This document shows, piece after piece, positions 1 to 64,000 of a DNA stretch of 64,000 bases. The notes below the pieces were generated by a model, which ran no database searches, was not told the origin of the DNA, and was given only the letters and a program-made list of their open reading frames with translations. Source of the stretch: Acidobacteriota bacterium. Its GTDB lineage: Bacteria > Acidobacteriota > Thermoanaerobaculia > Multivoradales > UBA5704. The position numbers and the translations under genes were made by a program. Each line of letters begins with the position of its first letter. The first letter of the stretch is position 1. The DNA lies in contig JBDTZG010000014.1 of assembly GCA_040005235.1 (NCBI GenBank), forward strand, positions 42,206 to 106,205, in the 5' to 3' direction.

Positions 1-4
1 AGCC

Positions 5-3000
5 TTGCTGGCTCTCTTCGGTTTCCACCACATCGTCGGCGATGGCTGGTCCATGGGATTGATGGTCCGCGAGATCGGGGCGCTCTACGCCGCCTTTTGC
101 CGCGGAAAAGGATCGCCGTTGACGGCTCTGCCGCTGAGCTATCGGGACTATGCGGCTTGGCAGCGGGAATGGCTGCGCGGGGAGGTGCTGGAGCGCGAGA
201 TCGCCGTTTGGCGAAGCCGCCTGAGCGGCGCTCCCGCGGTACTGGAGCTACCTGCGGATCGCCTTCGTGGCATTGCGGCCGGCTCCCGAGGAGCGGCGCT
301 CCCGTTCGTATTGGACGCCAAGGTCGGCGCGAGCCTTGCCGGCCTCGGGCGACGGGAAGGAGCGACGCTGTTCATGGCGCTCCTGGCCGGCTTTCAGACG
401 CTGCTTGCCCGCTACACCGGGGAGACCCGGATTCCGGTAGGCGTACCGGTGGCCGGTCGCCATCAAGTCGAGACCGAAGAGCTGATCGGGCTCTTCGTCA
501 ATACCCTCGTCCACTGCGGCAACCTCGACGAAGCCCCCACGTTCAGCGAGCTCCTCCAACGGGTCCGGAACGAAGCCCTGGAGGCGTGGGCGCACCAGCA
601 CCTGCCGTTCGAAAAACTTGTCAGCGCGCTCCAGCCCGAGAGGAACCTGGGCAGTACGCCGTTGTTCCAGGTTCTGTTCGCGCTGCAGAACGCCCCTCTC
701 CCCGAATTGGCGCTTCCCGGCCTGAGCGTGGAGCTCGTCGAAATACCTCGCGAATCCACCAAGTTCGATTTGAGTTTGGTGCTTGCCGAACGGCGCGGTG
801 AGATCGTGGGTTGGGTGGAATACAGCACCGACCTCTTCGACCGCGTGCGAATCGAACGATTGGCCGGGCATCTGCGCACGCTGTATCAGGCGGTTGGTTT
901 GGATGCGGGCAGGTCGGTGTCCGATCTTCCCTTGCTCGCTCCGGCGGAACGATCGCAGCTCGTCGACGAGTGGAACAACACCGGCGCGCCGGCCGGAGCG
1001 GACGGTCTACTGCATGCCCTGTTTGAAGATCAGGTTGCGCGGACACCGGAGGCCGTAGCTCTTGTATCCGGGCAGGAACGGCTCACCTATTCCGACCTCG
1101 ACGGACGAGCCGATCGTCTAGCGTCCTGGCTGCGGCGCCACGCCGTCGGCCCCGAGACCCGAGTTGCTGTTCTCCTCGAGCGAACGGTGGAGATGGTCGC
1201 AGCTCTCCTGGCGATCTTGAAAGCCGGCGGCGCTTACGTGCCTCTCGATCCGAGCTATCCGGATGAGCGGTTGGCAATGATGGCGGAGGATTCCGGGTTT
1301 ACTGCGGTGGTCACCCAAAGCTCTCTGGTGACGCGGCTCCCGAGGTCGGTCGCCGATCTTCCCGTCGCCCGAATCGATGCCGACCGTGAGGAGATCGACC
1401 GTGAATCGGGGCGGAATCGCATCTCCACCGTCGTGCCGCGGAATCTGGCTTACGTGATCTTCACCTCCGGCTCTACCGGCCGTCCGAAGGGGGTGGCCAT
1501 CGAGCACCGCAGCGCGGTGGCGATGGTGCATTGGGCGCGCGGCGTTTTCTCCGCCGGTGAGCTCGAGGGTGTTCTGGCTTCGACCTCGATTTCTTTTGAC
1601 CTTTCGGTGTTCGAAATCTTCGCCACCCTTTCCTGGGGAGGCAAGGTGGTCTTGGCGGGCAACGTCTTGGACCTGCCGCTTCTACCGGCCGCCGCCGAGG
1701 TTCGCCTGATCAATACCGTTCCTTCCGCCATTTCCGAGCTGCTTGCCGGCGGTGGCCTGCCGAAGTCGGTTCGCACGGTCAATCTCGCGGGAGAGGAGCT
1801 GCCTCTGCCTTTGGTCGACCGCCTTTTCGCCGCCGGCGTCGAGCGGGTCTATAACTTGTACGGGCCTTCCGAGGATACGACCTACTCCACCTTCGCCGGG
1901 ATGACCCCGGGCTCCTCCCAAGCACCCGCAATCGGGCGACCGATCATCGGCACGCAGAGCTACCTGCTGGATTCCGGCCTGCAGCCGGCTCCGCTGGGGG
2001 TTCTGGGCGAATTGTTCCTCGGTGGAGCGGGGCTTGCCCGGGGATATCTCGGGCGGCCGGACCTTACGGCTGCCCGCTTCCTGCCGGATCCTTTCGGATC
2101 GACGGCCGGCGGTCGGCTCTACCGTACCGGAGACCTCTGTGCCTACCGTGCCAACGGCAAACTTGAGTTCCGGGGGCGTACCGATCATCAGACCAAAATT
2201 CGTGGTTTCCGGATCGAGCTCGGCGAGATCGAATCGGTACTGCTGGCCCAGAGGGGCGTTCACGATTCCGTAGTAGTGGCCCGCGAGCACCCGGCCGGCG
2301 GCAAGCAACTGGTGGCGTATGTCGTCCTGAACCCGGAGGATGAGACCAGAGGCACAGCCGCGATGGACCGGCTTCGCCATTCGATCGAACGTTTCCTGCC
2401 GGCTCACATGGTGCCTTCTGCCTTCGTCAGCCTGCCACAGTTGCCGCGCACCCCGAACGGAAAGGTGAATCGCTCGGCACTTCCCATGCCCGAGCGAGGC
2501 TCGGCCGCCCGCGCATTCACGAAGCCCGCTTCGGCGGCTGAAGAGAGCATGACGCGGCTGTGGGCTGACTTGCTCAAGATTTCGCCGGTGGGAACCGAGG
2601 CCGACTTTTTCGATCTGGGAGGCCACTCGCTTCTCGCGGCGCGTCTGGTCCATAGGATTCGCGACGCCTTCGGCGTGGCCCTCCCCCTGCGGGCGGTGTT
2701 CGAAGCCCCGGTGCTCGCCGACCTCGTCGTGCAGGTCGAAGCGCTGCGCGGGCAAGGTGGGAAGGGGCCGGCCGTTCGCCTGCGGCAGCGAGATCGGGAG
2801 GGGACGGCCCCTCTCACTTTTGCCCAAGAGCGGCTTTGGTTCCTCGAACGATTCGATCAGGGGCGCTCCGCTTTGAACCTGCCGGTGGACCTGGAGATCC
2901 GCGGTTCGCTCCATTTCGTCGCCTTGAAGCGGAGCTTGTCGGAAGTGGTGCGTCGCCATGAAGTGCTGCGATCGGTGTTCCTGAATGTCGAGGGGAGCGG

Positions 3001-6000
3001 GTGTCAGAGAGTCATGGCTCCGGCGCCTCTGCTGTTGCCCCGGGTCGACCTGAAGGGATTGGCGCCGGACTTTCGCCAGGACGAGTGCTCCCGTCTGGTC
3101 TCCGGCGAGGCGCTACGGCCCTTCAATCTGGAAAAGGGTCCGCCGTTGCGCGCCCTGCTCGTTTCACTCGGCGGTCGGCTGCAAGTCTTGGGACTCACGC
3201 TTCACCATATCGTCGCCGACGGATGGTCCATCGGCACGCTGGTGCACGAGATGTCGGAGCTCTACCAGGCGTTTTCATCGGGCCGCGCCCTGCAGCTCCC
3301 CGAGTTGGCGGTGCAGTACGCGAGCTTTGCCGAGTGGCAGCGCTCCGAGGAATCCGCCGAGCTTTTTGGCCGACAGCTCGCTTATTGGCGAGAACGCCTT
3401 GGCGGGGCACCCCCGAGCGTCGACCTTCCGACGGACCGTTTGCGGCCTTCGGTCCAGACCTATCGCGGCGCGCGTTGCACTCTGGTCTTGGAGCGCGAGC
3501 TCGCCGAGGGGCTCATTGCGGTCGGTCAGGCGCGCCATGCGACCTTGTTCATGACCCTGCTCGCGGCGTGGAAGGTACTCCTTTTTCGTTTCAGCGGTCA
3601 GACCGACCTGGTTGTCGGGACTCCTTTTGCCGGCCGCGTCAGCGTCGATCTGGAAGGGCTGATCGGCCTGTTCCTCAACTCGCTCGCTCTGCGCACCGAC
3701 CTGTCGGGCAACCCTTCATTCAGCGAGCTTTTGGATCGGGTGCGCGAGACGGCTCTGGGTGCTTACGCCAACGAGGACGTTCCCTTTGAGAAGGTCCTTG
3801 CGGAGCTGCGGCCGGAGCGCGATCTGAGCCGCACTCCGATCTTCCAAATCTTGTTCAACATGCTCAATTTTGAGGTGGCGGAGGTTCGCCTGCCCGATTT
3901 GGAGTTGCGCCTTCTCGCGACGCCGGAGCTGCCTTCGAAATTCGATCTTACGGTTTACGCCGCGGAGCGACCGGAAGGGATTCTGCTCACCCTGGTCTAC
4001 AACGCGGACCTCTTCGACGGCCCCCGGATGACCGAGGCTCTGCGGCAGTTCCGGCTCCTCCTTTGCGGCATCGTCGCCGACCCGCAGATGCGGATCGATC
4101 GGTTTTCGCTGGTTAGCCAGGACGCAGCGGCGATTCTGCCGGATCCCCGGGCCACTCTGGACGCCACCTGGTACGGTCCGGTACACCAGGTCTTCAGCCG
4201 CCGGGCCGCAGACGTTCCGGATGCCGCGGCGATCCTCGATCCGCAGGGCACGATGAGCTACGGCGAGCTCGATCGGCGCAGCAACCGTTTGGCACGTTCC
4301 CTGGTCGAGGGCGGCCTCCGGACCGGCGACGCGGTGGCCGTCTACGCCCATCGTAGCTCGCCGATCGTGTGCGCGGTCCTGGCCATCATGAAGGCCGGTG
4401 GAGCGTTCGTAATTCTGGATCCGGCTTACCCGGCGCAGCGCATCATCGAGCTCATCGAAGTGGCCCAACCGCGCGCTTGGATGGAAATGACGGCCGCCGG
4501 CAACTTGGCGCCGGAGCTCGAGGAATATGTCTCCGCGAGATCCTGGTGTCCGAGGGTGCGGCTTCCCCCGGTGCGGGATACGACGCTCGCATGGGAGCAA
4601 GCATCGTCCGAGCCGCTACGGATCGAGGTGGGAAAAGACGACGTTGCCTATGTCGCCTTCACCTCGGGTTCTACCGGAATCCCCAAGGGTGTGCAGGGAC
4701 GCCATGGTTCTTTGTCTCACTTCGTGCCTTGGCAGCAAAGCCACTTCGGCCTGGACGCTTCCGATCGGTTCTGCATGCTTTCGGGGATCGCTCACGATCC
4801 TCTACAGCGGGACATTTTCACGCCGCTGCAAATCGGAGCTTCGATCGTCATTCCGGATCCCGGCGAAATGCTTGCTTCCGGCCGGCTTGCGGAGTGGCTG
4901 CAGCGCGAAGGAGTAACCGTCGCCCATCTCACCCCGGCCATGGGGCAGGTGATTGTCCAGGCAAAGGCGGGGACCGTTTTGGTTTCCTTGCGGTACTCGT
5001 TTCTGGTGGGTGACGTGTTGACCCGCCGAGACGCCGCACGGTTGCAGCACCTGGCCCCCCGGATGACCTGTGTCAACTACTTTGGCTCGACCGAGACCCA
5101 GCGTGCGGTGGGCTTTCACGTCGTTCCAAACGTGGTGGAAGCGAGCCTTGCGGGGGAAGTGAGCCAAGAGGTACTGCCTCTTGGGAGAGGTATCCGGGAC
5201 GTTCAACTCCTCGTGTTGAACGCCAACGACCAACTCGCGGGAATCAGCGAAGTCGGCGAGATCTGTGTGCGAAGTCCGCATCTGGCACGCGGCTACCTGG
5301 GCGATTCCGAGCTGACTTCGCGCAAGTTCGTCCCCAACCCTTTCACCGGTGCGTCCGAAGACCGCCTCTACCGCACCGGCGATCACGGCCGCTATCTGGC
5401 GGACGGAGAAGTTGGGTTCCTCGGTCGGGCCGATCAGCAGGTCAAGGTTCGAGGTTTCCGGGTCGAGCTCGGCGAGATCCAGGCGGTCCTTGGGCGTCAC
5501 TCCGGAGTCCGCGACGTAGTGGTGCTGCCGTGGAAGGACGGAACAGGGGCGACAAGATTGGCAGCCTACGCGGTGCCGAACCCGGGTGTCGATCTCGATA
5601 CCGGCGAGCTGCGGAGCTTTCTCCAGGACCGCTTGGCGGCGTACATGGTCCCCTCGGTCTTCCTGATTCTCGACCGCCTGCCGATGACCCCCAATGGCAA
5701 GCTCGACCGGCGCTCGCTTCCCGATCCTCTCACCGCACGACGTGGTGAGCAGGAGTATGTCCAACCGAGGACCCAAGTCGAGATGACGATCGCCGACATC
5801 TGGCGCAAGGTACTCGAGGTGGACAAGATCAGCGCTTTCGACAATTTCTTCGACCTTGGTGGTCACTCGTTGTTGCTTCTCCAGGCCCATAGCGAGCTGG
5901 AGAAGCGGCTGAGACTTCAGATCGCGGTGGTTGACCTTTTCAGGTACCCCACGGTCAACGCGCTGGCCAAGGCCTTGACCCAGGACCCGGGTCCTCCGGA

Positions 6001-6088
6001 CGAAACGCAACTCGATCGACGCGATCGAGCCACCCGCAGGTGGCAAGGGATCGAAGAACGCAAGAAAGGGCTAAGGCGGCAAAGATGA
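5..6088 (+). CDS. NRPS, 5'-truncated: (C)-A(Ala)-T-C-A(Aad/Glu-like)-T
   Basis: The frame is open from the window edge and begins inside a C domain (HHIVGDG at ~26). A1 has YVIFTSGSTGRPKG and code DLFNNALTYK (Ala). T has GGHS (~2620) and the second C has HHIVADG (~3203). A2 has LSGIAHDPLQRD (~4781) and code ~DPRHFVYRAK. The last T has GGHS (~5858). Confidence 0.95.
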   Translation: MLALFGFHHIVGDGWSMGLMVREIGALYAAFCRGKGSPLTALPLSYRDYAAWQREWLRGEVLEREIAVWRSRLSGAPAVLELPADRLRGIAAGSRGAALPFVLDAKVGASLAGLGRREGATLFMALLAGFQTLLARYTGETRIPVGVPVAGRHQVETEELIGLFVNTLVHCGNLDEAPTFSELLQRVRNEALEAWAHQHLPFEKLVSALQPERNLGSTPLFQVLFALQNAPLPELALPGLSVELVEIPRESTKFDLSLVLAERRGEIVGWVEYSTDLFDRVRIERLAGHLRTLYQAVGLDAGRSVSDLPLLAPAERSQLVDEWNNTGAPAGADGLLHALFEDQVARTPEAVALVSGQERLTYSDLDGRADRLASWLRRHAVGPETRVAVLLERTVEMVAALLAILKAGGAYVPLDPSYPDERLAMMAEDSGFTAVVTQSSLVTRLPRSVADLPVARIDADREEIDRESGRNRISTVVPRNLAYVIFTSGSTGRPKGVAIEHRSAVAMVHWARGVFSAGELEGVLASTSISFDLSVFEIFATLSWGGKVVLAGNVLDLPLLPAAAEVRLINTVPSAISELLAGGGLPKSVRTVNLAGEELPLPLVDRLFAAGVERVYNLYGPSEDTTYSTFAGMTPGSSQAPAIGRPIIGTQSYLLDSGLQPAPLGVLGELFLGGAGLARGYLGRPDLTAARFLPDPFGSTAGGRLYRTGDLCAYRANGKLEFRGRTDHQTKIRGFRIELGEIESVLLAQRGVHDSVVVAREHPAGGKQLVAYVVLNPEDETRGTAAMDRLRHSIERFLPAHMVPSAFVSLPQLPRTPNGKVNRSALPMPERGSAARAFTKPASAAEESMTRLWADLLKISPVGTEADFFDLGGHSLLAARLVHRIRDAFGVALPLRAVFEAPVLADLVVQVEALRGQGGKGPAVRLRQRDREGTAPLTFAQERLWFLERFDQGRSALNLPVDLEIRGSLHFVALKRSLSEVVRRHEVLRSVFLNVEGSGCQRVMAPAPLLLPRVDLKGLAPDFRQDECSRLVSGEALRPFNLEKGPPLRALLVSLGGRLQVLGLTLHHIVADGWSIGTLVHEMSELYQAFSSGRALQLPELAVQYASFAEWQRSEESAELFGRQLAYWRERLGGAPPSVDLPTDRLRPSVQTYRGARCTLVLERELAEGLIAVGQARHATLFMTLLAAWKVLLFRFSGQTDLVVGTPFAGRVSVDLEGLIGLFLNSLALRTDLSGNPSFSELLDRVRETALGAYANEDVPFEKVLAELRPERDLSRTPIFQILFNMLNFEVAEVRLPDLELRLLATPELPSKFDLTVYAAERPEGILLTLVYNADLFDGPRMTEALRQFRLLLCGIVADPQMRIDRFSLVSQDAAAILPDPRATLDATWYGPVHQVFSRRAADVPDAAAILDPQGTMSYGELDRRSNRLARSLVEGGLRTGDAVAVYAHRSSPIVCAVLAIMKAGGAFVILDPAYPAQRIIELIEVAQPRAWMEMTAAGNLAPELEEYVSARSWCPRVRLPPVRDTTLAWEQASSEPLRIEVGKDDVAYVAFTSGSTGIPKGVQGRHGSLSHFVPWQQSHFGLDASDRFCMLSGIAHDPLQRDIFTPLQIGASIVIPDPGEMLASGRLAEWLQREGVTVAHLTPAMGQVIVQAKAGTVLVSLRYSFLVGDVLTRRDAARLQHLAPRMTCVNYFGSTETQRAVGFHVVPNVVEASLAGEVSQEVLPLGRGIRDVQLLVLNANDQLAGISEVGEICVRSPHLARGYLGDSELTSRKFVPNPFTGASEDRLYRTGDHGRYLADGEVGFLGRADQQVKVRGFRVELGEIQAVLGRHSGVRDVVVLPWKDGTGATRLAAYAVPNPGVDLDTGELRSFLQDRLAAYMVPSVFLILDRLPMTPNGKLDRRSLPDPLTARRGEQEYVQPRTQVEMTIADIWRKVLEVDKISAFDNFFDLGGHSLLLLQAHSELEKRLRLQIAVVDLFRYPTVNALAKALTQDPGPPDETQLDRRDRATRRWQGIEERKKGLRRQR

Positions 6089-6090
6089 AG

Positions 6091-6096
6091 AAGGAG
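6091..6096 (+). promoter_or_regulatory. Shine-Dalgarno for the 6333-aa PKS/NRPS gene
   Basis: AAGGAG 7 nt upstream of GTG 6104, just after the stop of the previous gene. Confidence 0.7.
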
Positions 6097-6103
6097 CTCG
6101 TTC

Positions 6104-9100
6104 GTGGCTGAAACGGCGGTCGAGAAGGGAATTGCGATCATCGGCCTAGATGGCCGCTTCCCGGGTGCTCGAAACGCAGAAGAGTTGTGGCAGAACCTCT
6201 GCGAAGGTGTCGAATCGCTCTCCCGGTTCTCACAGGAAGAGCTGCGCGCGTCGAGCCCTGACGGGACGCGCCTGGAGGATCCGCGGTTGGTACCTGTTCG
6301 CGGTGTTCTTTCCGAGGTCGAGCTTTTCGACGCCGGCTTTTTCGGGATAAGTCCACGCGAGGCGGCCGCGACCGATCCGCAGCAGCGTGTCTTCATCGAA
6401 TGCGCCTGGACCGCGTTGGAGGACGCCGGCTACGACCCGGGCAACTGCGGAGGCCTTGTCGGCGTTTACGCAGGCTCCGCGCTCAGCTCCTACGCCTGGA
6501 ACAACCTGGGCTCGGACCCGGAGCTCCTGGCATCGCTGGGAGCCCTCCAGCTCGGCATTTTGAACGGCAAGGACCACCTGCCGACCCGAGTTTCCTACCT
6601 TTTGAATCTCACCGGTCCGAGCGTTGCGGTGCAGACGGCCTGCTCGACGTCCTTGGTGGCCGTACACATGGCCTGCCTTGCCTTGCTCAACTACGAGTGC
6701 GACATGGCGCTGGCGGGAGGCGTCAGCATCGCGGTGCCGCAAAAGGCAGGCTATCTGTTCGAAGAGGGGGGAATCTTGTCGCCGGACGGGCACTGTCGCG
6801 CTTTCGACGCCGCTGCCCATGGCACGGTGATGGGCGATGGCGTCGGCATCGTGGTGCTCAAGCGTCTCGATGAGGCAATGGCGGACGGCGACCGTATTCG
6901 CGGGGTGATCCTCGGTTCGGCAATCAACAATGACGGCGGAGGAAAGGTTGGCTACACCGCTCCGGGTTTGGAGGGTCAGGCGGAGGTCATCGCGGCGGCC
7001 CATGCGGTGGCGGGGATCGACGCAGGAACGATCAGCTATGTGGAGACGCACGGCACCGGCACCCCTTTGGGCGATCCGGTGGAGATTTCGGCCCTGACTC
7101 GCGCCTTCCGAATGAGCACGGACCGTATCGGTTCCTGTTCTATCGGTTCGCTCAAGACCAATATCGGGCACCTCAACACGGCGGCAGGTGTCGCCGGCTT
7201 GATCAAAGCGGTCCTTGCCCTCGAGCACAAGGCGATCCCACCGAGTTTGCACTTCGAGCGGCCCAATCCACGGATCCATTTTGACGACAGCCCCTTCTTC
7301 GTCAACACGCGTTTGACGGAATGGTCGGCCGACGGCGCGCCGCTCCGCGCGGGTGTCAGTTCGTTCGGCATTGGCGGAACCAACGCCCACGTCGTTCTTG
7401 AGGAAGCTCCGGTGCCGGAGGTGTCCGATGACGCGCGGCGCTGGCAATTGTTGGTGATCTCGGCCAAAACCGAGTCCGCCCTTGAAGCGGCGGCCCAGAA
7501 CTTGGCGGAGCACCTCGGCCGGCACCCTGACTTGAAGCTCGCGGACGCTGCCTTCACGTTGCAAGTCGGACGCAACCGCATGGAGCATCGCCAGATCTTG
7601 GTCTGCCGCGATGCCGCGGAAGCGATCCGCGAGCTGACGGCCGGCGAGGACTCGCGGGCCGTGCGGCTGCACGAAGCGGCTCGGGAGCGGCCGGTGGTTT
7701 TCCTCTTCCCGGGGCAAGGTTCACAGTACGTCGGCATGGGACGCGAGCTCTTCGAGCTCGAGCCTCTCTTTAGAGAGCAGGTTGATCTCTGCGCCTCTCA
7801 TCTTTTGCCGCACTTGGGATTCGACATTCGAACGCTCTTCGAGAGCTCAACCGAGGAGTCGCGGGCAGCGGAGGAGCGGCTTCAGGAAACCGCGGTAGCG
7901 CAACCGGCTCTGTTTGTCGTCGAATACTGCCTTGCCCGCCTGTTTGCCGAGTGGGGCATCGAGCCGGAGGCGATGATCGGGCATTCGATCGGGGAGTACG
8001 TCGCCGCCTGTCTTTCCGGGGTCATGAGCCTTCCTGACGCCCTACGTCTGGTGGCGGCCCGGGGTCGCCTCATGGGGGAGTTACCACCCGGCGGGATGAC
8101 CGCGGTTCACCTTTCTGAAGCCCAGGTTAGACATCTTCTACCTGCGGATTTGGAGATCGCGGCGGTCAATGGGCCGACGCTAGTCGTGGTGGCGGGAACC
8201 CTTACCGCCGTGGCGGCTTTTGAAGAAAAGCTGGCTGAGGACGGTGTCGAGCATCGACGGCTCAAGACCTCTCACGCTTTCCACTCCGCGATGATGGAGC
8301 CGATCTTGGAGCCCTTCGCCCGCGTGGTGGCCTCGATCGCGTTGCACGAACCGCAGCGGACCTTCATTTCAAATCTGACCGGACGACCGGCGACCGCCTC
8401 CGAAGTTACGGACCCCAACTATTGGGTCCGCCACTTGCGCGACGAAGTACGTTTCTCCGACGGTGTCGACGAGATATTCCGCGATCCAGGGCGGGTCTTC
8501 CTTGAGATCGGGCCAGGCCGAGCGCTGACCACGATCGTCCGGCAGAATCCTGGCGCGCAGGCCGGGATGACAATCCCCACCATGCGCCCGCAGTCTCGGG
8601 AAGGGTCGGACTTGGCTTGGGCGCTGGAGGCCCTGGGTCGCGCCTGGCTCGCGGGGGTGGCGATCGATTGGCGCGGTTTCCACCACCGCCATCGCCGCTT
8701 GCGGGTGGCGATGCCTGGTTATCCGTTCGAACGGCAACTGCATTGGATCGAGGCGCGTCCTCTCCGACCGTCCGGACCTCTCTCCGCAATTCCGGCAAGG
8801 AGCGCGGACCCCGCGGGCTGGTTCCATGCCCGGACTTGGCGGCGATCGGCAGGACAGGGCTCAGCCGCGACCGAACCGGGCGCCCTCCTACTGTGGGCCG
8901 CGCCCGGCGGTTTGGGCGGTGAAATCCACCGTGAGCTCACCTCGCGCGGCGTTGCGGTGGTGCTCGCCGAGCTTTCGGGCAGTCTGGAGCCTAGTTCCTT
9001 AACCGCCAGCCTTGCGGAAGAGGTCGCCCCACGACGTATCGCTCTGTTGGTGGAGCGTTGTACGCCGGGGCCGGAAGCAGCCGGGGCGCTCGCCCTCCTA

Positions 9101-12100
9101 CTCTCCTCCCTGGCCTCTCGTCCGGAAGGTCGCGATGATTCGCCGGAGCTGATCCTGGTCACCGAATGCGCCGAAGAGGTGGTTGGCAGCGAAGTGACGA
9201 ACGCGGTCCCTAACGACACCCTCGCCACCTTGATGGCAGAGGCCGCTCGGATGCCCGGTCTCCGCTGGCGCTGCGTGGACGTTGATGTCGAAGGAGAAAG
9301 CCCGCGGAGCGACAAGCTCGTCGACGAGTTGCTCGCGCCGGGACCGGCCGGCGTGGGGTCTGTGGTGGCCCTTCGAAACGGCTATCGATGGCTGCCGGCT
9401 TACGAGGTGGTTCACTTGGAGCATCGCGCGGGAGCCATTCGGCCCGGCGGTGGTTATCTGGTGGTGGGCCAGATAGGGGTGGCAAGCCAGTCCGTGCTCG
9501 CCGCGTTCGCGGAGGCGGGCGCACAGGCGCAGCTCATCCCGGCCGATCCGGCCGTAATCCTCGCATCTCCGGCGTTTGCATCCAATCTGCACGGAATCGT
9601 CGTCACGGGCGGTTGGGAGACTCCTGCAGACACTCTCGCGGCGCTCGACGTCGCCCTCGGCGGTCGCGCGCTGGATTTCCGGCTCGTCCTCGCCCCATTC
9701 GCTGCTGGGCAGGAGATCGAAATTGGCGAAACCGTCGCCGAACGGCGGCTTGCCGCAGCGGTTCGCGTCCGTGCCCAAGCCGGTGGTGTCCGCTGGCGGA
9801 TCGCCTCCTGGCGGATCACCTCGAGATCGGGTGATGACCAGGGGCTGACCCCGGGGGAGGCCGCGGAAGCCTTCCTGAGGCTCATCACGTGGCAGGGAGA
9901 GGCTCACCTCGTCGTGGCGCCCGTCGACCCTTCGGTTGCGGTACCCGTCGCCGAACCGCTCTCGTTCGCGGCAGAGCTTAAGCCAACAGGCAAGGGCGGG
10001 TATGTGGCGCCGCGCAACGCGGTAGAACGCGATTTGGCTGCGATCTGGGAGCACTTCCTGGGGATCGCTGCCGTGGGCGTTTTCGACAGTTTTCTCGAGC
10101 TCGGCGGACACTCCTTGCTGGCGACGCGCGTGACTGCGCGGATGCGCGAGGTCTTCGGGGTCGAACTGCCGCTCAGCAGCCTCTTCGAGAGCCCCCACTT
10201 GGCCGCGCTGGCCGTCGAAATCGGTGCGCGCCGAGAATCTCTGGGTGAGCCGTCGTCTGCTGCGCAGAGTCCGGCTTTTCACGCGATTGCCGCCCCGGCG
10301 GATCGTTATGATCCGTTTCCCCTTACCGAGGTGCAGCAAGCTTACTGGATCGGGCGTAGCGCCGGATTTGAGCTGGGGAATGTGGCAGCGCACAGCTACC
10401 TTGAGGCGGAGACTCGGAATCTCGATCTCTCGCGGCTTGAGGCGGCGCTCGATCGGCTCGTAAACCGCCACGAAATGTTGCGGGCGGTCGTAACACGCGA
10501 TGGTCAGCAGCGAATTTTGGCTGAGGTTCCGACTTATCGCATTGAAGTCGATGATCTTCGGGGTATGGCCCCAGAGGCTGCGGAAGCGGTCCTCAAGGAG
10601 ACGCGAGCTCGCCTGGCGCAAGAGGTCGTACCGACCGACCGCTGGCCGCTTTTCGCCGTGCGCGCCTCGCTCCTGGATTCGGGCGCAACTCGCCTGCACA
10701 TCCGACTCGATTACCTGATCGCCGACGCTTGGAGCGCTCGGACTTTGGCACGCGATGTCGGAGCTTTCTACGCCGATCCGACGATTTTCCTGCCGAACCT
10801 CGAGGTCTCGTTCCGAGATTATGTCCTTTGGCTGGAATCCCTGCGCGAAACCGAAGAGCATCGACGAGCCCTCGCCTACTGGCAGGGACGGCTGGAAAAT
10901 CTTCCTCCGGCACCGGATCTACCTCTCGCGGTGAGTCCAACCACCCTGCTGAAGCCGCGCTTCGAGCGTCGGCGCGCCGCCCTGCCGGCCTTCCATTGGG
11001 GGGAGCTCAAGCGCCGCTTCGCACAGGCGGACCTCGCGCCTTCCGCAGCGCTGGCGGCGGTATTTGCAGAGATTCTCACCGGTTGGAGCAAGAGTCCTCG
11101 TTTCACCATCAATCTGACGCTGTTCAATCGTCGGCCGGTGCATGCCCAAGTTGGGGAGTTGGTCGGCGATTTTACCTCTCTCACCTTGTTGGCGGTGGAG
11201 AGCGAACCAGGCGGCGGATTCCTGTCACGAGCCCGCGCCTTACAGCGGCAACTGTGGCGGGACCTTGACCACCAATCGGTGAGCGCCGTTCAGGTGTTAC
11301 GCGACCTTTCCCGAGAACGCGGCGAGCTGGCGCGAGGATCGATGCCGGTCGTCTTTACCAGCACTTTGAGCATGACCACCGGCACTTCCGCGGCTGAGAC
11401 GGAGGCGAGCGTTGCCGACCCTGTCCAGGTGGTCTACAGCCTCAACCAGGGACCGCAGGTCTGGATCGACCATCAGGTCTCGGAGCGTCAAGGGGAGCTC
11501 GTTTTCAATTGGGATGTCGTGGAGGGCCTTTTCCCACCGGGGCTGATCGACGCGATGTTCGAGGCCTATCGTGCGCTTTTGGAGACGCTCGCCCAGGCCG
11601 ATGAAGCTTGGGGGGTTGTCCCGTTGCCCTTGGTGTCAACCGCCCAGCTCGAACAGCGTGCTGCGGTAAATGCCACCGAGGCACCCGTCACCGACGATCT
11701 CCTTCACACCTTGTTCCGCGCGCAGGCAGCCCGTCGGCCCGAGGCGACGGCGGTAGTCGCCGGAGATCGCCGATTGACCTATGGCGAGCTCGCCGCACGT
11801 GCCGGCTGGCTAGGCCGTCGGCTGCGAGATTTGGGAGCACGGCCCAACACGCTGATTGCGGTGGCGATGGAAAAGGGTTGGGAACAGGTGGCTGCGGTGC
11901 TCGGCGTGCTCGAGGCCGGTGCCGCCTATCTGCCGGTCGATCCGTCGCTGCCCTCCGACCGGCTGGGATATCTGCTCGCCCATGGTGAGGTTCGAATCGC
12001 CCTCACGCAGTCCTGGCTGGAACATCGTCTCGACTGGCCACCCGGAATCGTGCGCATCTGCGTCGACCGTGAGCCCGCGAAAGAGGGACTCGAACCGCTG

Positions 12101-15100
12101 GAGATTTCCCAGGCACCCGGCGACTTGGCCTACGTTCTCTACACCTCCGGATCGACCGGCTTGCCCAAGGGCGTAATGATCGACCACCGCGGCGCCGTGA
12201 ACACTATTCTCGACGTCAATCGCCGCTTTGCGCTGGGCCCCAACGACGCAGTTCTCGCCGTGTCATCCTTGAGCTTCGATCTTTCGGTCTTTGACATCTT
12301 TGGTCTCCTCGCCGCAGGAGGCAAGGTGATCGTGCCGGAGCCCGGGACCAGCCGGGATGCCGAACGATGGGTGGAGCTTCTGCACCGCGAAGGCGTGACG
12401 CTGTGGAATACGGTGCCTGCGCTCTTTGAGATGCTGGTGGAGCACGTGTCGGGTCGGCCGGATCTCCTACCGCCGCCCCTTCGGTTTGCGTTGCTCTCCG
12501 GCGACTGGATTCCTCTGTCGCTTCCCGATCGCGCCCGTCAGGCTCTTCCGGGTATCGAGGTGGTCAGCCTGGGAGGTGCCACGGAAGCGTCGATCTGGTC
12601 CATTCTCTATCCCGTCGCCGAAGTTGCGGGCGATTGGAAAAGCATCCCGTACGGCCGGCCGATGCTCAATCAGTCCTTTTCTGTCCTCGACGGCCAGCTC
12701 GAGGCGCGGCCGGTGTGGGTTCCGGGGCAACTGTACATCGGCGGTATCGGTCTGGCGCTCGGCTACTGGCGCGACGAGGAAAGGACGAGAGCCAGCTTCA
12801 TCCGTCATCCACGCACCGGCGAACGCCTGTACCGCACCGGCGATCTCGGTCGATACCTGCCCGATGCAACGATCGAGTTCCTGGGGCGCGAGGACTTCCA
12901 GGTCAAGATCCATGGCTATCGCATCGAGCTTGGAGAGATCGAGGCCACTCTTTCTCAACACCCGGCGGTGCGCGAATGCGTGGTCGCCGCGCCGGGCTCA
13001 CCACAAGGTGCCCGCCGTTTGGTGGCCTACGTGGTTCCAGGCTCCGACCCTGTCGCTGTGAAGAGCGCGAAGACCGAGTCGGCACAGGTGGCGCAGTGGC
13101 AGGCGCTGTTCGACGCCACGTACGGTGCGTCAACCGGTAGAGAGGCCACCTTCGACATCGCCGGGTGGAAAAGTAGCTATGGCGGCGATATACCGCCGGA
13201 GGAGATGCAGCGCTGGGTTTCTTCCACCGTGGAGCGCATTCTGGCCCTGCGGCCCCGGCGCGTACTGGAGATCGGCTGCGGTACGGGCCTGCTTCTGTTT
13301 CGGATCGCCCCTTTCTGCGAGCATTACCGAGGCACCGATCTTTCGGCGGAGGCCCTGGCGTCGATCCATCGCCAGATCGCGGCAGCGGGTATCAAGCTGC
13401 CCCAAATACAGCTTGCTCAATCCGCTGCGGACGACTTCACCGGCGTCGCGTCCGGCGAATTTGATTTGGTGATCATCAACTCGGTCATTCAGTATTTCCC
13501 GGATGTTGGATATCTGCTTCGGGTGGTCGAGGGAGCGGCAGGAGTTGTCTCACCCGGCGGCCATATCTTCGTGGGCGATGTACGTGACTTGACGACGCTT
13601 CCCGCCTTTTACGCCTCCATCGAGCAGGCGCTGTCACTGGTCGACCTCGGACAGGAAGAGCTGCGGCGAAGGATCGAGCAGCGTACGGCGAAGGAAGAGG
13701 AATTGGTGGTCAGCCCCGATTTCTTCAGGGCACTTGCAGACCGGCTGCCGGCGGTTCAGGGTGCGGTGATGGAGCCGAAGCGCGGGCGCGACCGCAATGA
13801 GTTGGTCAACTATCGGTACGACGTGACGCTCTTGATCGACCCTCCGGCCGCGCCTCGCCAAGTCCGCTGGCAGGACTGGCAGGACGTCGGCGGAACCCTT
13901 GCCGCTCTGTGCGACCGGTGGCGCGCCTCAGAAGGCGAGCCGATAGGCGTTCGCGGCATACCGAGCTCACGGCTCACCGGGGATCTCGCCCGGTGGGCCG
14001 ATCCCGCACGAGGACCGGACGGATCATCGGCCGGGGCCGTCGAAGCTGTCGATCCGGAAGATTTGTTCCATCTTGGCCAGGAGCTCCGTTGCGGTACGAC
14101 CTTGACCGTTTGCGGCGCGGACCGCCCCGGTGCTCTCGATCTCGTCCTTTGGCCCCTCACAGCATTGGACTCGTCGACGCCTTTTTGGCTCCCGGCCGAA
14201 CCGCATTTCGGAGAGCCGAGGTGGAAGTTCTGGGCCAACGATCCATCGAGGCCGCAGCTGGCACATACCTTGGTTCCAAAGCTGACCGCCTTCCTGCGCG
14301 AAAAGTTGCCCGACTACATGGTGCCGGGCGTTTTCGTGATCCTCGACGGTTTACCGCTCACCGCCAATGGCAAGGTTGACCGCAGCGCCTTGCCCGCGCC
14401 CGGCATCGATCCCGAGGCTGCGCCCGGACTCCACGTCGCTCCGCGAACGCCCACCGAGCAAGCGGTGGCGGAAATCTGGTCTCAGGTGCTGCGCGCGGAG
14501 CGGGTGGGTGTCGAGGACAACTTCTTCGACCTGGGAGGCCATTCGCTCCTCGCGATCCAGGTGCTTTCTCGACTGCGTCAGCAACTGAAAGTCGAAGTTC
14601 CGGTTCAAACCCTTTTCGAGTCCGCAACGGTCGCCGGTCTGTCGAGAGAGATCGACGTTCTCCTGCAGCGATCGATTCCGGAAGACGGCGCGCGTCTCCA
14701 GCCTGTATCGCGCGATCAACGACTGCCGCTTTCCTTCTCACAAAAGCGGCTTTGGTTTCTCGATCGCTTAGTTCCGGGGAATGCTTTCTACAACATTCCA
14801 GCGGGCGTTCGAATGAAAGGAAAAGCGGACCTACGGTCTCTCGCCGCGGCGATCAACGAGATCGTCCGCCGCCATGAAACCCTGCGAACGACGTTTGCCG
14901 AAGCGGATGGCGAACCCTTCCAGGTGATCGCACCGGGGATTCACGTGGCGGTGCCTCACGTCGATCTGCGGAATCTGTCCGATGCAGCAGGAGAGGCGGA
15001 GATCGTGCGCCTGATGAACGAGGAGGCAAAACGCCCGTTCGACCTCGCGGCCGGACCCATGCTGCGCGCCTTCACCCTCTGGCGGGCGGAGAACGACTTC

Positions 15101-18100
15101 GTCCTCCTTCTCACGTTGCATCACATCGTTTCCGACGGCTGGTCGATGGGCGTCTTCTATCGCGAGCTTCAGGCTCTCTACTCGGCATTTTCCGCGGGTC
15201 GGCCTTCTCCTCTGGCCCCTCTGCCCATCCAGTACGCCGATTTCGCCTACTGGCAGAATCAAGCTCTGCAAGGGGAGCTGCGCGAGGCTCACCTGTCTTT
15301 CTGGCGCGAGCAGCTCGGCGGCTTGCCGTTATTGGAGCTTCCCACCGACCGCCCAAGACCACGTTTCGAGAGCTTCCGCGGCTCCATGGTGTCGGCCCTG
15401 CTCGATCGTACCCTCGTGAGCTCTCTAAAGGCGATGAGCCAGCGCTGCGAGGCCACGTTGTTCATGACGATCCTCGCCGGGTTTAAGGTCTTCTTGGCGC
15501 GATACTCACGGCAGTGGGAAATTGTCGCGGGCTCGGCGGCTGCCGCGCGCAATCGCCCTGAGCTCGAAGGGTTGATCGGATTCTTCCTCAATATGCTGGT
15601 CCTGCGCACCGACCTGTCCGGCAAACCCAGCTTCGAGGCGGCGGTGCGGCGGGTTCGCCAGGTCACCTTGGACGCCTACTCTCATCAGGACCTGCCTTTC
15701 GAAATTTTGGTGGACGAGTTGCAGCCGGAACGCGATCCGAGCCGGAACCCGCTCTGTCAAGTTCTACTGATGTACCAGAACTACCCCGTAGAAGAGCGCG
15801 GGCTCGAGGGCGATTCCCTGAGGCTCATGAAGGTCGATAGCGGTACAGCCAAGTTTGATCTCGTCCTGTTCGTAGACGATGTGGAGCAGGGCTTGCAGGT
15901 AAAGCTGGAGTTCAACACCGATCTTTTCGACCGGACGACGGCGCGGCGGGCGCTCGGGCAATTTGAGATCCTGTTGCGTTCGGCGATGGCGACTCCGGAG
16001 CGGTCGATCACCGATCTGCCGATGATCGACGACGTGGAGAGGCATCAGGTTCTGACCGAATGGAACGACACGGAACATCGATACGCGACGGCGGAACGTA
16101 TCGAAGAGCTATTCGAACGCGCGGCGGCTCGCCAGCCGAATGCCGTGGCAGTGGTGTTCGAAGACGTCGTGCTCACGTACCGACAGCTCGACGAACTGGC
16201 CAACCAGTTGGCTTGGCGGCTGACAGCTCTCGGCGCGGGCCCAGGAAGCTACATAGCGGTCTATTTGGAACGATCGGCGGCAATGATCCCGGCCCTGCTC
16301 GGTATCCTCAAGGCAGGCGGAGCCTATGTTCCCTTGGAAGTGACCTACCCGGAGGCGCGGATCGAATGGATCCTGGATCGACTGGACATCCGCTTCGCGG
16401 TCACCCAGGCGAGTCTGTCGGCGGCCATCGGCAACCTTGGAGCGGGTTCCTTAAAGACGGTATGCATTGATGACGCCTTGGTGCTCGCCACGCACCCGCG
16501 GAACCGTCCGGTTCTACCGCTCATTGAAAATGGCATGGCCTACGTCATCTTCACTTCAGGTTCCACCGGTACACCCAAGGGCGTCATGGTGCGCCATCGT
16601 GCCGTTGTCAATCTAATCGACTGGATTGGCCGCGAACACCGGATCGGTTCGCGGGATCGGGTGCTTTTCGTCACATCCCTTTGCTTCGACCTTTCGGTCT
16701 ACGACGTCTTTGGTCTCCTGGCGGCGGGTGGATCGATTCGCGTGGTCTCTGCGGCGGACGTGCGAGATCCGCAACGCCTGCTACAGATTCTGATGACCGA
16801 GCCCATCACCTTTTGGGATTCGGCTCCGGCCACCTTGCAGCAGTTGGTCCCTTACTTTCCGGTCACGCCACACGAGATCGATCTGCGTCTGGTCTTTTTG
16901 AGCGGAGATTGGATTCCCGTTGGGCTTCCGGACGACGTGCGCGCGAGCTTCCCCGGCACTCAGGTGATCAGCCTTGGCGGTGCTACGGAGGCGACGGTGT
17001 GGTCCAACTCTTTTCCCATAGGAGAGGTCGAGGCGCATTGGGTGAGCATTCCCTACGGTCGTCCGATGCAGAACGCCCGCTACCACGCCCTGGACTCCGA
17101 TTTCGAGCCGGCGCCTATCGGCGTTCCGGGCGATCTTTACATTGCGGGCGACTGTCTCAGCTCGGGCTATGAGGACGCCGCACTCAGCGCCGAGAAATAT
17201 CTGCCGGACCCTTTCTCCGGGCAGCCCGGGGAACGCATCTACAAGACGGGCGACCTGGTACGTTACCGGCCCGACGGAAACCTGGAGTTCCTCGGCCGCG
17301 CCGATCAGCAGGTCAAGGTGCGCGGATTCCGGATTGAGCTGGGGGAGATCGAAAGTTTGTTGGCACGGCATCCGGTGGTTGCGGACGCCGTAGTCGTGGT
17401 GCGCGAGGACGAGCCCGGCGATCAGCGCTTGGTGGCCTATGCCGTTCCGCGACAGGGGGAAGCGGTGTACGCGACCTCGGAGGAAGACTGGCAGCTACGC
17501 GTCGCCGAGTGGCAGACGATCTACGACAACATCTACGGCGATTCTTCCGCCGTGCTCGATCCTACTTTTAACATTTCCGGGTGGCGAAGCAGCTACACCG
17601 GGCGACCGCTTCCTGCCGAGGAGATGCTGGAGTGGGTGGACGATACGGTCTCCCGCATCCTCGCGCTGCGGCCACGGCGGGTGCTCGAGATCGGTTGCGG
17701 CACCGGACTGCTTCTCTTCCGCGTGGCGCCGCACTGCCGCTCTTATTGGGCCACCGACTTCTCACGCACCGCGCTGCAGGCGATCCGTCGAACCCTCGGC
17801 AGTCCGGGACTGGAACTGCCTCAGGTCCGCCTATTCGAGCGCTTGGCCGACGATTTCGAGGGCCTTCAGGCGGGTTCGTTCGATCTGGTGCTCATCAACT
17901 CGGTGATCCAGTACTTCCCGAGCCTGGATTATCTCAGCAAGGTGGTGTCCGGGGCCGCGTCCCTCCTTTCACCCGGGGGACATCTTTTCGTGGGCGACGT
18001 GCGGAGCCTTCCGCTTCTCTCGACGTTCCATACCTCGGTGCAACTCTCTCAGGCGCCCCCGGATCTTTCCACGGAGACTCTGCGCCAAAACGTGCGAGAG

Positions 18101-21100
18101 GGTCTTACCCAGGAAGAGGAATTGGTCGTTGCCCCGGCCTTCTTTACCGAGATCGAACAGCGGGTACCCGGCTTAGGTTCAACCCGTATCCTGCTCAAGC
18201 GCGGCGCCATCGACAACGAGCTTAATCGCTATCGCTATGATGTCATCTGCGCTGCGGACCACGGTGAAGCTCAGGCTCCGGAGCCGTGTCATTGGTTGGC
18301 TTGGAAGGAGGAGGCCTGGACGCTTCCCGGCATCGCGCAGTTTTTGAAAGAGACAACCCCAAGCGTGATCGGTTTTTTCGGCGTGCCGAACGCGCGCCTG
18401 GCCGGAGACGCGGAGCTGGAGAGGCTCCTCTCCGATCCGGCCGGACCGGAGACGGTCGGCCAACTTCGAATCGCCATCGCGGCGAGGCCGGAGGTTGGAG
18501 TGGACCCCTCGGAGCTCTGGTCCTCGGGTGAGGTCTTGGGATTTTCCGTCGAAGTCTCCTGGTCGTCGGCGGGCAAAGAGTACTTCGACGTGGTCTTCCG
18601 CGACTCCAGACTTGCGATCCTTCCGGTGTGTCCTCCGGATCGGGATCAGACGACGGAAGAGCCGCAGGTCCTTGCCAACGATCCCCTTCAGGCGCGGGTA
18701 CAGCAGCGACTGGCGTCCGCTCTCCGTGCCTGGCTGCAACAGCACCTTCCGCCCTACATGATGCCGTCAGATTTCGTGCTGTTGCAATCCGTGCCGCTGA
18801 CACCTAACGGTAAGCTCGATCGAAATTCGCTGCCGATTCCGACACGACGGTCCGGGGGAGCGATCGGCGTACCTCGCAATCCCTTGGAGCAAAAGCTGGC
18901 TGAGATTTGGGCCGAAGTGCTGGGTGTCGAGCAAGTGGGTGTGTTTGACAATTTCTTCGAGCTTGGAGGCCATTCCCTGCTTGCCACGCAGGTGATGGCT
19001 CGAGTAGCCCAAGCGGTAGGTGAGGAGGTTCCCCTCCGCTCCTTGTTCGAAAACCCAACGGTCGCCGGCCTTGCGGCGAGCTTCGGGCGTTGGCAGAGTG
19101 CGGCGGGTGTGGCGACACTTCCACGGATCGAACCGATTTCCCGCGTTCGGCCTCTCGCACTCTCGTACTCCCAACTCCGCCTCTGGCTGCTGGACCGTTT
19201 GGCTCCGGGCAATGTCGCCTACAGCATTCCGACCGCGCTTCGGATGGTCGGAAGTCTTGCGCCGGCGATCCTCGCCGCGAGTTTGAGCGAGATCGTTCGT
19301 CGCCATGAGACATTGCGGACGACCTTTTTCCTCGATGGCGATGAACCGGTGCAGGTCATCGCGTCGGCGCGACCCTTGCCTCTTCCCATCATCGATCTGA
19401 GCGCACTGCCCGCCGAACACTTGGATACCTGCGCCGGCGGACTCAAAGCCTGGCATGCCGCCCGTCCCTTCGACCTGGAGGTAGGCCCGCTGCTACGAGT
19501 CTGCCTGCTACGTTTCAGCGAACGCGAACACTGGGCGCTCGCCAACCTGCATCACATCGTGGGTGATGGTTGGTCGGTGGGGCTCCTCATTCGCGAGCTG
19601 GCAGCTCTTTACGAGGCGGCGATCGCCGGCCGGCCATCGCCGCTGCCGCCGCTACCGGTCCAATATGCGGACTACGCTCACTGGCAGCGTCAGAGGGTGC
19701 GCGGAGCCCGCCTCTCGACTCTCCTCGACTACTGGCGGCAGCGGCTGGAGGGTGCGCCGGCCGTTCTCGATCTGCCCATGGATCGGCCTCGACCGGAGGT
19801 GCAGACATACGATGGAAACCTAATGTCGGTTCTGGTGCCGACAGGGGTCGTGGCGGAGTTGCGAGCCGTCATTCGCTCCGAATCGGCGACCTTGTTCATG
19901 GCGTTCCTCGCGCTGTTCGGTACCTTGCTCCGCCGCACGACCCGATCTGAAAACTTTGTGATCGGTACGGCCATCGCAGGACGAGCTCAGGTGGAGATCG
20001 AGAGCCTCATCGGTTTCTTCGTGAACACCCTGGCCTTGCCCTTGGATGTTTCAGGCGATCCTGAGTTTTCCGTCCTCCTGCGCCAGGCGAGAGAGACGGC
20101 CCTGGGCGCTATTGCGAATCAAGAGCTGCCCTTCGAGAAACTCGTCGACGAGCTCCAGCCCGAGCGCTCGCTGAGCCATTCGCCGATTTTTCAGGTCGCC
20201 CTTGTGATTCAAAACACCGCCTGGTCGAGCCTTGACCTTCCCGGGTTGACCCTCAGCCAAGTGAGCTCCGGAGCGCCAACCGCGAAATACGATCTGACTC
20301 TCCTCGCCGAAGAGCGCGGCGACAAACTCGCGGTCGTGTTCGAGTACAACTCAGGACTGTTCGACCGCACGACCATCGCCCGCCTGCTGTCGCACCTCAT
20401 GATCCTGCTCAAGGGCGCTGCCGCGGATCCCCTCCAACGCCTATCCGAATTGAGCTTGATGTCCGCTGCCGAGACGCATCAACTTTTCTGCGAGTGGAAC
20501 GACTCGCAGGTGGCGCGGCCGGAAGCAGCGTCCTGCATCCATCAACTCTTTGCCGCCCAAACGCAGCGCACTCCCGAGGCGGTGGCTGTCCGGGTTGGCG
20601 ACGCGGCGCTCAGCTATCGTGAGCTCGATCTGCGTACCAACCGGCTTGCCCGGCACCTGCGCGCGCGAGGCGTCGGGGTCGAGTCGCGGATCGGCGTATT
20701 CATCGATCGCTCGTTCGAAATGCCGGTGGCCCTGTTGGCAATCCTCAAAGCGGGTGGTGCCTATCTGCCGTTGGACCCGACGATTCCGGGTCCGCGCCTG
20801 GCCCAGATGCTGAGCGACGGTGGCGTCGAGCTCGGGCTGACCGCTGCGCGATTCATGGCCACCCTCCCCCCGGAGACGCCAAGACCGATCGACTGGATTG
20901 CCATCGATTCCGATGGGCCGGAGTTTAGCGACGATCCATTGGTCGGCGGTGCGGTGCCGGAGAACTTGGCTTACGTGATCTACACCTCGGGATCGACGGG
21001 CCTGCCTAAAGGCGTGATGATTCCCCACGCAGCGATCGCGAACCGACTTCTTTGGATGCAAGAGCGATTTCCCTTAAGCCCGTCGGACCGGGTACTGCAG

Positions 21101-24100
21101 AAGACTCCGTACAGTTTTGATGCGTCGGTCTGGGAGCTTTTCGTGCCCCTGTTGGCCGGAGCCGAGCTGGTCATGGCGCGGCCGGGCGGCCATCAAGAGC
21201 CGGCCTACCTCGTCGAGACCATGGCTCGAGACCGCATCACGGTTCTTCAGCTCGTGCCCTCAATGTTGCCGCTGCTCGTGGAGGAGAAGGGGCTCGATGA
21301 TTGTCGCTCGCTGCGGCGACTGTTCTGTGGCGGCGAGGCGCTTCCCGTCGAATCTTGCGCCGAATTCGAAGCGAGGCTGGGGGCGCGCGTCATCAATCTC
21401 TATGGGCCGACCGAGACGGCGATCGATGCGAGCTACTGGCCCTATCGACCGGGGTCCGGAGAGGTCATTGCTCCGATCGGTCGACCGATCTCCAACCTGC
21501 ACTTGCGAATCCTCGGGCAGGTGGCGGAGCCGGTCCCATTGGGCTCGCCAGGGGATCTTCTGGTGGGGGGCATCGGTCTCGCGCGCGGCTATCTGGACCG
21601 GCCCGACCTGACGGCCGAGCGGTTCTTGCCCGATCCCTTCGCGGAGGTGCCTGGAGGGCGCCTCTACAAGACCGGCGACTTGGCGAAGGCGGGCGTCGAT
21701 GGAGGGTTGCGCTTCCTGGGCCGTTCCGACCACCAGGTAAAGATTCGCGGCTTCCGCATCGAGCTGTTTGAGATCGAAGAGGCGCTACGCCAGGAACCGG
21801 GTGTGCGCGAGGCGGCGGTCGTGGCACGGGATGGCGGTGGCGGCAAGCGGCTGGTCGCCTACTTCGTGGCGGCGGCAGGAGAGTCTGTCGACGAAGAAGA
21901 GCTGCGTGGCGGATTGCGAAGGAAATTGCCCGATTGGATGGTGCCGGCAGCTTTTGTTGCTCTGGCGGCGCTGCCCCTCAACGCGAGCGGCAAGCTCGAC
22001 CGCTCCGCGCTCCCGGAGCCGAATCTGCCGCGCATGGCGGGCGCGGTGCCACCGCGGACGGCGGCGGAGCGCAAGCTGGTGGAGATCTGGGCACAGGTGC
22101 TCGGCCTCGAGACTCTCGGAGTACATGACAACTTTTTCAGCCTCGGCGGCGACTCGATCCTGAGCATCCTTATCGCTTCGCGGGCGACGCAGGCGGGTTT
22201 CAACTTCTCACCGCAAATGCTTTTCAAGCATCAGACGGTGGCCGAGTTGGCTGCCGTGACTCAGAGCGGTTCCGGCGTACAGGCCGAGCAGGGGTTGGTC
22301 CTCGGTGAGGCACCTTTGACGCCCATCCAGCGCTTTATCCTGGATGCGGATTTGGTCGACCTCCACCACTACAACCAGTCGCTGCTGTTTGCGGTCCGCG
22401 AGCGGCTGGATATCAGAGCCCTCCAAGCGGCGGTGGCGGCACTCCTTCGACATCACGATGCTCTGCGCCTCGGTTTCACGAAAGAAACCTTTGGCTGGAG
22501 CCAGCGCCATCGAGACCTGAACCAGGCTCTTGCCGTCATCGATCTTGGCGGACTTTCGACCGAGGCTCGAAGTCAAGCGATGCTCGCCGCGTCGACCGCG
22601 CTCCAGGCCGGGTTCGATCTGAGCACCGGATCGTTGTTCCGAGTGGTTCATTTCACGCTGAGCGAACCGCCGGACCGTTTGCTGATCGCCGCTCACCACC
22701 TGGTGGTGGACGGCGTCTCATGGCGCATTCTCTTGCAGGATCTGGAGGAGTCCTATCGCTCGTTCGCTCGGGATGTTGAGCCCCAGTTGCCGCCCAAGAC
22801 CTCGTCCTTCAAGGAGTGGGCGGTACACCTCGCCGAGCACGCTCAGTCTCCTGAGGCGATGTCCGAGATCGGCTACTGGTTGGATCGGAAGCGGATCGGG
22901 AAACCCCTGCCGGTAGACCTCCCGAGCGGGCGGAATCGTTCCGGATTGGCACGCATCGTGTCGGTCTCTCTCGATCGCGAGACGACTCGCGAGCTACTCC
23001 AGCAGGTGCCTTCCCACTACCGCATCCAAAGTCCCGAGCTGCTGCTGGCGGCCGTGGCGAGCACACTGGCGGAGTGGACGAGCTTTCCGTTGCTGCGCAT
23101 CGATCTCGAGGGGCACGGCCGTGAAAATATCTCCGAGAATCTGGACACCTCACGAACGGTGGGTTGGTTTACCTCGGTCTTCCCCGTAGTCCTGGAGATG
23201 GGCGCAGAAGACGATATCGAGGAGACCCTCAAGGCGGTGAAAGAGCAGATGCGCCGCATTCCCCGCCACGGCATCGGTTACGGTCTGCTGCGCTACTTGA
23301 GCAACGCGCCGGAGGCTCTGGATTTGCGCTTGCAACCTCAGGCCGAAGTGAGCTTCAACTACCTTGGTCAAGTCGATCAGACTTTGGCGGAGTCTTCGCC
23401 CTTTGCGCTTGCCGCCGAATCGGCGGGACCGGCTCGCAGCCCTCGTCAACCACGGCGCTACCTTCTCGAGGTCGATGGCCTGGTCATCGGTGGTTGTCTC
23501 CAAGTGAATTGGACGTACAGTGAGGAACTGCACCGGCGCGAGACGATCGAGGCGCTTGCCCGACGCTTCCGGGATCGGCTGCTGGCTTTCATCCGCCACG
23601 CCTTGGTAGGCGAGGGAAGCGGATGCGTTCCTTCCGACTTTCCGCTGGCACGCCTCGACCAAGCCGCAATCGATCGTTTGGCGGGCCGCGACCTCGAAGA
23701 TCTACTACCGCTCTCGCCGTTACAGCTTGGTTTCCTTTTTCACGCTCTGCATGCTCCGGAATCCGGAGCCTACGTCCAACAGTTGGTCGCCACTTTGGAG
23801 GGGCGGCTCGATGTCGGTGTCTTCGAACGTGCCTGGCAGGAAATCGTGCGTCGTCATTCGATCCTGCGTACGGCTTTCGTCTGGGAAGGCCTGCGCGAAC
23901 CCCTGCAGGTTGTGCGGCGCGATACCGACTTGCGCCTCGAACGCTTCGACTGGACGCATTTCGACCCAAGCGAGGTGGAGGAGCAGTCCATTGCGCTGAT
24001 CGAGGCCGACCGTCGGCGAGGATTCAACCTTGCCTTGGCGCCGCTGATGCGCTTGGCACTGATCGAGCTGCCAGGGCGAACCTATCGGCTGGTCTGGAGC

Positions 24101-25105
24101 CATCATCACCTCCTCTTGGACGGTTGGTCGCTACCGATCCTGCTGGCGGAGGTCTTTCAGTTCTACATGGCCCTGCGCGAAGGTCGGTTGCCTGAGCTCC
24201 CGCCTGCACGACCCTATCGGGCCTACATCGAATGGCTGCAAGGGCGGGATCTGGCGTCGGCGGAGGCGTTTTGGCGCTCCACATTCGCCGGCTGCGAGGT
24301 GCCGACTCCCTTGCCCGGGCTCGGTCGGCCGGAGGGGGAGGGTGAGATTCTGGAGCGGGTCGCCCAGCTCTCAGAAGAAAAGAGCCAGGCTGTTCGCACC
24401 TTGGCGCGTCGGAGCCGGCTTACTTTGGGCACCCTCGTTCTGAGTGCCTGGGCTCTTCTGCTCCGCCGGCTCAGCGGGCGCGACGACGTGGTATTCGGTC
24501 TCACCCTATCGGTCCGTCCGGCAGAGATTGCCGGAGTGGAGTCCATGGTGGGAGTACTGCTCAATACACTTCCGGTTCGAATCGCTTGTTCTGCCGAGGA
24601 GAAAGCGGCGAGCTGGCTGCGTGGCATCCAGGCGCTGCAGGTGGAGCTGCGCCAGCATGAGCACAGCCCCTTGGTGGACGTCCAGCAATGGGTGGGAGTT
24701 CCCCGGGGAGTACCGTTCTTCGAGAGCGTCGTTACGGTTCAGAACTATCCCGTCGACCCGTCGCTGCGGGAGAACGCGACGGATCTGGCAGTAAAGGATC
24801 TCCGCTTCCTGGAAAAGGCGACCTTTCCATTGAGCCTTGCTTTGATGCATGGCGCGCTCCTGACCCTCCAGATTCGCTACGACAGTCAGCGGTTCAATAT
24901 CGAGCAGGTCGATCGTTGGCACGGCTATCTGCAACGGCTGTTGGTCGCATTCGCCGGCCTGGAGGACGAAACGCTGGGAGACCTGGACGAGCTGCTCGAT
25001 GAGTTGGATCGGCAGGAGCAAGCGGCTCGGGAAAAAACCTATCGTGAGAGTGAAATGAAGAAGTTTAAGAATGTTCGGCGTCGCTCGACGTCGGTGGGCG
25101 GGTGA
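6104..25105 (+). CDS. Hybrid PKS/NRPS: KS-AT(malonyl)-KR0-ACP-Cy-A(Cys)-MT-T-C-A(Cys-like)-MT-T-C-A(Gln)-T-E-C
   Basis: KS: VQTACSTS, HGTGT, NIGHL. AT: GHSIGE and HAFHS (malonyl). Decayed KR at ~8800-9990; ACP GGHS. Cy: DYLIADAWS, GDFTS, PVVFTS. A code DLFNLSLIWK (Cys). Two VLEIGCGTG methyltransferases inserted in A domains. A codes DLYDFSLVWK and DAWQFGLIDK (Gln). T with GGDSI, then E (HHLVVDGVSW, EGHGRE, RTVGWFT, FNYLGQ) and a terminal DCL-type C (PLSPLQLG, HHHLLLDGWS). Confidence 0.96.
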   Translation: MAETAVEKGIAIIGLDGRFPGARNAEELWQNLCEGVESLSRFSQEELRASSPDGTRLEDPRLVPVRGVLSEVELFDAGFFGISPREAAATDPQQRVFIECAWTALEDAGYDPGNCGGLVGVYAGSALSSYAWNNLGSDPELLASLGALQLGILNGKDHLPTRVSYLLNLTGPSVAVQTACSTSLVAVHMACLALLNYECDMALAGGVSIAVPQKAGYLFEEGGILSPDGHCRAFDAAAHGTVMGDGVGIVVLKRLDEAMADGDRIRGVILGSAINNDGGGKVGYTAPGLEGQAEVIAAAHAVAGIDAGTISYVETHGTGTPLGDPVEISALTRAFRMSTDRIGSCSIGSLKTNIGHLNTAAGVAGLIKAVLALEHKAIPPSLHFERPNPRIHFDDSPFFVNTRLTEWSADGAPLRAGVSSFGIGGTNAHVVLEEAPVPEVSDDARRWQLLVISAKTESALEAAAQNLAEHLGRHPDLKLADAAFTLQVGRNRMEHRQILVCRDAAEAIRELTAGEDSRAVRLHEAARERPVVFLFPGQGSQYVGMGRELFELEPLFREQVDLCASHLLPHLGFDIRTLFESSTEESRAAEERLQETAVAQPALFVVEYCLARLFAEWGIEPEAMIGHSIGEYVAACLSGVMSLPDALRLVAARGRLMGELPPGGMTAVHLSEAQVRHLLPADLEIAAVNGPTLVVVAGTLTAVAAFEEKLAEDGVEHRRLKTSHAFHSAMMEPILEPFARVVASIALHEPQRTFISNLTGRPATASEVTDPNYWVRHLRDEVRFSDGVDEIFRDPGRVFLEIGPGRALTTIVRQNPGAQAGMTIPTMRPQSREGSDLAWALEALGRAWLAGVAIDWRGFHHRHRRLRVAMPGYPFERQLHWIEARPLRPSGPLSAIPARSADPAGWFHARTWRRSAGQGSAATEPGALLLWAAPGGLGGEIHRELTSRGVAVVLAELSGSLEPSSLTASLAEEVAPRRIALLVERCTPGPEAAGALALLLSSLASRPEGRDDSPELILVTECAEEVVGSEVTNAVPNDTLATLMAEAARMPGLRWRCVDVDVEGESPRSDKLVDELLAPGPAGVGSVVALRNGYRWLPAYEVVHLEHRAGAIRPGGGYLVVGQIGVASQSVLAAFAEAGAQAQLIPADPAVILASPAFASNLHGIVVTGGWETPADTLAALDVALGGRALDFRLVLAPFAAGQEIEIGETVAERRLAAAVRVRAQAGGVRWRIASWRITSRSGDDQGLTPGEAAEAFLRLITWQGEAHLVVAPVDPSVAVPVAEPLSFAAELKPTGKGGYVAPRNAVERDLAAIWEHFLGIAAVGVFDSFLELGGHSLLATRVTARMREVFGVELPLSSLFESPHLAALAVEIGARRESLGEPSSAAQSPAFHAIAAPADRYDPFPLTEVQQAYWIGRSAGFELGNVAAHSYLEAETRNLDLSRLEAALDRLVNRHEMLRAVVTRDGQQRILAEVPTYRIEVDDLRGMAPEAAEAVLKETRARLAQEVVPTDRWPLFAVRASLLDSGATRLHIRLDYLIADAWSARTLARDVGAFYADPTIFLPNLEVSFRDYVLWLESLRETEEHRRALAYWQGRLENLPPAPDLPLAVSPTTLLKPRFERRRAALPAFHWGELKRRFAQADLAPSAALAAVFAEILTGWSKSPRFTINLTLFNRRPVHAQVGELVGDFTSLTLLAVESEPGGGFLSRARALQRQLWRDLDHQSVSAVQVLRDLSRERGELARGSMPVVFTSTLSMTTGTSAAETEASVADPVQVVYSLNQGPQVWIDHQVSERQGELVFNWDVVEGLFPPGLIDAMFEAYRALLETLAQADEAWGVVPLPLVSTAQLEQRAAVNATEAPVTDDLLHTLFRAQAARRPEATAVVAGDRRLTYGELAARAGWLGRRLRDLGARPNTLIAVAMEKGWEQVAAVLGVLEAGAAYLPVDPSLPSDRLGYLLAHGEVRIALTQSWLEHRLDWPPGIVRICVDREPAKEGLEPLEISQAPGDLAYVLYTSGSTGLPKGVMIDHRGAVNTILDVNRRFALGPNDAVLAVSSLSFDLSVFDIFGLLAAGGKVIVPEPGTSRDAERWVELLHREGVTLWNTVPALFEMLVEHVSGRPDLLPPPLRFALLSGDWIPLSLPDRARQALPGIEVVSLGGATEASIWSILYPVAEVAGDWKSIPYGRPMLNQSFSVLDGQLEARPVWVPGQLYIGGIGLALGYWRDEERTRASFIRHPRTGERLYRTGDLGRYLPDATIEFLGREDFQVKIHGYRIELGEIEATLSQHPAVRECVVAAPGSPQGARRLVAYVVPGSDPVAVKSAKTESAQVAQWQALFDATYGASTGREATFDIAGWKSSYGGDIPPEEMQRWVSSTVERILALRPRRVLEIGCGTGLLLFRIAPFCEHYRGTDLSAEALASIHRQIAAAGIKLPQIQLAQSAADDFTGVASGEFDLVIINSVIQYFPDVGYLLRVVEGAAGVVSPGGHIFVGDVRDLTTLPAFYASIEQALSLVDLGQEELRRRIEQRTAKEEELVVSPDFFRALADRLPAVQGAVMEPKRGRDRNELVNYRYDVTLLIDPPAAPRQVRWQDWQDVGGTLAALCDRWRASEGEPIGVRGIPSSRLTGDLARWADPARGPDGSSAGAVEAVDPEDLFHLGQELRCGTTLTVCGADRPGALDLVLWPLTALDSSTPFWLPAEPHFGEPRWKFWANDPSRPQLAHTLVPKLTAFLREKLPDYMVPGVFVILDGLPLTANGKVDRSALPAPGIDPEAAPGLHVAPRTPTEQAVAEIWSQVLRAERVGVEDNFFDLGGHSLLAIQVLSRLRQQLKVEVPVQTLFESATVAGLSREIDVLLQRSIPEDGARLQPVSRDQRLPLSFSQKRLWFLDRLVPGNAFYNIPAGVRMKGKADLRSLAAAINEIVRRHETLRTTFAEADGEPFQVIAPGIHVAVPHVDLRNLSDAAGEAEIVRLMNEEAKRPFDLAAGPMLRAFTLWRAENDFVLLLTLHHIVSDGWSMGVFYRELQALYSAFSAGRPSPLAPLPIQYADFAYWQNQALQGELREAHLSFWREQLGGLPLLELPTDRPRPRFESFRGSMVSALLDRTLVSSLKAMSQRCEATLFMTILAGFKVFLARYSRQWEIVAGSAAAARNRPELEGLIGFFLNMLVLRTDLSGKPSFEAAVRRVRQVTLDAYSHQDLPFEILVDELQPERDPSRNPLCQVLLMYQNYPVEERGLEGDSLRLMKVDSGTAKFDLVLFVDDVEQGLQVKLEFNTDLFDRTTARRALGQFEILLRSAMATPERSITDLPMIDDVERHQVLTEWNDTEHRYATAERIEELFERAAARQPNAVAVVFEDVVLTYRQLDELANQLAWRLTALGAGPGSYIAVYLERSAAMIPALLGILKAGGAYVPLEVTYPEARIEWILDRLDIRFAVTQASLSAAIGNLGAGSLKTVCIDDALVLATHPRNRPVLPLIENGMAYVIFTSGSTGTPKGVMVRHRAVVNLIDWIGREHRIGSRDRVLFVTSLCFDLSVYDVFGLLAAGGSIRVVSAADVRDPQRLLQILMTEPITFWDSAPATLQQLVPYFPVTPHEIDLRLVFLSGDWIPVGLPDDVRASFPGTQVISLGGATEATVWSNSFPIGEVEAHWVSIPYGRPMQNARYHALDSDFEPAPIGVPGDLYIAGDCLSSGYEDAALSAEKYLPDPFSGQPGERIYKTGDLVRYRPDGNLEFLGRADQQVKVRGFRIELGEIESLLARHPVVADAVVVVREDEPGDQRLVAYAVPRQGEAVYATSEEDWQLRVAEWQTIYDNIYGDSSAVLDPTFNISGWRSSYTGRPLPAEEMLEWVDDTVSRILALRPRRVLEIGCGTGLLLFRVAPHCRSYWATDFSRTALQAIRRTLGSPGLELPQVRLFERLADDFEGLQAGSFDLVLINSVIQYFPSLDYLSKVVSGAASLLSPGGHLFVGDVRSLPLLSTFHTSVQLSQAPPDLSTETLRQNVREGLTQEEELVVAPAFFTEIEQRVPGLGSTRILLKRGAIDNELNRYRYDVICAADHGEAQAPEPCHWLAWKEEAWTLPGIAQFLKETTPSVIGFFGVPNARLAGDAELERLLSDPAGPETVGQLRIAIAARPEVGVDPSELWSSGEVLGFSVEVSWSSAGKEYFDVVFRDSRLAILPVCPPDRDQTTEEPQVLANDPLQARVQQRLASALRAWLQQHLPPYMMPSDFVLLQSVPLTPNGKLDRNSLPIPTRRSGGAIGVPRNPLEQKLAEIWAEVLGVEQVGVFDNFFELGGHSLLATQVMARVAQAVGEEVPLRSLFENPTVAGLAASFGRWQSAAGVATLPRIEPISRVRPLALSYSQLRLWLLDRLAPGNVAYSIPTALRMVGSLAPAILAASLSEIVRRHETLRTTFFLDGDEPVQVIASARPLPLPIIDLSALPAEHLDTCAGGLKAWHAARPFDLEVGPLLRVCLLRFSEREHWALANLHHIVGDGWSVGLLIRELAALYEAAIAGRPSPLPPLPVQYADYAHWQRQRVRGARLSTLLDYWRQRLEGAPAVLDLPMDRPRPEVQTYDGNLMSVLVPTGVVAELRAVIRSESATLFMAFLALFGTLLRRTTRSENFVIGTAIAGRAQVEIESLIGFFVNTLALPLDVSGDPEFSVLLRQARETALGAIANQELPFEKLVDELQPERSLSHSPIFQVALVIQNTAWSSLDLPGLTLSQVSSGAPTAKYDLTLLAEERGDKLAVVFEYNSGLFDRTTIARLLSHLMILLKGAAADPLQRLSELSLMSAAETHQLFCEWNDSQVARPEAASCIHQLFAAQTQRTPEAVAVRVGDAALSYRELDLRTNRLARHLRARGVGVESRIGVFIDRSFEMPVALLAILKAGGAYLPLDPTIPGPRLAQMLSDGGVELGLTAARFMATLPPETPRPIDWIAIDSDGPEFSDDPLVGGAVPENLAYVIYTSGSTGLPKGVMIPHAAIANRLLWMQERFPLSPSDRVLQKTPYSFDASVWELFVPLLAGAELVMARPGGHQEPAYLVETMARDRITVLQLVPSMLPLLVEEKGLDDCRSLRRLFCGGEALPVESCAEFEARLGARVINLYGPTETAIDASYWPYRPGSGEVIAPIGRPISNLHLRILGQVAEPVPLGSPGDLLVGGIGLARGYLDRPDLTAERFLPDPFAEVPGGRLYKTGDLAKAGVDGGLRFLGRSDHQVKIRGFRIELFEIEEALRQEPGVREAAVVARDGGGGKRLVAYFVAAAGESVDEEELRGGLRRKLPDWMVPAAFVALAALPLNASGKLDRSALPEPNLPRMAGAVPPRTAAERKLVEIWAQVLGLETLGVHDNFFSLGGDSILSILIASRATQAGFNFSPQMLFKHQTVAELAAVTQSGSGVQAEQGLVLGEAPLTPIQRFILDADLVDLHHYNQSLLFAVRERLDIRALQAAVAALLRHHDALRLGFTKETFGWSQRHRDLNQALAVIDLGGLSTEARSQAMLAASTALQAGFDLSTGSLFRVVHFTLSEPPDRLLIAAHHLVVDGVSWRILLQDLEESYRSFARDVEPQLPPKTSSFKEWAVHLAEHAQSPEAMSEIGYWLDRKRIGKPLPVDLPSGRNRSGLARIVSVSLDRETTRELLQQVPSHYRIQSPELLLAAVASTLAEWTSFPLLRIDLEGHGRENISENLDTSRTVGWFTSVFPVVLEMGAEDDIEETLKAVKEQMRRIPRHGIGYGLLRYLSNAPEALDLRLQPQAEVSFNYLGQVDQTLAESSPFALAAESAGPARSPRQPRRYLLEVDGLVIGGCLQVNWTYSEELHRRETIEALARRFRDRLLAFIRHALVGEGSGCVPSDFPLARLDQAAIDRLAGRDLEDLLPLSPLQLGFLFHALHAPESGAYVQQLVATLEGRLDVGVFERAWQEIVRRHSILRTAFVWEGLREPLQVVRRDTDLRLERFDWTHFDPSEVEEQSIALIEADRRRGFNLALAPLMRLALIELPGRTYRLVWSHHHLLLDGWSLPILLAEVFQFYMALREGRLPELPPARPYRAYIEWLQGRDLASAEAFWRSTFAGCEVPTPLPGLGRPEGEGEILERVAQLSEEKSQAVRTLARRSRLTLGTLVLSAWALLLRRLSGRDDVVFGLTLSVRPAEIAGVESMVGVLLNTLPVRIACSAEEKAASWLRGIQALQVELRQHEHSPLVDVQQWVGVPRGVPFFESVVTVQNYPVDPSLRENATDLAVKDLRFLEKATFPLSLALMHGALLTLQIRYDSQRFNIEQVDRWHGYLQRLLVAFAGLEDETLGDLDELLDELDRQEQAAREKTYRESEMKKFKNVRRRSTSVGG

Positions 25106-25108
25106 AGC

Positions 25109-28100
25109 ATGGCTACTTCGAGTCTTACTGGAGAAGAACGCATGGGCCCAGCGGCCGTGAATGGATATCGACTTTCACCACAGCAGGAAAGGGTTTGGTC
25201 CCTAAGTAAAGGAGAAAGCGAGGATCATTTCCGCGCCACCTGCCGGGTGCGCATCGCTGGGAACCTCGATCCTGAAGCGATCGCCGCTGCAGCCCGCCGT
25301 TCTGTGGAGCGGCACGAGATTCTGCGGACGGTTTTTCGGAAACCTTTCGGAGCTTCCCATCCGGTGCAGGTGATCCTCGACGAACCTACCCTGGCTTTCC
25401 GATCGGTCGATATGAGCGGGCGGGAGGCAGGTGAGCAGAGGATCTGGCTCCAGCAGCTCGAGGAGGAGGCGAACGCGCCTTTCGACCTGGAGCATGGGCC
25501 TCTCTTGCGCTGCATCCTCGCCCGGCTGGCTCCTGCCGATAGCGTGCTCTACGTAACTCTGCACTCTCTTTGCGGCGACGGGCCGACCGTCCTTAATCTC
25601 GTAGACCAAATGGGCCGTACGCATTCCTCGGCGGCGGATGACGAGGAGCCGCTTCAGTATGCCGACTTGGCGGAGTTCTTCAACGAATTGCTAGAGTCGG
25701 AGGAGATGGCGCCGGGCCGGAAGTATTGGCTGGAAAGAGAACGCTCCGGAGCTCAGGACCGCGATTTACCTTTTGATCGTACGAACAGCCCGCTCGACGC
25801 CCCTGAGGTGCGGAGCGCCGCCGTCGCGATGGGCGGTGCGCTGACGGTGCACTCTGGCGATGATGTCAGGATCGCCGATGCTTCGCTTTCCACCCTGCTG
25901 CTGAGCGCCTGGGCGACGGTGCTCTGGCGGCTGACCGGTCGGTCCGATCTCGCTATTTCAGTTGCCAGCGAGGGTCGTGCCTACGAAGGCCTGGACGTGG
26001 CGCTTGGACTGTTCGCCCGTTCGCTGCCGCTCTCCTGTCGTTTGGCGCCGGAACAGTCGTTCGCCGATCTGATGGTATCGCTCGAAGGCGAGATCACCAA
26101 GGCGACTCAATGGCAGGGTAGTTTCACCTGGAAACTTTTAGAGGAGAGCCGGGCGCTCGATGGTATCGCTCCGACATCGTTCTTTGGCTTCTCGTTTCTC
26201 GAAGCGCGATCGACCAAGCGTTATGGCGACCTAAGCTTCGTCATCGAACGACTGGACTCGATGTTCGACTCCCCCCGATTGGAGCTGATCGGCACGGTGA
26301 CCTCGGAGCGTCTCGAGCTCCGAGTTCGAGCATCTTCAGAAGTTTGTCCACCTGCCGAGGCTCAGCGGCTATTGGGTCAGCTCACCACGCTGCTTGAGAA
26401 TGCCATTGCTAATCCGCAGCGGCGCCTGATCGACCTCCCTTCCCTCTCCCCGGTCGAACGTCATCAACTGTTGTTTGAGTTCAATGACACGGATGTCTTG
26501 CTCACTGCCGAGCAGCGACTGGATAAGCTTGTCCTTGACCAATGCCGCAGGACTCCGAATCGCATCGCCGTCGTCGAAGGCGGTCGCTTCTTGACTTTCG
26601 CCGCTCTCGACACCCAAGCCGGACGGATCGCCGGCGAGCTGCTCCGGCGCGGGATCGAGACGGATGAGGTCGTGGGTGTCTTCCTAGAGCGATCGCTGGA
26701 GATGGTGGTTTCAATCCTCGGAGTGCTCAAGGCGGGGGCCGCGTACCTGCCGCTCGCTCCGGACTATCCACAGGACCGGCTGGCTTTCATGATCGCCGAT
26801 GCGCGGCCCCGATTGATCGTGACCCAACGTCGCCTCCGGCCAAACTTGGAGCCCGCCGACGTTCCGATCTTGTCGCTGGACGAGGAGTGGCGAGCCGAAC
26901 CCTTCCGCGAGCAATCACCGGAACATAGCTTGGGAACGGCCGGTACGCTGGCCTACGTGATCTACACCTCGGGCTCGACGGGGCGTCCTAAGGGAGTCGC
27001 AGTCTCGCACTCGGCGATTGGCAATCGGTTGCTCTGGATGCAGCGCCGCTTCCCGATCGGCGAGGATGACGCTGTCGTGTTCAAAACCGCGTTTACATTC
27101 GACGCCTCGATTTGGGAGTTGTTCGTTCCTTTGCTGGCGGGGGCCCGCGTGATCGTCGCTCGGCCGGGTGGGCAACAGGACAGCCGCTACCTGGTACGCC
27201 TCGTCCTCGAGCATCGGGCGACAGTGCTCCAACTCGTCCCCTCGATGTTGCGAATCGTGGTCGAGGAACCCGAGCTACCGGAATGCACGTCGCTGCTTCG
27301 CCTGTTCTGCGGCGGCGAGGCTTTCCCCGGCGAGCTTCAGCGCCGTTTTGCGGCTTGTCATACCGCGTCGCTGCACAATCTCTATGGACCTACCGAGGCC
27401 GCGATCGATGCCGCGCACTGGGCCTGCCAACCCGGGGATGCCCCGACATATCTCCCGTTGGGCCGACCGCTGTCGGGAGTCCGGATCTATGTTCTGGATC
27501 CTCGGGTCGCTGAGCCCGCTTTGCGCGGCGTGCCCGGCGAGCTGTGCATCGGCGGTCGAGGCTTGGCCCGCGGCTACCTCGGTAGACCGGATCTTACGGC
27601 GGAACGTTTTGTGCCTGATGGCCAGAGCGGTTCTTGGGGCGAACGCCTCTATCGCACCGGTGACCGGGTTCGCTTTCGTGCAAGCGGCGTCTTGGAGTTT
27701 CTCGGACGAATCGATCTACAGATCAAGATTCGCGGTTACCGAGTCGAGCTGGGCGAGATCGAGGTCTCGTTGGAGCGGCATCAGGGTGTCGCACAGGCGG
27801 CGGTGGAGTTGCGCTCCAACGAAAAGGGAGATCGTTTGATCGCCTATGTGGTGCCGCGCGCCGAGGCGCCTGATGCAGCCGAGCTGCGTACCTTTCTGGC
27901 CGAATCCTTACCCGACTACATGATACCGGCGGCGGTGGTTTTGTTGCCCGCTTTGCCGCTTCTTCCCAACGGCAAGTTGGATCGCAATGCGCTTCAAGAG
28001 CTCTCGGAGACCGAGGGTGAAAAGAGCAGAGAAGCACCGCAGAGTCTGACTCAGGAGGTTCTGTGCGGGATCTGGAGCGATGTCCTCGGTGTCGACGGCA

Positions 28101-31100
28101 TCGGTATTCGGGACAGCTTTTTCGATCTCGGCGGCCACTCGATCTCGGCGACTCAGATGGCGGCACGCGTTCGAGCCGCATTCGGGGTTGACCTGACGCT
28201 TCGTGCTGTTTTCGATCACCCTACGATCGTCGAGATTGCAGAAGCGATCGAAGGTTTGCGCAGCGAGAGCCGGGCGCGAAGCCTGCCGCCGATGGTGATG
28301 CAGCCCCGAAACTTGCCGCTACCCCTGTCGTTCGCCCAACGCAGACTCTGGTTCCTCGATCAGCTCCAGCCGGGCAATGCCGCCTATAACGTCGGCCTTG
28401 CCTTTTCCCTCGCCGGTCGCCTCAGCCTGCCGATTCTGATCGAAGCGCTGAACGCCGTGCTGCGGCGCCACGAGGTGTTGCGAACGACGTTTGCGCGGGT
28501 CGACGGCGAGCCGATGCAGACGATCGCGCCAGAGCTCAAGCTGACGCTGCCCTTGGTAGATCTGGCCGGTCTCGAGACGGGCAGACGCGAGCGGATCGTC
28601 GCGCGATTGGCCTCCGCGGTGGCGGGTCTTTCTTTTGATCTGGTCCGCGGACCGCTCGTGCGCGCTTTGGTGGTGCGTGGCGGCGCTGTCGATCACACCG
28701 CGGTCGTCGCCCTCCATCACATTGTGACCGACGGATGGTCGACGAGGATCTTGTTGCGTGAGCTGGCCGCGTTCTACCGGATGAAATTGCAGCGGAGTCC
28801 GATGGACCTTCCCGATCTGCCGATCCAATACGCCGATTTTGCGTACTGGCAGCGTCAGTGGTTGCAGGGCGAGGAGTTGAATGCCCAGCTCGCTTATTGG
28901 CGCAGCCGGCTCGAAGCCCTGTCGGTGCTTCAGCTACCGACCGATCGTCCACGGCCGCCTCTCCAGAGCTTTCGGGGGGCGGCTCAGGCTTTGGTCCTGC
29001 CCGCGCGGGTGGTAGAGAGCCTAGCGCTCATCGGCCGCCGGAACGGCGCCAGCCTATTCATGGTTCTCGTCGCGGCTTTCAGCTGTCTTCTCGCCCGGCT
29101 CAGCGGGTCACGCGACATCGCTATCGGCGTACCGATTGCCGGCCGCAGCCGTCCGGAGGTCGAAGGGCTCATCGGCCTCTTCGTCAACACCTTGGTACTG
29201 CGAGCCGATTTCAGCGGGAAGCCTGGACTCGGAGCGGTCATCGAGAGAATCCGCGAGGCGGTGCTCGGTGCGTCCGCATCCCAGTATCTACCCTTTGAGC
29301 AATTGGTCGAATCTCTCCAGCTTGAGCGTGACCTCAGTCAGAATCCCCTCTTCCAAGTCATGCTCATTCTCCAAAATCTTCCGCAGAATGAGATCGAGAT
29401 CGAGGGATTGGCACTGCGGACTCTGCCGGTGAAGACAGGAACCGCCAAGCTTGACCTCTCCCTCGACTTGATGGAAACGGCGAATGGCTTGGTCGGCGCC
29501 TTCGAGTACAACTCCGATCTGTTCGAGCCTGCAACGATCGAGCGTTGGGCGCGTCACTTTACGACCCTCCTGGAGTCGGGCTTGGAGAGCCCCGACAGAT
29601 CCTTCTCGGAGCTCGATATGTTGAGCGAAGGGGAGCGGGGGCAGATCCTGGAACGATGGAACGAGACCGGTGTGACCTACCGGTTATTGACGTTGCATCA
29701 ATTGATCGAGGAACAGGTGGCCCGCACTCCAGAGGCTCCTGCACTGGTCTTCGAAGGCGAGCGGATTTCGTATTCCGAGATGGATCGCCGGGCGGAGCTG
29801 TGGGCGCGCCATCTGCGGAACCTCGGCATAGGGCCGGAGATGCCGGTGGGAATCTGCGCCGAGCGCTCGATGGAAATGGTCATCGGGATGCTCGCGATTC
29901 TTAAAGCCGGCGGTGCTTACCTACCGCTCGATCCCAGCCTACCGTCGAAACGCCTGGCATTCATGATGCGAGATGCGGGCTTGCGGCTGGTCCTGACTCA
30001 GGAACGACTCCTGGGTAGACTGCCGAAGGATTGGGAAGGGCGCTACCTCTGTCTTGATGGCGAGGTACCGACCGATACCGGAATCAACGCGCCGACGGTG
30101 GTCGACCTTGCCAATCTGGCCTATATCATTTACACCTCGGGCTCGACCGGTTTTCCGAAAGGTGTGATGATCTCGCACGCTGCCATCGCCAACCGGTTGC
30201 TTTGGATGCAGAATGCCTATCGGTTGAGCTCAGAAGACCGCGTCCTCCAGAAGACTCCCTATACTTTCGACGTCTCGGTATGGGAGTTCTTCTGGCCGCT
30301 GCTCGTCGGCGCGACTCTGGTCATCGCCCGGCCCGAGGGGCATATGGACGCCTCCTACCTGGCCTCGCTGATCGCCGCCGAGAAAATCACCACGCTGCAC
30401 TTCGTGCCGTCCATGCTGCAGGTGTTCTTGGAAGAGCCGAAGGCGGCCGAGTGCCAATCGCTGCGCCTGATCATCTGTAGCGGCGAGGCTCTATCCGTCG
30501 AGTTGGCAAACCGCTGCCTCTCCCGCTTCTCTCCGTTGGGTGTCGAGCTTCACAACCTCTATGGGCCCACGGAAGCCTCGGTAGACGTCAGTTTCTGGGA
30601 ATGCCGTCCGGCAGAGCGGCTGCCCACAACGCCGATCGGGCGGCCGATTGCGAACACGCGGCTTTACGTCGTCGACCTAGAAGGAATGCCGGTTCCCGTT
30701 GGGGTTCCGGGTGAGCTTTTGATCGGCGGCGCCGGACTGGGCCGGGGATATCTCGGGCGAGCCGAGCAGACCGCGGAAAGGTTCGTTCCTGATCCCTTCG
30801 GTGTGGATCCAGGGGGCCGGCTCTATCGAACGGGCGACCTTTCCTGCTTCCTTGCGGACGGCGACATCGAGTTTCGGGGCCGCATCGACTTTCAGGTGAA
30901 AATTCGAGGTTTCCGGATCGAGCTGGGCGAAATCGAGTCGGTCCTTGAGCGCCACGCCGGTGTACGGCAGGCGGTGGCGGTTGCCGTACCGATCGCCGGT
31001 GACCCTCGGTTGGTGGCTTATGTAGTTTCCGAGGAAGAGAGCGCGCCAACTCAGGCCGAGCTGCGAACGCATCTCGCGGCAAATCTCCCCGACTACATGA

Positions 31101-34100
31101 TCCCCGCGGCGATCGTGCTCGTGCCGGCTTTTCCTCTTTCGGCCAACGGTAAGGTAGACCGCCGTGCTCTTCCTGTACCAGGCGCCGTGGAGCCCGGCGA
31201 AAGCGACGACTTCGCGACGCCCCGAACGCCTATTGAAGAGATCATCGCCGGCCTCTGGCAGCAACTCCTGGGCCGTCAGCGGGTCGGGCGAAACGAGAGC
31301 TTCTTCCAACTCGGCGGCCATTCCCTGTTGGCCACCCAAGTTCTCTCGCGATTGCGCGACAACCTCGGCGTGGAACTGCCGTTGCGAACCTTTTTCGAAG
31401 GACCGTCGATCGCCGAGCTTGCCGTGGAGGTAGAGCGGGCCCGCGGAGGTCAGCAACAACCTCTGCCGCCCCTCCGACCGATGAAACGCCAGGGCGTCGT
31501 GCCGCTTTCCTTCGCCCAGGAGCGGGTTTGGTTCGTCGAACAGCTCGTGACCGACAACCCCGTCTACAACATTTCAGCCATTCTCGGCCTCTCAGGGGAT
31601 CTCGATGTCCTTTCGTTGGCGGCCTCTTTCAGCGCGATCGTGAGACGGCACGAGGCGCTTCGAACCACCTTTCACGAGGTGGCGGGAGAAGCGATGCAGC
31701 GCGTCGGTCCGGTGACAGCCGTGGCGATACCCGTCATCGATTTAGGCGGTCTTGCCGAGCCGATACGAAGCGTCGAATCGCACCATCTGCAAGTGGCTGA
31801 GGCACGACGCCCGTTCGATTTGGAGCGCGGCCCGTTGCTGCGAGTGCGCCTTTTGGGTCTGGACCGCTACGACAATCTGGTCCTCTTCACGGTTCACCAC
31901 ATCGTCTCCGATGCCTGGTCCATGAACATCTTCAGCCGGGAGCTCGCGGCACATTACGCCGCTCTCCGCTCCGGCGCGCAGGATGCGCTTCCGGAGTTGC
32001 CGATTCAGTACGCCGACTATGCCGCTTGGCAGCGTGACTGGCTGACTGACGAAGTCTTGGAACGCGAGCTGTCTTTTCTCGGCGAGCGGCTTACCGGCCT
32101 TCCCAACCTGGACCTGCCGACCGACCGGCCGCGGCCGCCGCTCCAGTCATTCCGTGGCGATCGCCGTTCTCGCGTACTGCCCGCAGACACTCTGGGCCTC
32201 TTGCAGGCTTTAGGCTCAGCTTCGGGAACGACGCCTTTCATGGCGCTCCTCTCGGTCTTCGAAGCGCTGATGGGGCGTTATTCCGGCCAGGAGTCCGCCG
32301 GGATCGGTGTTCCTATCGCGAACCGGCGCCGGACCGAGGTGGAGCCGCTCATCGGGTTCTTCGTCAACCTGCTGGTCCTGCGAATGGACCTCACGGGGGA
32401 GCCGACCTGTCTCGATCTCCTCACGCGGGTTCGCGCCACGGCGCTCGATGCCTTTATGCATCAGGACATCCCTTTCGAGGTCTTGGTGAGTCACCTTCGG
32501 CCGGAGCGCGATCTGAGTCGAAATCCACTGGTGCAAGTGGCGTTTCAACTCCTGCACAGCCCGGGTGGCCAGAGCGTACTTCCGGGACTGACGCTGACCC
32601 GTCCTCAGCAGCAAGGCGCGGTGGTTCGCTTCGACCTCGAGTTGGTCGCCTCCGAGGTCGGAGGTCGACTGCTCACTCATTTGGACTATTGCAGCGATCT
32701 GTTCGAGGAGGCGACGGCGGAACGGATGCTCGGCCACTTCGAGAACCTTGTGACGGCGTTTCTGAGAGATTCTTCGGTCCGGCTTTCCGAGTTGGAGCTG
32801 CTTTCCGCGACCGAGAGAGAGCAACTCCTGCTCGTATGGAACGATCCGAAAGCCGCTTTGCCCGGCGTCGACACTCTGCATGGTCTCTTCGAGGCGCAGG
32901 CGGCGGTTCGGCCCAAAGCGCCCGCAGTGCTTTTCGAGCTCGATGAGATGTCGTACGGCGAGCTTAACGCTGCGGCAAACCGCTTGGCTCACCACTTGCG
33001 AGGGCTGGGAGTCGGGCCGGAGACGTTGGTCGGCGTGTGGACGGAGCGGTCGGTCGGCTTGATCGTGGGCTTACTCGGTGTGCTCAAAGCCGGCGGTGCC
33101 TACGTCCCTCTCGACCCGGCCAATCCGCGGGACCGCCTGACCTACATGATGGATGACGCCGGGATTTCGGTCCTCTTGGCACAGCGGAGTCTCGTCGGCG
33201 AGCTGCCGCGGTTGGTCAAGGCATTTGTCGATATCGACGATCCGGGTAGCTGGAAGGGTTCGACGGAGAATCCGCCGCCGTCCGCGACCGCCGAAAACCT
33301 TGCCTATGTAATCTATACCTCCGGTTCCACCGGCCAGCCGAAGGGTGTGATGGTTACTCATGGGCAGGTGAGCCGCCTATTCACCGCTACCCGGAAATGG
33401 TTCGGTTTTGACGAGAAGGATACCTGGGCTCTGTTCCATTCCTATGCCTTCGACTTCTCGGTTTGGGAGTTGTGGGGGGCGCTCCTCCATGGAGGCCGGT
33501 TGGTCGTGGTGCCGTATTGGGCGAGTCGTTCGCCCGAGGCCTTCCACAAGTTGGTCGCGGGAGAAGGCGTCACGGTCCTCAACCAGACGCCCTCCGCCTT
33601 CCAGGAGTTGATCCGTAGCGAAGAGGATCTCGGACGGGTCGATGCCGCCGGCGGGCTTCGCCTGGTCATTTTCGGCGGCGAAGCGCTCAATCTGTCTGCC
33701 CTTCGACCGTGGATCGAGCGCCACGGCGAGAGCAAGCCGCTCCTGGTCAACATGTACGGCATAACGGAGACCACGGTTCACGTCACCTACCGCCCGGTGT
33801 CCTCGGTCGATCTCGGTAGCGACAGGAGCCCTATCGGCGTGCCTATTGCGGACCTCCGGGTTCACTTGGTGGACCGTGCATTGCAGCTCGTGCCCCTCGG
33901 GGTTCCAGGAGAGATGCTTGTCGGAGGATCCGGAGTCGCCCGAGGCTACCTTGCGAGACCCGAGCTGACAGCCGGGCGCTTTTTGCCCGACCCGTTCGAA
34001 GCCGCACCCGGGGCGCGCGTGTACCGCTCAGGCGATCTGGCGCGACGCTTGGTGAACGGTGAGCTTGAATATCTGGGCCGGATCGACCACCAGGTCAAGA

Positions 34101-37100
34101 TTCGCGGATTCCGTATCGAGCTTGGGGAGATTGCCGCGCGGCTCGCTCAGCATCCTGGGGTGGAAAACGTGCTCGTCGACGTGCACGCCGACCTGATCAC
34201 CGGTCCTCAGATCGTGGCTTATGTAGTGCCATTTCGGGAGCACGGCCTTGGGCCGGAGCTGATTGCGGAGCTACGGAGCCTGGCACGCCAGCACCTTCCC
34301 GACTACATGGTACCTGCCGCCTTTGTGCTCCTCGACGAAATTCCCCTGACCGCCAACGGCAAGGCGGATCGAAAGGCTCTGGCAGCCTTGCGCGTCGTGA
34401 CGGAAGAAGCCGTCCATACCGCGCCGCGTACGCCGATGGAGGCGGTGATCGCGGGGATTTGGGGCGAGCTGCTCAACCGGGAGCGGGTCGGTGTCGAAGA
34501 GAGCTTCTTCGACCTGGGAGGGCATTCTCTGCTCGCCTCGCGGGCGATTGGGCGGATCGGCCGAATTTTTCACGTCGACGTCCCTTTGCGAACCATCTTC
34601 GAAACGCCCACGGTCGGGGGACTCGCGGAGCATGTGAGGCAGTTGTTGGAGGAGGGCGAAACGCCCCCATCGCCGCCGATCGAGCCGGTTCCACGCGACC
34701 GGGATCTGCTGCTTTCCTTTGCCCAGCAGAGGATCTGGTTCCTCGATCAGCTCATGCCGGGCAGCTTCGCCTACAACATGCCGGTGGTGATTCGCTTCCA
34801 TGGAGGCCTGGGCATCGAAACCTTTGGCCGCTGCCTGACTGAGCTGGTGGCCCGTCATGAGACGTTGCGCACCACGTTCCAGTTGGCCAATGGGCAGCCG
34901 GTGCAGATCATCGCTCCGCCGTCACCTTGTCGGTTACCGCGGATCGACCTTCGCGCCCTGCCTGCCGACGGACGCAATGCTCTGTCGGTTCGGCTGGCCC
35001 GCCAAGAAGTCGAGCGTCCCTTCGACCTGCGCCGGGGACCGTTGCTGCGGGTTGCGCTGGTGCAGGTCGCTGAGGAGAGGAACCTGCTGATCTTGGCGAT
35101 TCACCACATCGTCTGCGACGGCTGGTCCATGGGGATTTTCGTTCGAGAGACGATCGCTCTCTATCGGTCGTTTACCTCCGGCGATCCATCGCCGTTTACG
35201 CCTCTGCCCTTGCAATTCGCGGACTTCTCCGACTGGCAGCGCCGCTGGCTTTCCGGCGCTTCCTTGGAGTCCCATCTCGCTTACTGGCGACGACAGCTTG
35301 GCGACGATCCTCCTCCTCTAGATTTACCCACCGACCGGCCGCGCCCGTTGGCGCAGACGAACAACGGGAAGAGCCTCAGCCTGGCTTTCTCGCCCGCCCT
35401 CACCCTGCAATTGAAGCAGCTCGCCCGGCAAGAGGGAGCGACTCCGTTTCTGGTCCTCCTCTCGGCCTTCAAGGTGCTTCTGGCCCGCTACTCGGGTCAG
35501 AACGATCTCACGGTCGGCGCGCCGGTGGCCGGGCGCAACCGGATCGAGACCGAGGGGATGATCGGGCTGTTCATCAACACCCTGGCGATGCGCACGGACC
35601 TGGCGGGTCGCCCCAGCTTCCAGGAGGTCGTTAGGCGGGTTCGCGATGTGTCGCTGGCGGCGCTGGCCTACCAGGATCTGCCCTTCGAGAAACTGGTCGA
35701 AGAGTTGCGACCGCGGCGCAGCCTCGACCGTTCGCCCTTCTTCCAAGTGCTGTTCAATCTCCAGAACACGCCGGAAAGCGCGAGCAACCTGCCGGGGTTG
35801 GATTTGGAGTTCATCGACCTTGAGTCGCGGAGCTCCAAGTTCGACCTCTCCCTCTCCCTCTCCGAGCGGCTGGGGACGTTCGGCGGATCGCTGGAGTTCA
35901 ATAGCGACCTCTTCGATTCCGCCTCCGCACAGCGGCTCGTCGGCCATCTCGAGACCCTGTTGGGCAACGCCGTTGCGCTGCCCGAGCACCCGTTTCCCGA
36001 GCTCGGAATTCTCCCGTCCTCCGAGCGTCTTCAGCTCGTCCAGGAGGCGAGCGACACCGGGAGCAGGATTCGCCCGTCGTGCCTCCACGAGCTCTTCGAG
36101 GAGCAGGTGCAGTATCGGCCGGACGCATCCGCCGTCGCCTTCCAGGAGGGTTGTCTTACCTACCGAGAGCTCAATGAAAGGGCGGACCAATGGGCGCGGC
36201 GCCTTCGTTCCCTCGGTGTCGGCCCTGAGGTCTATGTCGGGATCTGTGTGGATCGTTCCCTGGAAATGCTGATCGGTTTGCTGGCGGTGCTCAAAGCCGG
36301 CGGTGCCTATCTACCGATGGACCCTTCCTATCCGGCTTCCCGCCTGGCCTACATGATCGAGGACGCCCGGGTCTCGGTCATCCTGACGCGAGGCGGCGCC
36401 TCCTCCTCGTTCCCTGCCTCATCGGCGATCGTCGTCGACCTCGACGAAACGTTGGAGAGAACCGACGATCGGTGGGCCGGTCGACCGATCGGGATCGCCA
36501 CGCCGCAGAACCTTGCGTATGTCATCTACACCTCGGGCTCCACAGGGCAGCCGAAGGGCGTACAGATCTCGCACCTGGCCCTGGTCAACTTCCTCGATTC
36601 CATGGTGGAGCGGCCTGGGATCTCCTCGGGTGAGCGGCTCGGGGCCGTGACTTCGCTCTCCTTCGACATTGCCGGTCTGGAGCTTTTCTTGCCACTGCTC
36701 GCCGGAGCCGAGGTGGTGGTCGTCGATCGCGAAACCGCATCGGATGCCCTCGGATTGAGACGTCTACTTGCAGATCGAGAGATCACTTTGATGCAGGCGA
36801 CGCCCTCCACTTGGCGCATGTTGACCGAGTCGGGATGGGAGGGACGAAGCGGTCTCAAGATCTTGTGCGGCGGCGAAGCTCTCGCCCAAGACCTCGCCCG
36901 ATCCTTGGCCGTCCGTGGCGCATCGCTCTGGAACATGTATGGCCCGACCGAGACGACGATCTGGTCGGCGATGTCATCCGTTGGCGTAGCGGATCGCACG
37001 ATCTCCCTCGGCCGTCCGATCGCCAACACTCAGATCCATTGCCTGGACCGAGATCTTGATCTGGTTCCCTACAACGTTGCCGGCGAGGTTTACATCGGCG

Positions 37101-37933
37101 GAGAGGGGCTTTCCCGCGGGTATCTCGGACGCCCCGCGCTCACCGCCGAGCGTTTCATCCCCGATCCTTACGGAACCGCCCCCGGAGCACGTCTCTACAA
37201 GACCGGTGACCTTTCCCGGCGATCGGCTCACGGCGACATCGAGTTCTTGGGGCGCATCGACTTTCAGGTCAAGGTGCGGGGCTATCGAATCGAGCTCGGC
37301 GAGATCGAAGCGGCCCTCCACCAACACCCCGCCGTGCGGGACACGGTCGTACTGGCACGGGAGGATGGCGGCGGCACGCACAGATTGGTGGCCTATTGGG
37401 TGCCCCGAGAGGGTTTGGATGCCACCGTGAGCGAGCTTTTGGCCCACGTGCGTAGTCACCTTCCGGAGCAAATGGTGCCGGCCACCTTTATCCGGCTTGA
37501 GTCCTTGCCGCTGACTCCGAACGGAAAAGTCGATCGCCAAGCGCTTCCCGATTCGGCCGGCGACAGGCCCGACCTGGCGAGTGCCTATGTTCCGCCGTCG
37601 AACGAGGTGGAGCAGACGATCGTAGGGATTTGGCAGGAAGCACTGCAGGTCGAGCAGATCGGGGTTCACGACAATTTTTTCGACCTCGGCGGTCATTCGC
37701 TGCTCATCGTCCAGGTGCAGGGTAGCCTGGTCGATGCTTTTCAGGTCGAGGTGCCGGTGATCGAGCTGTTTCGACATTCGACGGTGGCTTCCCTGGCCGG
37801 CTTCATGACTCGGCAGCGGCCGGAAGAGGTACGGGTGGAGGAGGGGCTTGATCGGGCCGAAAAGCGCCGGGCGGCAATGGCGCGCCGAGGCCGCACCGCG
37901 ACCCGTAGCGGCGATGCGGAGGTGGAGCCTTGA
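25109..37933 (+). CDS. NRPS: C-like interface domain-A(Gln)-T-C-A(Ser)-T-C-A(Thr)-T-C-A(Gly)-T
   Basis: N-terminal C-like domain GYRLSPQQ...LHSLCGDG lacks HHxxxDG. A codes DAWQFGLIDK, DVWHISLVDK, DFWNIGMVHK, DILQLGMIWK. Three internal C domains (HHIVTDG, HHIVSDA, HHIVCDG) and four GGHS T domains. ATG 25142 is an alternative start. Confidence 0.96.
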   Translation: MATSSLTGEERMGPAAVNGYRLSPQQERVWSLSKGESEDHFRATCRVRIAGNLDPEAIAAAARRSVERHEILRTVFRKPFGASHPVQVILDEPTLAFRSVDMSGREAGEQRIWLQQLEEEANAPFDLEHGPLLRCILARLAPADSVLYVTLHSLCGDGPTVLNLVDQMGRTHSSAADDEEPLQYADLAEFFNELLESEEMAPGRKYWLERERSGAQDRDLPFDRTNSPLDAPEVRSAAVAMGGALTVHSGDDVRIADASLSTLLLSAWATVLWRLTGRSDLAISVASEGRAYEGLDVALGLFARSLPLSCRLAPEQSFADLMVSLEGEITKATQWQGSFTWKLLEESRALDGIAPTSFFGFSFLEARSTKRYGDLSFVIERLDSMFDSPRLELIGTVTSERLELRVRASSEVCPPAEAQRLLGQLTTLLENAIANPQRRLIDLPSLSPVERHQLLFEFNDTDVLLTAEQRLDKLVLDQCRRTPNRIAVVEGGRFLTFAALDTQAGRIAGELLRRGIETDEVVGVFLERSLEMVVSILGVLKAGAAYLPLAPDYPQDRLAFMIADARPRLIVTQRRLRPNLEPADVPILSLDEEWRAEPFREQSPEHSLGTAGTLAYVIYTSGSTGRPKGVAVSHSAIGNRLLWMQRRFPIGEDDAVVFKTAFTFDASIWELFVPLLAGARVIVARPGGQQDSRYLVRLVLEHRATVLQLVPSMLRIVVEEPELPECTSLLRLFCGGEAFPGELQRRFAACHTASLHNLYGPTEAAIDAAHWACQPGDAPTYLPLGRPLSGVRIYVLDPRVAEPALRGVPGELCIGGRGLARGYLGRPDLTAERFVPDGQSGSWGERLYRTGDRVRFRASGVLEFLGRIDLQIKIRGYRVELGEIEVSLERHQGVAQAAVELRSNEKGDRLIAYVVPRAEAPDAAELRTFLAESLPDYMIPAAVVLLPALPLLPNGKLDRNALQELSETEGEKSREAPQSLTQEVLCGIWSDVLGVDGIGIRDSFFDLGGHSISATQMAARVRAAFGVDLTLRAVFDHPTIVEIAEAIEGLRSESRARSLPPMVMQPRNLPLPLSFAQRRLWFLDQLQPGNAAYNVGLAFSLAGRLSLPILIEALNAVLRRHEVLRTTFARVDGEPMQTIAPELKLTLPLVDLAGLETGRRERIVARLASAVAGLSFDLVRGPLVRALVVRGGAVDHTAVVALHHIVTDGWSTRILLRELAAFYRMKLQRSPMDLPDLPIQYADFAYWQRQWLQGEELNAQLAYWRSRLEALSVLQLPTDRPRPPLQSFRGAAQALVLPARVVESLALIGRRNGASLFMVLVAAFSCLLARLSGSRDIAIGVPIAGRSRPEVEGLIGLFVNTLVLRADFSGKPGLGAVIERIREAVLGASASQYLPFEQLVESLQLERDLSQNPLFQVMLILQNLPQNEIEIEGLALRTLPVKTGTAKLDLSLDLMETANGLVGAFEYNSDLFEPATIERWARHFTTLLESGLESPDRSFSELDMLSEGERGQILERWNETGVTYRLLTLHQLIEEQVARTPEAPALVFEGERISYSEMDRRAELWARHLRNLGIGPEMPVGICAERSMEMVIGMLAILKAGGAYLPLDPSLPSKRLAFMMRDAGLRLVLTQERLLGRLPKDWEGRYLCLDGEVPTDTGINAPTVVDLANLAYIIYTSGSTGFPKGVMISHAAIANRLLWMQNAYRLSSEDRVLQKTPYTFDVSVWEFFWPLLVGATLVIARPEGHMDASYLASLIAAEKITTLHFVPSMLQVFLEEPKAAECQSLRLIICSGEALSVELANRCLSRFSPLGVELHNLYGPTEASVDVSFWECRPAERLPTTPIGRPIANTRLYVVDLEGMPVPVGVPGELLIGGAGLGRGYLGRAEQTAERFVPDPFGVDPGGRLYRTGDLSCFLADGDIEFRGRIDFQVKIRGFRIELGEIESVLERHAGVRQAVAVAVPIAGDPRLVAYVVSEEESAPTQAELRTHLAANLPDYMIPAAIVLVPAFPLSANGKVDRRALPVPGAVEPGESDDFATPRTPIEEIIAGLWQQLLGRQRVGRNESFFQLGGHSLLATQVLSRLRDNLGVELPLRTFFEGPSIAELAVEVERARGGQQQPLPPLRPMKRQGVVPLSFAQERVWFVEQLVTDNPVYNISAILGLSGDLDVLSLAASFSAIVRRHEALRTTFHEVAGEAMQRVGPVTAVAIPVIDLGGLAEPIRSVESHHLQVAEARRPFDLERGPLLRVRLLGLDRYDNLVLFTVHHIVSDAWSMNIFSRELAAHYAALRSGAQDALPELPIQYADYAAWQRDWLTDEVLERELSFLGERLTGLPNLDLPTDRPRPPLQSFRGDRRSRVLPADTLGLLQALGSASGTTPFMALLSVFEALMGRYSGQESAGIGVPIANRRRTEVEPLIGFFVNLLVLRMDLTGEPTCLDLLTRVRATALDAFMHQDIPFEVLVSHLRPERDLSRNPLVQVAFQLLHSPGGQSVLPGLTLTRPQQQGAVVRFDLELVASEVGGRLLTHLDYCSDLFEEATAERMLGHFENLVTAFLRDSSVRLSELELLSATEREQLLLVWNDPKAALPGVDTLHGLFEAQAAVRPKAPAVLFELDEMSYGELNAAANRLAHHLRGLGVGPETLVGVWTERSVGLIVGLLGVLKAGGAYVPLDPANPRDRLTYMMDDAGISVLLAQRSLVGELPRLVKAFVDIDDPGSWKGSTENPPPSATAENLAYVIYTSGSTGQPKGVMVTHGQVSRLFTATRKWFGFDEKDTWALFHSYAFDFSVWELWGALLHGGRLVVVPYWASRSPEAFHKLVAGEGVTVLNQTPSAFQELIRSEEDLGRVDAAGGLRLVIFGGEALNLSALRPWIERHGESKPLLVNMYGITETTVHVTYRPVSSVDLGSDRSPIGVPIADLRVHLVDRALQLVPLGVPGEMLVGGSGVARGYLARPELTAGRFLPDPFEAAPGARVYRSGDLARRLVNGELEYLGRIDHQVKIRGFRIELGEIAARLAQHPGVENVLVDVHADLITGPQIVAYVVPFREHGLGPELIAELRSLARQHLPDYMVPAAFVLLDEIPLTANGKADRKALAALRVVTEEAVHTAPRTPMEAVIAGIWGELLNRERVGVEESFFDLGGHSLLASRAIGRIGRIFHVDVPLRTIFETPTVGGLAEHVRQLLEEGETPPSPPIEPVPRDRDLLLSFAQQRIWFLDQLMPGSFAYNMPVVIRFHGGLGIETFGRCLTELVARHETLRTTFQLANGQPVQIIAPPSPCRLPRIDLRALPADGRNALSVRLARQEVERPFDLRRGPLLRVALVQVAEERNLLILAIHHIVCDGWSMGIFVRETIALYRSFTSGDPSPFTPLPLQFADFSDWQRRWLSGASLESHLAYWRRQLGDDPPPLDLPTDRPRPLAQTNNGKSLSLAFSPALTLQLKQLARQEGATPFLVLLSAFKVLLARYSGQNDLTVGAPVAGRNRIETEGMIGLFINTLAMRTDLAGRPSFQEVVRRVRDVSLAALAYQDLPFEKLVEELRPRRSLDRSPFFQVLFNLQNTPESASNLPGLDLEFIDLESRSSKFDLSLSLSERLGTFGGSLEFNSDLFDSASAQRLVGHLETLLGNAVALPEHPFPELGILPSSERLQLVQEASDTGSRIRPSCLHELFEEQVQYRPDASAVAFQEGCLTYRELNERADQWARRLRSLGVGPEVYVGICVDRSLEMLIGLLAVLKAGGAYLPMDPSYPASRLAYMIEDARVSVILTRGGASSSFPASSAIVVDLDETLERTDDRWAGRPIGIATPQNLAYVIYTSGSTGQPKGVQISHLALVNFLDSMVERPGISSGERLGAVTSLSFDIAGLELFLPLLAGAEVVVVDRETASDALGLRRLLADREITLMQATPSTWRMLTESGWEGRSGLKILCGGEALAQDLARSLAVRGASLWNMYGPTETTIWSAMSSVGVADRTISLGRPIANTQIHCLDRDLDLVPYNVAGEVYIGGEGLSRGYLGRPALTAERFIPDPYGTAPGARLYKTGDLSRRSAHGDIEFLGRIDFQVKVRGYRIELGEIEAALHQHPAVRDTVVLAREDGGGTHRLVAYWVPREGLDATVSELLAHVRSHLPEQMVPATFIRLESLPLTPNGKVDRQALPDSAGDRPDLASAYVPPSNEVEQTIVGIWQEALQVEQIGVHDNFFDLGGHSLLIVQVQGSLVDAFQVEVPVIELFRHSTVASLAGFMTRQRPEEVRVEEGLDRAEKRRAAMARRGRTATRSGDAEVEP

Positions 37934-40900
37934 ACCAGGAGGGCGGAAACGAGATCGCTGTCATCGGGTTGGCGGGCCGATTCCCCGGTGCGTCTTCGGT
38001 GGATGAGCTGTGGTCCAACCTATGCGCAGGGATCGAGTCGATTTCCGTTTTCTCCGAAGACGACCTGAACGCTGCCGGCATTTCCGCCGAGCTGCTGCGC
38101 CTTCCCAACTACGTTCGAGCGAAAGGCGTCTTGGTCGACGTCGATCTCTTCGATTACGGATTTTTCGCCATCGGGGCCCGCATCGCCCAGGTGATGGACC
38201 CGCAGCACCGAATTTTCCTCGAATGCTCTTGGGAGGCATTGGAATCCGCCGGTTACGACGCGGAGAGGTTCTCCGGAGCCGTCGGCGTGTTTGCCGGATG
38301 CGGGCTGAACAGCTATTTCTTCCAATGCGTGGCACCCAACTTCCAACTCGTGGCCTCGTTGGGTGAGCTGCAGACGACCTTGGTCAACGATAAGGACTTC
38401 TTGGCTACGCAGGTTTCCTACAAGCTGGGTCTTCGCGGTCCGAGCGTAACCGTCCAGACCGCTTGCTCGACCAGTCTGGTAGCGGTCCATATTGCGTGCC
38501 AGAGCTTGCTGATGGGCGAGTGCGACATGGCACTGGCGGGGGGTGTCTCGGTGAAGTTTCCCCACCAGGCCGGTTACCTGTATCAGCCCGAGTCCATCCT
38601 GTCTCCCGATGGCCATTGTCGTCCGTTCGATGCCGCTGCCAATGGAACGGTCAACGGTTCAGGAGCCGGTGTTGTCGTGCTGCGGCGCCTCGCCGACGCT
38701 TTAGCGGCAGGAGACACCGTGCTCGCCGTGATCAAGGGCTCGGCGGTCAACAATGACGGCTCTCAGAAAGCGGGATTCACAGCACCGAGTCTGGATGGCC
38801 AGGCCAAGGTCATCGCCGAGGCGATGGCGGTCGCCGGTGTCGAGCCCGAGAGCATCTCCTTCGTGGAAGGCCACGGCACCGGCACTGCGGTGGGGGACCC
38901 CATCGAAGTGGCCGCCCTGAGCCAAGCCTTCGCCGCCACTGCGAAGACCGACCGAAAAGGGTTCTGTGCCTTAGGCTCGATCAAGGGGAACCTCGGTCAC
39001 TTAGACGCCGCTTCAGGTATCGCGGGGCTGATCAAAGCGGTTTTGGCACTGCGCTACGGCAAGCTGCCTCCGAGCCTTCATTTCGAACGGCCCAATCCGG
39101 CGATCGATCTGGCCGAGAGCCCGTTCTTCGTCAACGATCGGCTCGCCGAGTGGCCCACGGACCGTGGTCCTTTGCGGGCAGGGGTGAGCTCCTTCGGTCT
39201 CGGCGGAACCAATGCCCATGTGGTCCTTGAGGAGGCACCGCTTGCGGCGCCGACCACTCCGCCGGTTCGCGCGCCCCAGCTCCTCGTCCTTTCGGCACGG
39301 ACCGCCACGGCGCTGGAGCGGATGGCCGGCCGACTCGCCGAGTCCATGAGGCAGGGTTCGGACCCCTCCGCGGTCCTCTCCGCAATCCCCTCCCCAGGCT
39401 CCTCCCCGATACCGGCCGAGCTCCCGGAGATCGCTTTTACCTTGCAGACGGGCCGCAAGGTCTTCGAGTACCGCCGCACTCTGGTCTGTCGCGATCGCGA
39501 AGAGGCGGTCGCGGCTCTTTCCGCCGGCATCGGTCGGACGTTGCGGGACTCGGCGCGCAACCGCCCGGTCGTCTTTCTCTTCCCCGGGCAGGGGGAGCAA
39601 AGGATCGGAATGGGGGCCGGCCTCTACGCGACCGAGCCGGTGTTCCAAGCCGAAGTGGACCGCGCTTGCGACCTGCTCAAGCCCCACCTGGGATTCGATC
39701 TGCGCGACGTGCTCTACCCCGCACCGGCGGCCGCCGAGGAGATGGCGCTGCGGCTGACCCAGACAGCTGTGGCGCAACCCGCACTGTTCGTCGTCGAGCA
39801 TGCTTTGGCTCAGCTTTGGATGAGCTGGGGCATCGTTCCGCAGGCCACGATCGGGCATAGCCTGGGTGAGTACGTCGCCGCCTGCTTGGGAGGTGCCCTC
39901 TCGCTTGCCGACGCTTTGGCCCTCGTCGCTTTCCGCGGTCAGCTCATGCAGTCCGTTTCGCCCGGCGCGATGCTGGCCGTGCGCCTCACTCCCGAAGCGG
40001 TGCGAAAGAAGCTCGCCGAACCCCTGGGCGAAGGCCTCGCCTTGGCGGCCGTCAACGGAGCCGAGCGCTGCGTGGTCTCGGGACCCCTCGACGCCATCCT
40101 TGCACTGGAAGGCGATTGGTCCTCCGACGGAGTCCCTTGCCGCCGGCTGGAGACCTCCCACGCTTTCCACTCGGCCATGATGGAACCGGTCCTCGACGCC
40201 TTTCGCAGACGGCTGGAGGGGATTCGTTTCGGCAAGGTGCAAATCCCCTGGCTATCGAACCTTACCGGCGGCTGGATCACGCAGTCGGAGGCTTCGGATG
40301 CGGCCTATTGGTGCGCCCATCTTCGCCAGACGGTCCGCTTCGGCGACGGGGTCCGCGAGCTGCTGGGAGAAGATCGAATCTTTCTGGAGGTCGGTCCGGG
40401 AGCCGTTCTGGGCAACCTGGTCAAGCAGGCTGCGGGGAAATCGGCCGTGCCGGTCCTCCGCTCGCTGCCTCCGGGGCGCGAGGAGCGATCGGACGAGCCG
40501 ACCGCGCTCCTGGAGACCCTTGGCGACCTGTGGCGCCACGGCGCCCGAATCTCATGGAACGCTTTCCACAAAGGCACGCGTCGGCGCCGGGTTCTGTTGC
40601 CCACCTACCCCTTCGAGCGCGAGAAGGCATGGCTTGAACCCCCAGCCGCCGGCCCGATGAAGATTCTGGAGCCCTCAGTGCAGAATCCAGTCCTAATTTC
40701 ACCCGTTCCCGTCTCTGCTTCGAGGTTGCCGGAGATCCTGGCCGGTCTCAGCTCGGTCGTTGGCGACCTGATCGGTGCCCGCCCCGATCAGATCGACCCT
40801 TCCATACCTTTCCTGGACGTAGGAGTGGACTCCCTGCTCCTGATCCAAGCGAGTCAGGCGATTCATCGGCGTTTCGGGATCAAGATTTCCCTGGCCGAGC

Positions 40901-43900
40901 TGCTTGAGAAGTACGTTACGGTGCAGGCGGTGGCGGAGTATCTCGACCGCGAGATGCCGCCGTCGCCGGCCGTCGCCGAACCCTTGGCCGTGGCAGACCT
41001 TCCTCCCGCCGCCGCAGGACCGGCACCGTCAGACGATGACCTTCCCGCTGCCGGGACTGTTTCGTCCGAGCATCTCGACCGCATCATCAACCGGCAGCTT
41101 GAGCTGATGGCGCGCCAGCTGGAGCTCCTGCGCGGGCCGGGACGGGCCGCCGCCCCGGCATCTCGCCCGTCGGAGCCGGCTCCCATCGCCTCCCCGATCT
41201 CTCAGGCTGCCGCTCCCGAAATGCGGCACCCGTTTGCCGCCAAACCGATCCTTACCGAGGCCCCCGGCACCTTCACGGAACCCCAGCGCCGGCATTTGGA
41301 CGACCTCATTTCGCGCCATACCCGGCGCACCGCGGAGTCCAAGCGCCGGACCCAGATGCATCGGCCCCACCTGGCCGAAAATCGGGCTTCGGTGGGGTTC
41401 CGGATGCTCTGGAAGGAGATGGTCTACCCCTTGATCGCCGAACGCTCGGAGGGCGGCCGGTTGTGGGATGTGGACGGCAACGAATACGTCGACATCGCGA
41501 TGGGATTCGGAGTTCACCTTTTCGGCCACTCGCCGGCTTTCGTGGTCGAAGCGCTGAACCACCAGATACGGCGTGGGTTGCAGCTCGGGCCGCAATCGGA
41601 CCTGGCCGGCGAAGTCGCCGCCCTCCTCTGCGAAGCGACCGGCATGGAGCGAGCGACCTTCGCCAACTCGGGCACCGAGGCCGTGATGACCGCGATGCGG
41701 GTGGCGCGTGCCGTCACCGGCCGAAATCGGATTGCAATATTCAACGGCTCCTACCATGGTTCCTTCGACGGTACCCAGGTTCGCCGAGTGATGCGCGATG
41801 GGCTGGCTCAGCCTGTACCGAGCGCGCCAGGCGTACCGCCGGGAATGGTGGAGGACCTCCTGGTCCTCGACTACGATCGTCCAGAATCCCTGGAGGAGAT
41901 CCGTCGTCAGGGGCGGGATCTCGCCGCGGTCTTGGTCGAGCCGGTGCAGAGTCGACGGCCGGATCTGCAGCCGCGAGAGTTCCTTCTGGAATTGCGGCGG
42001 ATCACCGAGGAGAGCGGAACCGTTCTGATTTTCGACGATGTCATCCAGGGATTTCGCTGCCACACAGGGGGCAGCCAGGCCGTCTTCGGCGTCCGTGCAG
42101 ACCTTGCGGTTTATGGCAAGGTGGTGGGTGGCGGCCTGCCGATTGGAGTCCTGGCCGGCACGTCGAAGGTGATGGATGCCATCGATGGCGGCTATTGGAG
42201 TTTCGGCGACGACTCCTATCCGCGCGCCGACAAGACATTTTTCGCCGGAACGTTCTGCAAACACCCGCTGAGCATGGCCGCTGCGCTTGCGGTCCTTCGC
42301 CATCTTCGGGAGGAGGGGCCGGCTCTCCAAGAGCGCATCAACGATCGTACGGCGGCCCTCGCCGCCGAGCTGAACGCGTTCTTTTCCGCCGAGCGTTTTC
42401 CGGTCGAGGTCGTTCACTTCGGCTCCCTGTTTCGCTTCCAGTTCAATCGCGACCAGGATCTCGGCGATCTGTTCTTTTTCCACCTTCTCGAACATGGCGT
42501 CTATACGTGGGAAGGCCGGACCTGCTTCCTCTCGACCGCCCATACCGAAAAGGACCTGGAAATCCTGGTCGATGCGGTTCGGCGCAGTGTCGCCGACCTT
42601 CGAGCCGGAGGATTTTTCATCCCGGCGGAGCCGCTTCCGGTTCCGTTGGAAGCCCTGGTGGAGCGCCTGCCCCTCACCGCCGCCCAGCGTGGGATCTGGT
42701 CGCTCTGTCAGCTCGATCCCGCGGCTTCAGGTGCCTTCAACGAAAGCATCGTCTGCCGCTTCGACGGGCCGATCGAATTGGGGGGCCTGCGCCGCGCCCT
42801 GCAAAGGGTCGTCGATCGCCACGACGTGCTGCGAGTCACCTTCGATTCCGATGGCGAGCATCAGGTGGTCCATTCGCGCATTGGGGTCGGCATTCCCTTG
42901 ATCGACTTGCAGGTACTGCCGTCGGAGAGACGGACGATGCGCGAAGCCGATCTCGTGAGCGGTGGCCAAGGGCGAGAAGTTTTCGATCTCGAGCACGGAC
43001 CGTTGCTGCGAGCTCGGCTCTACCATTTCGAGCCTGACCGTCATCTTCTCGACCTGACGGTTCATCACTTGGTGACGGACGGCTGGTCCCTGGGTCTACT
43101 GCTGAGCGAAATTCGCCAGCTTTACGTCGGCGAGCTGGAGGGCGCGGCGGTCGAGCTGCCGGCCCCTACGCCGTTCAGGTGGTATGTCGAGCTGCAGGAT
43201 CAACGCCTCGGGAGCGCCGGCCACGAGCATGTGGAAGCGTATTGGCTCGCTCGGTTCGGCGGTGCGATACCCGAGCTCAACCTTCCTTGCGACTTGCCGC
43301 GGCCGTCGCTCAAGAGCTACCGGGGTGCCCGGCTTTCGCGTCAAATCGGCGACGACGCGCTGTTGCCGGCTCTGCGGACGCTATGCCGAGATCAGCGCTG
43401 CACCCTTTTCATGCTGCTGCTCAGCGCCTTCGAGGCCTTGATGCAGCATCTCACCGGTGCGGACGACCTGGTCGTCGGCATCACCCTGGCCGAGCAACCG
43501 AGTCTCGACTCCCAGACGCTGATGGGCTACTGCTTGAACGTGCTGCCGCTGCGGGTTCCCGCAGAGGTCGATCTCCCGTTCCGCGAGCTCTTGGCGCGGA
43601 CCCGGCACGGCCTCGCCGAGGCTCAGGAGAATCAGGCCTACGACATCGCCCGCCTAGTCAAAAAACTCGAATTGCGAGGTGACCGAAGCCGGAGCCCGAT
43701 CTTTACCGTCGGGTTCAACCATGAGCGAGGTGAGGTTTGGCATGCTCCGGGCGGCTTGCGGGTAGAGCAGGTGTCGAGCCCGAACGTGGCGGCACAGCTC
43801 GATCTCTCCTGGATGACCGTCGAGATGAGCGGTTCGCTGACCGTCCATTGCATCTACAGCACCGACCTGTTCGTCGAGGAGCGGGTCGTCGGCTGGATCG

Positions 43901-44088
43901 AGATCTACGAACGGTTGTTGGGAATTGTCGTTCGGGAACCGGACATCCGATTGAGCGACCTCGGCGAAATCCTGGTCCGGCAAGCGGCGGAAAGGCTCGA
44001 ACGCGATCGGGTAGTCCGACGCTCGTCCAGCCTGTCGAAGCTGCGACGCACGGAACGCAAGCCGCTCGTTTCGGCACAGGGCTCGTGA
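37930..44088 (+). CDS. Hybrid PKS: KS-AT(malonyl)-ACP-aminotransferase (class III, PLP)-C (McyE/MycA-like arrangement)
   Basis: The TTG start overlaps the previous TGA. KS: VQTACSTS, HGTGT, NLGHL. AT: GHSLGE and HAFHS. ACP: GVDSLL (~40822). AMT: WDVDGNEYVD, NSGTEA, IFDDVIQGFR, YGKVVGGGLP (PLP Lys ~42118). C-terminal C domain HHLVTDGWS. Confidence 0.95.
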   Translation: MNQEGGNEIAVIGLAGRFPGASSVDELWSNLCAGIESISVFSEDDLNAAGISAELLRLPNYVRAKGVLVDVDLFDYGFFAIGARIAQVMDPQHRIFLECSWEALESAGYDAERFSGAVGVFAGCGLNSYFFQCVAPNFQLVASLGELQTTLVNDKDFLATQVSYKLGLRGPSVTVQTACSTSLVAVHIACQSLLMGECDMALAGGVSVKFPHQAGYLYQPESILSPDGHCRPFDAAANGTVNGSGAGVVVLRRLADALAAGDTVLAVIKGSAVNNDGSQKAGFTAPSLDGQAKVIAEAMAVAGVEPESISFVEGHGTGTAVGDPIEVAALSQAFAATAKTDRKGFCALGSIKGNLGHLDAASGIAGLIKAVLALRYGKLPPSLHFERPNPAIDLAESPFFVNDRLAEWPTDRGPLRAGVSSFGLGGTNAHVVLEEAPLAAPTTPPVRAPQLLVLSARTATALERMAGRLAESMRQGSDPSAVLSAIPSPGSSPIPAELPEIAFTLQTGRKVFEYRRTLVCRDREEAVAALSAGIGRTLRDSARNRPVVFLFPGQGEQRIGMGAGLYATEPVFQAEVDRACDLLKPHLGFDLRDVLYPAPAAAEEMALRLTQTAVAQPALFVVEHALAQLWMSWGIVPQATIGHSLGEYVAACLGGALSLADALALVAFRGQLMQSVSPGAMLAVRLTPEAVRKKLAEPLGEGLALAAVNGAERCVVSGPLDAILALEGDWSSDGVPCRRLETSHAFHSAMMEPVLDAFRRRLEGIRFGKVQIPWLSNLTGGWITQSEASDAAYWCAHLRQTVRFGDGVRELLGEDRIFLEVGPGAVLGNLVKQAAGKSAVPVLRSLPPGREERSDEPTALLETLGDLWRHGARISWNAFHKGTRRRRVLLPTYPFEREKAWLEPPAAGPMKILEPSVQNPVLISPVPVSASRLPEILAGLSSVVGDLIGARPDQIDPSIPFLDVGVDSLLLIQASQAIHRRFGIKISLAELLEKYVTVQAVAEYLDREMPPSPAVAEPLAVADLPPAAAGPAPSDDDLPAAGTVSSEHLDRIINRQLELMARQLELLRGPGRAAAPASRPSEPAPIASPISQAAAPEMRHPFAAKPILTEAPGTFTEPQRRHLDDLISRHTRRTAESKRRTQMHRPHLAENRASVGFRMLWKEMVYPLIAERSEGGRLWDVDGNEYVDIAMGFGVHLFGHSPAFVVEALNHQIRRGLQLGPQSDLAGEVAALLCEATGMERATFANSGTEAVMTAMRVARAVTGRNRIAIFNGSYHGSFDGTQVRRVMRDGLAQPVPSAPGVPPGMVEDLLVLDYDRPESLEEIRRQGRDLAAVLVEPVQSRRPDLQPREFLLELRRITEESGTVLIFDDVIQGFRCHTGGSQAVFGVRADLAVYGKVVGGGLPIGVLAGTSKVMDAIDGGYWSFGDDSYPRADKTFFAGTFCKHPLSMAAALAVLRHLREEGPALQERINDRTAALAAELNAFFSAERFPVEVVHFGSLFRFQFNRDQDLGDLFFFHLLEHGVYTWEGRTCFLSTAHTEKDLEILVDAVRRSVADLRAGGFFIPAEPLPVPLEALVERLPLTAAQRGIWSLCQLDPAASGAFNESIVCRFDGPIELGGLRRALQRVVDRHDVLRVTFDSDGEHQVVHSRIGVGIPLIDLQVLPSERRTMREADLVSGGQGREVFDLEHGPLLRARLYHFEPDRHLLDLTVHHLVTDGWSLGLLLSEIRQLYVGELEGAAVELPAPTPFRWYVELQDQRLGSAGHEHVEAYWLARFGGAIPELNLPCDLPRPSLKSYRGARLSRQIGDDALLPALRTLCRDQRCTLFMLLLSAFEALMQHLTGADDLVVGITLAEQPSLDSQTLMGYCLNVLPLRVPAEVDLPFRELLARTRHGLAEAQENQAYDIARLVKKLELRGDRSRSPIFTVGFNHERGEVWHAPGGLRVEQVSSPNVAAQLDLSWMTVEMSGSLTVHCIYSTDLFVEERVVGWIEIYERLLGIVVREPDIRLSDLGEILVRQAAERLERDRVVRRSSSLSKLRRTERKPLVSAQGS
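39361..39408 (+). repeat. Degenerate 12-bp x4 in-frame repeat in the KS-AT linker
   Basis: GACCCCTCCGCG / GTCCTCTCCGCA / ATCCCCTCCCCA / GGCTCCTCCCCG encoding DPSA-VLSA-IPSP-GSSP; absent from the equivalent linker of the first PKS. Confidence 0.5.
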
Positions 44089-44095
44089 CCCGCTC

Positions 44096-47000
44096 ATGCC
44101 GGTGATCGAATCTTTCCGTCTCTCTCCTCAACAGGAGCGCCTTTGGCACCTCGGCCCCTCGTCGGTCTTTCGAGCGCAGTGCGCGGTGAATCTCGTGGGC
44201 CCGCTCGATCGCGCGGTCCTCGCGAGGGCCGTACGCGACGTCGTCCGGCGGCATGAAATCCTCCGTACCCGATTCGGCCTTTTCGGCGGCACGCTGGCGG
44301 CGCAGGCGCCCGGGGAAAGCGAGGATAGAGCTTGGGTCGAGCTCGATTTGCGCGCCGCCAACCCGCAAGACGGGACGAATCGCATCGCCGGAGCGTACGC
44401 CACCCAAGCGGAGACGCCGCCGGACCTCGGCGCCGGATCGATGCTCGACGTGCAGCTGGTGATTCTGGCGGAGGATCGACACCAGCTGTTGCTGCGCCTC
44501 CCCTCGCTGTGCGCCGACCGCCGAAGCCTTCGTAACCTGGTCCTGGCGATCGCGCGTTCCTATCAGGCCGCGATGGGCGACGGTGGTACCGGGGATCAAG
44601 CCGCCGCAATGCAGTACATCGAAATCGCGCAGTGGCAGGCGGAGCTGTTGGAATCGACGGATGGCGAAAACGAAAGGCGGCTCTGGCAGGAGAGAAGTCA
44701 GGCGGTCCAGAGCCTCCGACTTCCCCTCGGAGACCCAAGCTCGCCGGAAGTGGAGTCTCATCCCGAGTTGACGACTTTTGAGCTGGGGGAGGGGCGGATG
44801 GCCGGCCTGCGCGCTCTCGCGGATCGAATCGGCATCCCCATGTCGGCGCTTTTTCTCGCTACGTTCTCAGCGCTCCTGGCTCGCCTGGAGGAGTCGGGAA
44901 CGACCGCCCTGGGTCTCGTGGCGGAAGGGCGCACCTTCGACGATCTTGCCGACGCTCTCGGGCCGTTCAGCAAGTCCCTGCCTCTCGTCTTCGGCACGGA
45001 GCAAGGCACCCTTCCCTTCGACCGGTTCGCCCAGCGGGTGCGGAAGGACATGGACGAGGCGGCCGCCATTCAGGAGTTTCTCGAACCCGCCTTCCTTCCC
45101 CTTCGATTCGAGTGGGTCGAGGAGCCGCCGCAGGCGGTCGCGGCGGGGGTGACTTTCGTGATCGACCGCGAGTCGGTCATCACGGATCGCTTCGTCCTTC
45201 AACTCTCCTGTCACGGCGATTCCAGGGGATACTGCGAGCTGCTTTTCGATCCCTCGCGGATGGACCGGACCGAAGCCGAGCGACTGGCAGAGCGCTTTCG
45301 CTCCCTTCTCGACAGCGCTTTGGCCGAACCGTTGAAAACCCTGCGCGAGCTGAACGCCGTGGGGGAGAGGGAGCGAGCGTTCTTGCTCCGGGGTTTGAAT
45401 CCGGAGCGGGTTGTCTATCCGGACGCCGATCGATGCCTCCATGAGCTGTTCGAGGAGCAGGTGCGCCGGCGCCCCGGCGCTCCCGCCCTGGTCTTTGGCG
45501 GCACTTCCCTGACCTATGCCCAGCTCGATGCAAAATCGTCGGATCTTGCCGCCCGCCTGGCGAAACGAGGTGCAGGTCCCGAGGTGTTGGTCGGGATTTG
45601 CATGGAACGTTCGTTGGAGCTGGTAATCGGACTTCTCGGCATACTCAAAGCGGGCGCGGCCTACGTCCCGCTCGAGCCCTCCTATCCGAAAGAGCGGCTG
45701 GAGGCGATGCTGGAGGACCTTGCCGCGACCGGCCGCCTTCCTTTGATTGTCACCCGGGAGTCGCACCTGGCGGCGCTCCCGGAGCGGCCCATAGCGGACT
45801 CCGGTCTACTCCTCCTTTCGGCCGAAGAGCCCGTGGCTCAAGAACGGCATCCATCCGTGCGGATGAATCCCGGGCATCTGGCCTATTCGATCTTCACCTC
45901 GGGCTCCACTGGCCGTCCCAAAGGGGCGATGAACTCGCACCGCGGCGTGGTCAACCGCCTGCTATGGATGCAGCAAGTCTACGGTCTTTCCCCGCAGGAC
46001 CGCGTCTTACAAAAGACGCCGTTTAGTTTCGACGTTTCGGTTTGGGAGCTCTTTTGGCCTTTGATCTGCGGTGCCACCTTGGTGGTTGCAGAGCCGGATC
46101 GACACAAGGACAGCTCCTATCTGATCCGCATCTTGCGCGAGGAGAGGATCACCACGGTCCATTTCGTCCCTTCGCTGCTGCGCATTTTTCTCGAAGAGCC
46201 GACGGTGGCCTCGTGCGGGTCGCTTCATCGGGTCATCTGTAGCGGCGAGGCGCTGCCACCCGATTTGGTGAATCGCTTCTTCGATTGTTTCCGTGGCGAG
46301 CAGGCACCCGAGCTCCACAATCTTTACGGGCCTACGGAGGCGGCGGTCGATGTGACCTGGTGGCGATGCGCTTCCGGAGAAGAAGTGACGCCGATCGGCA
46401 CGCCGGTGGCCAACACCTGCATCTACCTGCTCGACCCGCCGGCAATGGCTTTGCGCCCGGTGCCCTTCGGCGCGCCGGGCGAGATCTGCATCGGCGGAGT
46501 CCAGGTCGGGCGGGGTTACCTGGGACGTCCCGACCTTACAGCCGAGCGTTTTCTGCCCGATCCGTTCTCTCGCGAGCCGGGCGACCGTCTGTATCGTACC
46601 GGCGACGTGGCGCGATACCTGCGCGACGGAGCCATCGAGTACCTTGGCCGCCTCGACGATCAGGTGAAGATTCGGGGGGTCCGGATCGAGCTCGGCGAGA
46701 TCGAGTCCGTCCTGCGCCGGCACGAGGGCGTGCTCGACGCGGCGGTGGTGGCGCGAGATGTCGCTCCGGGCGACCGGCGGCTCATCGCCTACGCGGTGAC
46801 CCGCGAAACGACCGCTCCGACCGTCGGCGAGTTGCGCTCCTATCTCGAGCGGCTGCTTCCCCAGGCCATGGTCCCTTCCCAGATCGTTCGATTGGCTGCG
46901 TTGCCGCTCACGCCCAGCGGCAAGGTGAATCGTCGAGCCTTGCCGCTTCCCGAACCGGAACGACCGGATCTGGAAGTCGCTTTCGTCGCTCCGCGGACCG

Positions 47001-48721
47001 CCGCCGAGAAATTGCTGGCGGGAATCTGGGCGGACCTCTTGCGCGTGAGCGACATCGGTGTCTTCGACGACTTCTTCCAGCTTGGAGGCGACTCCATCCT
47101 GGCGGTTCAGGCCGCGTCCAGGGCGAACCGCGCGGGACTTCGCCAATTGCCGATGCAGGTGTTCCGCCATCCAACGATCGCCGCGCTGGCGGCGCAGTCC
47201 GAGGCCCCAGAGACCCCTGAAACCGTAGCGGTCCCGGTCGCCCAGGACGCTCGCGTTCTAGAGGCCGCGGCAGGTCAGTTGGGTGCGAAGGCGGAGATCG
47301 TCGGCGCCTATCCGCTTTCGCCCATTCAGCAGGGGATTCTGTTTCACAGCGTTGAACGCCAGGATCCCAACCGGTACATCCTGCAGGTCAGCTCACTCCT
47401 TGCGGGGGAGCTGAACGTCGCCGCCTTGCGCTCTTCCTGGCAGCTCCTGGTGGCCCGCCACTCGATCTTCCGCACCGCTTTTCTCTGGGAAGGTCTGGAG
47501 GAGCCGGTTCAGGTGGTTCTCGCGCGCGTCGAAACTCTTTTCGCCAATGTGGATCTCGGCGCTCTCGAGCCGGCGGTGCGAGACCACGCGATCGACGAGT
47601 GGCTGGAGGCCGACCGCGCCGACGGGTTCGATTTCCGCGTCGCCCCTTTGATTCGTTTGGCGCTCTTTCATCTGGGCGAGAATAGCTATCAATTCGTTTG
47701 GACCTTCCATCACCTGGTCATGGACGGTTGGTCGGAACGAGTGGTTCTCGACGAGCTCAACCGTCTCTACTCGGACTTCTGCCGGGGTCCGGGGGTCGAG
47801 CTCGATCCGGCGCCGCAATTCGACGCTTACATCGAATGGCTACGTCGACGGGACCTCGCCTCGGCGGAAGCATTCTGGCGGGAGGAGTTGCAGGGTTTCA
47901 GTGGCTCGACTCCTCTCGAAGTGCCGGGCGATGGGGTGATCGAAACCGGCGAGGGGACGGGCGTCGAGGTCCGGCAACTTCTCTGGAGCGCGGAAGAGAC
48001 GGGTGCTCTTCGGTCGTTCGCCCAAGACTCCCGCCTTACCCTCAACACCCTGGTTCAGGGTGCCTGGGCTCTGTTGCTCGGAGTCGCGAGCAGCCGGCGG
48101 GACGTGGTCTTCGGGGCGACGGTTTCGGGACGCCCCGCCGACCTTTCGGGAGTCGAGTCGATCGTCGGACCTTTTCTCAACACTCTGCCGGTGCGCTTGC
48201 GTTGGCGGCCGGAGGAAAACCTCCTGCCCTGGCTGACCGAGGTCCAAAATCACTTCGCGGAGTTGCGGAGCTATGAGTTCAGCCCGCTGGTCGCCATTCA
48301 AGGCTGGAGCCAGGTGCCGCGCGGTTTGCCGGTTTTCGAGAGTCTCGTGGGATTCCAGAATCGGCCTTTGCTGCCCGAGGGGGAGCCGAAGCAGGCCGCG
48401 GGCGGCTTTGCGGTGCGCAGTCGCGGGTATCGCGGCGGGCGCAACAACTTCCCGCTTGGACTTGAGGTCGATCCCGGACCGCGGCTCAATTTGATGCTTG
48501 CCTATGACCGAGCACGGTTTCGGGCGGTGGGCATCGAGCTCCGGCTCAAGTTGTGCGCGACTCTGCTGGCGTCCTTCATGGCGCAGCCCGACGCGACGCT
48601 TTCCTCCCTGGAAACCAGCCTGGAAGGCAGCCTGCGGCGGTGGCACGAAGAGGACGACCGGCTGCGGGAGCAGCGGAATGTCCAGAATCTAAGGTTTGCG
48701 AGGCGGAGAGTCTCGTCGTAA
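44096..48721 (+). CDS. NRPS: C-like interface domain-A(Ser)-T-C(DCL-type)
   Basis: N-terminus FRLSPQQ...LPSLCAD. A code DVWHISLVDK (Ser). T with GGDSI (47084-47098). Terminal C YPLSPIQQGILFH...FHHLVMDGWS. No E domain. Confidence 0.95.
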   Translation: MPVIESFRLSPQQERLWHLGPSSVFRAQCAVNLVGPLDRAVLARAVRDVVRRHEILRTRFGLFGGTLAAQAPGESEDRAWVELDLRAANPQDGTNRIAGAYATQAETPPDLGAGSMLDVQLVILAEDRHQLLLRLPSLCADRRSLRNLVLAIARSYQAAMGDGGTGDQAAAMQYIEIAQWQAELLESTDGENERRLWQERSQAVQSLRLPLGDPSSPEVESHPELTTFELGEGRMAGLRALADRIGIPMSALFLATFSALLARLEESGTTALGLVAEGRTFDDLADALGPFSKSLPLVFGTEQGTLPFDRFAQRVRKDMDEAAAIQEFLEPAFLPLRFEWVEEPPQAVAAGVTFVIDRESVITDRFVLQLSCHGDSRGYCELLFDPSRMDRTEAERLAERFRSLLDSALAEPLKTLRELNAVGERERAFLLRGLNPERVVYPDADRCLHELFEEQVRRRPGAPALVFGGTSLTYAQLDAKSSDLAARLAKRGAGPEVLVGICMERSLELVIGLLGILKAGAAYVPLEPSYPKERLEAMLEDLAATGRLPLIVTRESHLAALPERPIADSGLLLLSAEEPVAQERHPSVRMNPGHLAYSIFTSGSTGRPKGAMNSHRGVVNRLLWMQQVYGLSPQDRVLQKTPFSFDVSVWELFWPLICGATLVVAEPDRHKDSSYLIRILREERITTVHFVPSLLRIFLEEPTVASCGSLHRVICSGEALPPDLVNRFFDCFRGEQAPELHNLYGPTEAAVDVTWWRCASGEEVTPIGTPVANTCIYLLDPPAMALRPVPFGAPGEICIGGVQVGRGYLGRPDLTAERFLPDPFSREPGDRLYRTGDVARYLRDGAIEYLGRLDDQVKIRGVRIELGEIESVLRRHEGVLDAAVVARDVAPGDRRLIAYAVTRETTAPTVGELRSYLERLLPQAMVPSQIVRLAALPLTPSGKVNRRALPLPEPERPDLEVAFVAPRTAAEKLLAGIWADLLRVSDIGVFDDFFQLGGDSILAVQAASRANRAGLRQLPMQVFRHPTIAALAAQSEAPETPETVAVPVAQDARVLEAAAGQLGAKAEIVGAYPLSPIQQGILFHSVERQDPNRYILQVSSLLAGELNVAALRSSWQLLVARHSIFRTAFLWEGLEEPVQVVLARVETLFANVDLGALEPAVRDHAIDEWLEADRADGFDFRVAPLIRLALFHLGENSYQFVWTFHHLVMDGWSERVVLDELNRLYSDFCRGPGVELDPAPQFDAYIEWLRRRDLASAEAFWREELQGFSGSTPLEVPGDGVIETGEGTGVEVRQLLWSAEETGALRSFAQDSRLTLNTLVQGAWALLLGVASSRRDVVFGATVSGRPADLSGVESIVGPFLNTLPVRLRWRPEENLLPWLTEVQNHFAELRSYEFSPLVAIQGWSQVPRGLPVFESLVGFQNRPLLPEGEPKQAAGGFAVRSRGYRGGRNNFPLGLEVDPGPRLNLMLAYDRARFRAVGIELRLKLCATLLASFMAQPDATLSSLETSLEGSLRRWHEEDDRLREQRNVQNLRFARRRVSS

Positions 48722-48732
48722 GGGGTGCAGCT

Positions 48733-51700
48733 TTGAATCAGTCAGGTATCGAGAATCGACCAGGCGAGCCCGGCTCGGAAGAGATCCTGGGGTTCAGCCT
48801 ATCGCCGCAACAGCGCCGTGCGCTCTGGTTGAAAGAGCGCACGGCCGGCTCGGCTTTTTGGATTCAATGCACCTTTCGGATCGAAGGCCCGATCGAGCTG
48901 AAAGCGCTGCGCCATGCCGTGAGTAGGGTGGTGGCTCGCTATGAAGTCCTACGGACGGTTTTCGTGACCACGCCGGCCCCTGCCAAACAGGTGATTCGCG
49001 AGTATCTGGCGCCGCATTTGCGACATCTCGATTTGCGCTCTCTGGACGAGGAGGCCCGCGCCGCCGCCGTCGATCTCGCGGTTTCCGAGGCGGTCCGGGA
49101 GCCCTTCGACCTGGAGCGCGGGCCCTTGATGCGGGTCTCTTTTTTGACTCTGGAGCCCGAGCTGTCGATCTTGGAAATATCCCTGGCGGCCGTCTGCGGT
49201 GATCGCTCCACCCTGCTCCGAATCGTTGAGGAAATTGCCCGCGGGGTCGACCCGCCCGATGGGGAACCCGAAGGCGAGGTGCTTCAGTATGCCGATATGG
49301 CCGATTGGCTGAATCAACTCGAAGAATCGAGCGAGCCCTGGACCCGAGAAGCGGCCTGGCCGAGCCGCGACGCAGCGGAGCTGGACGCTCTGCTTCTCCC
49401 GTTCGAAAGCCCAACGGCGAGCTTCAGGCCCGGCGTAATTCCGGTGCCGTTGGCGCCCGGAGCGCTCGCCGGGCTGGAGGCCCTGGCCGCTCGTCGCGGA
49501 GCCTCTCTTGCGGGAGTCCTTCAAGCGGCCTGGCATGCGGTGCTCGGCCGCCTCACGGGCTCCCGCGAGATGGTCGTCGGATCGTCGACGGACGGGCGAA
49601 GGTACGATGAGCTCCGGGAAGCCGTCGGCCCCCTCTCCAAAGCCTTGCCGATCCGCTCCCGACCCGCTCCGGCAATGCCATTTTTCGACCTGCTCGCTGC
49701 GGTCGAAGCCGCCATCGCCGAGGCGATACGAATCGAGGAGTCGTTCAGTTGGGAGCCGCTCCTCGGAGGGCGCGAAGGGCGGGGGTATTTCCCCTTCGCT
49801 TTCGAGCTCTGGGAAGAGCCGGTACCGTTGCGAATCGGCGGTACGGTGTGGAGCCTCGGACAGGTCTCCGGCGGCGGAGAACGCTTTACCGCGGCCCTCG
49901 TTTGCCGACATTCAGCGGGTGCTCTCAAAGCCGAGGTCGGCTACAACGAGGCGGTCCTGAGCCGCGAAGAGGCGGAGCGGCTGGCCGAGCGTTTCGCCAC
50001 CTTCCTCTCTTCCCTCATGGCTACGCCCGAGGCACCGACCGGCTCCTTGTCGATGGTGGGCTCCAAAGAACGGCTGCAGCTGCTTGGCGACTGGAACGAA
50101 ACCCGCAGCGAAGATGTCGAGAAATGGCCGGTCCACCGGTGGTTCGAGCGGCAGGCGCGCACTACGGCCGAGAACACGGCCGTGGTGGCAGGAGGGGTGC
50201 GCCTGACCTACTCGGAGCTGGACCGACGCAGCAATCAACTTGCGCGTTTTCTGCGCCGGTCCGGCGTTTCTCCCGACGTCCTCGTCGGCCTCGCCGTGGA
50301 GCGATCCGTCGCGATGGTCGTCGGCCTCCTGGGGGTCTTGAAGGCCGGAGGGGCGTATCTCCCCCTGGACCTCGGCCACCCTCGGGAGCGACTCGAAATG
50401 ATCCTCACGGAGGCGCGTCCGGCGGTGGTTCTCACCACAATGGAGTCCCTCGAGCGCCTGCCTGTAGCCGCGGAGCGGCGGGTCTGCCTCGACCGCGATT
50501 GGGAGCGGATCGCCGTCGAGAGCGCCGAACCGGTGGCTGCCGCGGTGGCCTTGGAGAATCTGGCCTACGTGATCTACACCTCGGGGTCTACCGGCCGACC
50601 CAAGGGGGTGATGATCTCCCACGGCGGACTGCGCAATTACCTGCTTTGGGCCACCCGGGCCTATGGAGCCGGAGAAGGGCAGGGGTCTCCGGTTCACTCG
50701 CCCCTCGGTTTCGATCTTACCGTGACCAGCCTTTTGAGCCCGTTGGTTGCCGGCGGCGCGGTCGTCTTGGTGGAGGAGGCGTCCGGCGTCGACGGCCTTC
50801 TTGAGGTTCTGCGCCAGGGAATGGACTTCGGCCTGGTGAAGCTGACGCCGGCCCACCTTTCGCTGGTGGAACAGGGCCTAGGGGTGCCATTCGAGGGAAA
50901 AGTGCGCACGTTGGTCGTCGGGGGGGAAGCCCTTTTCGCCGAGAGTTTCGCCGCCTTGCGTGCCGAGGCGCCGGCCACGCGCATCATCAATGAGTACGGT
51001 CCGACGGAGACCGTCGTCGGTTGCTGCACCTACGAGGTCCCCCTGGAGGGAGCGCCGCCCGCCGGAGCGGTTCCCATCGGTCGTCCGATCGCCAATACCC
51101 GCCTCTACCTGGTCGACGGGTGGTGGAATCCGGTGCCTCGCGGCGTCCAAGGCGAGATTTGGATCGGCGGCGCGGGGGTCGGTCGCGGCTATCTCGCCCG
51201 GCCGGATCTGACGGCCGAGCGCTTCGTCCCCGATCCCTTCTCGGACGAACCGGGAGAGCGGGTCTACGTCAGTGGCGATCTCGGCCGCCTTGGGCTGGAC
51301 GGAAACCTCGTCTATCTCGGACGAACCGATCACCAAGTCAAGATTCACGGCTATCGGATCGAGCTCCAGGAGATCGAGGCCGTCCTGCGTCGCCATCCGC
51401 ACGTCCGTGAGGCGGCGGTGGTCGTGGCGGGCTCGGGGTTGGATAGCAGGCTCCTCGCCTTCGTGGTTCCTTCCGGCGAGGCGGTGGATCAAACAGCGCT
51501 GGCCGCTTTTTTAACCCTTCATCTTCCTTCGTACATGATCCCCGCCCAGATCGGCCAGATCGCGTCCCTTCCCTTGACGGAAAACGGCAAGGTGGATCGC
51601 GGTCTCTTGTTGGCCCGAGAGGCGGAGACGGCTGCCCGGAGGGATTTCATCGCGCCTCGGACGCCGGTCGAAGAGCTGCTCTCCGGGATCTGGGGTGATT

Positions 51701-54700
51701 TGCTCGGCGTGGCTCGCGTGGGGGTGGACGACGACTTCTTCGAGCTCGGAGGGCACTCACTCCTCGCCATGCGTCTCGTCTCCCGCATCCGGTCGGCCTT
51801 CGGAGCCCGCCTCTCGCTGGGCGTCGTTTTCAGCGCCCGCACGGTGTCGAGCCTGGCTCGGGCCGTAGAGGCCGAACGCTGGCGAGACCTTGAGAGGGGG
51901 GCCGGCGCGATCACCCGAGCCGAGCGGGACAAACCGCTGCCGGTCTCACTGCAACAGCGCCGGCTTTGGATACTCCATCAGGTGAACCAAGGCGAAATGG
52001 TTTACCACATACCCTATGCCTTACGGCTGGCCGGCGACCTGGACCTCGAATCCCTGAGGTGGGCGATCACCCGGCTGAGCGGGCGTCACGAGTCGTTACG
52101 AACGACCTTCGGCAACTTGGACGGCGAGCTGGTCCAGATCGTGGCCGATCCGATGGCCGTGCAGTGCCCGTGTCTCGATCTCAGCTGCCTCTCCGAGGAG
52201 GATCGGGAGGTCGAGGCCCGACGTCGAGTCCGGGAAATGATGCACCGGACTTTCGACCTCCAAACCGGCCCGCTGCTGCGAATACTTACGCTTCGGCTCG
52301 CCCGGCAGGAACACATCGTCGCCCTGTCGATGCACCACATCATCTCCGATGGTTGGTCGATGGAGATTTTCGTGCGCGAGCTCGTCACCCTGTACGAGGC
52401 CTTTCGCGCCGGAGAAGGGCCGCGGCTGCCGGAGTTGCCGATCCAATACGGCGACTACGCCGCCTGGCAGCACCGCTGGCTGACCGGGGAGGTCCTCGAT
52501 CGGCACATCGATTTCTGGCGCCGCCGGCTCGCCGAGCCCCTGCCCCAGCTGGAGCTCCCGACCGATCGGCCCCGTCCGGAATTTCCCGGCTTGGGCGGCG
52601 GCACTGTGGCGATCGCTTTCGATGGCGGCGTCTATGGCGATCTGCGGCAACTGGGACAACGTCAGCTCGCCACGTCTTTCATGTTGTTCCTCGCGGCTTG
52701 GAACGTTCTGCTCAACCGCTATACCGGCCAGGAGGACATTCTGATCGGGACCCCTATCGCGGGGCGGGACCATCCGGAAGTCGAAGGTCTGATTGGGTTT
52801 TTCGTCAACACTCTGATCTTGCGCAACGACTTGACGGGAGAGCCGACCTTCATCGATCTCCTGGATCGGGTGCGCGATCGGGCGCTCGACGCCTATGCCC
52901 ATGACGAGCTGCCGTTCGATCGCCTGGTCGAAGAGCTTCAGCCGGAGCGACGGTCGGGGCAGACGCCGTTTTTCCGGGTTGCCTTCACCCTGGTCAACCG
53001 GCCGCGGGTGGATGTCGGCTTCAGCGGACTCAAACTCGGAGCGTTCGAGATCGAGGTGCCGATCTCCAAATTCGATTTGACGCTGAGCTGCCTCGAACAG
53101 GAACATCAGGTTCTGCTAGAGATCGAGTACAGATCCGATCTCTACGAAAGCTCCACCGCCTTGCGCATGCTCGGGCATCTCGACGTGCTTCTGCGAGCCG
53201 TCGCCGCGGATCCCGCCCGGCCGATCTCGGAGCTGCCGATGCTCACGCCAAGCGAGCTGCGGCAGGCGGTGGGGGATTGGAACGCCACGGCGACGAAGTA
53301 TCCCGTCGGTTCCTGTATCCACGAGCTTTTCGAGACCCAGGCTCGTCGGACCCCTGGCCGGCAGGCGGTCGTCTTCGGTGACCGATCGCTGACCTACGGC
53401 GAGCTCGACGAGCGCGCCACCGGGCTGGCGCAGGGACTCCGCAAACTGGGGGTCGGCCCCGAGGTGTTGGTGGGACTGCTGATGGACCGGTCGATCGACA
53501 TGGTCGTGGCGATGGTCGGCATCCTCAAGGCGGGAGGCGCCTATCTGCCCCTCGATCCGTCCTACCCCCGCGAGCGCCTCATGCTGATGCTGGAGGATTC
53601 CGGATCACCCTTGGTGGTCACCCATCAGGCGCGGCTTGCGGAGGTCCCGGAAGGAAATTGGAAAACCTTGTCGTTGGAGCAGGATGCCGGCGAGGGTCGA
53701 GGCGGCGCCATCTTTTCCGGCGCCACCCCCGAGAGCCTCGCCTACGTCATCTATACCTCCGGATCGACCGGTGTTCCGAAGGGCGTGGCGGTGCCTCATC
53801 GCGCGATCGTGCGCCTGGTCCGCGACACGAACTACGTAACGCTCACGGAGACCGACCGGATCGCGCAGGTTTCGAATTCCTCTTTCGACGCTGCGACCTT
53901 CGAGATCTGGGGGGCGCTGGCCAACGGCGCCGGCTTCGTCATCATCGAGAAGGACGTCGCGCTCTCGCCACGGGACTTCGCGGAGGTCTTGCGCCGCGAA
54001 AGGATCACGACGACGTTCCTCACGACCGCGCTTTTTCAGCAGATCGTCCGCGAGGAGCCGAGCGCATTCGCAACTCTTCGCGAGGTTTTGTTCGGCGGGG
54101 AAGCGGTCGATCCTCGATGGTCCCGAGAGCTCTTGGCCGGCCGGCCTCCGGAGCGCCTCCTGCACGTCTACGGACCGACGGAGAGCACGACTTTCGCCTC
54201 CTGGCACCTGATCGAGAAGGTCGCCGAAGGCGCGCGCACCATACCGATCGGGCTGCCTCTCGCCAACACCTCGATCTACGTGCTGGAACGCGGCTTCCAG
54301 CCGGTGGCCGTCGGCGTTGCCGGGGAGCTTTTCATCGGCTCCGACGGGCTTGCCCGCGGCTATCTCTTTCGCCCGGAGCTGACCGCCGCGCGGTTCGTTC
54401 CCGATCCGTTCGGCCCTTCGGGATCCCGGCTCTATCGCACCGGCGACCTCGTCCGGCGGCAGCCGGAAGGACCGATTGAATTCCTGAGCCGTGTCGATCA
54501 CCAGGTCAAGCTTCGCGGGTTCCGGGTCGAGCTGGGCGAAATCGAGACCGCGTTGCTGAGTCATCCCGCGGTGGGAAGCGCGATCGTCGTGGTGCGCGAG
54601 GACGTTCCGGGGGAAAAAAGCCTCGTCGGTTACGTGGTGCCGAAGCAGCAGGCCGGATTCGACGTCCGCGAGCTCAAGGCGCTGCTCAAGCAGCGCCTGC

Positions 54701-57700
54701 CCGAGTACATGGTGCCGAGTGCGCTGATCCTCCTCGACGCCCTACCCCTCAATGCCAACGGCAAGGTGGATCGGGCCGCCCTACCCTCGCCGTCGGAGGG
54801 GCGCGAGGGGAAGGCGGATGGATTCGTCGCACCGCGGACTCCTGTCGAAGAGGTGCTGGCGATCCTCTGGGGGCAGGCCCTGGGGGTCGAATCGATCGGG
54901 GTCCACGAAGACTTCTTCGACCTCGGCGGCAATTCGCTGCTGGCCACCCGTTTGATCTCGCGCATGCGCGAGACTTTTCACGTCGACGTCTCGGTGCGCC
55001 GGATGTTCGAATCTCCGACGATTTCCGGCATCGCCCAGGACCTGGAAAGCGACCTGCGAACAGGGCTGATCCAGGCGGCCCCGGACCTGGTGGCCGTGCC
55101 GCGCACCGGCGAGCTTCCCCTCTCCTTCTCGCAGCAGCGTCTCTGGTTTCTCGACCAGCTGCTTCCCGAGGGAAATGTTTACAACATCTCTACCGCCATT
55201 TGGCTCGAAGGCGTTCTGAAAGTGGCTCCGTTGCGCCGCAGCCTCAATGAGATCGTTCGTCGGCACGAGGTCTTGCGCAGCCGTTTCTTCTCGGAGCAGG
55301 GCCGACCGGTCCTCGCGATCGAGCCGTCCGTGGACCTGCCGCTCCCGGTGGTTGATTTCCTGGCGGTGCCCGCGGCGAGACGCCATGGCGAAGTTCAAAA
55401 AATGGCCCGCTGGGAAGCGCAACGGTCCTTTTCGCTCTCCCAGGCGCCGCTGTTGCGGGTCGTTTACGTGCACCTCGGCGACGGCGAACAGGTCCTGCTG
55501 ATGACCGTGCATCACATCGTCTTCGACGGCTGGTCCGCGGGCATCTTTTTTCGCGAGCTCGAGACTCTGTATCGCGCCTTCGCCGCGGGTCGCCCTTCGC
55601 CCCTGGACGAGCTGCCGATCCAGTACTTGGATTATGCGGGATGGCTGCGAAATTGGCTCGCAGGCGAGGTTTTGGAGCAGCAGCTCGCCTATTGGCGCCA
55701 ACAGCTCGCCGGGGCGCCCTCCGTCCTCGAGATGCCCTTGGACCGGCCGCGACCCGGTGTGCAGACTTTCCGCGGCGCGAACCGCTCGGCGAACCTGCCC
55801 TTCCTCGCCGCCCGGCGCCTCAAGGCGTTGAGCCGTGAGCAGGGGGCGACCTCGTTCATGACGATGCTCGCCGCGTTTTACGCCCTGCTCCATCACTATT
55901 CCGGACAAGATCGGATCGCCGTCGGGACGCCGATCGCCAACCGCACGCGCTCCGAGACGGAGTCGCTCATCGGGCTCTTTGCCAACACGCTCGTTCTCTG
56001 CTCCTGGGTCGATGGCCGGCGCAGTTTCCACGATCTGATCGCCGTGGTACGCGATGTCGCCATCGGCGGTTACGCGCACCAAGACGTGCCGTTCGAAAAG
56101 CTGGTGGACGAGCTGCATCCTCAGCGCGACCTCGCCCATCAACCGCTGTTCCAGGTGATGCTGGTCTTCGAAGGGCAGAATCAGACGGGCGGCGGCGCCT
56201 CCGCTCCGAGTCTCAACGCCAACGTCGTCGACAGCTCGCAAGGCGCGGCGAAGTTCGACATGACCCTCTTCCTGGACGAGGACGGTGCGCGTCTGTCCGG
56301 CATGCTGGAATACAACGTGGATTTATTCGACGGCACGACCGCGGGGCGCCTGTTGGAGCATTTCGGCGCGCTGCTGGAAGGGCTTGCCGAAGATCCTCAC
56401 CGCAGCATCGCCGAGCTGTCGATCCTCTCGGCGGCGGAACGGCACCAGACCCTCATGGCTTGGAACGACACGAGCCGCGTCGTCTCCGACGAGCGCGGGC
56501 TGCAGCAACTCTTCGAGGAGAGAGCGGCCTCTCAGCCGACGGCAACGGCGGTGGTCTTCGCCGACCGTGACCTTACGTACGGCGGACTGGAGGACCAGGC
56601 GAACCGCATCGCACGCCACCTGCGGTCCTGCGGGGTGCAGCAAGGCTCGTTGGTCGCGGTGTACATGGAGCGGGCGCTTGAGATGATCCCGGCTCTGCTG
56701 GGCATTCTCAAAGCGGGCGGAGCCTACGTCCCGCTCGAAACCAGCTACCCGCCGGCACGCGTCGAATGGATTCTGTCGACCTTCGACATCGGTTTCATGA
56801 TCACCCAGAGCGCACTGCTGCCCGGCGTGGGAGCGCTGAGCTTGGAGGCGCTCCACGACGTGCTGTGCCTGGATCCGGAAGGCGCTTCTGCCGCAATGCC
56901 GCAAGAATACGGCTTTCGGGTCACCGCCGACCTGTCCGCGCTGTCGCCGACCCGGATCGAGGGCGGAGCGGGCGCCGAGGACACGGCCTACATCATCTTC
57001 ACCTCGGGGTCCACGGGAACGCCGAAAGGGGTGTGGGTACGGCATCGCTCGGTGATCAATCTGATCGACTGGGTCAACCGCGAAATGAACGTAGGGCCGC
57101 ACGATCGGTTGCTGTTCCTCACCTCGCTCTGTTTCGATCTCTCCGTCTACGACATCTTCGGCATCCTGGCGGCGGGCGGCTCGCTGCGCGTGGGTCGGGA
57201 AGAGGATGTGCGGGAGCCGCAACGCCTGCTCAAGATCCTGCTGGAGGGTGGGATCACGTTCTGGGACTCCGCTCCCGCCGTCCTCCAGCAGCTGGTGCCG
57301 TACTTGGACGCAATGGGACCGGGCGAGGGAGGAGATACCTTGCGCCTGGTCTTCCTGAGCGGCGACTGGATTCCGGTCACCCTTCCCGATCGGGTCCGCC
57401 GCGTCTTTCCGCGCGGGCAGGTCGTGGCTCTCGGCGGCGCTACGGAGGCGACCGTTTGGTCGAATTACTTCCCGGTCGGCGCGGTGGATCCTCAATGGGT
57501 CAGCATTCCCTATGGACGGCCGATTCAGAACGCGCGCTACTACGTGCTCGGGCCGGGACTTCAGCCCTGCCCGATCGGCGTGCCGGGCGATCTATATATC
57601 GGCGACGAATGTCTTTGCTCGGTCTACGCCGGCGATCCCGCGCTCACCGCCGATCGCTTCATTCCCGATCCGAATGGCCATCGGGCCGGCGGACGCATGT

Positions 57701-59202
57701 ACCGCACCGGTGACCGAGCGCGTTTCCGCGGCGATGGCAACCTCCAATTCTTGGGGCGCTCCGACAACCAGGTCAAGCTGCGCGGCTTTCGCATCGAACT
57801 GGGCGAGATCGAGGCCACCCTGCGACGCCACCCGGGCGTCGGAGAGGCCCTCGTGGTGGTCCGCGAGGACTCAGCGGGAGACCGCCGCCTGGTGGCCTAC
57901 CTACTTCCCGACCCAGGGCAGAGTGCCGATTCCTCGGCCCTGCGCGGCTTCGTCAAGGACCAGTTGCCGGAATACATGGTGCCGTCCGCGTTCGTCCATC
58001 TCGCGGCTTTTCCGATGACGCCCAATGGCAAGGTCGATCGGCGCGCCCTGCCGGCGCCGGGCCGGATCGAGACCCGGGACGAAAGGTTTCTGCTCCCTCG
58101 CGACACCGTGGAGCTCAAGCTCGTTCAGCTCTGGGAGGAGATCCTCAAGGTCAATCCGGTGCATATCGATGACGACTTTTTCGATCTCGGCGGCAACTCG
58201 CTCGTCGCGGTTCAACTGATGGCCCGCATCCGGTTGGACTTCCAGCGCGACCTCCCGCTCGCCACCCTGTTTCAATCCTCCACCATCCTCCAACTGGGCC
58301 ACGTGCTGCGCCAACAGGTCGAAGGAGCGAGCTTTTCGCCCTTGGTGGCGATCCAGCCCTTGGGCCGCCGGCCGCCGCTCTTCTGCGTGCATGGCATCGG
58401 CGGCGAGGTGCTGTCGTACCTTGAGCTCGCCCGATGCCTGGGCCGCGACCAGCCGGTCTATGGGCTCCAGGCGCCGCCTCCCGCCGACCTGGGAGCCGAG
58501 ACGGTCGCCTTGGAGAAGGCCGCCGGCCTTTACATCGAGGAGATTCGTACCCTCCAGGCTCAAGGCCCCTACCAACTGGCCGGATACTCTTACGGTGCCG
58601 TGTTGGCGTTCGAGATGGCCCAACAGCTGCGGCGAGCGGGGGAGCAGGTCGCCCTGCTCGGCCTGATCGATGGCTTCTCGCCGCTCGTGGCACGACGCGG
58701 TCGCAGCCGTAGCGACGTCATGATGCTCGCCAGCATGGCCCGCGAAGTCGCGCGTCGCTCCGGACGGGATCTCAACCTGACCAACGAGAGCGTGGAAACG
58801 CTGCCGCCGGACGATGCGATCGGTCATATCCTGGATCTCCTTCTGGCGTCCGACCTGTTGCCGCCGGAGACCGATCGCGACTGGATCCAACGATTCCTGA
58901 GCGGGATCAAGTCCCGAGAGGATTCGCTCGCTCAATATGAGCCTCAGGTCTATGACGGCGAGGTGACGCTGTTCACCTCTACCGAGGTAGACGCCGAAAC
59001 CGCCCGGGTGTTCATCGAGCTGGGGATCGATGTCCACGATCCGACCCGCGGCTGGGAGGCGTTGACGAGTCGGCCGATGAGGATTTTCCCGCTGCCGGGC
59101 CATCACGAAACCATCCTCCAAGCGCCCCACGTGGCCATCATGGCGGAGCACTTTCGGACCTGTCTAGCACCCGGCGCGGCCGACCGCCCGGCGGAGGTCT
59201 GA
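48733..59202 (+). CDS. Terminal NRPS: C-like interface domain-A(Asn)-T-C-A(Ile/Val)-T-C-A(Cys-like)-T-TE
   Basis: Start placed at TTG 48733 (TAAGGGG upstream, no overlap with the previous gene) rather than 48553. N-terminus FSLSPQQ...LAAVCGD. A codes DLTKVGEVGK (Asn), DAFFLGVTFK (Ile/Val), DLYDFSLVWK. T motifs GGHS, GGNS, GGNS. TE: PLFCVHG, GYSYG, PGHH. Confidence 0.95.
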   Translation: MNQSGIENRPGEPGSEEILGFSLSPQQRRALWLKERTAGSAFWIQCTFRIEGPIELKALRHAVSRVVARYEVLRTVFVTTPAPAKQVIREYLAPHLRHLDLRSLDEEARAAAVDLAVSEAVREPFDLERGPLMRVSFLTLEPELSILEISLAAVCGDRSTLLRIVEEIARGVDPPDGEPEGEVLQYADMADWLNQLEESSEPWTREAAWPSRDAAELDALLLPFESPTASFRPGVIPVPLAPGALAGLEALAARRGASLAGVLQAAWHAVLGRLTGSREMVVGSSTDGRRYDELREAVGPLSKALPIRSRPAPAMPFFDLLAAVEAAIAEAIRIEESFSWEPLLGGREGRGYFPFAFELWEEPVPLRIGGTVWSLGQVSGGGERFTAALVCRHSAGALKAEVGYNEAVLSREEAERLAERFATFLSSLMATPEAPTGSLSMVGSKERLQLLGDWNETRSEDVEKWPVHRWFERQARTTAENTAVVAGGVRLTYSELDRRSNQLARFLRRSGVSPDVLVGLAVERSVAMVVGLLGVLKAGGAYLPLDLGHPRERLEMILTEARPAVVLTTMESLERLPVAAERRVCLDRDWERIAVESAEPVAAAVALENLAYVIYTSGSTGRPKGVMISHGGLRNYLLWATRAYGAGEGQGSPVHSPLGFDLTVTSLLSPLVAGGAVVLVEEASGVDGLLEVLRQGMDFGLVKLTPAHLSLVEQGLGVPFEGKVRTLVVGGEALFAESFAALRAEAPATRIINEYGPTETVVGCCTYEVPLEGAPPAGAVPIGRPIANTRLYLVDGWWNPVPRGVQGEIWIGGAGVGRGYLARPDLTAERFVPDPFSDEPGERVYVSGDLGRLGLDGNLVYLGRTDHQVKIHGYRIELQEIEAVLRRHPHVREAAVVVAGSGLDSRLLAFVVPSGEAVDQTALAAFLTLHLPSYMIPAQIGQIASLPLTENGKVDRGLLLAREAETAARRDFIAPRTPVEELLSGIWGDLLGVARVGVDDDFFELGGHSLLAMRLVSRIRSAFGARLSLGVVFSARTVSSLARAVEAERWRDLERGAGAITRAERDKPLPVSLQQRRLWILHQVNQGEMVYHIPYALRLAGDLDLESLRWAITRLSGRHESLRTTFGNLDGELVQIVADPMAVQCPCLDLSCLSEEDREVEARRRVREMMHRTFDLQTGPLLRILTLRLARQEHIVALSMHHIISDGWSMEIFVRELVTLYEAFRAGEGPRLPELPIQYGDYAAWQHRWLTGEVLDRHIDFWRRRLAEPLPQLELPTDRPRPEFPGLGGGTVAIAFDGGVYGDLRQLGQRQLATSFMLFLAAWNVLLNRYTGQEDILIGTPIAGRDHPEVEGLIGFFVNTLILRNDLTGEPTFIDLLDRVRDRALDAYAHDELPFDRLVEELQPERRSGQTPFFRVAFTLVNRPRVDVGFSGLKLGAFEIEVPISKFDLTLSCLEQEHQVLLEIEYRSDLYESSTALRMLGHLDVLLRAVAADPARPISELPMLTPSELRQAVGDWNATATKYPVGSCIHELFETQARRTPGRQAVVFGDRSLTYGELDERATGLAQGLRKLGVGPEVLVGLLMDRSIDMVVAMVGILKAGGAYLPLDPSYPRERLMLMLEDSGSPLVVTHQARLAEVPEGNWKTLSLEQDAGEGRGGAIFSGATPESLAYVIYTSGSTGVPKGVAVPHRAIVRLVRDTNYVTLTETDRIAQVSNSSFDAATFEIWGALANGAGFVIIEKDVALSPRDFAEVLRRERITTTFLTTALFQQIVREEPSAFATLREVLFGGEAVDPRWSRELLAGRPPERLLHVYGPTESTTFASWHLIEKVAEGARTIPIGLPLANTSIYVLERGFQPVAVGVAGELFIGSDGLARGYLFRPELTAARFVPDPFGPSGSRLYRTGDLVRRQPEGPIEFLSRVDHQVKLRGFRVELGEIETALLSHPAVGSAIVVVREDVPGEKSLVGYVVPKQQAGFDVRELKALLKQRLPEYMVPSALILLDALPLNANGKVDRAALPSPSEGREGKADGFVAPRTPVEEVLAILWGQALGVESIGVHEDFFDLGGNSLLATRLISRMRETFHVDVSVRRMFESPTISGIAQDLESDLRTGLIQAAPDLVAVPRTGELPLSFSQQRLWFLDQLLPEGNVYNISTAIWLEGVLKVAPLRRSLNEIVRRHEVLRSRFFSEQGRPVLAIEPSVDLPLPVVDFLAVPAARRHGEVQKMARWEAQRSFSLSQAPLLRVVYVHLGDGEQVLLMTVHHIVFDGWSAGIFFRELETLYRAFAAGRPSPLDELPIQYLDYAGWLRNWLAGEVLEQQLAYWRQQLAGAPSVLEMPLDRPRPGVQTFRGANRSANLPFLAARRLKALSREQGATSFMTMLAAFYALLHHYSGQDRIAVGTPIANRTRSETESLIGLFANTLVLCSWVDGRRSFHDLIAVVRDVAIGGYAHQDVPFEKLVDELHPQRDLAHQPLFQVMLVFEGQNQTGGGASAPSLNANVVDSSQGAAKFDMTLFLDEDGARLSGMLEYNVDLFDGTTAGRLLEHFGALLEGLAEDPHRSIAELSILSAAERHQTLMAWNDTSRVVSDERGLQQLFEERAASQPTATAVVFADRDLTYGGLEDQANRIARHLRSCGVQQGSLVAVYMERALEMIPALLGILKAGGAYVPLETSYPPARVEWILSTFDIGFMITQSALLPGVGALSLEALHDVLCLDPEGASAAMPQEYGFRVTADLSALSPTRIEGGAGAEDTAYIIFTSGSTGTPKGVWVRHRSVINLIDWVNREMNVGPHDRLLFLTSLCFDLSVYDIFGILAAGGSLRVGREEDVREPQRLLKILLEGGITFWDSAPAVLQQLVPYLDAMGPGEGGDTLRLVFLSGDWIPVTLPDRVRRVFPRGQVVALGGATEATVWSNYFPVGAVDPQWVSIPYGRPIQNARYYVLGPGLQPCPIGVPGDLYIGDECLCSVYAGDPALTADRFIPDPNGHRAGGRMYRTGDRARFRGDGNLQFLGRSDNQVKLRGFRIELGEIEATLRRHPGVGEALVVVREDSAGDRRLVAYLLPDPGQSADSSALRGFVKDQLPEYMVPSAFVHLAAFPMTPNGKVDRRALPAPGRIETRDERFLLPRDTVELKLVQLWEEILKVNPVHIDDDFFDLGGNSLVAVQLMARIRLDFQRDLPLATLFQSSTILQLGHVLRQQVEGASFSPLVAIQPLGRRPPLFCVHGIGGEVLSYLELARCLGRDQPVYGLQAPPPADLGAETVALEKAAGLYIEEIRTLQAQGPYQLAGYSYGAVLAFEMAQQLRRAGEQVALLGLIDGFSPLVARRGRSRSDVMMLASMAREVARRSGRDLNLTNESVETLPPDDAIGHILDLLLASDLLPPETDRDWIQRFLSGIKSREDSLAQYEPQVYDGEVTLFTSTEVDAETARVFIELGIDVHDPTRGWEALTSRPMRIFPLPGHHETILQAPHVAIMAEHFRTCLAPGAADRPAEV

Positions 59203-59205
59203 GCC

Positions 59206-59979
59206 ATGCAACTCGATTCCGTTCGAGCCGTGGTGACCGGCGCGGCCCGGGGGTTGGGCTGGCACTTCGCACTGGAGCTGCTGCGGGCGGGAGCCCAGGT
59301 GGCGGCGGGAGACATCGACATCCCCGGCCTTCGCAGGCTCAAAGTCGCGGCCGAGGGACTGCCGGGAAACCTATTCGCCTCGTCTCTCGACGTGGTCGAC
59401 GAGCTCGCCGTTCAGTCGTTCATCGATCAGGCTTGGAGCCGACTCGGGGGGCTCAATACCCTGATCAACAACGCCGGCATCCTGCGCGATGGCTTGCTGG
59501 TGCGAAGGGACGCGGAAGGAAGCGGCGGCAAGCTCCCGACCTCGCAATGGTCGAAGGTCTTGGAGGTGAACCTTACGGGGCCTTTCCGGGTCGCCCGTGA
59601 GTTCGTCGCGCGTCTGTTGAACGAGCGGATCGAAGCTGGAGTCATCGTCAACATCTCTTCCCTGGCGCGCGCCGGAAACCCCGGGCAGTCGAGCTACTCG
59701 GCATCGAAGGGGGGGCTCGATGCGGCAACTCGAACCTGGGCCTTGGAGCTGGCTCCCTTCGGAATTCGCGTGGGAGGGGTTGCTCCCGGGGTCATCGACA
59801 CACCGATCCTGGAAGGGATCTCCGAAGCGGCCCTGGCACGTTTGAAGGAGGCCATTCCTCTCGGGCGTTTGGGTCGGCCGGACGAGGTCTGGCTCGCCGT
59901 CAAATTCATCATCGAGTGTGAGTTCTTTTCCGGTCGCATCATCGAAGTGGACGGTGGCGCAGCCATGGGCGGCGCGTGA
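59206..59979 (+). CDS. Short-chain dehydrogenase/reductase (FabG/3-oxoacyl-ACP reductase-like)
   Basis: TGAARGLG Rossmann motif, NNAGILRD, NISS, catalytic YSASK, PGVIDT, IPLGRLG, VDGG. 257 aa, starting 3 nt after the TE gene. Confidence 0.92.
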   Translation: MQLDSVRAVVTGAARGLGWHFALELLRAGAQVAAGDIDIPGLRRLKVAAEGLPGNLFASSLDVVDELAVQSFIDQAWSRLGGLNTLINNAGILRDGLLVRRDAEGSGGKLPTSQWSKVLEVNLTGPFRVAREFVARLLNERIEAGVIVNISSLARAGNPGQSSYSASKGGLDAATRTWALELAPFGIRVGGVAPGVIDTPILEGISEAALARLKEAIPLGRLGRPDEVWLAVKFIIECEFFSGRIIEVDGGAAMGGA

Positions 59980-60015
59980 TCCGCCTTGCGGCTGCATCAA
60001 GGCCACCCAACCAAC

Positions 60016-60021
60016 AGGAGG
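60016..60021 (+). promoter_or_regulatory. Shine-Dalgarno for the carbamoyltransferase
   Basis: AGGAGG 10 nt before ATG 60032 (MYVLGI). Confidence 0.7.
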
Positions 60022-60031
60022 TTCAGTCTTA

Positions 60032-62056
60032 ATGTACGTTCTAGGCATTCATGGCGGCTTGAAGCGAGACTTCGAGGATGGGGGAACGGATTTCCGCTGG
60101 CACGACGGCGCGGCTGTCTTGGTCAAGGATTATGAGATCGTCGCGGCGATCGAAGAAGAGCGCCTGAATCGCGTCAAGCATTCCAACGCTTTCCCGGCCA
60201 GGGCCGTGCGTTTCTGCCTGGAGCAGGCTGGAATCGGCTTGGCCGAGGTCGATGCCATAGCGGTCAACCTTTCCCGCGAGGCGGTGGACATGCTGGCCAT
60301 CTCCCGTGTGCTGGAGGGGCGACAGGAGACGGAGCTGTCCGGGGCCAGGCTGCTCGCGGGTCTGTTCGAGAAGGAGTTTCGCACCGATGTGACTCCCAAG
60401 CTGCGCTTCTGCAATCATCACTTCGCCCACGCCTACAGCGCCTTCTTCGCCGCCAATTTCGAGCGTTCCTTAGTCGTCACCCTCGACGGCGATGGCGACG
60501 GCCTCTGTGGCATGGTCCTGGCGGGGGAGGGAGGGCAGTTGCGCAAGCTGCGGGAGTACCCGGAGCACAAATCGCTGGGCAATTGGTACACGACCCTGAT
60601 CCGCGTCCTCGGCTACAACCGATTCGACGAGTACAAGGTGATGGGCTTGGCCCCCTACGGCGATCCGAAAGTTTTCGGCGACCTCTTTCGCAGCCTCTAT
60701 CGTCTCCTTCCCGGCGGGGACTACGAGCTGCTGCCGATGGCCCGCCAGTTCTCTCTGCTCGGCCAGGCCGGCCTCTTGGCGCACTTCCGCAAGAAGGGCG
60801 AGCCTTTTACTCAGGTCCACAAGGATTTTGCGGCCGGCCTCCAGACCGCCCTCGAAGATCTTGCCCTGCACATGATTGGCCACTTCCAGCGCGAGACGCG
60901 CGAAGAAAGGCTCTGCCTCGCGGGCGGCGTGGCCCACAACTGCAGCATGAACGGGCGAATCCTCTACTCCGGTTTGTTCAAGGAAGTCTTCGTGCAACCC
61001 GCGGCCCACGATGCGGGGACCGCCCTGGGCGCCGCTTGGTCGGTGCTCCATGAGGCCGGCGTGAAGCGCCCTCGGCGTCGGATGGAGCATCTGTATCTTG
61101 GCACCGATATCGGCGGCGAGGCGGAGATCCGGCGAACCTTGGAAGCATGGCAGGCGTTCGTCTCCTTCGAGAAGGTCGATCGCATCGCCGAGCGTACGGC
61201 GAAGCTCCTCGCGGAGGGGTCGGTGATCGGTTGGGTTCAAGGGCGATCCGAGTTCGGCCCGCGCGCCCTTGGCAACCGCAGCATTCTCGCGGACCCCCGT
61301 CCCGCGGAGAACAAGGAGAGGATCAACCGGATGGTCAAGAAGCGAGAGGGCTACCGGCCCTTCGCGCCCTCCGTGCAAGAGGAAAAAGCGGCGGACTACT
61401 TCGTCCTTTCGCCGTCCCAGAGCGCCTTCCCTTTTATGATCTTCGTCCTCGAAGTGCAGGAGTCCCAGCGAGCCAACCTGGGTGCGATCACCCATCTCGA
61501 CGGCACGGCCCGCGTGCATACGGTCTCTGAGGGTGCCAACCCGCTCTACTGGCAGCTCTTGGGAGAGTTTGGCCGGCTCACGGGAATCCCGATGCTCTTG
61601 AACACCTCGTTCAACAACAACGCGGAGCCGATCGTCGACTCTCCCACGGATGCCCTGGTCTGTTTCCTGACCACCGGCCTCGACTACATGGTCGTGGGTG
61701 ATTTTCTGGTGGCCAAACGCGAGAAGCCCGCGGAAGACCTCCGGATTCTGAACCTGGTTGCGAGCCTGGACCGGACGAAAAAGCTGGTTCGTCGCACGAG
61801 AGCCGAAAGCTCCGCCTCGGATGCGGGTCGGGTCTACTCGATCGAGAGCACCGCCAGCGAGCACTTCGGCGAAGCCTCTGCGGCCATTTCTCCCGAGCTA
61901 TTCCAACTTCTCTGTGCGGGCGATGGCCACACCCGGCTTGAGGCCCTGGCCGGATCGATCGGCATCACGGAACACGAGAAGCTCCGAGCCCTTGCCGAGG
62001 AGGTCCATGGGCTTTGGGAGCGGCGGATGCTGATCTTTGAACCTCTGACCTCCTGA
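60032..62056 (+). CDS. Carbamoyltransferase (NodU/CmcH/TobZ family)
   Basis: MYVLGI...HDGAA...EEERLNRVKH, HHFAHA, DGDGD, EYKVMGLAPYG, GGVAHN, EFGPRALGNRS, RPFAPS, LLNTSFN. Start set at ATG 60032 after AGGAGG (674 aa). Confidence 0.93.
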   Translation: MYVLGIHGGLKRDFEDGGTDFRWHDGAAVLVKDYEIVAAIEEERLNRVKHSNAFPARAVRFCLEQAGIGLAEVDAIAVNLSREAVDMLAISRVLEGRQETELSGARLLAGLFEKEFRTDVTPKLRFCNHHFAHAYSAFFAANFERSLVVTLDGDGDGLCGMVLAGEGGQLRKLREYPEHKSLGNWYTTLIRVLGYNRFDEYKVMGLAPYGDPKVFGDLFRSLYRLLPGGDYELLPMARQFSLLGQAGLLAHFRKKGEPFTQVHKDFAAGLQTALEDLALHMIGHFQRETREERLCLAGGVAHNCSMNGRILYSGLFKEVFVQPAAHDAGTALGAAWSVLHEAGVKRPRRRMEHLYLGTDIGGEAEIRRTLEAWQAFVSFEKVDRIAERTAKLLAEGSVIGWVQGRSEFGPRALGNRSILADPRPAENKERINRMVKKREGYRPFAPSVQEEKAADYFVLSPSQSAFPFMIFVLEVQESQRANLGAITHLDGTARVHTVSEGANPLYWQLLGEFGRLTGIPMLLNTSFNNNAEPIVDSPTDALVCFLTTGLDYMVVGDFLVAKREKPAEDLRILNLVASLDRTKKLVRRTRAESSASDAGRVYSIESTASEHFGEASAAISPELFQLLCAGDGHTRLEALAGSIGITEHEKLRALAEEVHGLWERRMLIFEPLTS

Positions 62057-62128
62057 GATTTGAGGCTGTCGCTGGCGTCGGGTCTACCCCTCGAAGCCAG
62101 AAGATCTCGCCCGCGTCGGCGGTTGCGC

Positions 62129-62169
62129 TGGAGTTGGCCGGGCGGCGCCCCCTGCCGCCCGGATCTCCA
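62129..62169. terminator. GC-rich hairpin between convergent genes (possible terminator or mRNA-end structure)
   Basis: Perfect 9-bp stem CCGGGCGGC (62138-62146) / GCCGCCCGG (62154-62162) with a 7-nt loop, extendable by TGGAG/CTCCA. No U-tract. A second imperfect stem (CTGGC..GCCAG) lies at 62072-62100. Confidence 0.4.
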
Positions 62170-62171
62170 AC

Positions 62172-62666
62172 CTAGCCCGCTGTGACTTTGCGGCGCCCGC
62201 GGGGGGCGGGGCGGCGGCGAGCTTTCTTTGGGTTCTTCGTGTCCAGCTCTCGCTGCTGATCGAGCGCCTTCAACACCCGTTCCTCGACCATCTTCACCAG
62301 GTCTTCCGGGCGTAGGGAGATCTCGGGCGGGATCATCGGCACCAGCGGCGAAACCCGCTCCTCTCTTGAGTAGCCCGCCCGTTCGGCCGCATCCATCAGC
62401 TCCTGATGGAGCGATTTCTGGCCGGGCTGGCGGACGGGCGGCTCGGGCGGGAAGAGGCCGAGGAAGAACGCTTTCGGCTCGACGTTGCACGCCTCCAGGA
62501 TCTGAAAGATCTGGTTGAACCGCAGGCGGGTGCGCCGGTTCAGAAGGTTACCGGTGGTGCCGCGGGCGAAGTCGCATTTCGCATCGACGTCGCGCAGCGA
62601 CAGGCCGTTGGTGGAAATCAGGAAATCGAGGAGTGCTAGGGCTCTCTTCTCGGGATCGTTCATCAT
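62172..62666 (-). CDS. Putative XRE/Cro-like helix-turn-helix DNA-binding protein
   Basis: N-terminal LSLRDVDAKCDFARGTTGNLLNRRTRLRFNQIFQILEACNVEPKAFF resembles HTH_XRE. Basic C-terminal tail; AGGA upstream. Confidence 0.7.
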   Translation of the reverse strand: MMNDPEKRALALLDFLISTNGLSLRDVDAKCDFARGTTGNLLNRRTRLRFNQIFQILEACNVEPKAFFLGLFPPEPPVRQPGQKSLHQELMDAAERAGYSREERVSPLVPMIPPEISLRPEDLVKMVEERVLKALDQQRELDTKNPKKARRRPAPRGRRKVTAG

Positions 62667-62699
62667 GGCTGAAATCCTAGCGAGCGGTGGCGTCCACCG

Positions 62700-63284
62700 T
62701 CAACCGTTCGTGGTCTGCCCCAAGTTTTCGCGGACTCGCGCCGCAAGGCGGCGCGCCAGGTAAAGCCCGGTCGCTCGAATACCGCCGGGTCCTGCGGCTT
62801 CGAGTACCAGCGCGAGCGACCGCGGGCTGCGGGTCAGCCCTTCGACCACGTGCAGGGCGCGGAAGAGGTCCGGGTCGGAGTGGCGCGACCAGCCGACGAC
62901 GCCGAAGGTGCCGTCCGGCCGTTGCGCCGCCAGGTCCACCCCGGGCCCGGCGCGCTCCTGTTCGACGAACAGCGGATCGCGGCCGTGGATCGGCAGGATC
63001 GCGGCGGCGAGCAGCGCGCGCTCCCGGGTGTCGAATTCGAGCGGCGAGCCGTTGGGGGAGCGAGGGTCTTCCTCGGGCTCTTCCGCCTGGAGCCGAGCCA
63101 CCCCCCACGTCCGGGCGGTGGCGGCGAACCGAACCTCCCACGGCCCGCTCCATTCGACCTCCTGGTCGGCATGCGGGCTCTCGTCGAGCAGGTCGATGAA
63201 CGCGAGGAAGCTACGGGCGAAGGCATTCAGCCGCCGCCAGTCTCGCGAGCCGTTCGTTGCCGGATTTTTCGGATTGGGTTTCAT
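62700..63284 (-). CDS. Hypothetical protein (194 aa)
   Basis: ATG at 63284 (MKPNPKN) preceded by AAAGGGGAG; protein-like composition (FDTRERALLAAAILP..., LTRSPRSLALVLEAAG). The longer 63707 start overlaps the next gene. Confidence 0.65.
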   Translation of the reverse strand: MKPNPKNPATNGSRDWRRLNAFARSFLAFIDLLDESPHADQEVEWSGPWEVRFAATARTWGVARLQAEEPEEDPRSPNGSPLEFDTRERALLAAAILPIHGRDPLFVEQERAGPGVDLAAQRPDGTFGVVGWSRHSDPDLFRALHVVEGLTRSPRSLALVLEAAGPGGIRATGLYLARRLAARVRENLGQTTNG

Positions 63285-63354
63285 GGACTCCCCTTTGCGC
63301 GAATCGGGCGCGAACCAAAAGGGGCGGCTCGAAGTGAGCCGCCCTGAGAAAAAC

Positions 63355-63777
63355 CTACGGGGTGATTGCTGAGGGCGCCGGGGGTGCCGGAGCCGGCGGC
63401 GGAGTGCTGGCCGCGGAGGCGTTGGGAGCCGTGGCCTCAATGATCGCCGCCCGTGCTTTGGCGGTGAGGCGGCGAGGGCGAAGGCCGAACGCAACCAGCT
63501 CTTTGTTGCGGCGACCGTAGAAGGCGCGAAGCGACTCGGAGAGCGCGGAGTAGGTCTCTCCAGCGTGGAAGACCTCCATCTGAAGGTCCTCCTGCGTTCG
63601 GGCGAGGGCGCTCTGATGCCGTGGGCGCTCGTCCTGCAGAAATTTGATCGCGGTCGTTCGCGCGACCAATGCTTCATGTTGGGCCTGCAGATGCGGGACT
63701 TCCGCAAGCCGCAGGGCGAGCTGGGTCGCCAACTGTTCCCAGATCCGGAGACGTTCGGAGAGGTTGAGCGTGGCCAT
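63355..63777 (-). CDS. Hypothetical helical/coiled-coil protein with Pro/Ala-rich tail (140 aa)
   Basis: AGGAGG 5 nt upstream of ATG; amphipathic helical sequence with LRAFYGRRNKELVAFGLRP near the C-terminus. Confidence 0.7.
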   Translation of the reverse strand: MATLNLSERLRIWEQLATQLALRLAEVPHLQAQHEALVARTTAIKFLQDERPRHQSALARTQEDLQMEVFHAGETYSALSESLRAFYGRRNKELVAFGLRPRRLTAKARAAIIEATAPNASAASTPPPAPAPPAPSAITP

Positions 63778-63895
63778 GACTACCTCCTACAAGAAGGATC
63801 GCGGATCGATGCCGCGATCGGGTTGCACGTTGAGACCCCCGGGTAGCGCCTGAGCGTGAAGACGCCCCGGTCTGCGAACCCAGGAGATGACGGGT

Positions 63896-64000
63896 TGGGC
63901 AATGGGTACGGCCCGATGGGAAATGGGTACGGGTGCTTGGGAAACGGGTACGGCCCTGTGGGAAATGGGTACGGGTGCTTGGGAAATGGGTACGGCCCCG
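63896..64000. repeat. 21-bp tandem repeat, at least 5 units, with alternating 42-bp higher-order structure
   Basis: Core TGGG(A/C)AA(T/C)GGGTACGG plus 5-nt tails CCCGA, GTGCT, CCCTG, GTGCT, CCCCG. Units start at 63896, 63917, 63938, 63959 and 63980; the array reaches the window end. Confidence 0.92.

Follow-up and report, generated by a model that had tools for sequence, protein, structure and literature searches.

In MycA and ItuA of the mycosubtilin and iturin systems, as in McyE of the microcystin system, a KS-AT-ACP unit is followed by a class-III aminotransferase (AMT) and a condensation (C) domain. Modules of the MycA/ItuA type aminate a beta-keto thioester, and the resulting beta-amino acid is then passed into a peptide. 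In modules of the PchF, HMWP and EpoB type, a cyclisation (Cy) domain precedes a Cys-type adenylation (A) domain that is interrupted by a methyltransferase, and pyochelin PchF reportedly exemplifies the chemistry of such a module. NovN, GdmN and TobZ carbamoylate hydroxyls of aminocoumarins, ansamycins or aminoglycosides. Each of these chemistries, taken singly, is well known. They recur in the locus analysed here, which is most probably one co-linear line of about 82 kb, a fatty-acid-primed hybrid of NRPS and type I PKS.

According to PMC9723581, BGC-rich Acidobacteria commonly carry large orphan NRPS/PKS clusters, and the BGCs of Ca. Angelobacter have no MIBiG links. Ca. Angelobacter, Ca. 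Eelbacter and the UBA5704 lineage, as described there, are likewise uncultured soil Acidobacteria with many very large NRPS/PKS genes. The present host groups by RpoB with Thermoanaerobaculia MAGs, which make up 13 of the 13 organism-named relatives at 88-90% identity. Judged by this protein, it is an uncultured Thermoanaerobaculia (Acidobacteriota) bacterium.

Extent and gene content of the locus

The window, by which the whole stretch of 64,000 nt is meant, contains the 3' 62 kb of the line, whose 5' start lies about 19.6 kb upstream; on contig C132 the line occupies about 22.6-104.3 kb. The upstream sequence adds a fatty-acyl-AMP ligase (FAAL)-ACP loader and seven NRPS modules, five of them wholly outside the window, so that the line totals 21 modules (18 A domains, two PKS modules and the lipid starter). 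Its genes are as follows.

U5, upstream of the window: FAAL-ACP-C-A-T-C-A-T
U6, upstream of the window: small gene whose product is an exported CxxC protein
O1, 2..6088, + strand: 3' 2028 codons of a 5412-codon NRPS gene with 5 x C-A-T; part in the window C(cut)-A-T-C-A-T
O2, 6104..25105, + strand: 6333 aa, KS-AT-KR remnant-ACP-Cy-A(N-MT)-T-C-A(N-MT)-T-C-A-T-E-C
O3, 25109..37933, + strand: 4274 aa, C*-A-T-C-A-T-C-A-T-C-A-T
O4, 37930..44088, + strand: 2052 aa, KS-AT-ACP-aminotransferase-C
O5, 44096..48721, + strand: 1541 aa, C*-A(Ser type)-T(GGDSI)-C(DCL type)
O6, 48733..59202, + strand: about 3489 aa from TTG 48733, C*-A-T-C-A-T-C-A-T-TE
TE domain of O6, 58372..59154, + strand: GYSYG motif
O7, 59206..59979, + strand: 257-aa FabG-like short-chain reductase (SDR)
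O8, 60032..62056, + strand: about 674 aa from ATG 60032 with AGGAGG upstream; NodU/CmcH-family O-carbamoyltransferase

The eight window ORFs, the first of which (O1) is cut by the window edge, are co-directional from base 2 to 62056; neighbours lie no more than about 55 nt apart or overlap slightly. An ABC permease gene on the opposite strand upstream of U5 and small opposite-strand genes after O8 delimit the operon. A chance origin of open frames of 2028 to 6333 codons is impossible.

Domains were called by Pfam on 26 pieces and with HMMs built from the window's own domains. Everything that the initial annotation had listed (13 A domains, two KS-AT, Cy, two MT, E, AMT, TE, an SDR and a carbamoyltransferase) is present on one strand, and the positions it had given were about right for every item. 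Absent from that annotation were the three His-less N-terminal C-like domains, the KR-like remnant of O2 and the D-donor type of the terminal C of O5. The A domains are distributed over O1 (two), O2 (three), O3 (four), O5 (one) and O6 (three). Repeated C-A-T units with HHxxxD, the A-domain core motifs and the carrier serine, which is present in 21 of 21 carriers, identify modular NRPS. Both window PKS modules have the KS Cys-His-His triad, the AT motif GHSxG and the ACP serine of a type I cis-AT PKS. The start of U5, with AMP-binding, a DIP2-like AMP domain, PP-binding and then C, is that of a FAAL-primed lipopeptide line.

Chemistry of the modules and predicted product

The two KS-AT modules stand at the starts of O2 and O4. 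The domains of O2 that bear on its chemistry are:

KS-AT, 6128..8653, + strand: KS with TACSTS, HGTGT and NIGH; AT with GHSIG and HAFH
Shrunken KR-like remnant, 8771..10003, + strand: between AT and ACP
Cy, 10316..11656, + strand: DYLIAD replaces HHxxxD
A with N-MT, 11714..14374, + strand: code DLFNLSLIWK; N-methyltransferase core 13262-13567
A with N-MT, 16112..18814, + strand: code DLYDFSLVWK, Cys-like clade; N-methyltransferase core 17681-17986
A, 20549..21994, + strand: code DAWQFGLIDK
E, 22310..23608, + strand: HHLVVDG; behind a GGDSI carrier (GGDSIL)
C-terminal C, 23705..25018, + strand: catalytic, D-donor (DCL) type, HHLLLDG

The HAFH motif is presumed to make the AT malonyl-specific. 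In tblastn the KR-like remnant matched the KR region of the upstream PKS at 29%, and an alignment gave 34% identity over 409 residues; its GxGxxG is degenerate and reads GQIGVAS, and deletions come after it. In a search against the PDB the post-AT linker was the only part of the region to give a match. Judged from these features, the remnant is probably inactive, and a working ketoreductase in this module was rejected on the broken GxGxxG and the lack of any Pfam KR match at E<=1e-4.

The Cy domain has the DxxxxD motif, its closest solved relatives are the cyclisation domains of HMWP2/Irp2 and EpoB (E about 1e-99), and it is paired with a Cys-type A domain, as in a heterocyclising module. The N-methyltransferases carry VLEIGCGTG and NELxxYRYD and are closest to the interrupted A/N-MT domain of TioS (E 9e-53). 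As in modules of the PchF/HMWP/EpoB type, the methyltransferase is inserted near the C-terminus of the A domain; unlike those, the present Cy module receives its chain from a PKS module and is one step of a lipopeptide line for 18 residues. An N-methyltransferase within a Cy module clashes with a plain thiazoline: cyclisation may fail, methylation may fail, or a reduction may be required. No domain for the reduction or oxidation of a thiazoline was found in the line. Further downstream in O2, the E domain matches TIGR01720 with 130 bits (cut-off 74) in the E-specific C-terminal region. The C domain that follows starts with LSPLQxGxLFH and aligns to the post-E part of PRK05691. We take LSPLQxGxLFH and GGDSI as DCL- and E-associated signatures, respectively; with the GGDSI carrier upstream of E and the DCL-type C downstream, O2 has the E-then-DCL layout.

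O4 combines KS-AT-ACP-AMT-C in one protein, and this order marks it as a candidate iturin-type module forming a beta-amino acid. Its last two domains are:

AMT of O4, 41425..42510, + strand: class-III, PF00202 E 2.4e-50; glutamate-1-semialdehyde aminomutase-like
C-terminal C of O4, 42667..43998, + strand: catalytic, HHLVTDG

Proteins named iturin family lipopeptide synthetase A match the O4 query with 48% identity over about 55% of its length. The module differs from the iturin type in two respects: it lies mid-chain, after a Gly-type module, rather than next to the fatty-acid loader, and it ends at C, its partner A-T following a His-less C-like domain on the subunit that comes next. The terminal C of O5 is 42% identical to the DCL domain of O2, covers the same profile region and has a GGDSI carrier before it, without a preceding E; based on the DCL-type sequence and this carrier, it may itself epimerise, as a dual E/C domain would. 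O8 consists of Carbam_trans_N and Carbam_trans_C, matches NovN and GdmN over its whole length (E about 1e-162) and thus belongs with the NodU/CmcH O-carbamoyltransferases. In contrast to NovN, GdmN and TobZ, its acceptor would be a lipopeptide.

Putative substrates were named by reading the extracted ten-residue codes. The window codes of O1, DLFNNALTYK and DPRHFVYRAK, tentatively point to Ala and an acidic residue (Aad/Glu-like), respectively. We take DLFNLSLIWK to be of the Cys type and DAWQFGLIDK of the Gln type; the O3 codes are assumed to specify Gln, Ser, Thr and Gly, that of O5 Ser, and those of O6 Asn, Ile/Val and then, with DLYDFSLVWK, a Cys-like residue X'. Three codes, DAW(V)LGHVVK, DPRHFVYRAK and DLYDFSLVWK, have no defensible substrate, and the latter two were not found in print in the mostly open-access literature searched.

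The predicted product is an N-acylated 18-residue peptide with two malonate-derived C2 units. It would begin with acyl-Gly-X-Ala-Asp-Ala-Ala-(acidic residue, Aad/Glu-like)-C2-, continue with -Cys(thiazoline)-NMe-X'-D-Gln-Gln-Ser-Thr-Gly- and end with -C2(beta-amino)-Ser(perhaps D)-Asn-Ile/Val-X'. The extracted codes reproduce the order of the chain proposed in the initial annotation, but that chain accounts for no more than the final two thirds of the product, as it lacked the lipid starter and the five residues encoded upstream of the Ala and acidic modules. The thioesterase would free the chain, probably as a macrocycle, and O8 would place an O-carbamoyl group on one of its hydroxyls. A candidate site is a beta-hydroxyl that the stand-alone reductase O7 could form at the KR-less first PKS module; the targets of both O7 and O8 are guesses.

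Histidine-less domains at the subunit junctions

O3, O5 and O6 each open with a condensation-like domain, here called C*, and each is preceded by a subunit that ends in a catalytic C (O2, O4 and O5, respectively).

C* of O3, 25166..26467, + strand: condensation-like, HSLCGDG, second His lost
C* of O5, 44114..45379, + strand: PSLCADR replaces HHxxxDG
C* of O6, 48793..50079, + strand: AAVCGDR replaces HHxxxDG

The ordinary C domains all have HHxxxD, and Cy has DxxxxD. The genome encodes six C*, three at junctions of this line and three in a second cluster; they share an invariant Cys and Asp, with LPxLCxD at the position of HHxxxD, and in 6/6 cases the gene before them is on the same strand and closes with a catalytic C. 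Among 390 fetched proteins, C*-type domains were located at the N-terminus in 44 of 44 cases. They also open NRPS proteins of the cyanobacteria Brasilonema, Nostoc and Dapis and of other Thermoanaerobaculia. The count of domains in the line bears on their role: the 18 catalytic C/Cy domains suffice for the 18 A domains only if each terminal C serves the next subunit, which leaves the three C* as surplus.

In the mechanism proposed, the three His-less C* would not condense. The C domains that close O2, O4 and O5 would act in trans, using the first carrier of the subunit that follows, and each C* would serve as a docking partner or platform for the A domain of its own protein. That LPxLCxD C* domains represent a conserved, hitherto undescribed kind of NRPS subunit junction is a tentative proposal, held at well under even confidence. 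In complex prediction, the terminal C of O4 and the C* of O5 scored 0.60, the best of three controls 0.00; solved C-A and T-C structures of C domains could bias the model used. Of 80 solved complexes, 58 reached the mark applied, as did 2 of 110 mismatched pairs, and scores past the mark but no higher than 0.60 belonged to 7 of the 80 solved complexes and to both passing mismatches. Contacts agreed between runs to at least 84%, with a partner pLDDT of at least 82. The predicted pairing weakly backs a trans junction.

Relatives and alternative readings

In a collection of 5.8 billion proteins that includes those of NCBI, O5 had one close relative (91%), which came from a run assembly, and the 119 other matches listed were all at 47% identity or less. 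The ACP-AMT-C part of O4 had a 93% relative, followed by matches of 56% (a Thermoanaerobaculia MAG) and 55%. No named protein exceeded these values of 56% and 47%, respectively, and the close homologues of 91-93% came exclusively from bioreactor metagenomes. Orthologues were found neither in 40 related genomes nor in a scan of species-representative genomes; each of the relatives searched gave many NRPS matches. The mostly open-access literature on Thermoanaerobaculia and on acidobacterial NRPS products contained no matching compound, nor any cultured producer or natural product from Thermoanaerobaculia. The protein searches with O5 and the O4 part disclosed no described cluster that matches this one in module order at high identity. 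Within these searches no characterised relative was found, so the earlier designation as uncharacterised stands, and the cluster is very unlikely to be that of a compound described before: its named relatives are too distant, its close copies are metagenome contigs, and neither an orthologue nor a cultured producer in the host class came to light.

The 140 contigs of the source assembly, the KR remnant and the three dead C-like domains might suggest a chimeric assembly, or a cluster that is decaying, silent and without a product. This is hardly credible, since there are zero internal stops over about 27,000 codons, the remaining catalytic motifs examined are all intact, and the dead C-like domains form a conserved class with invariant residues, not the product of random decay. 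Identical contigs from a second run of what may be the source study tile 34000-53999. Bioreactor contigs of 16,475 and 13,272 nt from two runs of another study are co-linear with the line and about 93% identical to it (1113 differences over 16,464 nt), keep its frames and span the O3/O4, O4/O5 and O5/O6 junctions; such independent contigs cover 20 kb of the window, and a single assembly supports the remainder of the 82 kb. From its sequence, the cluster is an intact orphan hybrid NRPS/PKS lipopeptide cluster. It might also comprise several lines, in which the C* of O3, O5 and O6 start separate or branching pathways and O2, O4 and O5 release shorter products through their terminal C domains. 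Three subunits do end in C before one that opens C-like, the C* family is confined to protein N-termini like starter domains, and C-terminal C domains are release catalysts in other systems. However, the C* lack one or both catalytic histidines, so that acylation is not to be expected of them, and there is a single thioesterase and a single loading module in 82 kb. The exact match of 18 catalytic C/Cy to 18 A domains, the D-donor C of O2 right after E, which is a normal elongation layout, and the tight packing of the genes on one strand likewise make several lines improbable and argue for one co-linear line.

If expressed, this line is predicted to yield a long N-acylated, partly N-methylated peptide. 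Two ketide units within the chain, a thiazoline and a carbamate would be present, and the beta-amine would be either free or engaged in ring closure. The cluster is a fair lead for new chemistry from a class without a natural product found in print, sound but not extraordinary because orphan clusters are common in such bacteria, and its 82 kb make cloning hard. The reading of clusters is also affected, in that an extra C-like domain does not equal an extra condensation. The pairing of a catalytic C with a dead C-like domain may be a natural docking solution of use in engineering and, if the junction is read correctly, would offer a natural split site for the re-engineering of assembly lines.

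Extent and organization of the gene cluster

The locus is a real, intact and orphan hybrid NRPS/PKS lipopeptide cluster. Eight co-directional reading frames (O1-O8), with hardly any spacing between them, cover positions 2-62056 of the window, the G+C content of which is 0.62-0.66. For a Pfam scan the frames were split into 26 pieces, each about 1000 residues long, and every domain was mapped with HMMs made from C, A and T domains of the window itself. Both confirmed the inventory of the initial annotation: 13 A domains, two KS-AT modules, a Cy domain, two methyltransferase (MT) inserts, an E domain, an aminotransferase (AMT), a TE, a short-chain reductase and a carbamoyltransferase. C* denotes a condensation-like domain that lacks one or both catalytic histidines.

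Reading frames of the window (window positions, all + strand)
2-6088, O1, 5' end cut: C-A-T-C-A-T
6104-25105, O2, 6333 aa: KS-AT-[461-residue spacer]-ACP-Cy-A(MT)-T-C-A(MT)-T-C-A-T-E-C
25109-37933, O3: C*-A-T-C-A-T-C-A-T-C-A-T
37930-44088, O4: KS-AT-ACP-aminotransferase-C
44096-48721, O5: C*-A-T-C
48733-59202, O6, most likely start TTG 48733: C*-A-T-C-A-T-C-A-T-TE
59206-59979, O7: short-chain reductase
60032-62056, O8, most likely start ATG 60032, with AGGAGG ahead: carbamoyltransferase

The window is the final 64 kb of a contig of 106,205 nt (JBDTZG010000014.1), and the cluster is bigger than was visible in the initial annotation. Full-length O1 comprises 5412 codons with five C-A-T modules, and it is preceded by U6 and U5. 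Judged by its domains, U5 is a predicted fatty-acyl-AMP-ligase loader followed by two modules. The operon thus extends over approximately 81.6 kb (contig positions about 22.6-104.3 kb) and contains one loader, 18 NRPS modules, two PKS modules and one TE.

Features upstream of the window (contig positions)
551-18391 (locus L010): second hybrid line, KS-AT-ACP-C-A-T-KS-AT-KR-ACP, MFS transporter, C-A(MT)-T-TE
11499-12857: MFS transporter gene of the second hybrid line
18579-20024: U3, 481-codon ORF between the two lines
20043-22532 (-), opposite to U5: ABC permease gene, duplicated MacB/FtsX-type
5' of U6: U5, 2844 codons, AMP-binding, DIP2-like AMP domain, PP-binding, C-A-T-C-A-T
31183-32109 (L011:11183-12109), between U5 and O1: U6, 308 codons, signal-peptide-like start, CxxC (SPTCSVC)

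The second hybrid line is separate and has its own TE; it begins with a KS, 550 nt away from the contig end. U3 matched no family in Pfam or NCBIfam. The G+C content of U6 by codon position is coding-like, and searches of Pfam and NCBIfam assigned it to no family; in the ESM Atlas it fell among TlpA/peroxiredoxin-type clusters (thioredoxin folds) at 0.87, a tentative lead. There is no MbtH-like gene within the cluster, and two such genes are located on other contigs of the genome. Three small genes with coding-like G+C content follow the cluster on the (-) strand, at window positions 62172-62666, 62700-63290 and 63355-63777. The first has weak helix-turn-helix matches (E about 0.007), and the other two matched no family in Pfam or NCBIfam.

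Substrate codes and proposed biosynthesis

All A domains were aligned and the ten Stachelhaus positions taken from the conserved motifs.

Specificity codes of the A domains of the window, in order, with the substrates that we presume
O1: DLFNNALTYK, Ala; DPRHFVYRAK, acidic (Aad/Glu-like); a PKS module follows
O2: DLFNLSLIWK, Cys; DLYDFSLVWK, Cys-like; DAWQFGLIDK, Gln
O3: DAWQFGLIDK, Gln; DVWHISLVDK, Ser; DFWNIGMVHK, Thr; DILQLGMIWK, Gly; a PKS module with AMT follows
O5: DVWHISLVDK, Ser
O6: DLTKVGEVGK, Asn; DAFFLGVTFK, Ile/Val; DLYDFSLVWK, Cys-like

The chain order proposed in the initial annotation is the order of the extracted codes, the substrate names being presumptive. The codes upstream of the window we take to be, in order, Gly-like, unassigned, Ala-like, Asp and Ala. 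DLYDFSLVWK occurs twice, in A domains that are 60% identical to each other; when matches with scores summed over two A domains are left aside, the closest solved structure is BmdB, which activates Cys. The substrate of DLYDFSLVWK is kept as a candidate (Cys-like) because of the Asp at position 278. PDB searches with two of the A domains yielded no substrate; the top scores were sums over the two A domains of LgrA. A literature search did not find the DLYDFSLVWK and DPRHFV codes.

Both KS domains retain TACSTS, HGTGT and NxGH, and both ATs retain GHSxG and HAFH, the latter of which we take to be the malonyl signature. At the HHxxxD site of C domains, the Cy domain shows DYLIAD; among solved structures, the cyclisation domains of HMWP2/Irp2 and EpoB come nearest to it (E about 1e-99, PDB). 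The E domain contains HHLVVDG, scores above the cut-off of TIGR01720 and is preceded by a GGDSI carrier. The two MT inserts of O2 share 45% identity, and each contains VLEIGCGTG and NELxxYRYD; the solved structure closest to them is that of TioS, an interrupted A domain that N-methylates (E 9e-53). This kinship and the motifs identify both inserts, including that of the Cy module, as N-methyltransferases. The TE motif is GYSYG, O7 is FabG-like, and O8 matches NovN and GdmN (E about 1e-162).

The 461-residue spacer between the AT and ACP of O2 (8771-10003) has no Pfam family, and among PDB sequences it was matched over its first 42 residues only (the post-AT linker). It aligns weakly with the KR region of the adjacent PKS, at 29% identity in tblastn and 34% across 409 aligned residues; its GxGxxG is spoiled, and deletions follow. 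The spacer is read as the probable remnant of a shrunken, dead KR. In U1, the upstream PKS gene, a pairwise alignment of the KR (contig positions about 10.3-10.9 kb) places FCAASAF at the expected site of the catalytic Tyr, presumably YAAAN in an active KR, such that the U1 KR may be inactive as well.

The order of the domains and the integrity of their motifs are observed; the chemical steps that follow are inferred from them. A fatty acid would be adenylated, loaded and coupled to the Gly-like residue, after which six further residues would be added. Malonate would extend the acidic residue, and O7 may act in trans to reduce the resulting β-keto group at the first PKS module, a role proposed because the KR of the O2 module itself appears to be dead. 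Condensation of Cys and its cyclisation would be followed by incorporation of an N-methylated Cys-like residue, D-Gln, Gln, Ser, Thr and Gly. The Gly would be extended by malonate and its β-keto group transaminated. The next residue would be Ser, perhaps inverted in view of the GGDSI-type carrier and the D-donor type of the next C domain, and then Asn, Ile/Val and the second Cys-like residue would be added. The TE would free the chain, with the β-amine or a Ser/Thr hydroxyl as the candidate ring nucleophile, and O8 would place a carbamoyl group on a hydroxyl. As a speculation, the exported CxxC protein encoded by U6 might act through thiol/disulfide chemistry on the two Cys-like residues that are left uncyclised.

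Junctions of catalytic C domains with His-less C-like domains

Of wider interest is how some subunits meet, with a catalytic C domain at the end of one and a dead C-like domain at the start of the next. The C* domains at the N-termini of O3, O5 and O6 share 21-28% identity with ordinary C domains and 28-31% among themselves, and at the HHxxxDG site they have HSLCGDG, PSLCADR and AAVCGDR, respectively. The subunit that precedes each of them ends with a catalytic C domain: O2 (D-donor type, directly after E), O4 (after AMT) and O5 (the second of the D-donor type). The whole line contains 18 catalytic C/Cy domains versus 18 A domains, a balance that requires each of these terminal C domains to act for the subunit after it and leaves the three C* domains in excess.

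This type of junction recurs in a further NRPS cluster of the genome, again three times.

C91:2-58940 (loci L013-L015), on another contig: FAAL-primed (fatty-acyl-AMP-ligase) NRPS cluster

In the genome, all six C*-first genes are preceded by a same-strand gene ending in C. At two of the junctions on C91 a gene of about 330 codons intervenes; by eye, these genes look like candidate TauD/SyrP-type hydroxylases. Common to the six C* copies are an invariant Cys and Asp and the motif LPxLCxD. A profile built from the six domains yielded 126,887 matches at E<=0.001 in 1.84 billion representatives, a number that gives no size for the C* class because giant multi-C proteins dominate the ranking. The position of C* was counted in 390 proteins drawn from two NRPS homologue searches and from the profile search, which contributed only its 150 listed proteins, with a domain called C*-type when the C* profile scored >200 bits and >50 bits over the ordinary C profile. 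Among the 390 proteins, every C*-type domain (44/44) started within the first 100 residues. Homologues with C*-type domains include proteins whose source is named as Brasilonema, Nostoc, Dapis and Thermoanaerobaculia.

In the PDB, the best matches of the O5 C* were the ordinary C domains of Txo2/Txo1 (E 2e-18), with no special class. A PDB match named McyA raised the candidate of an N-terminal pseudo-C in microcystin synthetase, which was rejected, as a preprint presents the crystal as the ordinary second module. The literature search did not find dead or tandem condensation domains of the C* kind, their motif strings or such a junction.

Complex prediction for the terminal C of O4 with the C* of O5 gave a score of 0.60, compared with 0.00 for the best of three controls; of 80 solved complexes 58 reached the mark used, as did 2 of 110 mismatched pairs, and those reaching it at <=0.60 were just seven of the 80 solved complexes and both passing mismatches. 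Contact agreement between runs was at least 84% and partner pLDDT at least 82. The model weakly supports pairing of the two domains.

Relatives, host and assembly support

In a collection of 5.8 billion proteins, O5 has one close relative (91% identity, equal length, from a run assembly only), and the other 119 matches listed are all <=47% identical. For the ACP-AMT-C part of O4 there is one relative at 93%, on an equally long contig, followed by matches at 56% (a Thermoanaerobaculia MAG) and 55%. The best matches of O5 in 40 related genomes, seven of them of the same genus, are 37-56% identical, those >50% spanning the A domain only. A scan of species-representative genomes with O5 gave only three loci, at 28-32% identity, for which no name was obtained, and the literature search found no products of Thermoanaerobaculia NRPS. 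In these searches no characterised cluster came close at the sequence level, in agreement with the initial description of the assembly line as uncharacterised.

Of the RpoB relatives with a named organism, 13/13 are Thermoanaerobaculia MAGs (88-90% identity). BGC-rich uncultured Acidobacteria are on record: in one such study, no BGC of Ca. Angelobacter could be linked to MIBiG, and Ca. Eelbacter is placed in group 4 (PMC9723581).

Two runs of a single study, a soil and a root metagenome, contain the stretch letter for letter and may be its source; contigs of the root run tile 34000-53999 with zero differences. No RNA run is among the sequencing runs listed for the stretch. Two bioreactor-metagenome runs of another study contain contigs of 16,475 and 13,272 nt, among others, that are co-linear with the window, share about 93% identity with it and cross the O3/O4, O4/O5 and O5/O6 junctions. 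The gene order over 34000-53999 is independently supported in a related population. At 39370-39412, where the linker region between KS and AT of O4 lies, a 41-nt stretch is replaced by five other letters in the 93%-identical bioreactor contig.

Follow-up and report, generated by a model that had tools for sequence, protein, structure and literature searches.

A Lys2-lineage adenylation domain at an NRPS-to-PKS junction in an acidobacterial genome

Results

Organization of the locus

The window, that is, the whole stretch of 64,000 nucleotides analysed here, begins inside an NRPS gene whose start lies upstream (Table 1). The full-length product has 5412 residues and five C-A-T modules (condensation, adenylation and carrier domains); the adenylation domain of the last of these modules is the subject of this study and is called the starred domain in the following. 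Behind it, about 110 residues hold only the carrier domain, followed by a basic C-terminal tail that runs to 6085; the reading frame stops at 6088. The next ORF (6104-25105) starts with ketosynthase (KS) and acyltransferase (AT) domains, so that the original prediction of a hand-off from the starred module to a PKS is borne out by the gene layout. Both sides of this junction carry what a hybrid NRPS-to-PKS interface needs: the carrier serine on one, and on the other a KS whose Cys-His-His triad is complete, followed by an AT in which the GHSxG and HAFH motifs are present and which we take to be of the malonyl type.

The stretch between the AT and the carrier of the PKS module is probably an inactive ketoreductase (KR) remnant, to judge from its alignment: it matches an intact KR of the same contig in the linker and the structural half (30% over 312 residues), the catalytic half of that KR does not align to it, and its NADPH motif is degraded (VGQIGVAS, versus TGGLGGVG in the intact domain). 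Behind the heterocyclisation domain further downstream comes a Cys-like A domain (DLFNLSLIW-), into which a methyltransferase is inserted. Much later in the window, a free-standing short-chain dehydrogenase (SDR) is a candidate trans-acting ketoreductase, a role that we only infer; it could still reduce a keto group left by this module. As a whole, the line is predicted from its sequence to be an NRPS-PKS for a lipopeptide of roughly 19 residues.

Table 1. Features of the NRPS-to-PKS junction, in window coordinates.
Feature	Position	Strand	Remarks
NRPS gene, 3' part (2028 aa)	2-6088	+	end of C domain, then A-T, then C-A-T with the starred domain
Condensation domain, last module	2798-4129	+	HHIVADG; Pfam PF00668, residues 933-1376
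Starred adenylation domain, Lys2-type	4184-5746	+	code DPRHFVYRAK; core motifs intact
FCMLSGIAHDPLQRDIFTPL	4769-4828	+	motif of starred domain, frame 2
VAHLTPAMGQ	4919-4948	+	motif of starred domain, frame 2
FLVGDVLTRRD	5000-5032	+	motif of starred domain, frame 2
GSTETQRAV	5084-5110	+	motif of starred domain, frame 2
VRSPHLARGY	5267-5296	+	motif of starred domain, frame 2
Carrier (T) domain	5786-5929	+	LGGHS; serine codon within 5855-5869
Ketosynthase	6128-7258	+	ORF 6104-25105; TACSTS, HGTGT, NIGH
Acyltransferase	7697-8650	+	GHSIG, HAFH
Putative KR remnant (465 aa)	8654-10048	+	no Pfam match
ACP of PKS module	10031-10213	+	LGGHS
Heterocyclisation-type condensation domain	10316-11596	+	PLTEVQQAYWIGR, DYLIADAWS
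Free-standing SDR	59206-59979	+	directly after TE-ending gene

Sequence of the starred domain

All five peptides quoted in the original prediction occur within 4180-5720 (frame 2, + strand), and the usual FDxSxxE pattern is replaced as it had said, the A4 motif reading AHDPLQRD. Its core motifs are preserved (FTSGSTGIPKG, NYFGSTE, YRTGD, GRADQQVKVRGFRVELGEI and PNGKLDR), Asp235 and Lys517 are retained, and alignment to LgrA, together with a MAFFT alignment of the A domains of the genome, yields the guessed 10-residue code letter for letter. The domain has the matches (TIGR01733, and PF00501 with PF13193) and the motifs (A3, A5, A7, A8 and A10) of an NRPS A domain.

Its best NCBIfam match is TIGR03443 (585.6 bits, E 1.8e-175, profile positions 200-751), the equivalog model of the fungal L-aminoadipate-semialdehyde dehydrogenase (Lys2); on the generic A-domain model TIGR01733, whose cut-off is 317.4, it reaches 393.2 bits. 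The controls, five A domains of the ordinary kind from the same window, show the reverse preference: they score 408-449 bits on TIGR01733, and four of them have no TIGR03443 match at E <= 1e-60, while the fifth reaches 221 bits. The likeness to Lys2 is thus far beyond chance. Among six bacterial members of the clade described below the starred domain has the highest TIGR03443 score, the other five lying at 358-510 bits. It is not a Lys2 enzyme: its score stays below the curated cut-off of the model (1030.1 bits), only part of the profile is covered, and no C-terminal thioester reductase follows the A-T pair. The PDB contains no Lys2 A domain (the best match to the starred domain is LgrA, with about 238 bits per domain), and the ESM Atlas returned only generic A-domain clusters.

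Lys2 genes and the DPR-type clade

Soil metagenomes contain intron-bearing Lys2 genes that reach 1359-1415 bits on TIGR03443, have the order A-T-reductase, and carry the reductase NAD_binding_4 / TIGR01746. Their code, DPRHFVMRAK, is identical to that of the starred domain at nine of ten positions, including both arginines and His278; the one difference is Y for M at position 322. The 14 ordinary A domains in a tree of 87 rows fall outside the DPR-type clade (SH-aLRT 97), and within that clade a set of 39 rows unites the starred domain with 23 bacterial R-type modules and 14 Lys2 genes (SH-aLRT 99). The A-domain phylogeny that had been proposed, run with Lys2 as the only one of the suggested reference enzymes, thus places the domain together with Lys2 in a clade that is starred in the tree, and away from ordinary A domains. 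The starred domain belongs to the Lys2 lineage, and its motifs are Lys2-like as originally described, by profile score, code and tree placement alike. An AU test on a subsample of 35 rows (LG+G4) does not reject a topology in which all bacterial DPR-type rows are held together (p-AU 0.637), and a nesting of Lys2 inside the bacterial modules is therefore not claimed.

The domain type is less unusual than the original prediction implied, and it forms a large bacterial clade. One protein search recovered about 147 relatives in NRPS proteins, most of them named from uncultured bacteria, and the phmmer scores are bimodal: ordinary domains lie at 100-399 bits, all but nine of them below 300, and the roughly 147 clade domains at 400 or more. 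The R-type subgroup comprises domains with at least 400 bits to the starred domain that stand apart from ordinary A domains and have an arginine at both code position 239 and code position 330; the group was built around the domain of the window itself, whose membership is thus true by construction. The exact code of the starred domain is shared by 22 of the approximately 147 clade domains. Elsewhere in the clade the code varies at positions 278, 299, 301, 322 and 330 (as in DPRNFVLRAK, DPRHLVLRAK, DPRHFGFQAK and NHRHFGFRAK), and in one subclade of the R-type set, starred in the tree, Asp235 is replaced by S or N. Domains with such codes occur in C-A-T modules, which indicates that the substrate amine need not bind position 235 in this lineage. 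Other relatives are free-standing and fused to an Acyl_transf_3 domain. A whole-library HMMER search found a protein of 5377 residues (P0128) with a C-terminal module of the same type (780 bits, code DPRHFVLRAK), probably the counterpart of the NRPS gene in the window; a scan of genome contigs with the starred protein as single query found three clade members among the best 80 matches kept, the others being ordinary A domains. Queried with the C domain that precedes the starred domain, the C domains in front of A domains of this clade have a median of 395 bits (n=138), versus 285 in front of ordinary ones (n=823).

The pairing of such modules with a KS is recurrent. Across 63 loci, which are mutually related and not independent, the next domain is a KS in 7 of 41 C-A-T modules with an A domain of this clade, versus 2 of 78 ordinary ones; the other successors of the 41 include C (23/41) and TE (8/41). 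In the subclade closest to the window a KS comes next in 6 of the 11 members, and a second R-type module of the same genome, in another cluster on contig C118 (code DPRHLVLRAK), is likewise followed by KS-AT-T.

Discussion

Comparison with known systems

The starred domain shares with Lys2 its best profile match, its code but for one position and its clade, starred in the tree. The two differ in setting and in the fate of the thioester: Lys2 is a free-standing ADA-A-T-reductase of lysine synthesis and reduces it, whereas the starred domain is part of an NRPS with several modules, follows a complete C domain and has no reductase, and its thioester passes to a KS. The N-terminal region of Lys2 does weakly match the C-terminal half of the C domain in the window (12-21 bits).

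The original prediction gives a DPRH-type code for the A domain of McyE, the NRPS module of microcystin synthetase for D-gamma-Glu. A search of 201 cyanobacterial genomes at E <= 1e-95 found no McyE-type domain; it returned only Q-type domains of the DPR-type clade and intermediate termination modules of the form D[VA]RH...LL[AV]K. In microcystin, as a section of PMC6950048 has it, D-Glu is joined through its gamma-carboxyl, with the alpha-carboxyl free, next to PKS parts; the McyE arrangement is PKS then NRPS, that of the window NRPS then PKS.

Non-canonical activation of aminoadipate, at the delta-carboxyl, is described for both Lys2-type reductases and ACV synthetase in a passage of PMC7884236. 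Module 1 of ACV synthetase, compared by description only, is thus another NRPS domain that adenylates the distal end of this substrate, but, unlike the starred module, it serves initiation and its C-like domain is truncated. In the zeamine line, Zmn16 A1 belongs to a loading module; its code is DPRHLALLAK, for which software predicted aminoadipate (PMC3547906, Table 2), and its pocket ends in LLAK where the starred domain has RAK. For the product of the zeamine/fabclavine line, the relevant part of PMC5811116 reports an aspartate with a side-chain linkage. The most basal DPR branch in the tree is formed by a metagenomic domain whose code, DPRHFALLAK, resembles that of Zmn16 A1; the tree contains this domain and not Zmn16 A1 itself. 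A search for zeamine/fabclavine A1 domains that covered 36 Xenorhabdus genomes (a sample of one genus), one Pectobacterium genome and one Erwinia genome gave neither a domain scoring more than 330 bits nor a DPRH motif. If Zmn16 A1 and the starred domain are related at all, the relation is distant.

VinN and AfcQ, which activate the side-chain carboxyl of aspartate, are free-standing rather than part of a C-A-T module, and belong to a different lineage; PDB entries related to them score only about 150 bits against the starred domain. In both, according to an excerpt of PMC12186527, a pocket arginine binds the alpha-carboxylate during adenylation of the carboxyl in the side chain. Bacterial A-T-Acyl_transf_3 proteins, placed as sister to fungal Lys2 in 2010 (so a portion of PMC2823734), belong to the same DPR-type superclade, but they have a Q-type code (DPRHFGFQAK), a fused membrane acyltransferase and no C domain, and the R-type group of the window is nearer to Lys2 in the tree than they are. 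A literature search on codes and Lys2-like bacterial modules found no description of the clade; supplementary tables (PARAS PMC13126170, PMC12283262), which may list DPRH-type domains with substrates, lay outside that search.

Substrate and orientation

We put at about an even chance the reading that the starred domain is a working Lys2-lineage adenylation domain in an ordinary C-A-T module, which loads an amino diacid by its distal carboxyl ahead of PKS extension. The domain would adenylate an alpha-amino dicarboxylic acid at the distal carboxyl and load it on the carrier domain, with the free alpha-carboxylate held by the two arginines of the pocket (code positions 239 and 330); the code suggests L-2-aminoadipate first and glutamate second. 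The upstream C domain would then attach the lipo-peptidyl chain to the alpha-amine, the KS encoded by the following gene would accept the thioester for the addition of one malonyl unit, and the heterocyclisation module would add cysteine. Distal loading is suggested by the chemistry of Lys2, by the DPRH-type domain of the zeamine line and by the relatives without Asp235; the acidic substrate is likewise a prediction, and the beta-keto group would probably stay because the KR of the module looks decayed. The original prediction had the unit extended by malonate to a keto product, which the presumed malonyl-type module and the apparently decayed KR make plausible; the predicted unit would be a single residue of the lipopeptide and not a free diacid.

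For the supply of aminoadipate, three marker families were sought in the genome (100% complete by marker genes): lysW gave no match, and LysX and lysine 6-aminotransferase none above their cut-offs; supply genes were not found in the cluster either. Aminoadipate is weakened by this relative to glutamate.

The domain might instead share the lineage and an acidic substrate (aminoadipate, glutamate or aspartate) yet activate the alpha-carboxyl in the ordinary orientation, Asp235 binding the alpha-amine and the arginines the side-chain carboxylate, so that the PKS would extend a normal aminoacyl thioester with the side-chain acid free. We consider this rather improbable, though it accords with the presence of both Asp235 and Lys517, with a standard module, like any other C-A-T, behind an HHxxxDG condensation domain, and with the many clade members that stand in line like any module, before a C or a TE domain. 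Among the recovered members of the clade, however, only the Lys2 genes have a known family chemistry, and it is that of the distal carboxyl; the bacterial domain with a similar code, Zmn16 A1, gives a side-chain-linked aspartate; and close relatives lack Asp235 altogether. Moreover, A domains of this genome with codes such as DLTKIGHVGK and DAKDLGVVDI, presumably canonical for Glu/Asp-type substrates, are quite unlike the starred domain in code.

Less probable again is that the likeness to Lys2 reflects descent alone and that R-type modules have moved to a substrate other than an amino dicarboxylic acid, such as one with a sulfonated, phosphorylated, hydroxylated or amide side chain. In its favour, codes vary within the clade, none of the three aminoadipate-supply marker families tested was found in the genome, and the free-standing relatives with an Acyl_transf_3 fusion do have a different job; against it, the code of the starred domain keeps nine of the ten Lys2 residues, with both arginines and His278, and its Lys2 profile score tops those of the bacterial members compared. 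That the module is inactive or skipped, the upstream peptide going straight to the KS, is listed for completeness, with nothing specific in its favour; it is very improbable, given the full set of intact core motifs, the intact carrier serine and the recurrence of the same C-A-T then KS arrangement in relatives.

Wider meaning

Taken together, and as a tentative reading that we hold less likely than its central part, distal-carboxyl loading by the starred domain, these modules may represent a widespread NRPS family, so far known mainly in uncultured Acidobacteriota, Gemmatimonadota and similar bacteria, in which Lys2-type A domains would incorporate aminoadipate or glutamate through the distal carboxyl and leave the alpha-carboxylate free. 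The subclade of the window would routinely have its unit extended by a PKS, giving 2-amino-oxo-dicarboxylate units unseen in known natural products, and Lys2 with its C-like ADA region would descend from such a C-A-T module. Should loading occur at the distal carboxyl, the usual prediction tools draw a wrong backbone for all peptides that such modules build, and the PKS-feeding subclade would, if this is true, provide a building block without known precedent. The R-type clade also bears on the origin of fungal Lys2 and of its C-like N-terminal region, because its bacterial members are nearer to Lys2 than are the A-T-acyltransferase proteins of the 2010 study.

A Lys2-type adenylation domain in a bacterial NRPS

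The window is the final 64 kb of a 106-kb contig in a genome of 6.2 Mb, and the last A domain of its truncated first NRPS gene (A*) belongs to the Lys2 lineage. The top NCBIfam model for A* is TIGR03443, fungal L-aminoadipate-semialdehyde dehydrogenase (Lys2), at 585.6 bits, against 393.2 bits for the generic A-domain model TIGR01733; the five ordinary A domains of the window, used as controls, score 408-449 bits on TIGR01733, and four of them have no match to TIGR03443 at E <= 1e-60, the fifth matching at 221 bits. The likeness is beyond chance. The original prediction had read it from a set of peptides, a missing FDxSxxE pattern and the approximate code DPRHFVYRAK: the peptides all lie in A* where they were placed, AHDPLQRD stands in the position of FDxSxxE, and two alignments return the same 10 code residues. 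A* is an NRPS domain and not a Lys2 enzyme: its score is under the cut-off of the family, and a reductase is absent.

Features of the assembly line (window coordinates)
Feature	Position	Remarks
First ORF, NRPS	2-6088	3' portion of an NRPS of 5412 aa that has five C-A-T modules
A* (A domain of last NRPS module)	4184-5746 (+)	residues 1395-1915 of the window translation
Next gene	6104-25105	6333 aa
Region between AT and ACP	8654-10048	465 aa; no Pfam match
ORF KS-AT-ACP-aminotransferase-C	37930-44088	mid-line
Free-standing SDR	59206-59979	3' of the TE-ending gene
Carbamoyltransferase	59918-62056	3' of the TE-ending gene

Lys2 genes for comparison came from a metagenome scan with a clade-specific pattern, HDPL[QL]RD[LIV]F, and the general A-domain motif [ATS]FTSGSTGxP, which yielded bacterial modules together with genes in which gaps of ~45-60 bases, as from short introns, interrupt the match. 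Three large exons of the latter reach 1359-1415 bits on TIGR03443 (cut-off 1030.1), with the thioester reductase present, and 15 of 15 such genes read DPRHFVMRAK wherever the match covers a code position. The intron-bearing Lys2 genes at loci L150, L153, L171, L172, L175, L180-L183 and L186 have N-terminal regions that weakly and consistently match the C domain of the window in its C-terminal half (12-21 bits), in line with the published view of the ADA region as a condensation-domain remnant.

Phylogeny and distribution of the bacterial relatives

A fast IQ-TREE analysis of 87 query-anchored rows, which include Lys2 but neither ACV synthetase (ACVS) nor McyE, sets all Lys2-like (DPR-type) domains apart from the ordinary A domains, of which it has 14 (SH-aLRT 97); the grouping with ordinary alpha-carboxyl domains that the original prediction had named as its counter-case does not occur for A*. 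Nested in this clade is a 39-row set (SH-aLRT 99) made up of the window's domain, 23 bacterial modules of the R-type code subgroup, 14 Lys2 genes and one odd row; the Lys2 genes form a single clade (support 100), and the window's domain is one of the 11 rows of a bacterial subclade (support 95). Where exactly Lys2 branches is tentative: a topology holding all bacterial rows together is not rejected (p-AU 0.637; 35-row subsample, LG+G4). Free-standing bacterial A-T-Acyl_transf_3 proteins, a kind reported in a 2010 study as bacterial sisters of Lys2 (PMC2823734), branch further out. The free-standing bacterial proteins at L141:9683-12709, L146:1354-4176 and L157:3-3581, all with the Q-type code DPRHFGFQAK, make up a starred clade of their own; the domain order is A-T-Acyl_transf_3 in L146 and in L157, which has a partial C domain in front, and the C-terminal ~400 residues of L141 have no Pfam match.

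Among 268 large NRPS proteins from two database searches, with about 1200 A-domain matches, scores against A* are bimodal: ordinary domains lie at 100-399 bits, only 9 of them at 300 or more, and some 147 domains reach at least 400. The main codes in the clade are DPRHFVYRAK, as in A* (22 domains), DPRHFGFQAK (18), DPRHLVLRAK (13) and NHRHFGFRAK (12), besides many minor ones; the hosts, where the source names an organism, are mostly uncultured Thermoanaerobaculia, Longimicrobium, Pyrinomonadaceae and Ktedonobacteraceae, with a few cyanobacteria. In whole-genome samples the type is uncommon: within the phylum of the window it turns up in 5 of 401 genomes, the window's own counted (E <= 1e-110; only three candidates per genome scored), and among cyanobacteria a domain of at least 440 bits is present in 4 of 201 genomes. 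Our literature searches brought up no account of Lys2-type modules in multimodular bacterial synthetases; supplementary tables may list relevant ones. Six cyanobacterial loci (L194-L196, L201-L203) with the codes DVRHFALLAK, DARHFSLLVK and DARHFSLMVK, in four C-A-T-TE, one C-A-T-C and one C-A-T modules, score 326-344 bits, intermediate between ordinary domains and the clade, and may form a further xRH-type group.

A phmmer search of the genome's own ORFs of at least 300 aa gave 82 A-domain matches, fragments among them, of which only three domains are Lys2-like, the remaining matches scoring at most 278.5 bits. Besides A*, these are an R-type domain on contig C118, DPRHLVLRAK as read from motifs and split into two matches (314.7 and 219.9 bits), and a domain of the Q-type subgroup on contig C84 (C84:9-1322, L088; DPRHFGFQA-, 375 bits), cut by the contig edge, where a 7176-aa open frame ends. 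On contig C118, in the region of about 153317-177489, the C-A*-T module stands at the beginning of another cluster, and a 6894-aa protein opening KS-AT-T comes immediately after it.

Substrate and carboxyl

We consider the chances about even that A* would load an acidic amino acid by the distal (side-chain) carboxyl. This reading draws on the Lys2 enzymes, the only clade members of known family chemistry, which like ACVS activate aminoadipate non-canonically at the delta-carboxyl (PMC7884236), and on the DPRH-type code shared with the zeamine synthetase domain Zmn16 A1 (DPRHLALLAK, predicted substrate aminoadipate; Table 2, PMC3547906); isolated prezeamine has an N-terminal aspartate joined via its side chain (PMC5811116). 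The most basal DPR branch in the tree, where Zmn16 itself is not among the rows, is a metagenomic domain with nearly the Zmn16 A1 code. Distal loading is also suggested by R-type relatives that carry S or N where canonical domains have Asp235: these variants (NHRHFGFRAK, SHRHFGFRAK, SLRHFAFRAK) form a starred subclade within the R-type set, and 19 of 19 in the protein set are C-A-T, the last module of their protein. An analogy may be drawn to VinN-type enzymes, in which an arginine holds the alpha-carboxylate during side-chain adenylation (PMC12186527). At L115, L121 and L127, the ORF after such a variant opens with a C domain.

A* itself, however, retains Asp235 in an otherwise ordinary module, which points away from distal loading; that an acidic amino acid is activated in the ordinary orientation is rather unlikely but has this evidence in its favor. 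Lys2, by the code positions covered in the 15 genes, differs from A* only at position 322 (M versus Y). A different substrate for A* is improbable. On the side of supply, of the aminoadipate markers sought in the genome, lysW has no match, and LysX and lysine 6-aminotransferase none over the cut-off, so that glutamate is a live alternative to aminoadipate. The core adenylation motifs and the carrier-domain serine are intact, and it is very improbable that the module is inactive.

Hand-off to the PKS

A fatty-acyl-AMP ligase encoded upstream of the window opens the assembly line, which comprises ~19 amino-acid modules and ends in a TE at about 59.2 kb. The predicted hand-off of the Lys2-type module to a PKS agrees with the gene order: the NRPS gene ends, and the next gene starts with a KS (Cys-His-His present) and an AT (GHSIG, HAFH), followed by a 465-aa region, an ACP, a heterocyclisation domain and a Cys-like A domain into which a methyltransferase is inserted. 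The 465-aa region aligns, at 30% over 312 aa, with the linker plus structural half of another KR of this contig, which is intact. In the 465-aa region the NADPH motif has decayed and the catalytic half is absent; it is probably a dead KR. The second PKS module carries an aminotransferase and would yield a beta-amino acid; the iturin and microcystin lines share this architecture. The SDR and the carbamoyltransferase are likely tailoring enzymes. Another NRPS-PKS line, distinct from this one, is encoded further upstream on the contig (C132:551-18388, L003), in the order KS-AT-T-C-A-T-KS-AT-KR-T, a 497-aa region without Pfam match, and C-A(MT)-T-TE.

In 63 loci with readable flanks, C-A*-T is followed by KS in 7 of 41 cases, by C in 23 and by TE in 8 (not visible in 3), against KS after 2 of 78 ordinary C-A-T modules, a contrast that is descriptive only because the loci are interrelated. 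Six of the seven KS-following cases belong to the window's 11-row subclade, and in this genome the R-type module of C118, which lies in another cluster, is likewise followed by KS-AT-T. The hand-off from C-A*-T to a PKS recurs among the relatives of the window's domain.
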